64,000 nucleotides of DNA from Lepidodermella squamata (Eukaryota; Animalia; Gastrotricha). A model generated the notes under the pieces. The model was not told where the DNA came from and did not search any database. It worked only from the letters and a program-made list of their open reading frames with translations. The DNA lies in contig JBLDXI010000025.1 in assembly GCA_047495785.1 (NCBI GenBank), positions 372,001 through 436,000 of the forward strand. Reading direction: 5' to 3'. Below, in pieces: positions 1-64,000 of this stretch (positions within the stretch are counted from its first letter, which is position 1; each line of letters begins with the position of its first letter). The position numbers and the translations under genes are program-made.

Positions 1-872
1 ACTAAGAATTCCTCAGCCAAACCAGAAAATTGAAATTTCACCACCCAATACTGATAAAAAGAAATATTCATGATCTTCCGGTCCTTTAAAAATTGTCATC
101 CTATTCTCCGTTGATTTACTTTTTCATATTTCAAATCTCATTTCATATGTTGAATTTAAAAATTGCATGATTTGGGCAAATTTCAAGGAAAGAAAAATTT
201 CCGGTTATCATGAAATATAATTTTCTGCTATGACCTATGACAGCGCGACTTTGGGAAAAATATCACGTTTCTTCTGGCCAATGTCCAACTCCAAAAATAG
301 CTCAACAATTATTTACCATTGAACTTTGAACCAGTGAATTCCTGACAGGGCACGCGTTTGCTTGCTCGTCTTACTGAACTTACTAAACTTCAATTTTACA
401 GGTTTAAGGGTTTAAATACTTTGTCCCTAAAAATGACTGAATATTGGCGCGAAAGTATCGAGGAAAGAAGCGTTTTTGAACTAGTTCAAAAACTCAAAGC
501 ACTCGCCGTCCAGTTTCTTTCAAAATTTGAAAATATATATCGCGTGCTGTCTGGTTAAAGTTCATTCTATAATTAGATTAGATATTATTTCTTGAACACC
601 CTGTATAACGTTACAGAGTAGTGCTAGTTTTAACCGGCATGCGCTATTTTTAGGGTTGTACTTTGACCCTGCAAACCCGGCCTACAATGAACTTATCAGT
701 TTTCAATGGCTCAGTGTTTTAACATTAAAGATAAGTGTCGCGACTTTCGAAAAAATGTGAATGATTTTTCTTTCACTCTTGAAGCCATTAAATCGGAAAT
801 CGGGGCAAATTTATGAGCAAACCATATCGTTCGTGGCGCGGAAGAACCAGCACTTCAGGCAAAAAAACTCGT

Positions 873-1522
873 GTACACGAGTACAGTATTTTTACTCTGT
901 ACATTCTGGTACAGTTTTGCTGGCCGTAAATATCAGTACGGCTCACTCGGCTGTAGAGCGAGTACAGTTGATCCGGCTGTATATGAGATGTACAGTGCTC
1001 TCCTAACATTGGGTAGCATTGGGTACAGCTCATTGAGCTGTAGTCCAAGTACAGTCAAATGCACCGTACTTACTGAGTACAGGGGTGGCTGCCGTAATGA
1101 CTGTGCACGGTTCGTCCAAACCGTACTCGAAATTACAGCAATTCCCCATGTTTTATAACGTCGCACACCGCACAGAGATTCTCAAACTGGGGGCCGAGTC
1201 AGCCGGGGGTCATCTAATGATATTATTGAAACTGCAAAATTGCGGGGATTCGATATCGTTAGCGACGCGCCAAAACAACCACTTTACTATCTATAGATTT
1301 TATGAGGAAAGTACGTTCGAAATTAGGAAAAAATCGGTGTTCAAAAGGCCTAACGTACTTCAAAATTACGTTAGGCGACTAAAAGTACGATCGAATGAGT
1401 CATCTAAGTGGTTGTTTTGGCGCGTCGTTAACGATATATTTCTGGTCACCCATCCAGAAAAATATACGAAAATAGCGTTAGCTCAGAGAGCTAAGTGCCG
1501 CTAGGGATATGGTAAGGACTGG
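873..1522 (+). repeat. 650-bp direct repeat, copy A (copy B at 3468-4117)
   Basis: Offset 2595. ORF translations 933..1166/3528..3761 and 1085..1504/3680..4099 are identical, and no mismatch was seen by eye. Confidence 0.95.
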
Positions 1523-3444
1523 GATTCATAGTAAATTCGTAACCGCAAATTCGTACAGTGGTTGATTCATAACGTGATATTATCGTACAGAGTAAGTTCG
1601 TATCAATACATTTTCATATTAAAAGTGGTGACTTTTTCGTAGCAAAATAAATTATCATAATTTCAATTCGAAAGTGGTGATCTTTTCGTAACCGGACCTA
1701 AATGATAACACAAAATAGTGATCGTTTCGAAGCAAACGCGTGATATGATGTAATATTCTCGCCCTTAAAACCGTGGTTTCGCTGATTCGGCACCCATTCA
1801 TCGTGATTTTGCGTAAGATGCGTTGTACAATTTGCAATCAAGTTTGTAAAAATGAGCGCGGCCTTAAGATACATGTTGGGCGTGTGCACTCGGATAAGGC
1901 TAGGGTAGATGTAGCTGAAAATCATGCTGATAACACAGCTTCATCCTCTGCGGCGAGCCTAACTCTAAATAATACAACTATCTCTGGCCTGCTCCCGAGA
2001 GAAGCATCAACTCCGAGACTTACCGACTTGGCTCTTCCTCAGCCGCCGTTGTCGACCAGCGTAGTAGTACCCACGCAGCTCCCTGTTTTACCGACTGCTC
2101 CTCCGCTACCGGAGATTGTGCTCAACATTCGGAAACCTGGTGCTTTCGTGGTTTTCGCGACCGACGCCGACCTGATTCGGCTGGCAAGCAGCGAGCGTTG
2201 GTTTGTTGATGGCACCTTCAAGTGCGTTCCTGCCATCTTTTATCAGCTCGTGACCTTCTTATCGTTGGTTGACAATAATAAGTTTGGTATCCATGGTGGT
2301 TTCGTGCTGATGACTAACAAGACCGAAGAGCTGTACGAGAAGGTTTTCAAGTACCTTCGAAGCGAGATGGAGAGACTGGGTCCTATTGTTGTTACTCAAG
2401 TGACTTGTGACTTCGAATTGGCTCTACTCAACAGTCTTCGGGCGGTGTTTTTTGTTACTATTTTGGGCTGTCTGTTTCATTTTTGCCAGGCCATTTTGAA
2501 ACAAGTGTTAAAGCTCGGCCTCTGGAACGAGTACACTGAGCCAGGCTCCTTGGTGCGTAAGGCCGTTCGCAGATGTATGGCTCTGGGCCTACTCCCGCTT
2601 AACAACGTCCGAACAGCATTCTTTATCGTCCGTGAAGAAGCTCCTCAGCACGTCGAACTCAACTTGTTCTTCGAGTACTTCGAGAATTTTTGGTTTCGGA
2701 TCGGCATGGACTGCTGGAACGTCCACGGCCTCGATAAAAGGACTAACAACTTTGCCGAGGGTGGCAACAGCAAGATTAACAAAAAGGTTAAGGTGCCTCA
2801 TCCACATGTGTGGCGCTTTTGCAACGTCATGTTGGAGTTGGAAGCCGAAAATCGTGCTGCCCTCGACCAGATTCGAGTAAAAAATTACAAAGTGCCGACG
2901 AAGCGAGTCTATAAGCGCTTGAATGATCGATTTACTGAGTTTTGGAAAGACCTTGCTGCTGGTAGGATGGGTTTCATGCAGTTTCTCGATGCTGCGGCTA
3001 ATCAGCTTTCTCAGTTGAAGGAGAAGAAGCCGGCAGTTGATCGCTTGGGGCTTGATGATGAGGAAGGTGTTGCGCTGGACGTTGTTATTGAAGATGGCGA
3101 GGAAGAGTCGAGTGATGAAGAAACTGCTGATGAATAACTGCTAACACTCTGCCTTAATGTCTATCATCTGTTTAACTGTGTTTGAAGGGAACAATGTTAT
3201 AAGCGTTACGAATAGATCACGACTTCGTCTTAACTTGTTATGAAAGGACCGCTAAATTAAAATGTTACGAAATGATCACCACTTCGTCTTAATTTGTTAT
3301 GAAAAGATCACAAAATTAATTTTCGAAAATTAATTTTGCTATGAAAATCCGTTACGAAAAGATCACCGAAAGTGATATGAAAAGATACCTCGTTTGTACG
3401 AAAATATCACGTTACGAATTTGCGGGTACCAACTTACTATTCTC
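1521..3444 (+). mobile_element. Mutator-like (MULE) DNA transposon
   Basis: Imperfect TIRs: gggattcatagtaaattcgtaaccgcaaattcgta and tacgaatttgcgggtaccaacttactattctc. Subterminal motif gtgatcttttcgtaac repeated on the left and its reverse complement gttacgaaaagatcac repeated on the right. Internal transposase ORF. Confidence 0.8.
1818..3137 (+). CDS. MULE transposase with N-terminal C2H2 zinc finger (439 aa from ATG 1818)
   Basis: Motifs WFVDGTFK, VTCDFE, GCLFHFCQA and RTNNFAEG (D-D-H-E core typical of MULE transposases). N-terminal CTIC-x12-H-x4-H. Acidic tail. Uninterrupted. Confidence 0.9.
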   Translation: MRCTICNQVCKNERGLKIHVGRVHSDKARVDVAENHADNTASSSAASLTLNNTTISGLLPREASTPRLTDLALPQPPLSTSVVVPTQLPVLPTAPPLPEIVLNIRKPGAFVVFATDADLIRLASSERWFVDGTFKCVPAIFYQLVTFLSLVDNNKFGIHGGFVLMTNKTEELYEKVFKYLRSEMERLGPIVVTQVTCDFELALLNSLRAVFFVTILGCLFHFCQAILKQVLKLGLWNEYTEPGSLVRKAVRRCMALGLLPLNNVRTAFFIVREEAPQHVELNLFFEYFENFWFRIGMDCWNVHGLDKRTNNFAEGGNSKINKKVKVPHPHVWRFCNVMLELEAENRAALDQIRVKNYKVPTKRVYKRLNDRFTEFWKDLAAGRMGFMQFLDAAANQLSQLKEKKPAVDRLGLDDEEGVALDVVIEDGEEESSDEETADE

Positions 3445-3467
3445 GTGTACACTCGTGTACACTCGTC

Positions 3468-4117
3468 GTACACGAGTACAGTATTTTTACTCTGTACATT
3501 CTGGTACAGTTTTGCTGGCCGTAAATATCAGTACGGCTCACTCGGCTGTAGAGCGAGTACAGTTGATCCGGCTGTATATGAGATGTACAGTGCTCTCCTA
3601 ACATTGGGTAGCATTGGGTACAGCTCATTGAGCTGTAGTCCAAGTACAGTCAAATGCACCGTACTTACTGAGTACAGGGGTGGCTGCCGTAATGACTGTG
3701 CACGGTTCGTCCAAACCGTACTCGAAATTACAGCAATTCCCCATGTTTTATAACGTCGCACACCGCACAGAGATTCTCAAACTGGGGGCCGAGTCAGCCG
3801 GGGGTCATCTAATGATATTATTGAAACTGCAAAATTGCGGGGATTCGATATCGTTAGCGACGCGCCAAAACAACCACTTTACTATCTATAGATTTTATGA
3901 GGAAAGTACGTTCGAAATTAGGAAAAAATCGGTGTTCAAAAGGCCTAACGTACTTCAAAATTACGTTAGGCGACTAAAAGTACGATCGAATGAGTCATCT
4001 AAGTGGTTGTTTTGGCGCGTCGTTAACGATATATTTCTGGTCACCCATCCAGAAAAATATACGAAAATAGCGTTAGCTCAGAGAGCTAAGTGCCGCTAGG
4101 GATATGGTAAGGACTGG
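3468..4117 (+). repeat. 650-bp direct repeat, copy B
   Basis: Matches 873-1522. Preceded by a short stutter, ctcgtgtacactcgtgtacactcgtc (3442-3467). Confidence 0.95.
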
Positions 4118-5226
4118 ATATGGTAAGGATAATCCCTTCCAGTTCCATCGGTCCGCACGGTGAACTCAGTCAAAAACCAAAGGGGCGACCCTTATGTCGA
4201 TTTTCCGTATCCTTACCAGTTCCGCCGCCCCACTTCGCTATCTGCGTTAGCTAAAGCTCGCTGAAAACAGGGGACTGAAAATGCGCTCAAGAGCCCAATA
4301 GACTGGAAATTATAAGAAAAAAATATTTAAACTGCGTGAGCTTGGACGCAGAATTTCGAATTCTGAGCATCTTTTGCCACCCTGAAAAACGATAAAAATT
4401 GAAAAAACCGCAAGCTAGAAAGAATTTTTATTTTGGCTTCCCCAAGCCCTATGGGTTATTGGGTCAGAGTTGTCCACGCGTCTAAACACCAAGACCCGCT
4501 CCGGCCTGTCGTTATATATATTTCCAAATCCGGCTCGGCTTGCCCCAACCAAAGTACAGTATCATCTCCTGTACTTGAAGTACAGCATCTCACCTGTACT
4601 ATAAGTACGGTACCATTGGTCCGTACGTATGTGTACCGCCCGATTTCCACAGTACTCAGCAGTACGGTCGGCGTGCTGTACTGGGCTCTACAGCTTTTTC
4701 CAGCTGTAAAGCGAGTACAGGGCGTCTGCCGTACTTGATGTTACAGTCCGTTTGAACAGTACTGCTGTTTTACAGAGCCATGGACTGTACCATTCAGTAC
4801 TGCTGAACAAAGAAATAGGCGAAGTGCTGGTTCTTCCGCGACAAGAACGATATGTAAGCCTATTTCAATTGATTTTGCCTGAGCAAAAGTTGAGAATGTA
4901 ATTTTAAACTAATTAATCGTCTCTAAACGTTATGTAATCATTGTCCGTTTTCTTCTTGTGTCTGAAGTTTTTCTTCAGATATTCTGCAACATTATAAAAG
5001 TTAAAATTTATTCAGTTTACAGAAAAGGATATCAAGCCATATTAAAGGATTCCTTTGGGGATTCAGATTGAACAGCTTTTGTCGCCGTTTTCTCCTTTTG
5101 AATGACACCTACTTCTAGGAATTTCGACAACATTATAATGCTTTATTCACTTCACAGCGACAATCGACTATAAAATAACAATGGAAATACAGAGTAAGAC
5201 GCCATATGCAGTGAGAAACTTGAAAA

Positions 5227-7833
5227 TCACAAGCCCAAGTCGATTTGTTCAGCTTGCTCCGCTCGACGTGGACGAAAAATCAGCCCAAGGTTGAGCGACG
5301 CACATGCTAGGTTCATCGCTGACAGGGCCACGCGTTGCTTTCCTTGCTCCGTGAAAATGACCACCCCTATCACAGCACCAGCAGCCAGCAATAGAATTGT
5401 TCCATAAAAGCACTTCACCATGGCTTTCAAGTCATTTATTCGCTCGAAGGATCTCTGATGAAAAAAACAAGGTATTAGAGGTAGGGTCTACTGTTTCAAA
5501 CATACAGATCGAACAGCAAAGGCCGCCAGAGCCCCGTCAAGGACTAATATCACGAAAATTGCACAAAATATGCCAACGACAGCCTTGCTAAGGTATGAAT
5601 CGCGAACAAGGCATTCGATAACAACCTCCTGATATGCGATTGAGTCATCAATGGGTGACAGCTGAGGTGTCCGCAGGGTCGTGGTCAGCTCAAATGGTTC
5701 AATAAAAAACCAAATTGATAAAAGAGCAATCAAAAGAATAGGAACGCCCATAATAGCGACCAAAACAAATTTATGCGATGCAATAAAGGAGGCATCTATG
5801 TTGACAGGTGGCATAACTTTTCTTGCCTTACTAGCTACCCTGGCGGTGACTTTACGAGCACTTGTTGCTGGACTGAAGTTCAAGGTGCTTAACATTCCGA
5901 GGGTCCTGCTTTTAGGCCGACTAGCCAAGCTCAGCAACTTGGCTAGCTCTAATTTAGCAACCATAGCTGAGATCAAGAAAAAGATTCCAAGAAGCAAAAG
6001 ACCGTAAGAAGCCATGCAAAATGTAGCAAAGCCTTCTTGATACCAAGGCAACAGGATCAAATTGGAGCTCAACAGCAGTAGATCACCTAGCAAAATTAAA
6101 CCATTAAGTGTTGGCAAGGAATTCACGACCTTCTGCGATTTCCGAAATTTCAACATAGAAATAGCGGCCAACATAACCGTTAAAACCCCGAAACATGAAA
6201 GAATTGTAATTGCAACGTAACCTTCAGTTGAAATCAAAGGCAGGAGAATTTTCAAGATTCTAATCGAGTCAGGTGGAGCTTTTCCGCTATGGGTTCGCCA
6301 CTTCAGTTTTCCAGGTAACAACTCAATCCTTTTAGCTTTGGTGTCAAATGTTGCTATCGGGATCGCAATTGGGCTCGAGCTGTTGGGCAATAATTGAAGT
6401 TTGAAGAATCCGAAAATCACATTCCCACCAGAATTGATAGTCGTATTTCGCTCGAAAGCGATATTCCCCGTCTTTGCTGTAACACGAGTCGCAAAAAGTG
6501 CTTCCTTCAACCTCTGGACAATATAGCTTCCGTTCGACGCAAATTTCGTCCCAGAAGTCACCCAGTCGGTCAAAGACTGGTTTTCTCGTTGCAAAATTAA
6601 CTGTGTTGCGTTCAACACGTGGGCGGCTAAAAGCACACTGTCGTACGCATAATGGCGAAGAGCCCAACCGGTCTTCACCTGAGGATTGTCAATGCTGGAC
6701 ATAAGCATCGAGTCGAAGTCGGAGCCTGAATTCCCGAAAGAATCAACTAGATTTCCCAGCCCAAGAGCCATCGTGTTGGTATACCCGTATTGAATGACTG
6801 ATTCCGAGACTTCTCGCAACATTGCCTCCGTGCACCAATCTTGGAACCTCAACGGGTCATTTGATAGGAAAGGGGTCTGCATGGACACGATGATAACGTA
6901 GTTCGGTCCAAATAGTTTGTAGCGATGAAGCCAGCATGCGACGCGAACAGGCGAGGCCGAAGCGATATTGATGATTCTCGGATCATTGCGCTTCATTTCC
7001 TCTACAGCAGCGCGAATACTCTCTGAATCTGGCAAAGGTCCGTTTAGCAATGGAATCTTGTATTTGTCCAAGGTAGCGTTAAGGTTTAGTTCAAGCATCC
7101 TTTGCGTGTATATTTCGCCAGCGTATATTGAGTCTCTCATATCAGAGATGAGCGACAACTTTTTCCATCCCATAACTGCTATGAATGATATCAGAGAGTC
7201 AGAGGAAGTCGATAATGGTGGCGAAATCACGAAGAGATTTTGAAAACGATTCCTCTGTGTGAACGGTTCAGGTTGAAGAGTCCACTGAGCTAACTGGACA
7301 TAACAAAATTAAAATACGTCTATAGCATTTCCTATGAATGCGAATTTCCTACACTCAAAATGTTTTGATGCTGCAGAGTTTGCGCCAGGGAATAGTGAAG
7401 TGAGCATGTTGGGTAAAGAGCAAGAGGAAAGCGATTTGGAACTTGGTCATTCCTCCGCATTTCTGTGAAGAATCGCATGGTCGCCAATGGCTCGTTGCAC
7501 TGAAAAGGCTGGAATTAGGGGAATTTTTATTATGGTGAGCCAACTTACAACATCATCGATTGGGTCAATGGCAAGTTCGATTCCAGGAAGTAAATTTGGC
7601 TGTCTTTTTATGCTATCAAGGGCGTAGCGAATTCCCTCAGAGCATATCGGGCCGAGCGGAATGTTAAAGCCGCCATAATTGCAGGAGAGCAACAAAGTTA
7701 TTGTCGATCGGCTGGAGTCGTTCGCGTTGTAGGATGAAGACATAATTGCCGTTGGTATCAAGCTGTTCCAGGGCAGTTTTCCCTCAACAGCCATACAAAC
7801 AATCGAGATTAAAATAATTCGTACGTTTTTCAT
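5227..7833 (-). CDS. Divergent GABA-B-receptor-like class C GPCR (Venus flytrap + 7TM, ~815 aa)
   Basis: Predicted exons 7833-7549, 7499-7353, 7293-5506 and 5454-5227, with GT-AG introns of 49, 59 and 51 nt. Signal-like N-terminus. Motifs ALDSIKRQPNLLPGIEL..DDVC, QRNRFQNLF, MGWKKL, W..GKAPPD, SLPTLN..ILLG, AMVAK, INDLK and IFRPR parallel GABA-B receptor motifs. No Cys-rich linker. Confidence 0.8.
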
Positions 7834-8316
7834 TTTTTTAGGGCAAGATTTCGAATGCACATAAAATGCGATGCAGTGTTTACGAAAGAACAGCGAGGAC
7901 GGTAGCTCCTTAAAAGCTTCCGTTTTCCGATGAAGGCTCGCATTTCAGTAATATTCCGAAGTACCCCACAAGCGGGTTACGTGATTTCTCTTGCGATATC
8001 ACCCTTCTCGAATTTTGAGCTGAAGCGAAGCGGAAAAGAAGCGCTAAAGAAGCCTCTATCATTCAAAACCTAGAGAAACTCGGCATTTGAACACTTTTGA
8101 TAAGCTTGAACTTTGCGTTTCGCTCGCAAGTTTGTCCAGCGTAGTGCGAGTCATTTTTCCACTTCGTAACATGCTCTTGTTTCTGCGTACTGTAGCTCAT
8201 TCTGTCAGATGGCCTTCAAAACTTTTCTACTCTTTTTCAAACCACGATGAAAAATGATGCCTGTTAAACTGTAAAATAAAGTGACTTGATGCTCCAATAA
8301 ATATTTGCATTCATTT

Positions 8317-10128
8317 TTACTGCGCTGCGCCTTCAATGAAGCGGTTAACAACTAGCAAGCTTTTGCCGCACTGATCCATCGGAACCATGTGCCCAGCGTT
8401 TCGAATCACTGAGAACGCCAGCTGGCCAACTGATGTCCAGTAAGCATACGCCTCGCCATTCGCATCAGCCATAACCTCCCGCGGGGCATGTCGCCACTGC
8501 TCGTTGTACGGCCAGTTGAGTGTCAGTAAGAAGGTCGAAGTTCCCAGGGTCGGGATGATGATATCCAGATTACCACTGTAGTAGAGCGCTCGGACCTTTG
8601 TTTGCGTTAAAAGGTACTCAAGTCGCGGCTTCACCGAATACATCATATCGTTTCTGAGATACTTCTCAACGGTATTGTTTGGATCACTGAATTTAACCGA
8701 GCCAAGGTGGATTTTCGCCCGAGTCGAGTTAGCCAGCAAGTATTGGCGATACAGCTTGCTGTAAGGGCGTTTTTCGTTGCAAAGATTAATGTTATAGACG
8801 TTTTGGCAGCCAGTCACGTTTTGGAACAGCGTTGGGTGGTGGAAGTCGCCTTTGATGGTCAAGTCGAAGATGTCGAAAGCTGGGCCGTAGTCACCAGTGT
8901 TGATGTATTCGACGGCTAAAGCTGCTAGGCTGTTGAAGTAGTCGAGCGTTTTCTTATCGAATAAACCAACGCTGTAGAGATGCTCACCGCATGTCGGGAA
9001 AATCTAAATTATCAAAGAAAAGGGAGTTGTGTGGGTATGAACAAACTTGGATATTGAGGCCCACAGAGAACTGAGTGATCCTGAACTTTTCCCGTGCCTA
9101 AATAATATTCAGACCTCCTAATCTCCAATATTTTCAAATGAAAGCCCCATGAAAATTCATTCAGTCTTAAGGAGGATCCCGAGCTCGAAAGTCTAAGCCT
9201 CCTAGGTTCCCTCATCTATAAAAAGAATTCGAGCCTAGAATGAGCAGATTTTCTAGGTTGAAGTTTTTCAATCTCTACCCCCGACCCGTCTTGAAAATGA
9301 AGTCAAGATTTTCTTGAATACATTGGTTTCCTATTGCAAATAATATGGATAATACTTGCTCAAATAGCTCACGTTAATTGGATCTGTGAATCCGTTGCCA
9401 ACCATGATACCAGCCAGTTTAGCTACGGGTGAATTCAGTCCCCTTTTCTCGTAAAATTGTTCCATCTGTGCCAACTTCATGCCAATCGCTGGCGTGTATT
9501 TGCCGCCGTACGATTCGCCGCAAATGTACAACGGTAGTGGTTGCAGTTCCGGGAACAGCGTGTAGAACTGAACGAAAAACTTGTACAAATGATCCGCTAC
9601 GCCGTCTTCATCGACCCGAAAACCACTTGGGTCGTCGACAAATGAGAATCCAGCTCCGACTGGATTGTCGATGAAAACCATGTGGTACTTGTTGGTCCAA
9701 GCGTCCGCGCGAAGGCTTAAACTGAGGTCTTCGTTGACGATAATAGGGCCGTTTTCTTCAAAAACTGCAGAGACGGAGGGGGAGCCTGGGCCACCCTGTA
9801 ACCAGACTATCAATGAGGCGTTAGGATCCTACAGAACGCGACAAAAAGCGGTTATGAAAATTCGTGGATAAATGGTATTTACCTTGTTTCTGATGTTCCA
9901 GAAGTACATGTTCGCGTTAGTAACGTTATCGACCGTGATGAAACCAGCATATGACTCCATGCCAGGCAACAGTGGTTCAACAGACGACAACTGCTGGGCC
10001 TGTTTGATGGACCCCGCCTGAATTAAAGGAGTCAGAAAAAGGGACTGGCCTGGCCCTGGATCAGCTGCTTGCAAAGCTACGGCCAAGGCGCAAAGAATAT
10101 TCAAAACAGCCAGCATTCTCGAGAGCAT
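8317..10128 (-). CDS. CPVL: Serine carboxypeptidase, S10 family, CPVL/venom serine carboxypeptidase-like (~462 aa)
   Basis: Exons 10128-9883, 9828-9373 and 9003-8317. Signal peptide. Motifs LFLTPLI, ESYAGFITV, WLQGGPG, DNPVGAGFS, GESYGGKY (catalytic Ser), GNLD (Asp) and NAGHMVPMDQ (His). Confidence 0.93.
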
Positions 10129-11260
10129 TTTTAAGGCAAGGAAATCAGAGAGCAGGGGCTGAACTAGTACTAGATGTGCCTGTCACTCCATTTCCCGTGG
10201 ATCCTTGAGTGAGAAAACGAGGTCGGCTGTAGCAGATAAGATAGGCCAGCCATAATGTAGAACTTTATCATCCAGTAGATAGTGGTATGCGACCCTAACC
10301 TAAAAATGAGTACATATAGTATGTAGTATGTATATAGATATTTTTGGCAATCTTTCAATTAGTATAAGGGATAATGCAGATTGCAGATGATTAAAAGCCC
10401 AGTGTATAAATAACAGGGGACATACTCCCTGAGTTCGAGAGATCCGGCACGAAAAACACGGGAGACCCCTGAAATTTGGAATTTGGATCGAAAAACTCGC
10501 CCCGGCTGGAGGTTCCTACTTGAAGCTGCTTTGAGAAACAATCACAAACACAAGCAAGAGCGCGGGGAACATTAGGCCGAGACCAGATTTTCGGAATGGA
10601 AATGTATTGGCCTAGAAACTGGGCTAGTTCTAGTTATTTTCTGCCAAATTATGAGATTTATTTCTAAGCAGATACCAGAGTATGCTGGTCAGCGATGATT
10701 AACTGCTTTCCAAATTATCTCATAATTGTAATAGATTTGGCCGCATTCGATATCGGAAAGATTCCATAACGCCCGGGACTTGGAAACGGGGTTGAATCAC
10801 ATACAGCTGTCTCTTGAACTAGTTTATAATAAAGTTAACAGTTGAAAATGCATGTTGAGTTCAATTAGGTGCAAAAGGAAAAATAGAGTTGGTAACCGAG
10901 TACTTGAGAGGTAGCACACTTGAGCGCGCTCAAACTTATACAAATGCAGGTTGGTAGTTGCAACAGCTAATTTTTTACACGCTAACGCCGCCGGTGGGCG
11001 CTAATTGGATGCGTGTTATTTTAACGTAGCAGTGCTCATTAAAAACGGCGTTTGCGATTTATTTGCCCTATTAAACTCATGACATCTCCTTATAAAAATT
11101 AGAAAAAACGCCCTTCTGTGTTGGATGCAGGCCTAGGGAATATATGCCAAATTAACGAAGGAGCAGCTCACCATCGCACGTCAAATTTCTTCAACTTCTA
11201 ATGCAAAGTTGAAAAGGAAATGCTTTAAGCATCATGAAGAGCAAAAAATTGAAGCTCATT

Positions 11261-11274
11261 GTAATTACAATTAC
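11261..11274. promoter_or_regulatory. Conserved upstream palindrome GTAATTATAATTAC (variant) of the repeat-protein genes
   Basis: gtaattacaattac here; gtaattataattac at 36736-36749 and 40961-40974; gtgattataattac at 45492-45505. Each is preceded by gaagYtmawy and lies 114-175 bp before the ATG. Confidence 0.5.
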
Positions 11275-11435
11275 AGGCAAATAAGGAGAAGAGAGTTGCA
11301 CATATGCATTTATTACACTGATCATAGCGGCCTATGATGGCATCTTGTCAATTTGCGCCCACGTTATGAACACGCTCTGGCTCCTCAATCAACTTACAAA
11401 CTAATCGTAACAAATTCTAACCTCGTAAAATAAGT

Positions 11436-13194
11436 ATGCATTTTGTCACTGTTTTACTCTTGCAGTTCGCGGCCTCTTCCCTGGCTTGCCAACCTTCAAT
11501 CCAGGCTGCAGCTAAGGCCGAAGCCACCTGCCCAACAGGATTCACGTGTCAAGCTACGACTACGACTACAACGACGCTTTCTCCGCGCAGCATTTGCAAC
11601 ACGTCGAACAACGTCTGCAATCCGCTCTCCGTTGAGTACTGCCCAAAAGCGATAGCCGACGGTTTCACTGATGGTAGCAAATCGTGCACTACAGTTGCTA
11701 ACATTTGTTTCGGCTCAAACTTCTGCCTGGCAAAATCTGCGGAATATTGCCCGAAGGCAGTGCCAGACGGTATTACAGAATCGACCAAATCCTGCCAGTT
11801 GACGTCAGGTATCTGCGGCGGGGACAACTTCTGCCTCAAGAAAACAACGGATTACTGCCCAACAGCTGGCGGCGTTGCTGATTCGACTAAGGCCTGCGTT
11901 TTGAAGTCAACCATCTGCCCTGCGACGAGTCAGTGCCAGGACAAGGCAACTGATTACTGTGTAGATTCAGCGAAAGCGTGTCAGTCGTCGGCCGCTACCT
12001 GTGTCGGTTCCAATTTGTGCCTATCCAAGACGGCGGAGTACTGCCCGAAGGCCGATGGCACTGTTGACACGGGCAAGGCCTGCAAACAGACGACGGCAGA
12101 TTATTGCCAAACGAGTGGCTCAACCGATGCGAACAAGTTTTGTCAGGTGAAAAGCTCCGACTATTGTCAAACTGCTGGCGCAGCTGATGTCCAGAAGTTC
12201 TGCCAAGTGAAAACTACCGACTATTGCCAGTCTGCCGGCGTTGCTGATGCTCAAAAGTTCTGTCAGGCGAAAGGCACAGACTACTGTCAGACCGGTGGTG
12301 TTGCGGATGCAGCCAAGTTCTGCCAGCTGAGAACTGCCGATTACTGCCAAACAGCTGGCATGGCCTGTAAGCTCACAAATACCGATTACTGCCAGTCGGG
12401 TGGTGCGGCGGATTCGAACAAATTCTGCCAGGCTAAAGCTACCGACTATTGCCAAAGTGGTGGCTCTGTTGATGGCCAAAAGTTCTGTCAGACGAAAACA
12501 GTCGACTACTGTCAATCCTCCGGTACTACGGATGCTAACAAGTTCTGTCAAACGAAATCCGTCGATTACTGTCAAACTGGCGGTACAATAGATGCGAGCA
12601 AATCATGCCAAGTTGCGCCTACTACAAAGGTTAGCCCTCGAAAAAGAGACATGACAATCGTTTGTTTAACCGCTCTGATTCATCATTTAGCATCAAACAG
12701 GCATTTTCAACGTGAACTCAGACTCACTCAAGCTTGAATCCGGCATATGCTCAACGACAGGAAGTGTAGCCCCTTTTACAGACTTGCTGAAATCGGTAAG
12801 CTCCATAGTTGGTAATGGAAAATCTTGAAATTTCCGATCGTTTCAGACTGGCCCAGCGGGGCAATACAACAGCTTTGACGCGTGCTGCCAGAGCTTGGTG
12901 ACTGATCCGGGCAACCCTACGATCAAGTACATGACTCTCGTTAAAAACGGCAAAGGCATCACGATATGTTCTTACGGCAGCATCTACAGCATTACGCTTT
13001 CCGGGTCCGGGACTCAGATGTGCCACGATGCGCCCTTCTTTGCACCTTCAGGTGCCACGGTTTTGAACTCTTACGATTCATTCATCGAATGCTGCTTGGC
13101 GATTAGTGCTTCGGCGGTTACATTGGCTCGGATCGGCATCTCCGACGGATATTCAATTCTAGCGACCCGGTGCTACTTTAATCTTGCATTTTAA
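11436..13194 (+). CDS. Secreted Cys-rich tandem-repeat protein, paralog P1 (~548 aa), unknown family
   Basis: Exons 11436-12629, 12691-12795 and 12847-13194. Signal peptide, CQPS..CPTGFTC, poly-Thr, several longer 4-Cys units, about 9 DYC-type units and a C-terminal DACC/ECC domain. Exon structure is shared with three paralogs. Confidence 0.85.
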
Positions 13195-13306
13195 GGCATC
13201 TCAAGAAGAAGGAAACATGTTAACCCACAAGAATTTTTACCAAACTTAATAGCGACGCGTGATAATGAAAGTGTCCTCTTTCCGACGATGCCGATCTGTA
13301 TGCTTA

Positions 13307-14111
13307 GGGTAAACCGCCCTAATTCTGCATAAAAAATGTCGTCCGACTTAGACGCGATCGTTCTCGGCCGCCTTGAGGTATTTTGAAATTTCCTTTTAGG
13401 GGTAGGTGGGTCCGACCCTCAATTGCGTAACCCCAAAAGGAGAAATTCGGGCGACGCACCGTTTGCGCGCAGCAGCTGTCGCACGCGAGTGAGCGCCGGT
13501 TATGCAGCATTAGGATCATTGTCGCAATTTTGCATAAAATTTTGATTTTCTGGCCAAAATTGCATACTCGTTCAATTTTAATATTTTTTTCTCGGCCTTC
13601 TCATGAATTGGGTAAAATTTCATGCTGAATACGCTGGTCACATCAGATTTCATGTTGTTCTAATTTTTATTGTGGATTTTGAAGTCGCAAGAATAGCTTG
13701 CGAGCTTCGCCATAAAAATGGCGAATCCTCTGCTGTCCGAATCCACAATAAAAATTAGAACAACATGAAATCTGATGTGACCAGCGTATTCAGCATGAAA
13801 TTTTACCCAATTCATGAGAAGGCCGAGAAAAAAATATTAAAATTGAACGAGTATGCAATTTTGGCCAGAAAATCAAAATTTTATGCAAAATTGCGACAAT
13901 GATCCTAATGCTGCATAACCGGCGCTCACTCGCGTGCGACAGCTGCTGCGCGCAAACGGTGCGTCGCCCGAATTTCTCCTTTTGGGGTTACGCAATTGAG
14001 GGTCGGACCCACCTACCCCTAAAAGGAAATTTCAAAATACCTCAAGGCGGCCGAGAACGATCGCGTCAAAGTCGGACGACATTTTTTATGCAGAATTAGG
14101 GCGGTTTACCC
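13307..14111. mobile_element. Foldback MITE, 805 bp, with 372-bp near-perfect arms
   Basis: Arms 13307-13678 and 13740-14111 (one mismatch seen) with a 61-bp spacer. Termini gggtaaaccgcc/ggcggtttaccc, flanked by TA on both sides. Confidence 0.9.
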
Positions 14112-14213
14112 TACAATATACAAACTGAATTTTCTCCGTGATGCGAACATCTACAGCGTAACTGTTAAAATAAATGAAGTGCGAAGAATTTTCGACCAAT
14201 TTCCTTCTTTGTT

Positions 14214-14250
14214 ACAAATTGTGACGTTTCGTCGAAACGTCACAATTTGT
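14214..14250. repeat. 37-bp palindrome (18-bp arms, 1-nt centre) within a larger imperfect inverted repeat (14179-14266)
   Basis: acaaattgtgacgtttcg-t-cgaaacgtcacaatttgt. Confidence 0.8.
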
Positions 14251-14612
14251 CGAAAGTTCTTCGCACTGCTTTTTTGCATTAAAAATGTCACAGAAGAAAA
14301 TGAGTCCGGCTAAAGTTTTGATAAAATATGCTTTACCAATTATTTCGCAGGAAATTGGATTTTACGAATTTCGGCCCGAATTCAGTATAAAACGATGAGA
14401 CAAGGCTATTGATATAAAGGCTGCTTCCGTTCCAGTTTATGCCAAATGTATTCCAGGATTTGCGTGCATGGCTATAAACAAAAAAGAGCAGTCGTTACAG
14501 TACAGTGTGTCCAAAATCCGTTTCGTCAATTCGTGAAATCTTTCCACGAGGCTACTACCGTTCGATAGAGCCATCACCTATTATCATACGATCGAAGCTT
14601 AGCAAGTACCAG

Positions 14613-14669
14613 CATGAGACGTTGCTAGGACGCCGAAGCTTGAATACTAGCTACTAGCTACGTCTCATG
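14613..14669. mobile_element. 57-bp remnant/excision footprint of the CATGAGACG-TIR element family
   Basis: 8-bp TSD agtaccag (14605-14612 and 14670-14677). Contains 33 bp of the left end, an 8-bp filler and 16 bp of the right end of the element at 37999-39035. Confidence 0.88.
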
Positions 14670-15563
14670 AGTACCAGGTAAGCGAAATCCTATTTTTAAG
14701 GTCGAAAAAGACAACAATATTCTAAAATACTTTTTCGCTCACATCAAAAGTCATTTTAAATGCAAGATTTTCATGAAATGACCACTGAAGAACTTGGAGT
14801 GAACATGCCAACGGCCAGCCGATCATCGATCATCATCAGTTCGATCAATCGCTTCTATTTATAGGTGAAATTTTAGCTTTCAAAGCTTCACGGTGTTTGC
14901 AAAATACTCTTTACCTATATGCGTATCGAGGCGTGAAAACATATATTATGTATCGTAATCGAGTTTTCAAGTGCTCTAACGTGTTAATTAGAATATTAGC
15001 CTCATAAAAGGCCGGTTGGTAGGTAAAATCCGCCCCCGAAGTGCTCAAACTAATTATGAAAATTACAGAATAATTAAAATGATGGGGTCCCCTACAAAGT
15101 AAGGGAAATTTAGTAGAAGGCTTCAAAACAAAGGCTTCAAAGCAACATGACCTCAAAGCTAATCAACAAGCTTGCAACAGCATGCAAAGTTTCCTGCGAA
15201 CCAATTTTCTAATTTCCTAACATTTCCTAGCCAAAAATGACTCTTTCCAAGCAAAATTATGCAACTTCTGCATTTCCGAACGCAAATTTCCTATATTTCT
15301 CAAAAATTTCGTGCGGGCCAGGCACGCGGTTTCGGCATGTTTTCCAGCTCTGTCATAATGCATACGCCTCGATAACAGAATCAGGCTACTGATACTGAGT
15401 GATGAAGCGAGATGTTTCAGCGAGACTCTTTGTTTGTGCACGTCTCAAATGGCCACCTGTCGAGTCAATAATTACATTGCCAGTTCTGAGTCAATTTTAC
15501 TGCGTAACAGGCGTCACGCTTGGCTGCACCTGACGTTTACCCAAGTTGTCTCAGCCTGGCTAA

Positions 15564-15572
15564 TATATAAAA
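15564..15572 (+). promoter_or_regulatory. Candidate TATA box of Kunitz gene K1
   Basis: tatataaaa about 70 bp upstream of ATG 15633. Confidence 0.45.
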
Positions 15573-15632
15573 CACCCTAAATTCAACTCATTGAAAGCAG
15601 TCACATTTTTAACAACGCGACATTCGAATACG

Positions 15633-17020
15633 ATGAGCATTGCTATCCGTTGTTTAGTCAACCTCGCTTTAATCGCGAGCAGCGTATTGGCGCTGAGTAC
15701 GGAGAAACGGCGCACGATTTGCCGCTACCAGCCCGAAGTCGGCGAGTGCGATGAAGAAATCACCCGTTACTACTTCGACGTTAATACGGCTCAGTGCGAG
15801 AAATTTTCATACGGCGTAAGTTAAATATCAACTAAGTTTTAAGTATTACCTCCATTTTTCTCCTTCATTTTCCTTTATTTTCGATTAATTTCTTGTTAAT
15901 TTCGATTTCTTTTAGCTTCTGAATAACTGGAAGAAAATTCAAACTTCGAATATTCATTTTAAATTTATTATTAAATTCTGAAAATTTCAAATCGTCAATG
16001 GTTTTTTCTTCACTTTCTCCCCATTTGAAATGAAAATGTTAGACCGCTTGATTATTTTTTTTTAATTCTTAAAATTTAAAATGAATCGATATTTGAATGT
16101 GATTGCAATTTTCAATTTAGGGCTGCGATGGCAATCGAAATAACTTCAAGACGGAAAAGGCCTGCAAGCGCTTCTGCGGTTCGTTAATCAAGCCAACCGA
16201 GGCGCCGCCCGTCGACAAGGAACTGATTTGCAAGATGGAGTTCGAAACCGGCGAGTGCCGCGCCGACTTTGAACGCTGGTACTACGACTCGGCGTCGGAA
16301 AATTGCAAAACATTCAGCTACGGAGTAAGTAATATAATATAATATGATATAATATACAGATTTCATTTCACCTAATATTTTTCAAGTAATCAAATCTCAA
16401 AAATTACAAATTTTATATAAAATAAAAACAATATTTAAAATTTGAAATAAAATTTAAAAATCTGAAAAATAGTTTTTGAATAAATTTGTGAGAAATTTCA
16501 AAAATTTGGGAGTAAAGGCTGCTTTTTAATGTTCGAAAAACACGTTTTGTCCAAGGATACCGCACTCGTTACGGTACAAATTTTAAAATTTAATTGTTCA
16601 ATGTTAAGTTTTTGGAAAATTCAAAATTTTTACAAAAATCGAAATTCTTTATATATGAATTCAAAATATCTGCTTTCATTAATTATTGAAAATTAGCTAG
16701 CATTTTTTCTAGTCAAATTTGATAACCTTTCATTTTCCCCTACGGAACAGGGCTGTTTTGGCAATGCGAATAATTTTGAAACGAAGGAAGCTTGCGAGTT
16801 GTTCTGCGGCGACCAAGACCGTGCGCCGAGGTTCCCTGACAGCCAGGCTATGCCCGAGACGACCACCTTTGACCCGTACGCGCTTGAAGCCGCCGAACTG
16901 AACGAAATTCTCGAAGGCTGGTCGAATATGACGAGCACTACAACGGCGAAGGCCGATGGTGAAACTACAACCCTAGCTGCCAAGATCAACCATCGACGTG
17001 AAGCTGATTTCTCGTTTTGA
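15633..17020 (+). CDS. Secreted two-domain Kunitz/BPTI protease-inhibitor-like protein K1 (~218 aa)
   Basis: Exons 15633-15815, 16121-16324 and 16751-17020. Domain 1: CRYQPEVGECDEEITRYYF..C.KFSYG|GCDGNRNNFKTEKACKRFC. Domain 2: CKMEFETGECRADFERWYY..YG|GCFGNANNFETKEACELFC. Confidence 0.92.
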
Positions 17021-19074
17021 ACAACTTGCACGTTTTTGACTTTTAATAACTCGGTTTTGTTGAATATGTTGAATAAAAATGGGCAACTTTTCACAATGCA
17101 TTCTATTAACTTGAATTCCAAGTTCGTAGGCAGAAGTGTAGGTAAAACAGATGATAAAAATTCAAAGTCAGTATGGCGCATTTAATTTATGGTTTTTCTA
17201 CTAACAAAAAATTTGAAATTGTCCCAAAATACAGCTGATATTGCTATATGCTATATTCTGACCTCCAATCCCATGTAATACACGAGCAGCCTAGTCGATT
17301 AATTAACTATTTTAACCAATCCATAACTGAACACCCTGAACTGATTTAACGAAAACTGGGACATATACATTCCGCCCAATTTACCTTCAATTTACCTGGA
17401 ATTGCGTCATTTTCCAATTATTCTCGCACAAATCCTAGATTGACGTTGCCCTCATTTTCACGTAAAAATGTTGCAAAGAAGAGAGGAGAAGATACATATG
17501 GGTGATTTCGAGTTTCTAGAGCTTCCGAAAATTCGATATATCGACACAGTGCTCCCCCGATATAAGCAAGGGGTCGGGGTCCACGCGATTGCTCTTATCG
17601 GGGTTGCTGATATCGAGGGATCACTGTATATCGATGGGTGATTTTTGGAATTTTGACTCTTTGACTCTTTGAACATTCCAGAACATCTCCTCTCTTCTTT
17701 ATTGAAATCGATTATCGAAATCGATTCGAATTCGGAAGAACAAAATCGATAGCATAGCCCTTTAATAGAAAGTTGACCGGACCGGTGATATTTCTAAAAT
17801 TATTCCCAGATGGAAAAGGTGGAAGAAGTGTGGATATACAATATACATATACCTGTACCTCAACAATGTATGGTGAATGCTTTGTCGAAATTACAATGGC
17901 GATGAGTTGTCAGTGTTTAGGCCAATAATATGGCGAAACGAATTCATGTCGCATGGGAACGATGATGAACTTATCAGCGGATTCACACGACTTGAGATGA
18001 ATAATGTCGAGTGTCGTGTTCGGGAGTTGCTTTCACCTGCCCCCTTACTACTAGGAAATCAAAGACTACGTCTGCGCTCTGATTCGGAAACATATATTAG
18101 GTAAGTACATACGCCTTCCGTGTAATCGGTTCCGAAAAATGCGACTGTCGTCTCAGACGGGAGTTTTAGTAAATAGTTGCAAAATCTAAGCGTGCCCACC
18201 CCGCACTTGTTCGTTTTTATGAATAAAAAGCTTAACCGGGCTTGCCGTTGAACATCGCAGATATTTTCATATCGAAGTGGTGATTATTTCATTTTCGACT
18301 CAGTTATTATGCATCTCATGACGAGAAGCTTCCTAATTATTATCATGGGCAACTTATTGCAAGCTGAATCTAAGGCAACACAAGTTGGCACCTACTTGAC
18401 AGACCTCTCAAAATGCCCTAAGGCTAGTGTTATGTGTAAGTCTATCAAATTCCACAAATTTTCACGTTATGATAATATTATGGTTATCATTTGAAACAGA
18501 CAGAAAATTGATGTTAATTTCTGCTACGAGAGGATTTGGCGCAGTTATAAGGTACATGAATCAGCTCGAAATGGAAAGACGAATGGCGACGTGCAAAGCT
18601 ACGCTGGTTTCCAGATCGGTTTGCAACAATCAAGCTACATTTTTTCTATGGGCGCAAATGCTAGCTCGCAAAATAATGCAGGGCAATAAATGATACATTT
18701 TAATTTCTGGGAAGTGCTTGAGAAACAATAGAAGGTAAAATGAAATAAAAAAATAAAACAACATGAAAACCCTGCTTAACCTAGAGGTTTCTTAATCCTG
18801 ATTTGTTAATGCTAAAGTTATCACCGAGGGGTTTGGAATTGACTTGACGCCTCAAGTCAAGTCAAGTCATTTTGGGAACCCATCAAGTCAAGTCGTCCAA
18901 AAAGGGCTCAAGTCTCAAGTCAATTCAAGGCAAACCTCGGGTGTCTCACCAAGAGTTGAACTTCGCATGCGAAATTTAATGTCGCGAAGTTCGCAAAATT
19001 GTGCGAGATAAACCATTAAGTTCCCCGGGCTCATATTTTGACCATGAACATTCAGTACCCATTCCAGTAAGCTC

Positions 19075-19453
19075 ACAACATCTCACTCACTTCATCGCGC
19101 CGATGTATCCGTACGGCGACCCAGCCGCTAACGTGGCCGTTCGTCAAAGGTGGCTCGAGCTCAAACACGCGATGGCCACTGATCCCGCCCTACGACCCAT
19201 CGGCGTGATTCGGCTTCCTGTCCCTGGGGAACAGTGTCAGACAAAGCATGCTGGGCTGGATGGCATCGGCTTGGCATCCTTGCAGCGCCCCATTTCGTTA
19301 CTCTAGACCGACAGCAAAGTAACCGAGGCCATCATCGCCCGCTGGGCGAGCCGGGTGCTAGCTCTCCCTCGTTCGGCCCTTCACCACTTGTGGGTTTGTC
19401 GCAATCGCGTCTGAGGCCTGGTCCCAACGTCGCCGGCTTGATGTTTTTCTAAA
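19075..19453 (+). mobile_element. Degraded non-LTR retrotransposon ORF2 fragment (left part of older copy)
   Basis: HLTHFIAPMYPYGDPAANVAVRQRWLELKHAMATDP, LDGIG and QRPISLL match ORF2 of the minus-strand LINE (LLTHFTSPMTPYCDPAADDALRKRWLELETLMATDP). Ends in a RRLDV-like segment. Confidence 0.75.
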
Positions 19454-20111
19454 TACCGTAAAAACCGAAATTGGGTCCTAGGTCTATAATAGTGCCTCGC
19501 CTGGTTTAAGCCCCCAGTCTGAGCGACGTTTGAACCAATTATCTCAGGCCTAAATTAGTGTCTTGGTTTCTAAATAAATATTTTGCACTTGTAACATGAT
19601 TGAAATTTACTAATTGCATTTCCGAGTTCGTTTTAGCAAACATTCAATTTAATTGATGCGAAGCACAAATCGGATCTGAATATAAATGCCTGTTAGTTGA
19701 GATGAGTTATCGAACGAAACGAAAATCTGTTTTATTTGTCCTTAGTTGACATACAAATTAAATTTAAAGGCAGAAAATAATAACAGTGAAAATACATATG
19801 TCAGACCAGGCGCCGGCACACAGAGGACACGCGATTGTCTAAGACAGTTCGCGGATGACACTATTGGGGAGGCAGAAAGGAAGGATTTATCAGAAGCGCA
19901 AGTGTTATCGGGTGCGGGTAGATAGGAAAGTGAACGAAAGTGCTAGAACAGTTCAGAAGACATAGAGCAACGTAAATGAAGAGAAGAGCATGAACAGGAA
20001 TGATGAGAAAAAACAGAGACAGAAGGAAGGAATAGAAAGAAAGTCGGACAGAGACAGAACAGAGGATAAGAGAAGGACGGAGAATACAAGGAATAAAGGG
20101 GAAAGGGTGGA

Positions 20112-22979
20112 CTAAGTCACAAAGACAGGGAGCGGGCCCGACGACAGGCGGTCATGGAGGACGACTACGGGTGACTTCATCGTCGTCGGCGGACGTAAGC
20201 GGACGCTTTCGATTTGCTCGCGAAGTGGCAGGACATATCTGCAAGCATTCTCTGCGTAGCGGGCTTGAACCTGGCAGAAAAACTCTGAAAGGCTAGGCAG
20301 GCGACAGCGCCGCTCGAGTTCGGTGATACGAACACGGTCAGCGAGGCGTACGTTAAGCATGGCGCGCAGGCACTTATTCTGCAGGACGTCGAGGCGGCGC
20401 AACTGATGCTTGGCAGCGGACGAAAAGGCGACGCAGCCGAAGGAAGCGATCGAGCGGACGAGGGCGAGGTAGCTGGCACGACGCCAGCGGAAGGAGAGTC
20501 CAGGGCGCCGAACGATTGTGTGGTACCAAGAAAGATTTTGCCCGCAGCGGCTCAGAATACGGTCCAAGTGGGGCTTCCACGAGAGCTTGGCGTCAAAGTG
20601 AATGCCTAAGACGCGCAACACTTCGACCTGAGGGATAGCAGAGCCATTGAGCGATAAATGCAAGACTGGTGGCTGGCGCCCGAAAGCGAGCGCTTCACTT
20701 TTAGAGGCGTTGAACTGTTGGCGCCAAAGCCGGGCCCACGAAGACACTCGGTCGACTTCCGCTTGTACCCGGGACTCAGCCTCCAGAAACGACACACCGG
20801 TACCGAGGACGGTCAAATCGTCAGCGTAGGCGTCAAGGACGCTACCAGGAGCGCTAGAGGCACCCAGGAGATCCGCGGTGAATAAGATGTAGAGCAGAGG
20901 CGACAGCGGTGAGCCCTGTGGCACTCCGCAATTAACCACAACGGAGCGACTAAGGAAACCGGCCACGCGGGCCTGCAGTTTGCGGTCGCGCAGAAAATCT
21001 GTGAGCCAGCCGATGAGGTTCCGCGGCAGAGGCGGTGGACGAGGCCGGCGTGCCATACGGAGTCGTAAGCCGCCTTCACATCAAGACCCACAACGACCAA
21101 CTTGAGTTTGTCAGCACGGCACTGGTACGCCCGATGAGCGATTTGGACGGGAATGTCGACAGCGGAGTGGTGCTCGCGGAACCCATACTGATTGTCAGGC
21201 AGAAGGTGTCTATCCTCTAAGAAACGACTCATCCAGCGCGCAACGATCGCCTCCAATATCTTACCATCAGAAGGCAATAGCGAAATCGGGCGTTGAGAGC
21301 TAACGGCGTCAGACGGCTTACCCGGCTTGGGAACAGCGACAACAATCGGGCAGGGCGAATTGGCTACCGAGACACATATTGTAGAGGCGCCGAAGGTGAG
21401 CCTGCAACGGAACGCCACCCCACTTGTAATAGACATTACCGACGCCGTCGATCCCTGGAGCCTTGAACGGTTGCAGACGGTCGATCTCTTGAGCAAGCAT
21501 GCGTTGGCTTACACTGAAGTCGTCAGGGCCTGGCAGATGAATCGTAGCCTTGCTTTGAAGGTCAGGATCGGTGGCCATCAGGGTCTCAAGCTCGAGCCAA
21601 CGCTTGCGCAGGGCGTCGTCGGCGGCCGGGTCGCAGTAGGGCGTCATCGGCGAAGTGAAGTGGGTAAGTAACTCGTCAGCAAGCGAAGCGGACGGTGCCA
21701 GAACAGTTCCATCGTCCAGTTTCATGTGCCCACTGGAGCGCCGCGGCTGATGTCGGTCGAGCCGCCGGAGCCGGACCCACGCCTCGCGATACCGAAGTTG
21801 TCCTGAAAGAGCCTCAACCATACGCAGATTCGCAACGTCGCGGCGGAACTCGTGCTGTTGCTTAGCTTCTCGAAACTCGCCGTCCAGTCGCTTGATCTCT
21901 ACTGCCAACTGGGGATCACAATGAGGGCCAATCGCGCGCTCAAGAACACGCTTCTGCTTCAGGATCAAGCGCATACCGGCAGACATGGAAATCTTCCTCA
22001 GTTCACTGCGGTCACATAGGGGTACATGAAGGCGACGCGCCTCGACGATAGCGGCATTGATGGCACGGCGGTACGCAAGCAGCCGGTCCAGAGGGTCGCC
22101 AACCTGCGGAAGAGGAATAGCAGGCAGGAGGTCCCACAGCGTCCGTTGAAAGCCTCTACGATCGGCTCGAGAGAGATCAAACCGCGGGGCGGGGTCAGGA
22201 GGAGGCAGCAAGCGACGAGCTCCGATCACAGGTATTTCGAGGCAGAGCGAGATACTGAAGTGGTCGCTACTGAGGCGGTCACCCACGGTAACTCCCCCGC
22301 TGAGAAATTGCAAAGCGGCGTCATTGACCACCCAAACATCCAGGGTCGAGAGAGAGCCAGTGCGGAGATCGATATGAGTCGGGGCGGACTTTAAGACGGT
22401 GAGACCGAGCCGGGCCACCATGTGATGTAGGTGATAGCCATGCGGATTCCAATGGTCAGCTTCACTCCACAGAGGAGACTTGGCGTTCAAATCGCCGCCG
22501 AAAACACAGGGCGTGCGGGACGTGTTTGCCTCTTCAAACTCCTGCTCAAGAAACCGCAAATCCAAGTCAGAGGACGGCGGGCAATATCCGGTGACCAATC
22601 GAATCACAGCAGAACGAGGGTCGGGGATGACATCAATACGCAGCCACTCACTGCGCTTCCTGCCAGACAGCGGCATCTTACGTTCACGAACGACAGTGAC
22701 GCCTTCACGGACTAAGAAAGCAGAGCCGCCACAGGAGCCACGGTACAACAGATCGTCCGGGGCTTGCTCCCTGTCACATCTAAACACGGCATAGCGATGG
22801 AAAAAGACAGAGGAGAGGGGGAAGAAATAAGTCTCTGAGAGAAAAACAAATAGCGCATCAACATCTTCAGCCAAGTAACTAACTTCAACAGGCTTTCCGT
22901 TAGCACCTTGGGGATTCCACTGCATCATTACCACGAGATCAGTTGTCGTCGTCGTAGCGATAGCGGTCACGGTCGACAC
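20112..22979 (-). pseudogene. LINE ORF2 (APE endonuclease-reverse transcriptase), broken by two frameshifts
   Basis: QWNPQG, LSET, GDLNAK, LDV, SSDH (APE); KAPGIDG, RPISLL, QYGFR, LDVKAAYDSVWH, GVPQGSPLSP, YADD, LGIHFD (RT). Spread over three frames, with shifts near 21350 and 21035. Confidence 0.9.
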
Positions 22980-24462
22980 TCATTGACTGGTTGTTGCTGC
23001 TAGAGCGCAGGTCGTAGACCTCATCCGCCAGATCAGCCACGGACGACTCGAACTTCTCACGCCAGCCATCCTGTTTGGCGCGATCGGCTGCCACTGCATC
23101 CGAGAGGTGATGGAGCTGCAGCTGGATTTTTTGAAGAAGAGACGATATGCCGGCAACGGCCACACTAAGCTGAGCAGCCGAGTGCTGCCCTGAGACAGGC
23201 GCCGATGGGTGAGCAGGCGGCGGTGGCGGCGGCGTCGGTGCAGCAGTGCGAGCATAGCTGCGCCCGGGCGTCACAGGAGACGGCGGGCCTCGGCCGTGGT
23301 GAACACTGGCTGCCGCGGCGATCTTCTCACTCTTGGCACGGGCGTGTCGGGACGCGACTTCGGCCGACTGCGCAGCTTTGAAAGCAGGGCAGCCGCGCCA
23401 GGTACTGAAATGTCTCGGGGAGCCGCCTTCAGGGCAGTTGCAACAAAACGCTTGTTCGGGGGTAGCGCCGCAGCCCTCTGTGAGGTGCGCTTTGCCGCAG
23501 CGGCCACACGTGACGGAGAAGGCAGGGGGGCAGTCGATAGCGACGTGGCCATAACGACTACATTTGCGACACTTAGCGGGCAGCACGGGTGGCCGCATGG
23601 GGCGTACCTTTACGCGCCGGTTCAGCCACTGCATCCCATTGAGGCGGGCATCCTCATACGCCTCCTTCGTCTTGAATACGATGACACGAGTGGGTGGGCG
23701 GTGGGGGTCCTTCGCCGGCAGGTCGCGAACCTCTTCCACATAATCAAGGGGCAGATAGGCACGGATATCGGCAGCCGAATAGCAACCCGAGAGCCGAGAG
23801 GTCAAAACGCTGCGATTGTCCTTGTCAACCGCAGGAGGGAGCGGGCGACTAGGATCCGGTTCACTAGGACGGTGAACCCGATAGGCGCTGCCCTTGAAGG
23901 CGCCAGGGGGGAGTTCCTTCTTCAGCAATCGATCCGCGCCAGCAGGCGTAGAGCAGATGATCCGGAGGCCGCCGCTCCGCATGTCGACGGCAGAGTGATA
24001 TTCGAGCCAGGGTGCCACTCGCACAAGCTCGGGCTCAAGCTCGCATCGGCGCATGTTGGTGATGTTATCGATAATAACGACACGCTTACTGACGGGGTTA
24101 GCCGTGGCCGAGGCCGGGCGTGAGGCGAGCAGCGGTCGTGCAGAAGCCGGACCCGGCGGGGAAGCGGGCGGCGACGTTGCAGGAACCGGCGAAACGGTAG
24201 ACGACACAGGTAGGACCGGGAAGTCCGCCGTGGCATCCATCTTGTCGTGGGAGGAGGAGGGCGACGCGTTCGTGCTGCGGTTCTGCGAGAGCAGCGCCTG
24301 CACTTCGGCGATCGCATCGGCTGAAAGGCCGTTCACATTGAGCTTCTTCGGCAGCCTCGTGGAAGGCGGGGTTGGTACCGCCTTGTGCTTTTTCTTCGTA
24401 ACGCCGCCATCAGGCGGGCGACGCCGGCGGCGAGTAGATGCCGCAGATCCGGAGTCAGCCAT
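22939..24462 (-). CDS. LINE ORF1 nucleic-acid-binding (gag-like) protein, 507 aa
   Basis: Three zinc knuckles (CRKCSRYGHVAIDC, CGRCGKAHLTEGC, CCNC..H..WRGCP), an upstream RRM-like region and a C-terminal coiled-coil-like segment. Open frame. Confidence 0.85.
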   Translation of the reverse strand: MADSGSAASTRRRRRPPDGGVTKKKHKAVPTPPSTRLPKKLNVNGLSADAIAEVQALLSQNRSTNASPSSSHDKMDATADFPVLPVSSTVSPVPATSPPASPPGPASARPLLASRPASATANPVSKRVVIIDNITNMRRCELEPELVRVAPWLEYHSAVDMRSGGLRIICSTPAGADRLLKKELPPGAFKGSAYRVHRPSEPDPSRPLPPAVDKDNRSVLTSRLSGCYSAADIRAYLPLDYVEEVRDLPAKDPHRPPTRVIVFKTKEAYEDARLNGMQWLNRRVKVRPMRPPVLPAKCRKCSRYGHVAIDCPPAFSVTCGRCGKAHLTEGCGATPEQAFCCNCPEGGSPRHFSTWRGCPAFKAAQSAEVASRHARAKSEKIAAAASVHHGRGPPSPVTPGRSYARTAAPTPPPPPPAHPSAPVSGQHSAAQLSVAVAGISSLLQKIQLQLHHLSDAVAADRAKQDGWREKFESSVADLADEVYDLRSSSNNQSMSVDRDRYRYDDDN

Positions 24463-24900
24463 GAAATAAGGTGTCGCTGCAGATAACAGACGATCACCGA
24501 CAACAAAATATAAATTAATAACACAACCTCAGAAAAATTAATATTCAATCGCAGATATTTTTCCCGTCATTTCCCGTCAAGAACAACCTAAAACATGTTT
24601 CATTTTTCTCATCTCGAACTTTTACATCATACCCTCCTCTTCTGTGGAAAGCATTCACGGTGTGGTTGATAATCGAGGAAGATGCCGAGGAGAATGAACA
24701 AAATGAAAACGATCTCCACGAAGAGGAAATTTGACTGTTTTTCATTTTTAAACTCATTTCCAAATTCATTTTAATCTCATGATGATAGATTCAAATAAAT
24801 AATACCACAGCCTACAATTGTACCTCGCCTGTAATAAACCCTCACTTTTTTCTTGGTTTGAACTATAAAAACACGGCACCCAATTTCGGTTTTTACGGTA

Positions 24901-25160
24901 ACTCCTTCACATTTGTTTGAATGACCGTGCGTTCGAACAGCGATGTCGTGTGCCCATAGTTTTATCGTCTATTCTCGAAAAGCACCCTCGTGTGTATGCT
25001 GACAATTCCATTCGCTTCGTCCTGCCCCCACGCGAGGGCGTTGAAAGCATTCGCTTCTCTCCTCCGCCTCCAGTCAAATTGCCCGTATTCCTACTCCATT
25101 CTACCCTACTCCATTCCTACTCCATTCTACAGTCTGCCGTCGGGCCCTTCCCCTGATCTA
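24901..25160 (+). mobile_element. Degraded LINE ORF2 C-terminus (right part of older copy)
   Basis: EQRCRVP..YADNSIRFVLPPREGVESIRFSPPPPVKLPVFLLH..GPSP aligns with ERRCRLP..YAENACRYVLPLREQIESVRLRPPTTMKSPVVVLH..GPLP. Confidence 0.75.
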
Positions 25161-25357
25161 GCGTCTAGCGTGATTAGGCTGCTCTCGATCCTTACCATGT
25201 GCTGTTCAGCTTTTCTCCACTCCCGCGTTTCTCAGTCCCGTGCTTTACTTACTCTGCTCGTTTCTCGTTTACCTCGTCTCGACATGAAAACCCCGGCACA
25301 AAGGATTTTCGGATCAAAATTATATTCTCAATGTCCAACTATCTGGGTTCCCCGATA

Positions 25358-25540
25358 TCGCAGGGTGGGCGACAGAACGACCTGACTAAAATAGAAACAA
25401 ATGGCGTAATGCTTTTGGCGCATAGAAAAAACTGGCGCTCAGTTTTTTCCGGCACGCGACTAACTTGGTGAAGATGCAAAAAATAGTTTTACGCCATTTG
25501 TTTCTATTTTAGTCAGGTCGTTCTGTCGCCCACCCTGCGA
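25358..25540. mobile_element. Small TA-flanked MITE
   Basis: 55-bp perfect inverted arms 25355-25409 and 25489-25543 (including the flanking TA). Confidence 0.8.
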
Positions 25541-25990
25541 TATATGAAGTGAATGAAAAGGCAACTCTTGGATAAACGATGATCGTTATAGATTCCGCCA
25601 CATTTTAAACCGGAAAAGCTACATAACCTTTTCTTGTGAAAGACGTCTTTTTAAATAAACTTATATAGTTTGTTTAGAAAAAGCTTAATAAACTTAATAG
25701 CTATATTGTAAAGTTAGGAATGGATAAAGGTCAGTTGGGTGCGAAAGTAAACATAGAGTTGGCATCAAGTAGTTCAGGCTTATAGCTAGCATAATGACAT
25801 ACATGCGCGCATGCCCACACGAATACAGGGTAGTTAATTTAGCAGCTTTTTTCTTTTTTTTCACTTTTTCCACTGCCACCAGTTGACGATAATTGACTGC
25901 GCATTTGCGTCAAAATCGGCACTGCTCATGGAAAAATTCCTTTTGAAACATGATCATAGGGATGTTAGAAAGAAGCGCCTTCTTTGTTGG

Positions 25991-26098
25991 ACGGATCTCG
26001 CAGTATATTTTTGACAGTTGAATTCAACTGTCAAAAATATACTGCGAGATCCGTACTGAGAACTCTTTAACACTTAAGTGTTAAAGAGTTCCCAGTAC
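25991..26098. repeat. Two abutting spacerless palindromes (64 bp perfect; 46 bp with 1 mismatch)
   Basis: 25991-26054 centred on GAATTC; 26053-26098 centred on CTTAAG. Confidence 0.9.
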
Positions 26099-26127
26099 GA
26101 TGTTTATAACATTTCTGGTTTTTTCAG

Positions 26128-26577
26128 CATCAAAGGGGAACTTTTAATAAAGCCGCAACCTCGTTCAACGTTTACGTTGACATATGCTCTACGAACTGTA
26201 TCAGAATTAACAGACTTGCTGTTTCAAACAGGCCCGGCGGGGCAATACAGCAACTTTGAAGCCTGCTGCCAGAGCTTGGTGTCCGATCCGTCTGCTGTCA
26301 ATCCTGTGATCAAGTACACTCTCAAAGACCCTCTCAAAAAGCGGCAAAGGCATTACGATATGTTCTCACACCCGCATCCACAGCGTTATGAGTGGCACGT
26401 CTACCACGTTATGAGTGCCACGACGTGCCCAGCTTCATACCTTCAGGTTACGCTGTTTTGTTCCCTCACGATTCGTTCGTAGAATGCTGCCAGGCTATTG
26501 CTGCTACGAAGATGGCAATGGTGTCGCTCGGCTTCTCTGGCGGCACTGAAGTCAAGGTGACCCGGTGCCAGAATTAA
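26128..26577 (+). pseudogene. Remnant of exons 2-3 of a P1-like Cys-repeat gene
   Basis: tttcag|HQRGTFN.., TGPAGQYSNFEACCQSLVSDP, GKGITICS, CHDVPSFIPSG and DSFVECC in shifting frames. Exon 1 is absent and intron 2 is mostly deleted. Confidence 0.85.
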
Positions 26578-27795
26578 CGTAATTCATTTTAACAAAGCGG
26601 AAGCATTTCATACCGCTCAGTATCATTGAACTCATCCCGGTGAAAGGGCAGAAAAATGAAAAATCCTTAATTTTTTCTTTTGAAAGGACAGCTTTCAGCA
26701 GTTTTCTATTAATACTATAGCTGCAATAACAATAGATCCCGTTTGCCTTTGGTGATACTTTGATGATAGTAAACCGCTTTTGCGTAATTCACTGTCAACT
26801 TGAGTGTTGACTCGCGTGTTGAATAAAAATCGCAGTCAGCTTAACCCTTCCACGGCGGAAAGGAATGTTGGCTTTGCAAATTCATAATTCCGTTCATTTT
26901 TCCTAATCTTAGTGAGGAACCTATAAGGCACAGCACAATATGACTATTTGCAGCACAGCGGCGCAAATGGTAGCACAAATTAAATCCACATTGTAGCACA
27001 GTTTTCGCATTTTGTATCACACCTTAATTTTACTAAAATTCAACAAAAAATCGGTTATTTATGAATTTTTGCAATTACAACTGCCATGATTGGTGCCGAG
27101 CGAAGTCTGGCTACGACCGCCGCTGCTATTGCAGCTCACAGCCATGGCGGTTAAAGGCTGAACCTGTGGTGCCACGCGGCAAGCGTTGGTTCTGCTTCGC
27201 AGTCGGAACGCGTGTTCCGCTACATTGGCGTGCGAGGAACCCAGTTGCCATCTCGGTATTGTCGGCATTGCCGATGTAGGAAAACATTCAGTGGCTGCCC
27301 AATTTTTATCAGCCATCGATCACCGTTCATGGCATTGACTGAGCCACCCCATTCAACGGTGAGAAGATATAAAACTGGTGGTGTTTCGGGGCCATGCTTC
27401 GAGTTAGAAGTTATTGTGATTCGAAGTCGGCATTCGGAATCAAATTCGGTGAAATATCGCTTGCTACGCGCGCCAATGTGCTACATATCGTCGCAGGTGT
27501 GCTGCCGAGCCTCATTTTGAGCCAGTGGAGCCAGTGAATCCACAATTATCTGATTGGTCGGTTGCATTGAAGGCTGTGATTGGTTGGTTCAAAAAGCACG
27601 CGACGCGCACCATTCAATCTGTCTGCGATTGCGTTTCCCATGATATGGAAGCTTGGATTCCACTAAGAAGGCAGGTTCGTGGCACAGTGGACGAACCGTC
27701 TGATCAAGTATCAGAAGATTCCAGCTTCGCCTCTTGGCAGGTTCGTTATACCAGTAAGGAAACCCTTAAATGCAGCAGTACACTGCTCAGTGTCA

Positions 27796-27868
27796 GCCCG
27801 GTTAGCTCAGTCGGTGGAGCATGGGACTGTTAATCCCAGGATCGTGGGTTCGAGCCCCACAATGTACG
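27796..27868 (+). pseudogene. tRNA pseudogene or tRNA-derived SINE head: tRNA-Lys(CTT)-type body with GTT (Asn) anticodon
   Basis: gcccggttagctcagtcggtggagcatgggactGTTaatcccaggatcgtgggttcgagccccac. D, anticodon and T arms pair; the acceptor stem has 3 mismatches. Confidence 0.8.
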
Positions 27869-29410
27869 GTTGTACATTGTACCTTGGGGGTTATTTTCGA
27901 AGCCATCTTTATCGATGGAATTAACTTTAGCCCATAATGTCTACCTTATCGCCAAGAAATAAAGTCAACTTTATGACCGGTATGCTTTTTGAACATAAAG
28001 TCAACTTTACTTCACTAAAGTCGGCTTTATCTAGCGAACGTAAATGTACTACCTGCCTCGACCTAATCGCCTTGAAGTCGACTTTAACGGCCGATTTTTG
28101 TCCGAAATCGAGCGTTTTAACCTCAAAAACCCTTGTTTACCTAATTGTATAGGAATCATGGCAATAACAGAGTCTGGAAAAACCAGGTCACGGCTAACGA
28201 TGAGCGATTTGAAACTGGCGCTTAGCTTTTTGCGAGATGAAGCCAGCTTTATCGATAGATTTGATTTTATCATAAAGACAAATGAACAAATGAACAAGGC
28301 CTAAAACACGAGTTACCGACAGAGAAGATTAACTTTTTTTTCGACACATCAGGCAGTTTTCACAGGCAACGGCGATGTATTTTCTTGAGCGCTTCTAATA
28401 ACGTGTGTATGCCACTTAGGGCTATGTTTTAAGCCTATCCGCGACTCAACCGAGTTCAAGGTCATTGCAGGGTGGGTCGAAAATAGGGCCGTCACCGACG
28501 GAGAAAAATGTTTTTGCTGTTTTTCGCATTTTTTTTCCAACTAAATTTCCTAATCAGATTTGGGTTTAAAAGATTATTTATGAATTTTAAAACTTCCGCA
28601 CAGGTTCAAGGAATAAAAAAACATAAACAAAGTGACGAGTTTATTTCAAATTAGGCCAGGGAGGTACAAAAACTGCGTCACCGACGGAGGAGGCAAAATG
28701 TCACCGATAGAGGTTTTAAAAAGACATTTTCAAATTGATTTTTTTCGCCATATTTACTAGTAATGACCACATAACAACTCGAGAATCAATACATAGGAGT
28801 ATAAAGGTCTGCGCACATACTCGTATGAAAAAATGTGTATGTGATTTGTAATAAGTTTTTTGCCGGGGTCGTATGTGTTGGCGAAAAAAAATCGCATACA
28901 GACCCGTTCACAAACTGATTTCTTTTCTCCCTGTATGTGATTTTTTTCTGGCCGAAGAGGCCACTGAAAAAAATGACCAACTTCGATGGGGCTCGAACCC
29001 CGTCCGCCCGTTGAACAGGCCGGTGAATAGCAACTGCACTATGTTGCCATCATATTTGTGCAACGACTATAACTGCAAATGTCACGATATTTCGACGAAG
29101 CGTTCATTTAATTAAAACTTGTAAATGCTTCGAATTATTACAAAGTAAGCCCTTACAATTCTTTAAAAATTTTTTTATTTAATGACACATCGATAGGTAA
29201 TTTACCTTACTCGATACGCTCATTATCTTTTAACCCCATATTGCGTCTCAAACCGAACATCAGCGTTTTATTCGATAGGGTACAAATTCCTGTTTTATTT
29301 TATCACTCACATTTATCATATAAATTCAAAATTCACGTTTGCGAGGATTAAAGTATTTCGTATTTATCAAAATATTATCAGGTAGCTTTTTCGTTATCGT
29401 TCATTCGATC

Positions 29411-30674
29411 TTAAACCCAGTTGATGCGACCTTCATTGTGGAAAAAGTCGAAAAGAAGCGTTCTCATCTGGTGGCCATCAAGTAAATCTGGAGCGGGGTC
29501 TGGCCGGTGAAAGTCGACAGGTTGGTTATCGATTGCCAAGTCAGGATACGTCTTCGACAAATTATAACAGCAAACCATTGAATATGTCAAGTCAGCCGCA
29601 ACTTTTGGCGCTAAATGAATCGGTCCAGATAGCCTCGGACATTCCTGGACTAGTCCTCCAAAAGCATTTTCGACGGAATGACGTCCACGCGAGATTCTTG
29701 CGTTAAACATGTCTTTACCTTCGGTGTCAAAAATATCCGAATCCGAATTTCTGTTCGAAAAGGGCGTCATGATCTGTTCGTCGTTCTCAAAGGCATTGTC
29801 GGCAACAATATAAAAATTGCAAAGATTGCCGTTACCTTCAGGTAACGGAAATTGCCAATCTGGTAAACGATTTTTAACACTTCTCGCCAGCCCTGAGACC
29901 CGCCACACACAACCATCAGATAGCCGTCCTGGAGCCCCGATGGCAACTGCTCGAAACTTTCTGTCAGCATCAACAACAGCCATAAGTACAATGCTGCAAT
30001 AGCCCTGTAAAAAAATCAGATTAAATAGTGTCATGTATCACAGTGTCCCATGTTACCTACGGTAATAGCTATGGTCTTACCTTATAATTGAAAAAGATCG
30101 AGCCACTACCAGGTGGCTTTACAATTGCCACGTGTTTGCCGTCTACAGCAGCACAACAGCCGGGTAGTTGCCACAGTTCTCGAAAGCGGGCTTCCATAGA
30201 TACTAGGTCTTTTGTAGTTAGAGGCGGCATAACAATTGGCGCCAAGAAGCGATGTATTAACGGAGCCATGTCTCGGATTAACATTGAAGCTGTAGAATGC
30301 CCGATTTTCCAACTATTAGCCATTTTCTTCAAACTATCGCCGCCTCCCATGTATGAAAGGCAGAACGCAAGTCGAAAATCGCTGCTCAAAGGGCGACGGC
30401 CTAGCCTGAATCTTTTGAAATGGGGCTTTATTAAATTGTGCAGCCATTCGAACTGATCAATGTTCATTCGCACCTCGTCACGAAACGTTTTGGGGTCTTC
30501 ATGGCGAGCACGCAGTAACGCTGTGGTGAAGTGACCACTCTGATCGCGAGACCTGAGGTACGGCCTTATGCCGTAGCGGCGCGGGGACCCGCTCCTGAAG
30601 CTATTTCCAACCACAAAGGTCGCAGCAACAGTGATTGTGACCAGTCTGATGGTTTCAAGGTCAATGTTATTCAT
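29411..30674 (-). CDS. Harbinger (HARBI1-like) DDE transposase (~395 aa)
   Basis: Exons 30674-30081 and 30004-29411 (76-nt intron). Motifs VRMNIDQFEWL, AVDGKH, FFNYK|GYCSIVLMAVVDA, SDG, ADNAF, FNARISRGRHSVENAFG. Confidence 0.92.
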
Positions 30675-30821
30675 TGTTGAGCATCTACAACGCCAGAAAA
30701 ATATCGAAAAAAGTATAAGTTAACACTGACAGAGCATCTTTATTTGCAAAACTACGGCTTCTTTCCCTAGCAAATGACTATAATCACATCACACAGCCAT
30801 ACGCGTAGTATCTTTGGTGAA

Positions 30822-31680
30822 CTACGCGCGCTTGGACTCCCGTATGCGCCTTCTCGCTCGCAGAATTGCCTCGTCCACTTCAATTTTAAGGTCAAAAGCA
30901 GTTTCCGGGTCAGCTTCCTTCAAAACGTCGTTCAAGTACTTGCAAATAGGGTCATAATCAATCGATGAAGATTCGGAAGTGGACGATCTATTTGAAACCA
31001 ATCCAGCCATGACACTCTGTGCTACCTTGGTAGTTTGCTCAATCCAGTCGTCACAACTATCAGCTTTCGCTTTCTTGGATTTGACGTCGATGCCCGCCCC
31101 GCGCGCTGGAGCCTTCGTAGAGTCTTGTTTCTTGGTAATTTGTTTCGATGTCGATGGGGCAAATTCTTTAAATTCATCGTCGTCGCCAAGATCTGCGTCG
31201 GATAGGTCCATCCACGATGCGTTGCTGTCGTTATCCATGTTGCCAATGTTGGCACTAATCAACCTAGGAACAAAAGCTCACAATATAGGCGTAAAAAGTG
31301 AATAAAACATATATATATATAAACATGTCTCGCTTTAGAACTTCATCAAGAAAGGATATGGCTTTCGCGTGTTTCCACTCCTTCCGCTTGGTTTGAACTT
31401 TAACTTCAATTCCTTCGTCGGAACCCTGGCCACTTTTTCCTTTCTTCTTTTCTGAAGCTTGCTGCCTTTGGAAGTGGTAATTTTTGAGACCAATCCACTT
31501 TTTTTTAGCGAAATCCCCGCTAGGTAAATTCAATTCATCGGCTATTTCCTGCCACGCCGAATCAACGACTCGCATATTAGCGTGTAATTGTTCTTTTGGA
31601 TCCCAAAGGAATTTTTTCTCGCCAACTAGATTTATCAGGGCTGCCTGAATGGTGTCCGATAATTTTTGATTTTTACTCAT
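30822..31680 (-). CDS. Harbinger MADF/Myb-SANT DNA-binding protein (~265 aa)
   Basis: Exons 31680-31325 and 31263-30822 (61-nt intron). LINLV..KKFLWD..AWQEIADEL..KKKWIGLK three-Trp pattern; helical C-terminus. Confidence 0.85.
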
Positions 31681-32402
31681 TTCTGTTTTGAAAAATTGAT
31701 CGTGCGTTAAAATTATGTCTACAAAATATATTAACATAAAATTCAATTATTCGGCTAGAAAATTGGACTTCAAGCTCAAGATTGGCAAAAGATAACAATA
31801 AAATAAAATAAAATTAGGGAGAAGTATAAGTATTTTTATTTATCAGGTGAGGGTATAGGTATGAACATCGGAATAAATTGATCATAAGTTTGAATTAAAT
31901 CAAGACAACTAAGCTTTAAATGATTGAGCTATTATATTTGTTGCTCAGTGATTTAATACTATTAGTGGAAATCGTTGTCCTCGACCTCGATAAATATCGA
32001 CCTTCGCCCGAGAGAAAAATTATTACCCCGACTGTCGCATCAAATATCGTATGAGTGATAACGCACTGACCTTTTTATTACTACTCATTCATTTTTTTTA
32101 ACAAGGCCGCGTTAATTTGACCATATATTTCAGTGGCAGCTTTGTCAAATCGATGTGTTTGTCAAAGTTCAGCGCAGCTATCCGGGTTCGTCTCCAAGCG
32201 CCGCCATCCCTTTTTTCAGTGGCCTCTTCGGCCAGAAAAAAAAATCACATACAAGGAGAAAAGAAATCAGTTTGTGAACGGGGGCTGTATGCTTTTTGCT
32301 GTATGTGTATGTGTTTACTCGCCTGCGTATGAGAAAAAAAAAGAAACGAGTTTGTGGGAAGGCCTTAAGGAGGGGAAAAAAGCAGTGACAGCAAAATAAT
32401 TG

Positions 32403-32770
32403 TTAGTCCTGACATTCCGAGCAGATGAACTTTGAGTTGGCCTTTCGAGAGCAGATAAAGCAGAACCATTCGAAGCACCAGCTGCAAAGGCCCCATTCCT
32501 GACCTTCCTTCGATTGTTTTTTCCATTCCGACCAGCTTATGTCGCACCTGGCACATTTACTTTTCAGATAGGTCAGCGGTTCTTGGTCAGATTCGTCAGA
32601 TGATGAATCGTCGAATGAATCGTCGACTTTCGATGCAGTTGCTGATCTTTTCGCTGAAGCAGTTGCTGGTTTTTTAGATGCAGTAGTTGCCGGTCTTTTA
32701 GCTGCAGCAGTTGCCGGTCTTTTAGCTGCAGCAGTTGCCGGTCTTTTCACTGAACCAGCTCGCGAAATAG
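32403..32770 (-). pseudogene. C-terminal fragment with KRPATAAA repeats and a PHD-like Cys cluster, probably a DNA-transposon protein remnant
   Basis: CARC..EWGLCSWCFEWFCFIC..FICSEC*. 24-bp tandem repeats. No start codon; cut upstream by the RTE element. Confidence 0.5.
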
Positions 32771-32776
32771 GAGGGT

Positions 32777-35340
32777 TTAGGGGACGGCTGACGATTGGAG
32801 ATCAGCTTCAGGAACAGTCGCGAACAATCTGCTTTTTCCCATGAATTCATAATTCTCTATGCTGTTACATAATAGCAGCCATTCTTCCCGGTCTCTAGCT
32901 GTTATTCTCAATTCTAAATCCGGAGCTTTGTGAATTTCGGTGCGTCGCATCAAAAGGGTTGATTTACGGGGTCGCCCTCGTTTTTTGGGTTCATTTAGGA
33001 TCCCTGATAAGTTTTTCATGTATAAAAAATCCCAATTTTTAGCAGGCTTCTTCGGAGGCTGTCAGACCATCGGGTTGGCGGCCTGCCGCGAGGCAAGTAC
33101 CAACTCGGGTCGACCGCTTTCCAGTAGTGCATAATACCGTGAGACTTTCAGGGTCGTATTCATCCTGCCGAATTATATGGCCAAAATATTTCAGACGAAA
33201 TTTTTCAATCAATATACTCAATTCCGCAGATCGCAGATTAGTCTAATATCTACATTAGGAATATTATATTCCGTTCTAAACAGACAACAGACCCATAATT
33301 GTTCTAAGCCAGCGCATAAAAATTACATTTAGCCTTTGCTCTTGTTGAGTGGTCAGGTTCCAGGTTTCGCAGGCATAAGTGACGGTAAGAATAACAACGC
33401 ATGTGAGAAATTTTAATTTCGTAGCTGACGTGTTTCCTATTGCACATAAGTTTATTAAGTGCACCAAAGCAGCCGCCAGCTTTCGCTATGCGTGCCTTGA
33501 TCTCCTCGTCCATTTTTCCATCGGAAGTAATGATGCTTCCTAAATATTTGAAAGACGTGACTTTTTCCAATAGTTTGTCGTCTAATTCAAGTTGATAGTT
33601 TCTATCCTCATCGATCACCATGTTTTGGGTTTTACTAATGCTGATTTTCAAACCTAGTTCCTCACATGCCTTATTATAAAACATCAAGTAATAGGTGTTA
33701 CGACAAGGTAGCACGAGACAGAATAGTCCCGACAAGTTATCACCGACTAGATAGCCCCGCGACAACTTATCAATTAAAAAATTAAATTTTTGGGCGACAA
33801 GGTAGCCCCTGCCAAAGTAGCAAAAATTCGGCGACAATTTAGCCCCGACAAAATAGCCAAGAACATTCGAGCACAAATTGAAGAAATTTATTTCCATATT
33901 TTCGTTGTAATTCTAGTTTAAAAACGACAATTCAGCTATAGTAGCGTATGTTAGAGAATGGAATGAATGAGTTGTAGCCACCAGAAAGAGAGTTCACGAC
34001 TACATTTAAACTAGCGGCGCCCAGGTTTTTAAACCTGAATTCGGCGCCCAAGTGCATTGTTTACGCGTTAATTAGCTGACTTGGCGGCAAATAAGCAGTG
34101 TTATCGCGCTAATGAGTCGTGTGTTAGAATGTCGTGTGTTGAATTGTCGCTGGATTAATTAATATTTCGGGCCAAAAAGTCGCGAATGAATTGTCGCGGA
34201 GAAAAATGATTTTTATTCGGGACGAATTGTCACAGGCTAATTTGTTTTTGAGATAGCCAGTCCGGTCTATTTTGTCGGGGCTATTTTGTCGGGATTATTT
34301 TGTCTTGGGCTCACTTGTCGTATAACCAAGTAATAATTTAATTTCTTCATGACTCATACCTTTTAAAGTTCCATCATCCGCGAAAAAAATCAGGCTCAGA
34401 AATTGTTCAGTATTAATAAGGAAGCCACCCGGGGTGTCCATCAATTTTCGGCAGATTCTATCGAACGTTGCGATGAAGAGCAGCGGAGACAAGGGACAGC
34501 CCTGCCTTAAGCCGCTCTTCACCACAAAGAAGTCCCTGAGTTGATTATTTATTTTGACTGCTACTTTGTTACATTGATAAAAGCTTTTTACAGCCACAAT
34601 AAGGTTAGCATCGACACCTAGTTCCTCGAGCGCAGCCCAGACCTTCTCGCGATCGATCAGATCGTAGGCCTTTTCCAGGTCAATGAAAACCATATGCATT
34701 TCCTTACCGCCGCAGCAAATAACTTTTTCAATAAGTCTGCGAAGCACAAAAATACAATCCCTACAGCCTTTCCTCGGTTGGTAACCAAATTGACGTTTGG
34801 AAATTTTGCGCCAATTAAACTTCGCAATTTGCGTTCCAGGATGATCGCGTATAATTTACCAACAACACTCAGTAAACTGATGCCGCGATAATTTTTGCAA
34901 TCTGATTTTCCACCCTTATTCTTATATAATGGTGCTATGATCGCCATTGACCACTCCTCAGGGACCACTCTTAGTCGACCAGGCCTGATTTAGAATTTGA
35001 GCGAGCCATTCAATACCGGCGTCATCCAAGGCTCTTAGCATTTCTGGGGTTACCTCATCGATGCCGGCGGCCTTGCCATTTTTCATATGATTTAAGGCTG
35101 ATTTGATTTCTTGATTACTAATACTGTTCGATTCAGGCGGAGGGGGTTCATCGCTGCCAATGTTTGCGTCGCATTCTGCAATGAAGTCGTCGATCTCTCA
35201 GCCCTCGAGGAGCTCCGAAAAGTATTCCTTCATCGCATCGAGAATTTCACCTAAATCAGTGACTAGGTCACCGTCTTGATCGCCGGGGAAGCCGGGGAAG
35301 CGCCGCCGCATTTCTGGTTCCGTTTCCTAGAAAGACGAAC
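32777..35340 (-). mobile_element. 5'-truncated, frameshifted RTE-clade LINE (RT and C-terminal region); ends approximate
   Basis: KNGKAAGIDEV, PEEWSMAIIAPLYK, NYRGISLLS, FIDLEKAYD, GLRQGCPLSPLLF, FADD, GLKISISKT, FKYLGS, YACETW, RLKYFGHIIR, KRGRPRK, RDREEW. Confidence 0.9.
33694..34327. mobile_element. Non-autonomous TIR element (634 bp) inserted in the RTE RT domain
   Basis: TSD aagtaata (33686-33693 and 34328-34335; 9 bp if the adjacent c is counted). Termini ggtgttacgacaag / cttgtcgtataacc. Many cgacaa (left) and ttgtcg (right) subterminal motifs. Confidence 0.85.
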
Positions 35341-36376
35341 TTTGTCCCGTTTGAAAGAGCGCTAAACGTTGTACCAGAATAACAAGTATCGAAAAATTAG
35401 AAAAATGAAGTTTTTCAAAAAATCGAGATTTAAAAATTGGTCGATTTTACATAAATCGAGCATTTTTAGACCAAAATTTGCAAATCAGCAGGGGAGACCC
35501 TTACATTTTTCAGAAATTTTCGAACGCCAGGGGGGTTTGCTTACCCCCCGTACTCGGACCACTGCTTTGAAGGGATACGCGTGACTTTTCAGCCAATAGG
35601 AGTGCGCGCGCGGACGAAACATAGGCGGGCCCGAAAATGTGCATCTCATAAACACCTTGACGGTGGCAGTAACTGGTGGTTTCATTATTCCAAGAAAACA
35701 TTAAATCCAACCAATTTTACCAGTTTCGAATTTCGACGAGAAAACTACAAAAATCTAAGAATTTATGTTGCATAAAAGTGATTTTTTGGCGGATATATTG
35801 CATAATTCTCTACAAAGCGTTCTATATTCTATACTATTGCAATAAAGCCTTTTTATGATGAATTCATTCTGCAGAATATAAGGCATCGACCCGCGCATTC
35901 TTATAATAAATATACTGCTCCGCGCCGCGATATTGCGATGAGGCAAAAATTCGCCTTTCCAACGGAGAATGGGTGTGAAAGAGGGGAAAAGTTACTTTAT
36001 AGGGCAAAAGGAGCGACATCTCATGAATATATTCATATTTTTAAAACTACCCTCCTTTCCTTGGAGCTATTTTTTGAGCTCGTGCAAAAGGCGTAAAATT
36101 TGGTCAGTTTTGCAGGAGATAAACAGCCTCAACTCGCACGTGCATAAAACTTCAACTAGCGTCGCCTCAATTCCACCGTGCGGATCTTTTGATTGTCACT
36201 GTAGTTTTTGCAAATTGCAAATATTTTTCAATCATCTCCATCAAATTTTACTCAGCAAACAAATAGCCGACCTCACGGCCGCAACACCATCACCACATAG
36301 CAAGCGGAAAAAATCACGGCTATGGTTAATCATTGAGTTCACTAGGCAAACACCGCCTACAATGCGTCGAACGCAG

Positions 36377-37059
36377 CCAAATGTTTGAGTGCTGGCACCC
36401 TTAAACGCGTGGCAGCTCACACGAACACGGCGTAGTACGTTTACGTGAACGCAACATTTAACATTGCACTTTACTCACGTAAAAGGCACCGGTCGGCGTT
36501 CGTCAGATGCGAATTCACGTCGAACGCAGCCGGGCTCATCGTTCTATCATTCATCTCTATACCTATTTAACAACCGAGAAACGAGAAACGGCGAGTTGTT
36601 GGTGGAGCGCATATTAGCAAATTATCATGCTTGAATAATGAAGACCATCTCCACACACTCAAGTCAAATTACAATACTACAAAGATGAGAAAAATTGCCG
36701 TATGCATGGTGGAAGGCAAAAAATCGAAGTTAAACGTAATTATAATTACCTTTCCACGAAGAAGAGAGCGGCATAATAACTGTATCGTATTATAAGAATC
36801 ATAGCAGCTTTGGCTGGCAATTTGTATTTTGAACCCATTAAGTTGGAAACTATTTGTTGAACCACAATTCATTTTGAAGCTATGCATCCTGTCTTCGCCT
36901 TGTTGGTGCTTTCCGCGACCTGCTGCCTGGCCTGCCAACCTTCAGTCCCGGATGCTGGTAAAGCAACCCCCAGCTGCCCAACAGGATTCACATGCCAGGC
37001 CACTGCAACTACTACTACGACTACTACTACAACGGCGATCGTTCCACGCAGCATTTGCA
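36377..37059 (+). repeat. 683-bp near-identical duplication of the upstream region and 5' CDS of P2/P3 (other copy 40602-41284)
   Basis: Constant offset 4225 with only scattered substitutions. Confidence 0.93.
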
Positions 37060-39792
37060 ACTTGGTGAACAACATCTGCAATCCATTATCTAATGAATAC
37101 TGTCCAAAAGCGATAGCCGACGGCATCACCGACCCAACTAAAACATGCACTCCACCTGCTACCCTTTGCTTCGGCTCGAACTTCTGCTTGGCAAAAACCA
37201 AAGACTACTGCCAGACGAGTGGCGCGGCTGACGCCCAAAAATTCTGTCAAGTGAAAACTATCGACTATTGCCAAACGGGTGGCGCGAGTGATGCACAGAA
37301 ATTCTGCATAGTGAAAACCACGGATTATTGCCAGACGAGTGGCAGCGCGGATGCAACCAAGATGTGCCAGTCGAAAAACACCGACTATTGCCAAACGAGT
37401 GGCAGCGCTGACGCTCAAAAGTTCTGCCAAGTGAAAACAACAGACTACTGCCAAACAAGTGGCACGGCTGATTCCCAGAAATCCTGTATAGTGAAAACTA
37501 CCGACTATTGCCAAACCGGCGGCACTGCTGATACCCAGAAGTTTTGTCAGGCAAAAAGCTCGGATTACTGTCAGACCGGTGGCGTGTTGGATTCTTCCAA
37601 ATTCTGCCAGTCGAAATCTAGCGATTACTGCCAAACGTCTGGCAAAGCGTGTAGGGTCACTGCTGCCGATTACTGTCAGACGGGCGGCTCTGCGGATGCT
37701 ACGAAAGCCTGCATGTCGAAAACCACCGATTACTGTCAAACTAGTGGCAGCGCTGATTCGAACAAGTTCTGCCAAGTGAAAAAAACCGACTATTGCCAGT
37801 CAAGTGGCAGCGCGGATTCTACCAAATTCTGCCAGGCTAAGGCCAGCGATTACTGTCAATCAGGCGGCACTGCAGATGCTACCAAGTTCTGCCAGTCCAA
37901 AACAGGCGATTACTGTCAAAATGGTGGCACTGCGGATTCTAGCAAATTCTGCCTATCAAAATCCACAGATTACTGCCAAACTGGTGGCTCCGCTAGTGCA
38001 TGAGACGTAGCTAGGACGCCGAAGCTTGAATCCCGCCATACAAAGTGACGTGTTGGCGTTATGCATGCTTGAATATTCTGAATAATTTGCCTTTTGTAAA
38101 AATTAAATTTTCAGGGTTTAATAAAAATAATTATTTTATTAATCCCTGAAATTTAAAAAATATTAAGTTGAAAATTCAAAAGGTTTAAAAATCGTAGGCG
38201 TCGATGGTTACGAAGCTAGAATCAGGTTCCAAGTAGGAACTAAGATCGAGAGAACTCAAACCATGTGATGTAGAGCTCTGCGAACTACTTTCTTAAGACA
38301 AAAAGCAATTCAAACAAGCCGTATGCTGATATTTTCCATTGAGTTGTTTTTCTTTTTCACGTCGCGATTATGCTGCAGCTGTTGCGTAATGACGTGAGAT
38401 AATTTCATATGTCTTAAACAATCGAGCAGGAAATTTTTTTCAGTCGAAATTTTCCAAGTTTTCGGCTAGAGGACTTTCACCGGGAACTCAATTGCTCATT
38501 TGCGGTCCGATAAATTACTGGCAGTTCAAACTGGAATGAAAAAATGGGCTGGATGTGATCAGCATCTCAATTTTCAGATTTTTCAGCTCTCAGTTTTTCT
38601 CAGTTATCCTATTAATTTTTAATTTTTTAATTTTTAATTTTTGATCAATTTTTTCAATTATTCTCTAGTTCAAGTTAGATTCAAATTCAAGGAAATTCAA
38701 GTAAATTCAAATTCAAGCTTCTTCATTACATCTATTGATTTTAGTTTAACATGCATTATTAACAGATAATTTTGAAAATTAATGGCTCGAAGCAGGTGTT
38801 GATATAATTTTTTACAATGTGTTGCAATGCAATTAATTATCGATTGATCGCGCCCGAATCAAGGGCACTTTTAACCTTATTTTGGACAACATAAAATAAG
38901 GATTAAAAGAGCGCGAAAATTTAATGAGGTGATTCATCTCATTATTTTCAAAACGTGACCTTTGACCCTAATTATTTCTGACAACACTTTTTTCTCGTAA
39001 ACAACCCAGCTGCGGCGTCCTAGCTACGTCTCATGCGCTAGTGCTAATAAGTTCTGCCTGGATAAAACTACCGACTACTGCCAAACTAGTGGCACTTCCG
39101 ATGTTAACAAGTTCTGCCAAGTCAAGACAGCCGATTACTGCCCGACCGGCGGAGCCGCGGATGCCAATAAATTCTGTCAAAAGAAAACTGCGGATTATTG
39201 TCAAACTCTTGGCGTAGCAGATACGACCAAGTCATGCCAACCTTTACCTGTCATAACAGTTTGTAATCGCGAAACTGTGTTTTCCCGTAATTCTTCAATG
39301 TTTTTTGCTTTATCCAGCACCAAACAGGAATATTTGCACAAAAATCGACCTCGTTCAGGGCTGACGTTGGCTTTTGCTCCACAACAGGTGTTGTGAATGA
39401 ATATTCTGCCGTGCTGAAATCAGTAAGATCGGTGTTAACGAAAAGAAAATTGAACTTTCGCCTCTGTTTAGTCAGGAACAGTCGGAGAGTTCCTGAGTTT
39501 CGACGCGTGCTGTCAGAGTTTGGTAACTGATCCGACTTCCCCGGCGATCAAATACTTCACATTTATCAAAAGCAACAAGGCCATGGTGATATGTTCTTAC
39601 GGCAGTGTCTATCTCACCACAATTTATTCGAACAAGAGGTGTTATGGAGCGCCTCTTTATGCCCCGTCAGATCACACAATTCTCGCTACTTACGACTCGT
39701 TCGATGAATGTTGCAAAGCTATTTCTGCTACGACATACGCAAGGGACCTCGTCAGCGGCTCTTCAATTGTCATGTACAAGTGCTTTGAATAG
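36882..39792 (+). pseudogene. Cys-repeat paralog P2 (~585 aa if repaired), disrupted by a transposon in exon 1
   Basis: Exon 1 is 36882-37998 + 39044-39258; exon 2 is 39318-39422; exon 3 is 39472-39792. 17 DYC units. Removing the insertion plus one TSD restores the frame (GSAS|ANKFC). Confidence 0.88.
37999..39035. mobile_element. Non-autonomous DNA transposon, 1037 bp, 8-bp TSD, P-element-like termini (hAT not excluded)
   Basis: 23-bp perfect TIR catgagacgtagctaggacgccg. TSD cgctagtg (37991-37998 and 39036-39043). AT-rich non-coding interior. Confidence 0.92.
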
Positions 39793-41106
39793 ACTTGAAG
39801 AAAGCCAAATCCATAACTTTTTCACGATTTGTGATGATGAAATTATCATTAAAATTTAGTTGATGAGAGTCTGGCATTCAATTTTTCATGTTATTTTGTT
39901 TGGTGTTAGCTTTGATGCAGTTCCTAGTTGCTTCTTGTGATTTTTCGCAGCTTGAGCGGACTGTAACAAAGAATTGGTCACTATATTATGGACCCTAACC
40001 ACTAAGCGGCCTTTTTATTCCTCAATTCGGCTCGATAATTCTACGCATGCCCATAGAGAAAAAAATGGGCATGCGTATATAGTTTGATGTCTATAGCTAT
40101 TCAACAACAGACGAGTCATTTTTTTCTCTATGCGCATGCCCTACCAGGCCGAGTTCTCTCGCCCGGAATCTATCCAGCCAAATTGCGAAAAAACGGCCTC
40201 GAAAACTTGTCGAAAAGAGCATGATTGGGTAGTTTCAATCCAAAAATAGTTGACATCCGGGTTTTTCCATTTCTCGATGTCGTAGTGTTAACCCCGAAGA
40301 CGCTCTACATGGATACGGCACATGTGGTTGCTAATTACATTCTGTTATTTTTTGCAACTGTTGGATTTGGCCTACAAGAATCTGATGATCGAATTTCACT
40401 ATTCTCTTGCTTATTAGAAACCTATCAATTTGGAAAATTCAAACCAATGGATGTTTTCACTCGAAAAATCGACTTCTAAACACTGAATAAATATTGGTTA
40501 TTTATATGTTTATTGGAATAAAGAAATTTGTTCCATCCATTATTTTAAATTTTAACGTCTGATTAAGAAAATGAACCGATCTTCATAAAAAATAAAAGCA
40601 CCCAAATGTTTGAGTGCTGGCACCCTTAAACGCGTGGCAGCTCACACGAACACTGAGCAGTACATTTACGTGAACGCAACATTTAACATTGCACTTTGCT
40701 CACGTAAAAGGCACCGGTCGGCGTTCGTCAGATGCGAATTCACGTCGAACGCAGCCGGGCTCATCGTTCTATCATTCATCTCTATACCTATTTAACAACC
40801 GAGAAACGAGAAACGGCGAGTTGTTGGTGGAGCGCATATTAGCAAATTATCATGCTTGAATAATGAAGACCATCTCCACACACTCAAGTCAAATTACAAT
40901 ACTACAAAGATGCGAAAAATTGCCGTATGCATGGTGGAAGGCAAAAAATCGAAGTTAAACGTAATTATAATTACCTTTCCACGAAGAAGAGAGCGGCATA
41001 ATAACTGTATCGTATTATAAGAATCATAGCAGCTTTGGCTGGCAATTTGTATTTTGAACCCATTAAGTTGGAAACTATTTGTTGAACCACAATTCATTTT
41101 GAAGCT

Positions 41107-42996
41107 ATGCATCGTGTCTTCGCCTTGTTGGTGCTTTCCGCGACCTGCTGCCTGGCCTGCCAACCTTCAGTCCCGGATGCAAGTAAAGCAACCCCCAGCT
41201 GCCCAAATGGATTCACATGCCAGGCCACTGCAACTACTACTACGACTACTACTACAACGGCGATCGTTCCACGCAGCATTTGCAGCACGCCGAACACCTT
41301 CTGCAATGCTTTATCCGTTGAATACTGCCCGAAAGCGGTAGCCGATGGCTACACCGATATGAATAAAGTTTGCGCGCCGACTTCTAACATTTGCGTCAGC
41401 CCAAACTTCTGCCTGGCAAAAACCACAGACTACTGCCAGACAAGCGGTACTTCTGACGCCCAAAAATTCTGTCAATTGAAAACTACCGACTATTGCCAAA
41501 CCAGTGGCGCGAGTGATGCTCAGAAGTTCTGCCAAGTAAAAAACACGGATTATTGTCAGACGAGTGGCACAGCGGATGTTATTAAGTTCTGCAAGGCTAA
41601 ACACACCGACTATTGCCAAACGAGCGGCAGCGCTGACGCTCAAAAGTTCTGCCAAGTGAAAACGACAGACTACTGCCAAACAAGTGGCACGGCTGATGCC
41701 CAAAAAATCTGTCAATTGAAAACTAGCGACTACTGCCAAACCGGTGGCACTGCTGATGCTACCAAATTCTGTCTGACGAAAAGCACGGACTACTGCCAAA
41801 CTAGTGGTTCCGCGGATTCTACCAAGGTCTGTATGTCGAGAACTTCCGACTACTGCCAAACTAGTGGCACAGCAGATGCTACAAAGTCGTGTCAGTCCAC
41901 GAGTGTCGATGTTTGCCTGACGAGCGGCTCCCCTGATTCCACCAAGTTCTGCCAGACCAAGACAAGTGATTACTGCCAGTCGGGCGGTGCTGCTGACGTT
42001 ACCAAAATCTGTATAGCGAAAAGCACCGACTATTGCCAAACTGGCGGCTCCGCGGATACTGGCAAAGTGTGTATGGCTAAATCCAGCGATTACTGCCAAA
42101 GTAGTGGCTCTGCGGATAGTACCAAAGCCTGTATGCCGAAGAATACCGATTACTGTCCAACCAGTGGCTCTGCGGATTTAAACAAGTTTTGCCAGGCTAA
42201 ATGCAGCGATTACTGTCAGACGAGCGGCTCTGCGGATAGCAACAAGTTTTGCCAATTGAAAACCAGCGACTACTGCCAAACTAGTGGCGCCACGGATTCT
42301 AGCAAGTTCTGCCAGACCAATACAGTCGAATACTGCCAAACCTCCGGTACTGCTGATAGTAGCAAGTTCTGCCTAACGAAGACCACTGACTATTGTCAAG
42401 CTAGTGGCTCACCAGATGCGACCAAATCGTGCCAACCTCTACCAGTCAGAATGGTCAGTTCGATGATTTTCCCACCCTTTTGTAATCTTCTCTTTTCTTC
42501 GGTTTTTTCAGCACCAAACAGGGGTATTCGCAAAAAAAGATACCTCGTTCAAGGCTGATGTTGGCTTCTGCTCCACGACTGGAAGCGTGGCGGATTATTC
42601 TGCCCTGCTGAAATCTGTAAGGTCGCTGTTAACGGAGTATTACTCTGATTTTCGCCTCTGTTTTAGTCCGGAACAGTTGGAGAATTCAACGGGTTTGACG
42701 CGTGCTGTAAGAGCTTGGTGACTGATGCGTCCATCCCGACGATCAAGTACTACACGTTTATCAGAAACAACAGGGGCTTGATGATATGTTCTTACGGCGG
42801 CGTCTACGCCACTACAACTGGTGCGAGTAACATATGTTACGGAGCGCCTCTTTATGCCCCGTCAGATCACACCACTGGTCCAATCTACGATTCCTACGAT
42901 GAATGCTGCAATGCTATTTTTGCCACGACATTCACAAAGCAACTCGTCAGCACGGCGGGCGGCAATGCGATTCTCGTTTACAAGTGCACTACTTGA
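41107..42996 (+). CDS. Secreted Cys-rich tandem-repeat protein, paralog P3 (~593 aa)
   Basis: Exons 41107-42453, 42512-42616 and 42667-42996. Signal peptide. 17 uninterrupted 20-aa (60-bp) units. C-terminal DACC/DECC domain. Confidence 0.88.
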
Positions 42997-45605
42997 GGAA
43001 AGCGAAAACCATTTCGGAGGGCGTCAGGACTCTTTTATGACTTGTGATGATGAAATTATCATTAAAAAATAGTTACATTCCTCTTGTGTAATTTGTTGTG
43101 CTTGTTTTCATGTTGCAGAGACCAGACACTGATGATTTGATTTACAAAATTTCACGATGATTTCACGATGTATTCACAAGCCTGGTGGAGCTATTCATCC
43201 CCTTTCAGACTCATTCTGCTAAACCAAGCTTAAAAATTAACAGAATCTCCAGATATGTACCATGTCACTCATGTCTCCCTATGCGAAAGATTTGATTTGA
43301 TTTGATTGATCACTTAAAAGTCCTCCAATCCAATGCGCACGCTGATTGGTCAATCGATCGTTGCTATGACTCCCGGATGAAACATTTTGGTCGTGCGATC
43401 CATAGGTAAGATTTGTTGCAACGAGTGATTTTTGCCGCAGCAATTTACCACCATTAATATGGAGTTTACGCTCGTGGTCAATGGAAACCGTGCAGAGGGT
43501 GAGGCAATGAGAGATTCCATAGAGAAAATAGACGGAAGAGGGGTTTACATTTGGGTGTATTTTATATTCAGCCCGGCCTGCTGGAACGCAAAAAAGCCGG
43601 GCACTGCCCATGTACATTTTTTATTCGCCCGTGTCGCCCGCCGAGCATTCAGTAATTTTCTCTGGTTTCCCGCACTTCCCTGCCAGCCCGTGACGCCCGG
43701 CCTTTTGGAGCCGGGCGAAGCGGGGCGATGAAGCAAAAAGCTATTAGCCACGCGATTTCACAGCAAAAAATTTACAAAAAATCATACGAATAATAGCGCG
43801 ATGACTAAATTTGAAACTTGAACACGCGATGAATCATCAAAGCTACCTAGTTGTGATCGCTTGGTGATCACCGTATATCTAATTCAAATTTGCGATGGAT
43901 TATTATTTCAAAATTTCCGGAGGTGCGAAAAAGGGCCAATAACGCGCTGAGCTTTATTCAAGGATGATAAATTGAAAGCGCCATTCATGATCCAAACAGA
44001 GCCAAATTTTGATCATCTTTTATCTTACAATAATTGCAGTAAAATCGGCAGAACTATGAATTCTAGTATCGTCAAAATCCGAAATTCCGCCTTAAAAATA
44101 AACTCCGAAATGGGTTGTTATTAGACGAAGGACTATTCGATAAAATAACATACTTGATATTTGATTTCAATGAAATTCACTGCATAAGAAATGTGCGTGT
44201 CTACTAACCCATTAACTTTTTTCCCGCAATCACCCGATAACATTCAATAATTATTCCGCGTTTCCCCGCTTTCCAGCGGGAGAGTTGGGCTGTATTGCTG
44301 CATGCTTTTGGGCGCCCGCCTTTCGCGTAATTTTTTATTGCTATTTTCCCGTGATTCCCAGAAAATCCAAGCTCGTCCGCAAAAAAACACGGGCGAAAGG
44401 CGAATAAAGAAATGTGCTCATTGCCCGCCCAGCCCGGATTTTTTATTGTTTTCCTGTGAAATCCGGCGGGCTGCCCCGGGCAAGGCGGGGAATAAAAAAT
44501 ACACCCTTTTCGGTTGTCGTTCGAACAGTCAAAACAACCATTCGGCTGATCATTATTAAACATCAAACGGGTATTAAACATGTGTTGAGCCTGGCATTGA
44601 GCAAGAAATGTCTCGATGCTTGTGACCCGCTTTTCCAACTACACGCGAACTTCGTCCTCACGACGGTCCTCGCTGAGAGACTGAGCAGCCGTTCGGGAGA
44701 ACGGAGAGCCTGAGCAGCCGTTCGGGAGAACGGAGAGCCTGAGCAGCTGCTGTTTTGAGGCTGACGAGAGGTAAATATGCCCAACGCCCAGCAGGAGCGA
44801 ACGAGGCTGAGATAAAGGTTGCGACGCCATAGAGGTGACAGACAGACCAGGGGTGCGCGCCAGGTGCATGAAAGAGCTCATATTTCGACAGAAACGATGA
44901 AGCACTCCGCGTGAGTTTTGGATTCGAATGGACTCCTTTGAGGCGTAGCGAAGAGGCTAGCGGTACCAAAGATCCTTCATTACTTGAGACGGACAGCTGC
45001 GCGATCTAAGATCGCACCCTGCTCTCAAAATTTCAAATCGGAAGGTGCTGCCTTGTAAATTTTCAAAAATATCCTGAGCTATTTTTTATAATGTTTCTCC
45101 ACACTTATGCAGGGAAAGATTTACGAGCTTACTAAGGTGCATAAGAAAGCATGGGGCAGTTCGCAACCAAGCATGTAGGTGCTACGCGTTCGAGCTCACG
45201 GCGTATAGCACATTAACTTAGATGCAACGGCCACTTTTTCTCACGTCAATGCAACGGGTTTGCACCGGTCGGATGCGCACTTGCGTCGAACGAAGCAGTG
45301 GCCATCATCTGAGCTTAATACGATAGTGGCTTGTTTGAAAAATGGGAATGAGAAACAAGGCTTTGTTTAATGCCCATTAGCAACTTATGCTCAGTTAATG
45401 ATGACAAACTCTTCCCTCCCGAGTCAAATTGCCAACAATACTCAGAGGATGAGTACAAATTGGGGTATGAGGCACAAGATCGAAGCTAAACGTGATTATA
45501 ATTACCTCTCCTCGAAAAATTGAGCTGCTAAAGTGTATCATAGCAGAATCATAACAGCTATGTAAATTGCACCCTTAAATTTGCAAACAATTTACCTTGG
45601 AAACT

Positions 45606-48260
45606 ATGCATTGTGTCATCGCCTTGTTCCTGCTTTTCGCGGCCTGTTGCTTCGCATGCCAACCGTCGGTTCTGGATGCAGGTAAAGCAACCCCCAGCTG
45701 CCCAACAGGATTCACGTGCCAGGCTTATTCGACTACGACTACAACGACGATTGCTCCGCGCAATTGCAACCTGTCCAACAACGTCTGCAATCCGCTATCC
45801 GTTGAATACTGCCCAAAAGCGTTAGCCGACGGCTACACAGATGGAAATAAAGCTTGCACTCCGCTCGCTTACATTTGCTTCGGCTCGAACTTCTGCCTGG
45901 CAAAAACAACGGACTACTGCCAAACTGCTGGCGTTTCTGATGTCCAGAAATTCTGTCAAGTGAAAACCATCGACTATTGCCAAACTGTTGGCTCATCTGA
46001 TGCCCAAAAGTTCTGCCAGGTAAAAACCACGGATTATTGCCAGACAAGTGGCGCGGCTGATGCCCAAAAGTTCTGTCAAGTGAAAACTATCGACTACTGC
46101 CAAACGAGTGGCACTTCTGATGTTCAAAAGTTCTGCCAAGTGAAAACGACAGACTACTGCCAGACAAGTGGCGCCGCGGATGTTAACAAGTTCTGCCAGG
46201 TTAAGGCTAGCGATTACTGCCAAACAAGTGGCAGCGCTGATGCCCAGAAATTTTGTCAAGTGAAAACGATCGACTATTGTCAAACTGGCGGTTTTTCTGA
46301 TGCCCAGAAATTCTGCCAGGTGAAAACCACTGATTATTGCCAGTCGAGTGGCGCCGTGGATGTTAACAAGTTTTGCCAGGTGAAAAACACAGACTACTGC
46401 CAAACGAGTGGCTCTGCTGATTCCCAGAAGTTCTGCCAAGTAAAAACTACCGACTACTGCCAGACTGCCGGTTTTTCTGACTCGCAAAAGTTCTGTCAAG
46501 TGAAAAGCATCGACTACTGTCAGACCAGTGGCGTGGCAGATTCGAACAAGTTCTGCCAGTTGAAAACTGCCGATTACTGCCAAACAGCTGGCATGGCCTG
46601 CATGTCCCTAACTACTGACTATTGCCAGTCGAGTGGTTCAGCGGATACGGGAAAGTTCTGTGTCTTGAAAAATGCCGATTACTGTCAAACTGGAGGCGCA
46701 GCTGATGCGCAAAAGTTCTGCCAGATTAAAACAGTCGATTACTGCCAAACGGCTGGCAGTGTTGACGCTCAAAAGTTTTGTCAAGTCAAAACGATCGACT
46801 ATTGCCAGAATGGAGGCACCGCTGATACTAACAAATTTTGCCAGGATAAAACTGCTGACTATTGCCAAAGTGGTGGCTCTGCTGATGGCCAAAAGTTCTG
46901 CCAGGCCAAAACAGCCGAGTACTGCCCAACCTCCGGTGCTGCGGATGCTACCAAATTCTGTCAAAAGAAAACTGCGGATTATTGCCAAACTGGTGGCTTC
47001 GCAGATGCGACCAAAATATGTCAACCGTTACCTGTCAGAACGGTTAGTCATCGTAAAATGAGCTATCCATCTACCGTTAATGCCGAAATACTAACCCGGG
47101 CTCATGCATTTTTGAACCTCCGAAAATTGGCCAAAAATAGGCTTCTATTTGAGATAGGACTATACATCGATCAACATCCATTTTCACCCGAAAATCACCG
47201 AAACCATCTAAATTATAGTCATCTTCGAGACACTCGACTGTCGACTGACGTCGATTTTCATTGCTCTTAAGTAGCGAAACTGTAAAGGCTGACTATAAGT
47301 TATTTGGCTGATAAAGGTAGGAAAATTTCCTTCAGGAACACTTGGGAATTTCAAAAAAATAATTCTATATTCTGAATCAGTGTAAAAAGTTAGGGCGAGG
47401 AGTATATTTTGGCACTGTTATCTTCGAAAACGTGGAAGAAATGGGGGAAAGAAAAAGCACATTCACAAAGTTTGCGCGCGCCGACTCGATTTATGATTTT
47501 AAATGCCCCATTTCTTGCCCGTTTTGGAAGATAACAGTGCGCAAATTTATTCCCCACCCTAACTATTTACGCTGATTCAGAATATCGGATTATTTTCACG
47601 AAATTCCTAAGCGTTCAGGAGTTTTATATTCCGGCACATCAAGACCTAGGCCTTTATTTGAAATAGGACTATGCATGTAACATCTCAGGTAGGCCTCTGA
47701 ACGAGGCGGGCTCTTAAACGAGTGGGGGTTGGTATTTAGATATTTACGGTATTTTTAATCTTTACTGTTTTCAGCACCAAACGGGAACCTTCGCGCAGAA
47801 TCCGTTCACGTTCTCTGCTGACGTTGGATTTTGCTCCACCACTGGAAGTGTGAGTGAGTATACCGACCTGCTAACATCGGTAAGCTGGCTGCTAACGGAA
47901 AATTGCTTAAATTCTAGCCTGTTTTAGTCAGGACCAGGACCAGCCGACCAATTCAACAGCTTCGACGCGTGCTGTAAGAGCTTGGTTACTAATCCATCCG
48001 TCCCAACGATCAAGTACTACACGTTTATCAGAAACAACAGGGGCTTGATGATATGTTCTTACGGCGGCGTCTACCGCATTACAGATGGTGACGTCACCGC
48101 ATGTTACGGAGCGCCTCTTTACGGTGGAGGTCTCACAATTGTTGCCACTTTCGACTCGTTCGATGAATGTTGCACTGCTATTGGTGCTACGTTATCTATT
48201 AAGCAGGACATCCTCAGCTCTGTCGGCGGCAATGTAATTAAGGTTTACATATGCTCTTGA
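45606..48260 (+). CDS. Secreted Cys-rich tandem-repeat protein, paralog P4 (~624 aa)
   Basis: Exons 45606-47042, 47775-47879 and 47928-48260. 19 units including one 15-aa unit. Intron 1 is enlarged by a transposon. Confidence 0.87.
47074..47749. mobile_element. TA-flanked degenerate TIR element in P4 intron 1, with an internal inverted repeat (~47336-47616)
   Basis: ta|ccgttaatgccgaaatactaaccc ... ggggttggtatttagatatttacgg|ta. Removal leaves a ~54-nt intron, similar in size to the paralogs. Confidence 0.7.
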
Positions 48261-50006
48261 CGCAATAATCGATTTAACGAAAGCGAAATCCATTCCGAAC
48301 GGCGCCACAAGTTTTTCGTGACTTGTAAAATTATCAGTAAAATATTACATAGTGGACGAAAGAGATGCGTTTTTTTCATTTTAGATACGGTAACATGTGG
48401 CCAGTTGTTTATAGCCCAGTTCTCGGCTATAATGAAGATTCAGCAATTGTTTTAGCGAAGGTGTTACATTTAAATCACGGTAGTACGGTAAAATATTGGC
48501 CGGGAAATGAAGAAATCTGCTCATGGCTCGCGGCCTTGTTGACCGTGGTGTATTCGTTCATTCGTAACTCAGGTTTTCCTGCCAAAATCGAACGACGAAC
48601 GAACCCAAGGGTTCAGATGATCGGAAACGATATTATAGACCTCGAAAATCGATAAGTAAAGCTGCGCATTCTTGGATCTTTCGCGCAAAAAGGGGAATCG
48701 CCCCAACAAAATAGCAACCATTACGAGATCTCCACTTATGGCTGCGTCATAAAGAACGTAGTGATCAGAGTGCGCACTCGCGCTTTTTTCTTGAAACAAC
48801 AACTCTTTCCTTGTGTGCGCGCATCTTTTTTGAAAACATGCATGTTTTACATAGAAATTTCATGTTTCTCAACATTTTTCCGCGGTAATCGGTGGTCAAG
48901 TATTTTCTGTCAAGTGAAACCTTCCGAATGATTCAAACCTGCTCTTTCACGTGGTAATGGCCTCTTGTTGCCGAAAATTACCTATCATGGCGATATTCCA
49001 GTGGATATCGAATCGTCCCCTATGAGGTCGCCCTCACTCACTTAGCTACTAGCAGTTACTAGTAAATTTCCATGTCCCGGTTTGGATACTGTTAGATTCT
49101 TCATGAAACAAGCTTTCCGCAGATATATAAAACTCCTAATTTTACGGTTTCAGACCTATAACTCGCTCCCATTATCGGCGAAAAACGGGGCAATCTAATG
49201 TGGCAACGGAATCTTAGGGAACTCTTCTGTTTTGAGCTTTTAGCCAGATTCCTCACCTTCAAATACCCTAAATGAGCTACAACTGAGTGCACGAGGTTAA
49301 AATTTCCAAAATATTCCGCAGAGCGGGAATTCGCCTGCCGTCAATTTAATGAGGAGTTTCAAGAAATTAAGGAGTTCCATTGGAAAAAGAATGCTTGAAA
49401 TTCTTCGACTTCTTTAAACTCCTCGTTAAATTGATGCACAGCGAATTCCCGCTTTGCGGAATTTTTCGGCTACCCTGCAAAGAATCTCTTAGGCTCTTAG
49501 GCCGCTGCGACCTAATAAATTGAAATTGAAAAGAAACTTGAACACTATAAGTGCAGTAGCTTTTTGCTTGCAGCTCAAAAAAATTTGCATTGTTGAGATG
49601 TTTTCCACTTCAAAAATGGCCATAAATCAAGGTAAAATCGGCCGGACTTGCGGAAAGCGGCATTCGCTAGCGCAAGATCTCATCTACAATGCTGGATTTG
49701 CCGAATATTTCCTAAAAATTCACAAAATAGGAAAAACCCGAATTTAGGACGGGTTTCTCCATTTGTGGTTATTTCTCATTTTTTATTCTAAATTAATATT
49801 TTACTCTTTATCTTCTTGTGAAAACTGGTGATACATTATTTTGCGATGTGGATGCCAAATGTCAATAGGAAGACAGATTTCGAACATCTTGTGCCCAGTT
49901 TCAATCGTGTTTACTCACAAGCCGACACCATATGGCACCTAATTTCATGCTCCAAGCACAACTTTTGATTTGTCTCATTCTTATTCATTTCGGCCCTGCT
50001 TTAACC

Positions 50007-51156
50007 ATGCAAGTGCTGTTCGCTGTCACCCTTCTCAGCGCCTTTCTGGCGCCTTGTGACTTGCGTAAAACAACGACAGCTCGAAGTTACACTGATAAAA
50101 ATGCTGGCAAATCGACAGTGACGGCGATGCGAAGAGTTGGCGAGTCGGCGAGTCGGAGCGTCTACAGCCAGTGGATGTCGTACAAGAGCCGCCAGGCGAC
50201 TTGCAAGCTGCAATACGAAGCCGGCGAGTGCAAGGCCGAGCTGAAACGGTTCTACTTCAACGTCAACACGGCCGATTGTCACGAATTCACCTACGGGGTG
50301 AGTCATCGAAATTTCAAAAAACAATGTCAATTTTCCAAATAATTTCAATTCAAAATACAAAATACAAAAATTAAAATTTCGGAAACTCTAATTTCAAATA
50401 ATTTCAAAATTTAAATTTGAATTTCCAAAAATTAATTAATTGTTGTAATTAGGGTTGCTATGGAAACCGAAATAATTTCAAAACAAAAGCGGCCTGTATG
50501 CGATTCTGCGGCAAGCCAGAATCACTGAGCCGTAGCAGTTTCAACGCTGAGACAACGACTCGTAAAGTTACTAAGAAAACATCGACTACCACCACGACGA
50601 AGCCGGGTAATCAGGAAATTTTCGCACCAGACGATTCGTCGGCTGCGAGTCGGTCAGGCATGACTGGAACGAGGCCAGTGTGCCATTTGAAGCCGGACAT
50701 AGGAGAGTGCCGCGCCTCGATTCGCCGCTGGTACTTCGACACAACAGCCGCGAAATGCCTCACCTTCGAATACGGGGTAGATTTTAAATTTTACCTAAAA
50801 AAAAATCTGAAAATAACTTTATTTTACGAAAATTTGACACATTTGAAAATGGAAAAAAAATTCATGAATTTTCAAATTATATTATTTAATTTTTAATTTA
50901 TTTTTAATGTTTGCGCGTATGAGGACATTTGCAATTATTTTATTAGGGCTGTTTCGGCAACGGTAATAATTTTGCGACATTGGAATCGTGTGAGCATCGA
51001 TGCAAATCGGAAGTTCTGCAGCCCATTGGCCAGGCCTCGAATGTAATCGACGCCGAAACGGACGAATTAGGTCCCGAGCACCTGGCTATCAGCGGGCAAT
51101 TGGTCACCGAAATCTTCAACGGATGGGCCAACCTTACGACGCCAAAGCCCTTTTAA
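50007..51156 (+). CDS. Secreted two-domain Kunitz protein K2 (~274 aa)
   Basis: Exons 50007-50297, 50453-50776 and 50947-51156. CKLQYEAGECKAELKRFYF..YG|GCYGNRNNF and CHLKPDIGECRASIRRWYF..YG|GCFGNGNNF. Confidence 0.92.
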
Positions 51157-51366
51157 GCTCTAGGGTTAATCAAACTGTTATTGTTTTTGTTGTTTCTCTT
51201 AAATCTTCTCGCGAATTAATCAATAAAACTGCCGTGAGATTTTAAAAATTTCAAGGTCACCCAGTTATGGACACCTTATGGTGCATCTTGTAAGAAGAAA
51301 ACCTGAGCTGCGAAATAAGAGCTCTCATCATTAATTTTTGCTAGAAATTTCACAATCATTTTAGCC

Positions 51367-52169
51367 ATGAAGTTTTGGAGTTTTCTCGTAATTTTTGGAA
51401 TATTGACGAAATTCGATCAAATTTGCAACGCTTCGCCTGACGAGTCGACCTCAACCGCCACTGTCAAAGACCTCGAATCTACAACAGTCGAAACTACCAG
51501 CCAAGATCCATTGAGCTCGACTACTACGGCGAGTTATCGAAAGCTGTCTCATAAAATTTCGCCGAAATCGAACAATCGCAAGCCGTCGCCGAAAATCGAC
51601 AGTTCAGTGTGCCAACTTGTTGTCGATCGAGGCGACTGCAAGGCTGCGATTCACCGCTTCTTTTTCAACACGGAGAGCGGCAGATGCGAAAAATTCATCT
51701 ACGGCGTATGTTTGATAACTGTTTCAAGTTTGGAATTAAAATTTCTCAAAATTTTAAATATTTAAAGATACTGAATTTTCAGGATTTTTGCAAATTTTTC
51801 AAATTTTCTAAAATCAAATTTTTAAATAAAAAGTTTCCAAAATTGAGCTTTTTAATTTTTCTAGATTTTTTATTTCGATTATTTATTTCAAATTTTTAAC
51901 TGAAATAGGGCTGTGATGGCAATGCGAACAATTTCAAGTCTTACAAATCGTGCGCCAACGTTTGCGGCGGTCCAGCCTCGGATCCTGTGCACCATGACGC
52001 CAGCGAGGTGTTCGAACCTACGGAATCTGGTGAGACCTACGTTGAATCGGGCAGCAATTCCGCCATTGACGAACTCGCCCTGGATACGCTAGGCCAAACC
52101 TCATCTTCGCAAACGCCCGAGTCGCATCTCAAAAGCGAAAAATGCGACGGTGAGAAATGCCCGAATTAA
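51367..52169 (+). CDS. Secreted single-domain Kunitz protein K3 (~199 aa)
   Basis: Exons 51367-51705 and 51909-52169. Signal peptide, Ser/Thr-rich stalk, CQLVVDRGDCKAAIHRFFF..YG|GCDGNANNF..CANVC. Confidence 0.92.
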
Positions 52170-52339
52170 GCTGGAAAAATCACTCAACCGTGACAATCGA
52201 GAAATAATTCAGTTTTGTTATCAACAATTTCAGTCATTTCAAATTTTGTTGCGTAACCAATTTTCCCTTTTGCCGTAATAAAACTGCTCGGATTTTGTAT
52301 TCAGTTTTAGAATTTTGTTGTTTGAAAAATTTCGGAAAA

Positions 52340-53534
52340 ATGAGTGGGAAAAATTGGCTCATGGTTGGAGTTTTTATCGAATTCGCTTCGATTTTCGTGT
52401 CACTCTGCGCTGTTTCATCCTCGGCCTCGAATTATTCATCGCTTCGGGGGCAAAAACTGGAGTCGAATACGGCGGCTGATACTTTGCCGATGATATCAGC
52501 CTCGCCTCTTCCAGTCCTGCTGGCCAGGCTCGATGACTTCAATCGGAATTTCCAAGCTGAAACAACGACTGAGGCTGCTGACGTTGACAATTCAACAAAG
52601 CCGGAAATCGGGCAGGAGCGAAATGCCAGCACTGCTGCCAAGCACGAGTTCACCCGTCCGGCGGCGTGTAATCAGAAGCCTTATACTGGGCCGTGCCGAG
52701 CGTATATGCCTCGATTTTACTTCGACCCGAAGGCTGGAATTTGCCGAAGATTCGCCTACGGGGTAAGTCTTTGGGTCAAAAATCTCTCATTTCCCTTTCC
52801 TGGTCTAATGAGCCAATAAAAGGGTTTGGAAGTGTGGACCAACTAAAGGTTCGAGCTCTTAATTTAATAAACGTCCTCAGATGTGCGATTCGATTTCGGT
52901 TTTTCCAACCGATTTGTCCCATATAGGCTAATGCTTCATCCATAACCATGGGCTCTGTTATTTCAACTAATTACACCTGATACCACCAGCAAGGTAAAAA
53001 ATGCTCAATGTTGACATGCAAAACTGATATCGGAAAAATCGATGATTTTGAAATCGATATTTAAAATCGATATCGGCTCTCTATAACTCGTAAAATGATC
53101 GCCAGTCGAGCAAAATACTCGTGAAAGCGCGGTCCATCGATGAGGCATAATGAAAAAATGGAGTTTTCTAGAAACTCGGGAAAACCATGTTTTGGGAATA
53201 TCTGTGACCGGAGCCTCAAATTTAGAGCTTCAGCCCTCAATTCATGATTTCCAGTCGGCACACCCGCTTAACTGAGCAAATTACACCACCTCAATTGTAA
53301 AGAAAATTTATCGTCGTATTTTCCCGTATTTTGAGTTTTCGACTAGTCCCAATGTGATTGGAGCAGTAATTCTTGATTTCCACTTTTTTCCAGGGCTGCG
53401 ACAACAACGAGAACAATTTCACCGACGACAAGCAGTGCCAGCTGACGTGCCTCGGATCGTACGACCCGGCGAGGCTAGAACCCGAGGGCGCTGATATCTA
53501 CAACCTGCCAACTTTCTGGGACAACAAGGAATAA
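52340..53534 (+). CDS. Secreted single-domain Kunitz protein K4 (~187 aa)
   Basis: Exons 52340-52762 and 53394-53534. CNQKPYTGPCRAYMPRFYF..YG|GCDNNENNF..CQLTC. Confidence 0.9.
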
Positions 53535-54861
53535 CGACGATATGCCTATTATATTTGTTGGCACGGTGCAAATTTATTACCCAGTAAATAAACACAGAGG
53601 CATTTTTCAATATTTTTTGAAATTTTATTGTTGAAGCGTTCATCATCATTCATCATCACAACTTTGCGATATAGCTGCAGGCGGGCCAAAAAACGCCGCT
53701 GCTTAACTGAATCGCCAGTCATATATAGTTTTCATGTATTTATAGTAGGTATTTCTTTTTATATATCGGTATTAATTTTTCTATTATAATTTTTATCATC
53801 AGTCGGATTTTTCAGAGTGATAAAAGCCAGAAAAAGAGGACGTATACATATACATAGATAGCAACTTTTCAAACAACATACAATTGCAGCAAATATTCCG
53901 CGAATTTATTCAACCACAAATTTACAACAATATATATATATATAAGTCTCAGAGCTCAAACAGGAAAAACAATTATTATGCAATAATATTTCTGTAATAT
54001 CAGAATTTTCGCCCGAAATTATGCGCGTCCTTTTTCAAATATTATTATGTGTATACAGGTTGAAGCAGCCGAGTTCAGCAGCATTTTCTTTCTTCTTCTT
54101 TCTTCTTCTTTCTTCTTCTTCAAATATATAGCTACGTCTGTTAGCCCCAGAGCAGCCGATGATGCAGTGAAAGCCATTTTTTTAGCCATTTTCATCGCTC
54201 GGAAAATGATGGGAAATATTCCTCGTGGTCAATTGAATGGCAGTTAGTTGTCTCGGTGTAGTAGTAGTAGTCGCAATAACCTTGAGGAGCCGTCACAGAG
54301 GCGGCAATTTTCGCACGGCAGTGGTCACAAATCACACGATGAGAAATCGGAAAAATTCGAGAATATTTTGTTTGTTTAGAAATTCCCTGACCTCACACGC
54401 AGAAAAACAGCCTCGCCGAAAAAACACGAACAACACACAACAATCACGCCCTATTATTATTATTATTTTTAGAAACAACAAGAATTGAACACACCTCCTC
54501 ATGTCCCATATAGAAAAAGTCATCAATTAAAGCCGAAAATTGTTGAAAAAAAACATGAAATTTTCACGAAAATCAATTAGGAAAATTTCAGACGAAACTA
54601 AATCGTATTGAAAGTTGGATTTTTTTCAAAAAATTAATTAATCAAAAGTATTTGATTAATTAATTAGTTAGAAATGGAAAAAGGTACCATAAATTCCCAC
54701 TAATATTATAGGAACTAAATAAGAGGCTAATTTAATAGAGTAGACTTGGTTAATTAGTATAATATGGAAATTAGTTAATCAAATTTTTTGACAAAGAGCC
54801 GTCGACTAATTAGAGAGTGAGAGGCTATTATCTATTCATTTACTGATGAGAGGCTGGCTGG

Positions 54862-56890
54862 CTACTCCTCGCCCTTGCCGCCGCAGCAGCACAAGCCGCC
54901 GGTGCGCTTGCGGCGCGGCGGTTTCGCCTTCGAGTCGATCAGGCTCTTGTCCTTACTGTCATCGAGGTTGTGGCCGTTATTAGCCGGCTTGGACGCGGGG
55001 TCGGCGCCCTCGTCCGGGTACGGCGACGTCGGCACCGGTGGCGGCTCATCTTTAAGGTGAAAGTACAACGACACCGTTTCAGTTTTAGTGTTCGCCGATA
55101 TCGTGCGCAGAGGCGTCGACTTCAACTCACCCTTCGCCGACTCGGACTTGGCCTGTTTAGCCTCCTCGATTTTAGGCGACTTCGCCGGCTCTTCTTTCAA
55201 CGCTGGCTCTGGGCTGGCTGGGGCGGCTGGGCTGCTCGAGCTGCTTTCGACGATCTGCGACGTTGTCTTGACGGTCGAAGTTGTGACGACGCGGCGCGTT
55301 GTCTCGACCACGGCGCTGCCGTCCTCGTCGCGCGTCGTCGTGGTTGTCACCGTTTCTGTTTTATTCACCTAAACCAGTCGCAAAAATTATAAAAAAAATC
55401 CGGAAAACTCAAAAAATTCAGAAAAAATTCTAGGTGATATTTTGAATGTGTAAAAATGCAGTAAACTAGGCGCGACACTTACGCAAGCGTCGCTTCTGCA
55501 AATTGACTAATGCGAAATGTGAAAAACCGCGAAGAAAATTCGTAAAAAAATGCCAGCAGTCAGATAAAAGTACAGCAAATACGTTTCCCAGAAATCATCA
55601 AAAAAGTGGACAAAATTTAGCAATACAGGTTAGGGAAAAGAAAGAGAAATTTCCAATTTTCAAGCTCTTTTAGGCATTTTCAACACTTATCAGTGCAAAA
55701 TTTAATCCAAAATTTTAGACGCATAAAAGAACTGAAAATGTCAATTATTATTTTGAGGAAAAGTTTCCTATTTTTCGGCGTCAATTTATAGAGGACTTCA
55801 AAAAAGCATTCAAGATTTCACGAAATCGCTGGTTTTTTCAATTCGCTCAATCAAAATTAGTCGTGATTTTGTTTATCACTCAGCGAAATTTTGACACATT
55901 TTAGTATTTTCCGTGAATTATCATAATTAATTCAGTTAAGAAAATTAGAAATAAGAAAAATTAATGCCAAGAGGCGAGACGTTGTGAAATTTCGAGCTAA
56001 ATTTTAGAGGTGAACATAATTAGGAAAAATCAATTAAATCAAATTACAGCCGTGAATTTCCATAAAAATATCAATCTTCAACAATAAAATTTCCTTCTTA
56101 TTTCTAGTAAAATTTCGCAAAATTATTATACCTGTTTTTGTTGTTGCTGCTGCTTTTCTTCATCTGAACTAGACGAAGATGACGAAGACGATGCGGCCGC
56201 TTTCACCTCAGCAGCCGGTTGCTGGTCGACGGCCTGAGGCTTCTCCTCCTCGACTTTCGCCTCGACGTGCTGCTCGACCACCTCGCCGTCCCGTATCACG
56301 ACAGTCTCAGACAGCGTCTTCGCCGGCTCGTCGTTCACCACACTCGTCACGACAGTTGTCGACACTACGGTGGTCGTAATTTCCGGCTCGGATTTCGCCT
56401 GCTCGGCAACTGGTACCGCGACGGGTTCCGGCGCTTGAACCGGCGGTTCCGGTGTTTTCTGCCGCGGCGGTTCCGGCGTTTTCGACGACTTGGTGGAAGG
56501 CGGCCGTCTCCGGTCGGCGACTTTCTGCTCCGCCACCGGTTCCACCACTGGTACCGGCGCCGGTTCCGGTTCTGGAACCTTCACCGGTTCCGCCTCCACC
56601 GGTTTCGCTTCTTCAACCTTGACTTCTTCCGGGGCCTTCTTCTCGTCGACTTTTTTGCCCTTTTCGGACGCTGACGACGAGGACGAGGAAGATGAGGACG
56701 AGGTTGAGCGTTGCTTTTTCACCGGTTCCGGCGCGATTTCCTGGTGGTTGTCGCCTGTCTGCTGCTCCGACTGCGACTGCTGCTTGTCGGAGTGGGTGGA
56801 CGAGGCGGAGGCGGACGAGGCCTGCTTCTTCTCCGCCTCTTCGCCCGCCGCTTTCTTCGCCTTGTTGCGCGCGCGGTTCTTCTTCGGCAT
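54862..56890 (-). CDS. Low-complexity (E/P/K/S/V/T-rich) disordered protein with C-terminal basic-CCC motif (~421 aa), unknown function
   Basis: Exons 56890-56132 and 55368-54862, joined in frame by a GT-AG intron. GC-rich coding islands in an AT-rich background. Ends PRRKRTGGLCCCGGKGEE. Probable non-coding first exon near 59420-59600. Confidence 0.75.
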
Positions 56891-57934
56891 TTAGCGAGAA
56901 TTAACACAAAAAATTAATCAATAACAATCTAGGGATTTCTGAAAATTATACATAGGTAATTATTTGATAATGAATTAAAAGAGATTCTCAATAATGTTTC
57001 TGATAAGGCGTTATTTCCCATCATTTGCAAAACCATTCTCTAATTTGACAAGTCATGCGGGGAATAATTTAGTTTCTCTAATTAAACACACCGGGATCGT
57101 TTACCGCCTTTGACACCCTATTTAGAAGGAAAAACCTGGTAAAACCCGATTTTAACTAGTTCGCTAATTTCCTGGTTGAACGAAATTTATAATTTATCCG
57201 GATTTTTCATTCCCATTGACAAGTTGCCATACTTGATTCGACCATATTCGAGGCATATTGCTATTTTTCTGGCCATGAGTTAGGACTCCGCCTTAATTAG
57301 AGACTTCATAAAAATCTGGAAAAACTATTATCTATCAATTTTTCAGGTTTATTCGAAAAATTAGGGTTGGAAAAATGAGGACAGTTTTGCAATTGCCACT
57401 ATTTATCCTATCTAATAATTGCTCCGAAAAATACAAATCCTATCTCCAGCCTCAAGGAATGAGAATTTATCTATGACTAAATGTCGTCTAATCAAGGCCG
57501 TGAAATAACATCAGGTTTAAATGCTCAAATTTTCCTGTATTTTCTAGAAACAATGAACGAAAAGTCTGACGCATGTTGTAAATTATCCTACAATTTTTTC
57601 ACTCGAATATAATGGCGAAAAAACCACAGAATATAAAGCTCAACATGGCATATTGTTGATAAGTGAAGCAAAAGCGTGACTAGAAAAATAAATGACCACG
57701 ATATTAGCGAGAAAAAATGTTTATTCTTATTAGTATACCAAATTAATACGAACCCGTATGCTGAAGCAGTATTATAGCAGATAAGATCAGCACCGAGGCA
57801 ATAACTACGATTAGATGCCGAAATTATACACGAAAAAAATCTGATTATATATCGCTGAAATCTAGACACAAAAAAATTGTTGGTCCTATAAAAATGCGAA
57901 TCGTCAATGTATAGTGGACCAGCCAGGCATAGGT

Positions 57935-58661
57935 CAGCGTTTCCCAAACCGTGTCCTATAGGACACTCGTGTACTAAGCCAACTTTCAAGTGTCCTATAG
58001 GACACTGGTGTCCTATGGGCCTCAAAATGACAGCAGGACAAAAATAGGTAGATTCACACTAAGAAACAGGGCATTTTCAGACCATTTTCAGACTCGAAAT
58101 CGGGAAAAAACCGTCAGCTAAAGCTCGCTTCGCTCGCGAGTTGCCTATTTATGAAATATTTTATGAAAACCTCTGATCGCGGACTAGAACCGGTACTTTC
58201 CACGTGGTATGGCTGAATCTCTGAGACGATAAATCTCAGAAAATTGATAGAATCAATTTTTGAAACTGACCAGTATCCCTTGTTATTTAAGCTTTAAGCT
58301 TTAAGCACGTTACAGATTGCACCTCACGACATGATGAATTGAAATTCTATAATTGATGAGTGAATTTCTGGGAAACCCCAAGGCATAACCTCAATTTTAA
58401 GATGTTATACGTTGTTTTCAGTGTCGAATTCTAAAAGTTTTCTCGCTTCGCTCGCGTTTAGTTTGAATTTTAGGTATCTGGGATTTCATCAATTTCCAAC
58501 TCGGTTGCCATCAAAAACCAATTTAAACAAGCAATCAATTTGTAGCTCAAAAATGTTTACCCAGTCCGAACCAAATTTCATTCATGTTAGCAAGGTGTCC
58601 TACGGGCCATTCTCATAGGACACTACTGTGTCCTGCCAGACAAAAAGTTTGGGAACCGCTG
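57935..58661. mobile_element. hAT-type (Buster/Charlie-like) MITE, 727 bp
   Basis: TIRs cagcgtttcccaaac / gtttgggaaccgctg. 8-bp TSD gcaTAggt (57927-57934 and 58662-58669). Subterminal gtgtcctataggacac palindromes. Confidence 0.88.
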
Positions 58662-60470
58662 GCATAGGTAGCAGTAATATCACAGTATTTACGTGTGTGA
58701 AAAGCGTCTAAATTATTTACGCGCTAACCTTCTCGCTGCTGACCGAATCGACCCAATTTATATGAATATTTCATAGAATCAGCTATACGCGCGATGAGAC
58801 AACAAGCAAAACAAAACCCGAAAAAGCACAAATAGAAAATTTACAGAAATTTCAGAAAAAATTTCGCAAAATCGAAAATTTGAAAAATCGATCAGCGTAA
58901 AATCAGCTTTAGATCATCGTTATTCTTAGATTAAACAATCCCTCCCGAATAAAATACATGTTTATAATTTAAAAATTGTGGGGAGAATAAATTGATAGGA
59001 CTTGAAATTGGTTATTGGTGAATTAAAAAATAAATACAAATTCTATAAAATTCAATAAAATATCCTATTTTAAGTTCTGGGCCTTGAATTTTAACGAGGA
59101 AAAATCACGCGAAAACAATCGATATTTTCTATGAAATTTTTTGAAATTTTAGCGGCGTAAAGAGGCGTGAATTGCGGTGACGATGATGATAAGCAGAAAA
59201 ATAATAAATTAATATGGAGATGATAAATAAGGCGATGATGACGAGGAATTATCTCTCGTTTTATTTGCGCAACCACGAGATGAAACTATGCGGCGTGGCA
59301 GCGAAATGAGGCGTTGAAAAAGTCGAAAAGTAAATAGCAGGATGAAGGGAAGAAGAAGAAGAAGAAGTGCACATAGACACATAGCACATAGGCAGGCAGG
59401 CAGTTAGACAGATAGGATACCTAGGCTCGCGCGCTTTAGAGCTCAAGGCTGTTAGCAGCATCAGACAGCAGCAGAAACAGCCGGCCGGTCGATGAAGCAG
59501 CGCGGCGGCGGCGGCGGCGGCTGCGGCGGCGCAATTTGCTGCTGTTGTTGTTGGCCGGCTGTTTTGTGATGTTGATGCTTCATGATCTTCTGAAAATATT
59601 CATCCACGTGCTGCGGCTATAATAGCGGATGTACGTGTATCGAGTAGTATAGACAACGCACGCTTTACCTGCTATTCGTAGTAGTAGTAGTAGTAGTAGT
59701 ATACATCATCACACAGCTCTAGCTAGCTCTCTATACGTATGTGTGGGGCTGTAATACTAATAATGACGATGAAGGCTCATCTCGCGCGTTCTACTCTGCT
59801 CTGAAATTTTGACCTCGCTATACTGCAGCAGCAGCAGCAATTAAATGTAGGTCAGTGATGTGCTTCTGCGCGCGCGCAATAAATAAATAAACAAAAACGA
59901 TGAGTTGTTGTACGATACTACTACTACTATGAATGAATGGATGGGTATACTATAGTGGAAAAAAATAATTATTGTAAAATGCCGCGAGACCGTATCAGCT
60001 GCAGACTTTTAAGGTAGTTTAACCACGGTGGAAAATTATTATAATTTTTCATACAACGTCGAAATGGCCATTATGACTGTTTGTTTTTACATGTGTTGTA
60101 TTAATATATACGACCGGCAAGTAATGCTAGCAAGTGAGCGAAGAGGAGCGCAGAGTTATAACACCTCACTGACAGACCGAGAGCGCCTGTCTTTGTTGAA
60201 AGGCCGGCGATGATGATGATGATGATGAAATGATAATGATGACGTTCGCCATGCATGTTCACGTTTTTTTCCCAAAAAAGCGGAGCTTTTCGTGTAGCCA
60301 GTTTAAACATTTTAGTAGAACTATGACGGTTCATCGCAGTTTCTGGCATATTCTTAATCATTTGTTCAGATTTTAGATAACATTTAGAGAGCAGCGAAGA
60401 AGATTTTCAGAGCGATGTCGAAAGCCGAAATCGAGGACTTCTAAGTGAGGGCAGTGTTGTGAGATAAGTA

Positions 60471-60577
60471 CAGGGTGTTCAAGAAATAATAGGTAGCTAT
60501 AAATAGCTTTGCTACTTTTTGGCACGCGTTTCAGCGTTTCAGAGCTAAAAGCTAGATATTATTTAACGAACACCCTG
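60471..60577. mobile_element. Tiny TA-flanked Tc1/mariner-type MITE
   Basis: ta|cagggtgttcaagaaataata ... tattatttaacgaacaccctg|ta. The same terminus occurs at 583-603 as an unpaired right end. Confidence 0.65.
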
Positions 60578-61058
60578 TACATATCTTTCATCGCATGAAT
60601 AATTTCAACTCATTAGCCTCTAAGATGAAAAAATAGGGCTAGAAGTGCGCGAGCGAAGAAATTTCGAAATTACGTCATTACAATTTTGTTAATCTCAACA
60701 AAATGAATATTTTTAATTTTTCTTTAAATTCATGAAAATTCGAAGAATTTAAATAAAAAAGCAGGAGAGATGTCAACAAATTGGCAAATAGGAAATCGAA
60801 TGCTGAAATTGAAAAAATTGAATTTATCAAAATCAATTTTGAAGAACAATCAGCCAGCATTAGTCCCTTGAAAATGTTGAATGAGCTGTATCAAGTTCCA
60901 AATTTCCGAATTCCGCTAAAACAATTTCCAACCATCTATTACCTTGGAATTTCTTTTCGCTGAAGCTACCAATTTTTTGAAAGAAACACGAAAATCAATT
61001 AAAAAATTGCATCTTTTATTATTTACAAATCGATGATGAGCATTTCTGTCCAGAAAAT

Positions 61059-64000
61059 TCAAGAATTTTCAGTATTTTCTTGTCGAAGAAATCTTGCAAC
61101 GGCAATGAATCCAGCAGCTTCTGCAACTTGCCAAGGTAAGTTCCCAGATTTATCTTGAATTTTCACGGCTTCAGGCCATTTTCGAGCGACTGATTTTGCC
61201 AGTTCCAACAAACCAACCGTAGCAGCTAGATGAAGCGCAGTTTTCCCATCTTGATTTCGAAGCTCCAAAGCACCGGGCCATTTTTCCATTAGAAAATTCG
61301 CAATCCCAACCAGCCGGCTACTAATCGCTAGGTTTAGGGGAGAATTCCCATGGTCGTCTAAAATTTGTAGAATTTCCGGGCATTTCTGAACTGCCAACCT
61401 AATGAAAACCCCCCAGCGATGGTCTTTCTTATTCTTTAGAGCCAAATGCAAAGCATGTCGGCCAGACTTATCTTTGATGAAAACAGCTTCCGGCCAAGTT
61501 TCAAGCAGGTAAATCGAGAAATCAGGTAAGGCATCGCAAGACACGGTGTAGTGAAGTACAGTTGAACCTTGATTGTCTACTTTTTCCATAATTTCAGGTG
61601 AATTTTTCTCAACCCAGGTTTTGACAGTCACAAAATCATTTGTCATTGCAGCAAGGTGCAAAGGGGTCCTACCATCTCGATTTGTGACCTGAAGAGCCTC
61701 AGGGTGAAGCTCCCAAAGATTTAAACTCAAATCGAGATCTTTTCGACCTGCAGCTAGGTGTAAGGGGGTATTCCCATCTTCATCTTGGATCTCCAAAGCT
61801 CCTGTCCAATTTTCTAGGAGAAATTTGATGGTCTTCTCACTATTTTTAGCTAAGGAACGATGCAAAGGGGCCTTATTAAGTTTATCCTTAATTCTCAGAC
61901 CACCAGGCCATTGATCTGTGAGAAATTCCACGGTTTCTAGATCCCCAAATTCAGCCGCGACGTGCAACGGGGTAGCTAAATCTTCGTCTTGACATTCGAT
62001 GGCTTTAGGATGCTTTTGGACCAAGAATCTGATGATTTGTACCTCGGCCTGATTCAAGCAGGCGAGATGTAATGGGGTTCTACTCTTTGCATCACGTACT
62101 TCCAATGCCCCGAGCCAAGTACTCGCTACGCTTTCAACCATTTCAAAGCCTTTTCTCTTAAAGGCCAGATGCAAGGGGGTCATTCCATTGGAATCCTGAA
62201 TTTCATTGGCTTTGGGAACTTTTTCAAGTATATATTCAACTGTATCTCGGGAGCAATGCTCTACAGCGTGATGTAACGGGGTTTTACCTTGATCTAGGTC
62301 CTTTTCCAACATTTCCTCGGGCATTAGCTCAAAAATGGCCTTGATCATCTGCAAAGCACACGAAACAGCGGTTGCGAGATGTAGCAGACTTTTGTGCATC
62401 TTGCTCGGCCAGGGAGGTCGCGAGCCACCCAATGAAATAATGTGCAAAACCGCAGCGAAATCTTTAGCTCTCACTGCTGTATGGAGAATTGTCTCCCCCT
62501 GGTCGTCTTGAATTCTGAGGGCGCCCGGGAATTTCTCTAAAAAGCCTCTCAAAAGGTCAATCTTCAAAAATTCCCTTGTCATGAAGTGCAGAGGCGTTTT
62601 GCCAGTTTTGTCTTGAACGTTCAAAGCTTCGTAATTGATTTCGACCAGTTTTTCAACCAATCCCTGCCTTCCGCACTCTACGGCTTTGTGTAACGGAGTT
62701 TTACCATCGTTGTCCTGAATCAAAAGTACTTGATGCCATTTGTCATCGAGGAATTTTGCGCTGAGAGTGCTCATCTTTGTAGCCGCGTTGTGGAGAGGCG
62801 TTTTGCCGAGGCTGTCTTGCAGTGTCACAGATTCCGGCCAGTTTCGTAGCAAATTTTCAGCAGATGACCACCGCGTCTCATCCGCTGCGCGATGAAAAGC
62901 TGATCTGCCGCTTGAATCCAATTGCCGAACCGAGTCTTGCCACTTTTCTAAGAGAAATTCAGTTTTCTTCGCGTCTTCAGGCCGCTTAACTAGGTGAAGC
63001 GGTAGCGACCCGGTTTTGTCTCGAATTTTGACAGATTCCGGATAATTTTCGTAGACGAATCTCAAAACTTCGAAGTTTCCATATTCAGCAGCTGTGTGCA
63101 GATAGGTTTCGCCGGTTGATGAATTGACCATTCTAATTGCTTCGGTGGTGATTTCATCGGAAAACAGATCGGTGAGATTATCGCAAAAAAGTTCCAGCTC
63201 AGTCAGATTTCGACGCCTAATAGCGCGGCTGAGGGCTGTTAGGCCATGATTGTTCTCAATTTGCACGGCAGATGGGCATTTGTTGAACAGCAGCTCAACT
63301 AATTGTGAATCCTCGATCTCTTGGGCAGCTTGAATTGGAGGATTTCCATCTTCGTCTTGTACCAATAGGATATCAGGCCTTGATTTTGTGAACGATTTGA
63401 GAAAATATTCCAGATTCGGCCCTTCCGACAGCATTAATCCGCTTCGAAATAGATGCAAAGCTGTTTTTCTATTTTGATCTTGAATGACGACCGAATCGGG
63501 GGCAAGTTGTAAGATCTGCAGAGCGAATTCCAAGAACCCTAGACTGATTGCTAAATGCAAAGGCGTTCTTCCGTCGTTGTCTTGAACCATCAAAGCCCTC
63601 GAATCGAAATTAATGCAACATGAAGCCAGGGTCAAATTCTTTTCCGCCAAAGCGGTATGAAGGGGTGTATGGCCTGCATTGTCTTGAATAACCAGAACTT
63701 CACTCACTTTAACAGAAGAATACGTAGCGAATTTCTCTAAATCAGATCTAGGTTTGCTTCCAGGAATAGCTAGATGTAACGCCGTTCTACCGCTCAGGTT
63801 TTGAATTGGTAGCAATGATGGGAAACTCGCAATTAGGTATTTGGCCAAGTTTAGAAGGTTACCATCGCTCTTGTCGGGAAATTGTGCGAAATACTGGAGA
63901 CTATGGATGATTTCATGTAGAACTGTCTCGCCAACTTTGTTTTGAATTTTCACCACTTCGACAGTTAGTTTGTCGTAATCAAAATATCTGCTGAATATAT
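61059..64000 (-). CDS. Ankyrin-repeat protein, >965 aa, 5'-partial
   Basis: More than 20 consecutive ~34-aa QDxxGxTPLHxA units. The frame stays open to the window edge. No intron in 2.9 kb. Confidence 0.92.
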   Translation of the reverse strand, partial: IFSRYFDYDKLTVEVVKIQNKVGETVLHEIIHSLQYFAQFPDKSDGNLLNLAKYLIASFPSLLPIQNLSGRTALHLAIPGSKPRSDLEKFATYSSVKVSEVLVIQDNAGHTPLHTALAEKNLTLASCCINFDSRALMVQDNDGRTPLHLAISLGFLEFALQILQLAPDSVVIQDQNRKTALHLFRSGLMLSEGPNLEYFLKSFTKSRPDILLVQDEDGNPPIQAAQEIEDSQLVELLFNKCPSAVQIENNHGLTALSRAIRRRNLTELELFCDNLTDLFSDEITTEAIRMVNSSTGETYLHTAAEYGNFEVLRFVYENYPESVKIRDKTGSLPLHLVKRPEDAKKTEFLLEKWQDSVRQLDSSGRSAFHRAADETRWSSAENLLRNWPESVTLQDSLGKTPLHNAATKMSTLSAKFLDDKWHQVLLIQDNDGKTPLHKAVECGRQGLVEKLVEINYEALNVQDKTGKTPLHFMTREFLKIDLLRGFLEKFPGALRIQDDQGETILHTAVRAKDFAAVLHIISLGGSRPPWPSKMHKSLLHLATAVSCALQMIKAIFELMPEEMLEKDLDQGKTPLHHAVEHCSRDTVEYILEKVPKANEIQDSNGMTPLHLAFKRKGFEMVESVASTWLGALEVRDAKSRTPLHLACLNQAEVQIIRFLVQKHPKAIECQDEDLATPLHVAAEFGDLETVEFLTDQWPGGLRIKDKLNKAPLHRSLAKNSEKTIKFLLENWTGALEIQDEDGNTPLHLAAGRKDLDLSLNLWELHPEALQVTNRDGRTPLHLAAMTNDFVTVKTWVEKNSPEIMEKVDNQGSTVLHYTVSCDALPDFSIYLLETWPEAVFIKDKSGRHALHLALKNKKDHRWGVFIRLAVQKCPEILQILDDHGNSPLNLAISSRLVGIANFLMEKWPGALELRNQDGKTALHLAATVGLLELAKSVARKWPEAVKIQDKSGNLPWQVAEAAGFIAVARFLRQENTENS

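Follow-up and report, generated by a model that had tools for sequence, protein, structure and literature searches.

Four paralogous genes of Lepidodermella squamata encode predicted secreted proteins with a cysteine-repeat region that probably forms a rod

The best-known disulfide-braced beta-solenoids of animals are antifreeze proteins (AFPs), secreted repeat proteins with two cysteines per coil, as in the beetle Tenebrio molitor (12-residue coil) and in a midge (10-residue coil) whose ice-binding site is tyrosine-rich (PMC13080227). Beta-solenoids are rarer in eukaryotes than in prokaryotes (PMC13734099), and the literature we searched held no disulfide-braced animal example other than AFPs. 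Among bacterial proteins, curli polymerize through open solenoid ends (PMC10192328), and fibrillar adhesins have an established architecture of stalk plus binding domain (PMC9210967).

We analysed a 64,000-nucleotide window of the gastrotrich Lepidodermella squamata genome (contig JBLDXI010000025.1, positions 372,001 to 436,000), in which four paralogous genes of three exons each lie on the + strand, starting at 11436, 36882, 41107 and 45606. All four share one architecture: signal peptide, three-Cys module, poly-Thr, Cys-repeat rod and eight-Cys head. Every intron (8/8) is GT-AG and phase 0, seven being 48–61 nt long and one 732 nt, and the spliced frames of genes 1–4 are open for 548, 585, 593 and 624 amino acids (aa). 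In gene 1, exon 1 (11436..12629) encodes the signal peptide, three-Cys module, poly-Thr and a rod whose 38 cysteines belong to irregular N-terminal coils and 8 regular units, exon 2 (12691..12795) the first 35 aa of the head, and exon 3 (12847..13194) the head through the stop. Gene 3 (exons 41107..42453, 42512..42616 and 42667..42996) has 17 regular units and 40 rod cysteines plus one private extra cysteine, and gene 4 (exons 45606..47042, 47775..47879 and 47928..48260) has 18 regular units and 44 rod cysteines. These models confirmed the four genes that the earlier note had described, together with a remnant, as sharing a signal peptide, CQPS, CPxGFTC, poly-Thr, repeats and a two-exon head. 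Gene models were searched exon by exon, and joined exons were used for counts alone.

An insertion interrupts gene 2. The 5’ part of its exon 1 (36882..37998) ends at a 1,037-bp non-autonomous DNA element with terminal inverted repeats (37999..39035; strand not assigned), flanked by an 8-bp target-site duplication (37991–37998 and 39036–39043) whose length suggests a hAT-like element; read-through into the element meets an immediate stop. The 3’ part of exon 1 (39044..39258) holds the last repeat units and is followed by exons 2 (39318..39422) and 3 (39472..39792). The segment 39043–39792, previously taken for a separate remnant, is thus the 3’ part of gene 2, severed by the element. The true remnant (26128..26577, + strand) consists of frameshifted head exons only, and no repeat exon was found 5’ of it.

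Genes 1–4 contain 8, 16, 17 and 18 regular 20-aa units, 59 in total, and 14, 18, 18 and 20 D/E-Y/V-C motifs. The 9–19 copies counted before are thereby corrected: regular units number 8–18, and the remainder are irregular longer and shorter coils. Conservation within the regular units is high, with C3, G7, K13 and C15 present in 59/59, D10 and Y2 in 58/59 and D1 in 57/59, which bears out the claim that D-Y-C, G, D, K and C stay fixed while third codon positions vary freely. Further conserved columns are Gln4 (55/59) and Phe14 and Gln16 (46/59 each), and each chain carries 15–19 tyrosines at near-regular spacing. Mean pairwise nucleotide identity among units is 0.74 at first, 0.77 at second and 0.48 at third codon positions, all 11 invariant nucleotide columns fall at first or second positions, and every unit has a DNA sequence of its own. 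With synonymous differences saturated (pS 0.76) and pN at 0.23, the regular units are under strong purifying selection, as had been proposed. The coding frame is free of stops across the repeats; the other five frames hold 2–30 each.

The N-terminal regions of all four chains have a hydrophobic signal peptide (Kyte-Doolittle mean 1.8–3.0 over residues 3–15) ending at Ala17, followed by CQPS, CPxGFTC and poly-Thr. There is no transmembrane segment beyond residue 25 in any of the four (best 19-aa window 0.7–1.7), nor any recognisable surface anchor, supporting the prediction that the products are exported without a membrane anchor. The mature chains are predicted to begin Cys-Gln. Substrates of the palmitoyltransferase HHAT (Hedgehog, Spitz) have an N-terminal Cys, with Cys-Gln tolerated, and a basic residue among the first seven (PMC8061759); here the first Lys is residue 10, so N-terminal palmitoylation fails this rule.

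Cysteines are budgeted alike in the four genes, with three in the N-terminal module, an even number in the rod (38, 40, 40 plus the private one, and 44) and eight in the head. The conserved set is therefore odd, leaving one spare cysteine. The rods contain 19, 20, 20 and 22 cysteine pairs in genes 1–4 despite their 8, 16, 17 and 18 regular units, which suggests, from four genes only, that rod length is held constant across paralogues. The units are also neutral (on average 1.97 K+R and 2.02 D+E, namely two Lys and two Asp), each conserved Asp being paired with a conserved Lys three residues away, and net charge over whole chains lies between −4 and +4. The head, about 145 aa encoded by two exons, is 48–67% identical between paralogues with dN/dS of 0.30–0.56, and is thus divergent yet under purifying selection. 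It contains two similar helix-CC motifs, but these failed to align as an internal repeat. No match to the sequence or fold of the head was found (best Z 3.5, for a model built without exon 2).

Searches of Pfam, PDB, two protein collections, NCBIfam, ESM Atlas (blank by features and by shape), metagenomes and prokaryotic genomes yielded no relatives, in agreement with the original impression of an unrecognised family. In protein searches neither exon 1, nor its N-terminal part, nor the head alignment had any match, and the lone all-protein HMMER match of exon 3, P0001, is a cysteine-free protein of fibronectin-III-like repeats, 23% identical over eight summed stretches, which we regard as compositional. 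Against six exons, Pfam reported only a coronavirus helicase stalk model, summed over repeats with no significant single stretch and biologically meaningless. The Lustrin cysteine-rich module PF14625 matched the N-terminal CPxGFTC segment at E 0.02, with 15.6 and 13.7 bits against a gathering threshold of 27 and a likeness limited to the last third of the model. Toxin_7 also fell below threshold; both matches (16 bits against 27) are Cys-pattern noise, and these genes bear no toxin hallmark.

We predicted the structure of gene 3 exon 1 with AlphaFold2 (AF2) from the single sequence, without an alignment. The repeats were modelled as a parallel beta-solenoid (pLDDT about 60–87) in which a 13-residue strand segment alternates with a Gly/Ser loop of 7 residues, one of each per unit, and its structural matches were parallel beta-helices and beta-rolls only. 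However, AF2 turns 41% of random perfect repeats into beta-solenoids (PMC11795689), so its prediction for repeats counts as weak support; the solenoid first suggested is thus reproduced by the model, but from one sequence and by a method biased towards that outcome. The best shape match was the curli subunit CsgA R15.5 of Pontibacter korlensis (PDB 8C50; Z 22.8, rmsd 8.5 Å, 300 residues aligned), which likewise has Gln columns and a repeat of two related half-motifs. In contrast to CsgA, to which it is 8% identical, the family is Cys-rich and uses eukaryotic secretion, and the curlin kernels N-x5-Q-x-G and Q-x10-Q (repeat about 23 aa; three published patterns, PMC10192328) had no matches, nor did any Pfam curlin model. 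Right-handed parallel beta-helices (phage tailspikes, the best at Z 21.1, pertactin/Vag8, polysaccharide lyases and the Marinomonas antifreeze domain 3P4G) matched at Z 16–21 and rmsd 3.4–4.7 Å, but their coils are irregular, lack repeated disulfides and are 3–8% identical to the model. The repeats are too uniform for a catalytic site.

The Gly/Ser-loop interval between cysteines varies from 6 to 15 residues and the other interval is constant at 8 (7 in irregular coils), a pattern expected if one loop of a solenoid tolerates changes in length. The same spacing, a Cys lying 8 residues before all 70 D/E-Y/V-C motifs, could also describe beta-hairpins that are stacked or strung together by Gly/Ser loops, each closed by a disulfide between Cys15 and Cys3 of the following unit, by analogy with granulin-type or choline-binding-type hairpin repeats. 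The symmetry of K-F-C-Q-x / K-T-T / D-Y-C-Q-T around a three-residue turn favours this arrangement, as does the AF2 bias. But the outermost cysteine at either end of the rod would then find no partner within it, while the alternative pairing closes every one, and the best AF2 model resembles parallel solenoids only; we consider hairpins rather unlikely, though a serious contender. On the model, and on the Cys counts from which a disulfide ladder is inferred, the repeats probably form a disulfide-stapled rod of about 10 nm.

Our preferred, still tentative, reading, to which we give somewhat less than an even chance, is a secreted, lineage-specific 55–65 kDa family of rod-plus-head proteins of the body surface or extracellular matrix. 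The repeats would wind into a parallel beta-solenoid with one coil per unit and one disulfide closing each, and Lys/Asp pairs would cancel charge so that the rod needs no metal. About 20 coils would make a stiff rod of 9–10.5 nm. In 4/4 genes the rod is flanked by irregular coils on its N-terminal side and by the head on its C-terminal side; these differ from the uncapped ends of curlin and would act as caps, precluding curli-like end-to-end growth. Poly-Thr would serve as a hinge, probably O-glycosylated, and the spare cysteine, probably that of the N-terminal module, would bond to its own kind or to a matrix partner; it is the only candidate tether for adhesin-like anchoring. The rod would keep the divergent head at a set distance, where its ligand might be, for example, a glycan, the surface of a microbe or a further matrix protein. 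This binding role is an analogy with the stalks of fibrillar adhesins and periscope proteins, which share with the family the architecture alone, a repetitive stalk plus divergent distal domain; here it concerns an animal protein without a known stalk, adhesive or anchor domain, and a head without sequence or fold match. Similar rod length, moreover, may reflect shared ancestry alone, and conservation of Tyr2, Gln4, Phe14 and Gln16 beyond the needs of a passive spacer points to a role of the rod surface itself.

Alternatively, the function might reside in the rod itself, as a structural or adhesive block of cuticle, scale, eggshell or glue with the head as cap or assembly domain, which we judge possible but rather doubtful. 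Lateral packing of such rods through Tyr/Phe/Gln ladders, locked by spare cysteines or tyrosine cross-links, is an equally doubtful proposal. The conserved aromatic and Gln columns, the regular tyrosines, the odd cysteine and the nearest solved shape being that of a fibre subunit would all suit such a material, and gastrotrichs bear scales and adhesive tubes (PMC11660948), yet the rod seems capped at both ends, whereas curli need open ones, and has no curlin motifs. In its complete form the proposal is improbable as a whole: coils of 20 residues would build a beta-solenoid of constant length (about 10 nm) with disulfide staples, paired charges and no metal, its Tyr/Phe/Gln ladders would drive self-assembly into gastrotrich cuticle, eggshell or glue, and its head would have a new fold. 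We found no description of L. squamata cuticle, egg or adhesive proteins in the literature searched, and the family is a direct candidate for such a protein; were the self-assembling reading true, few if any molecular components of such structures would have been known earlier in this animal group. A Cys-stapled 20-residue coil without ice-binding motifs would, if real, broaden the roles known for this fold in animals and supply protein design with a naturally regular, neutral and probably very stable rod, and the 59 natural units offer a clean test case for the AF2 solenoid bias.

Binding to ice or mineral had been suggested before, and neutral charge and the absence of a TxT array make the rod an unlikely surface for either. 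An ice-binding protein (antifreeze or recrystallisation inhibitor) guarding a resting stage with a midge-like Tyr ladder would accord with the AFP precedent, with the Tyr adjoining Cys, reminiscent of the midge site, and with 3p4g, a bacterial antifreeze beta-helix and one of many matches to the model (Z 16.9). Unlike insect AFPs, with which they share no sequence similarity, these proteins have a 20-aa coil, about 20 coils, a putative poly-Thr hinge and a globular head, the last two left unexplained by ice binding, and four charged residues per coil where ice-binding faces are flat and charge-poor. TxT, whose strict form was already thought absent, occurs in at most 4/59 units at any position pair (0–3 per whole rod), the Tenebrio spacing C-x5-C-x5-C and the 16-aa ice-nucleation repeat GYGSTxTA have no matches in the four rods, and the RTX motif GGxGxDxUx is likewise absent; ice binding is thus very unlikely. 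Calcium or mineral binding through an Asp ladder would draw on the nearly invariant Asp1 and Asp10, the latter just after the Gly-rich loop, but the Lys partners, the near-neutral chains, the lack of net acidity and the missing RTX motif make it more improbable still. Least credible is that the repeats are decaying and unexpressed or an assembly artefact: gene 2 is broken, one remnant exists, and a search for an RNA run containing the stretch found none, but three of the four genes are intact with canonical introns, amino acids are held while synonymous sites are saturated, and the heads differ by 33–52% between paralogues.

The window has a GC content of 43.9% and is animal DNA with short GT-AG introns, carrying Kunitz-domain genes, a serine carboxypeptidase, a class C GPCR and several transposons. 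Four paralogues lie in it on the + strand (genes 1–4, starting at 11436, 36882, 41107 and 45606), each with three coding exons and only phase-0 introns. Exon 1 encodes a signal peptide, CQPS, CPxGFTC, poly-Thr and the entire cysteine repeat, while the 35 codons of exon 2 and about 110 of exon 3 specify a C-terminal domain, the head. The four genes that the earlier note had described with this architecture were confirmed: genes 1, 3 and 4 are intact (548, 593 and 624 aa) and gene 2 is interrupted. A remnant (26128–26577) is frameshifted and consists of head exons only. Genes 2 and 3 have in common 831 bp at 94%, spanning the promoter and 5' end, the product of a recent duplication or conversion.

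In gene 2 the 13th regular unit is broken by a 1,037-bp element (37999–39035) that has terminal inverted repeats and is flanked by an 8-bp target duplication; read-through into the element meets a stop after two codons. Since gene 2 minus the element has an open frame of 585 aa and intact splice sites, the insertion is recent. A shortened version of this element, reduced to 57 bp by an internal deletion, lies at 14613–14669; its ends are identical and it is flanked by a separate 8-bp target duplication.

Selection on the protein repeat, as had been proposed, was borne out among the 59 regular 20-aa units. Among these, four residue positions never vary and three others hardly do, synonymous sites have reached saturation (pS 0.76, against pN 0.23), entropy at third codon positions is twice that of the first two, and the other reading frames contain many stops. 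For 41 of the 59 units the closest DNA neighbour lies in a different gene; most units are therefore older than the gene duplications. Each unit comprises two related halves with charges swapped, D-x-x-K-F-C-Q and K-x-x-D-Y-C-Q, plus a Gly/Ser loop, and has about two Lys/Arg and two Asp/Glu. A cysteine stands eight residues upstream of the D/E-Y/V-C motif in 70/70 cases, and the other cysteine interval ranges between 6 and 15 residues. A 15-aa short unit is common to genes 1, 2 and 4.

Spliced gene models were searched and folded one exon at a time. No relative of the family was found in Pfam, NCBIfam, a PDB sequence search, two large protein collections, the ESM Atlas, metagenome contigs or prokaryotic genomes, collections poor in small invertebrates, such that the blank marks an orphan within these data, not absence from nature. 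The lone match, an unrelated cysteine-free protein, was dismissed as compositional. The family, unrecognised at first reading, is real, selected and previously unrecognised, with a new cysteine repeat.

AlphaFold2 was given gene 3 exon 1 only for the rod, the region of regular units and irregular coils (mean pLDDT 63.8, pTM 0.55; repeats about 60–87, residues 1–94 <50). In the model a strand segment of 13 residues begins at Lys13 of each unit and ends at Thr5 of the following one, and a loop of 7 residues completes the repeat. Foldseek gave no significant match with this model. In a wide structural alignment, which describes the shape of the model and does not validate it, the top ranks were parallel solenoids only, at 3–12% identity: CsgA (Z 22.8, rmsd 8.5, 300 aligned), tailspike (Z 21.1, rmsd 4.2), Vag8 (Z 18.6, rmsd 3.6) and a bacterial antifreeze helix (Z 16.9, rmsd 3.7). 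The disulfide-laddered beta-solenoid suggested earlier held in part: the model is solenoid-shaped, but AlphaFold2 is biased towards solenoids, returning them for 32/78 random perfect repeats (PMC11795689), and the cysteine pairing is inferred. The authors of that study suggest that it is chiefly near-perfect repeats that are affected (PMC11795689); the units here are moderately diverged. We consider it highly probable that the repeats form a repetitive disulfide-bonded beta-rich rod; that this is a parallel solenoid has slightly better than even chances, the rival being a hairpin stack. The family is most likely a variant of disulfide-braced beta-solenoids.

Cysteines number three in the N-terminal module, an even count in the rod and eight in the head of all genes, plus one private extra in gene 3; the conserved set is therefore odd and leaves one cysteine spare. 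Pairing of Cys3 with Cys15 within a unit closes the entire rod, and pairing of Cys15 with the next Cys3 keeps the spacing constant at the cost of an unpaired cysteine at either end; from sequence, we lean modestly towards the former. Genes 1–4 have 19, 20, 20 and 22 pairs, although gene 1 has just 8 regular units, its remaining pairs being supplied by irregular coils. At 4.8 Å per coil, the pairs give a predicted rod length of 9–10.5 nm.

Ice binding, raised as a possibility in the earlier note, failed the sequence tests: the rods lack a TxT array, as that note had already observed, and would carry four charges per coil, whereas antifreeze solenoids have flat, charge-poor faces (PMC13080227). 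Curlin, RTX and ice-nucleator motifs were likewise absent from the rods, whose ends look capped, unlike those of curli (PMC10192328). The encoded proteins contain no membrane anchor, and their N-terminal cysteine does not satisfy the palmitoylation rule given in the literature (PMC8061759). The remaining reading is a secreted cross-linkable protein with a hinge, a fixed-length rod and a divergent head. The preferred but tentative view is that the rod would be a stalk presenting a putative binding head within a surface coat or matrix; the head diverges among paralogues (48–67% identity, dN/dS 0.30–0.56). A close rival, somewhat less likely, is that the rod itself would be the structural or adhesive part, given the conservation of its Tyr, Phe and Gln columns. 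A hairpin stack is compatible with the stalk and with the rod as working part.

Modelled from exon 3 only in four sequences, the head is a small alpha/beta domain (pLDDT 66.8) without a match in fold searches (best Z 3.5); because exon 2 is missing from the model, a new fold is not established. An invariant Pro-Arg pair between poly-Thr and rod in 4/4 genes (approximately 11598–11603, 37045–37050, 41270–41275 and 45765–45770) may be cut by a protease of the trypsin or thrombin type. One sequencing run, of RNA or DNA, contained 80% of the words of gene 3.

Immediately behind gene 1 lies an 809-bp palindrome (13305–14113, 95% perfect), either a foldback element or a whole-genome-amplification inversion artefact. 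Flanking the cluster (15636–17000 and 49932–53540) are several small genes for secreted proteins, each encoding between one and three Kunitz domains, every domain intron-split. A MULE transposase ORF (1773–3137) sits between 657-bp direct copies (867–1522 and 3461–4117; 99.8% identical). The − strand carries the class C GPCR and S10 serine carboxypeptidase genes (5488–9813), a LINE-type retrotransposon with an ORF1-like frame, endonuclease and reverse transcriptase, its frames broken (20112–24462), a Harbinger-type transposon with a DDE_Tnp_4 transposase beside a MADF/Myb gene (29411–31746), and a long ankyrin-repeat exon (61059–63956). A tRNA-Asn-like sequence spotted by eye at 27795–27870 drew no ARAGORN call and is therefore probably a pseudogene or SINE.
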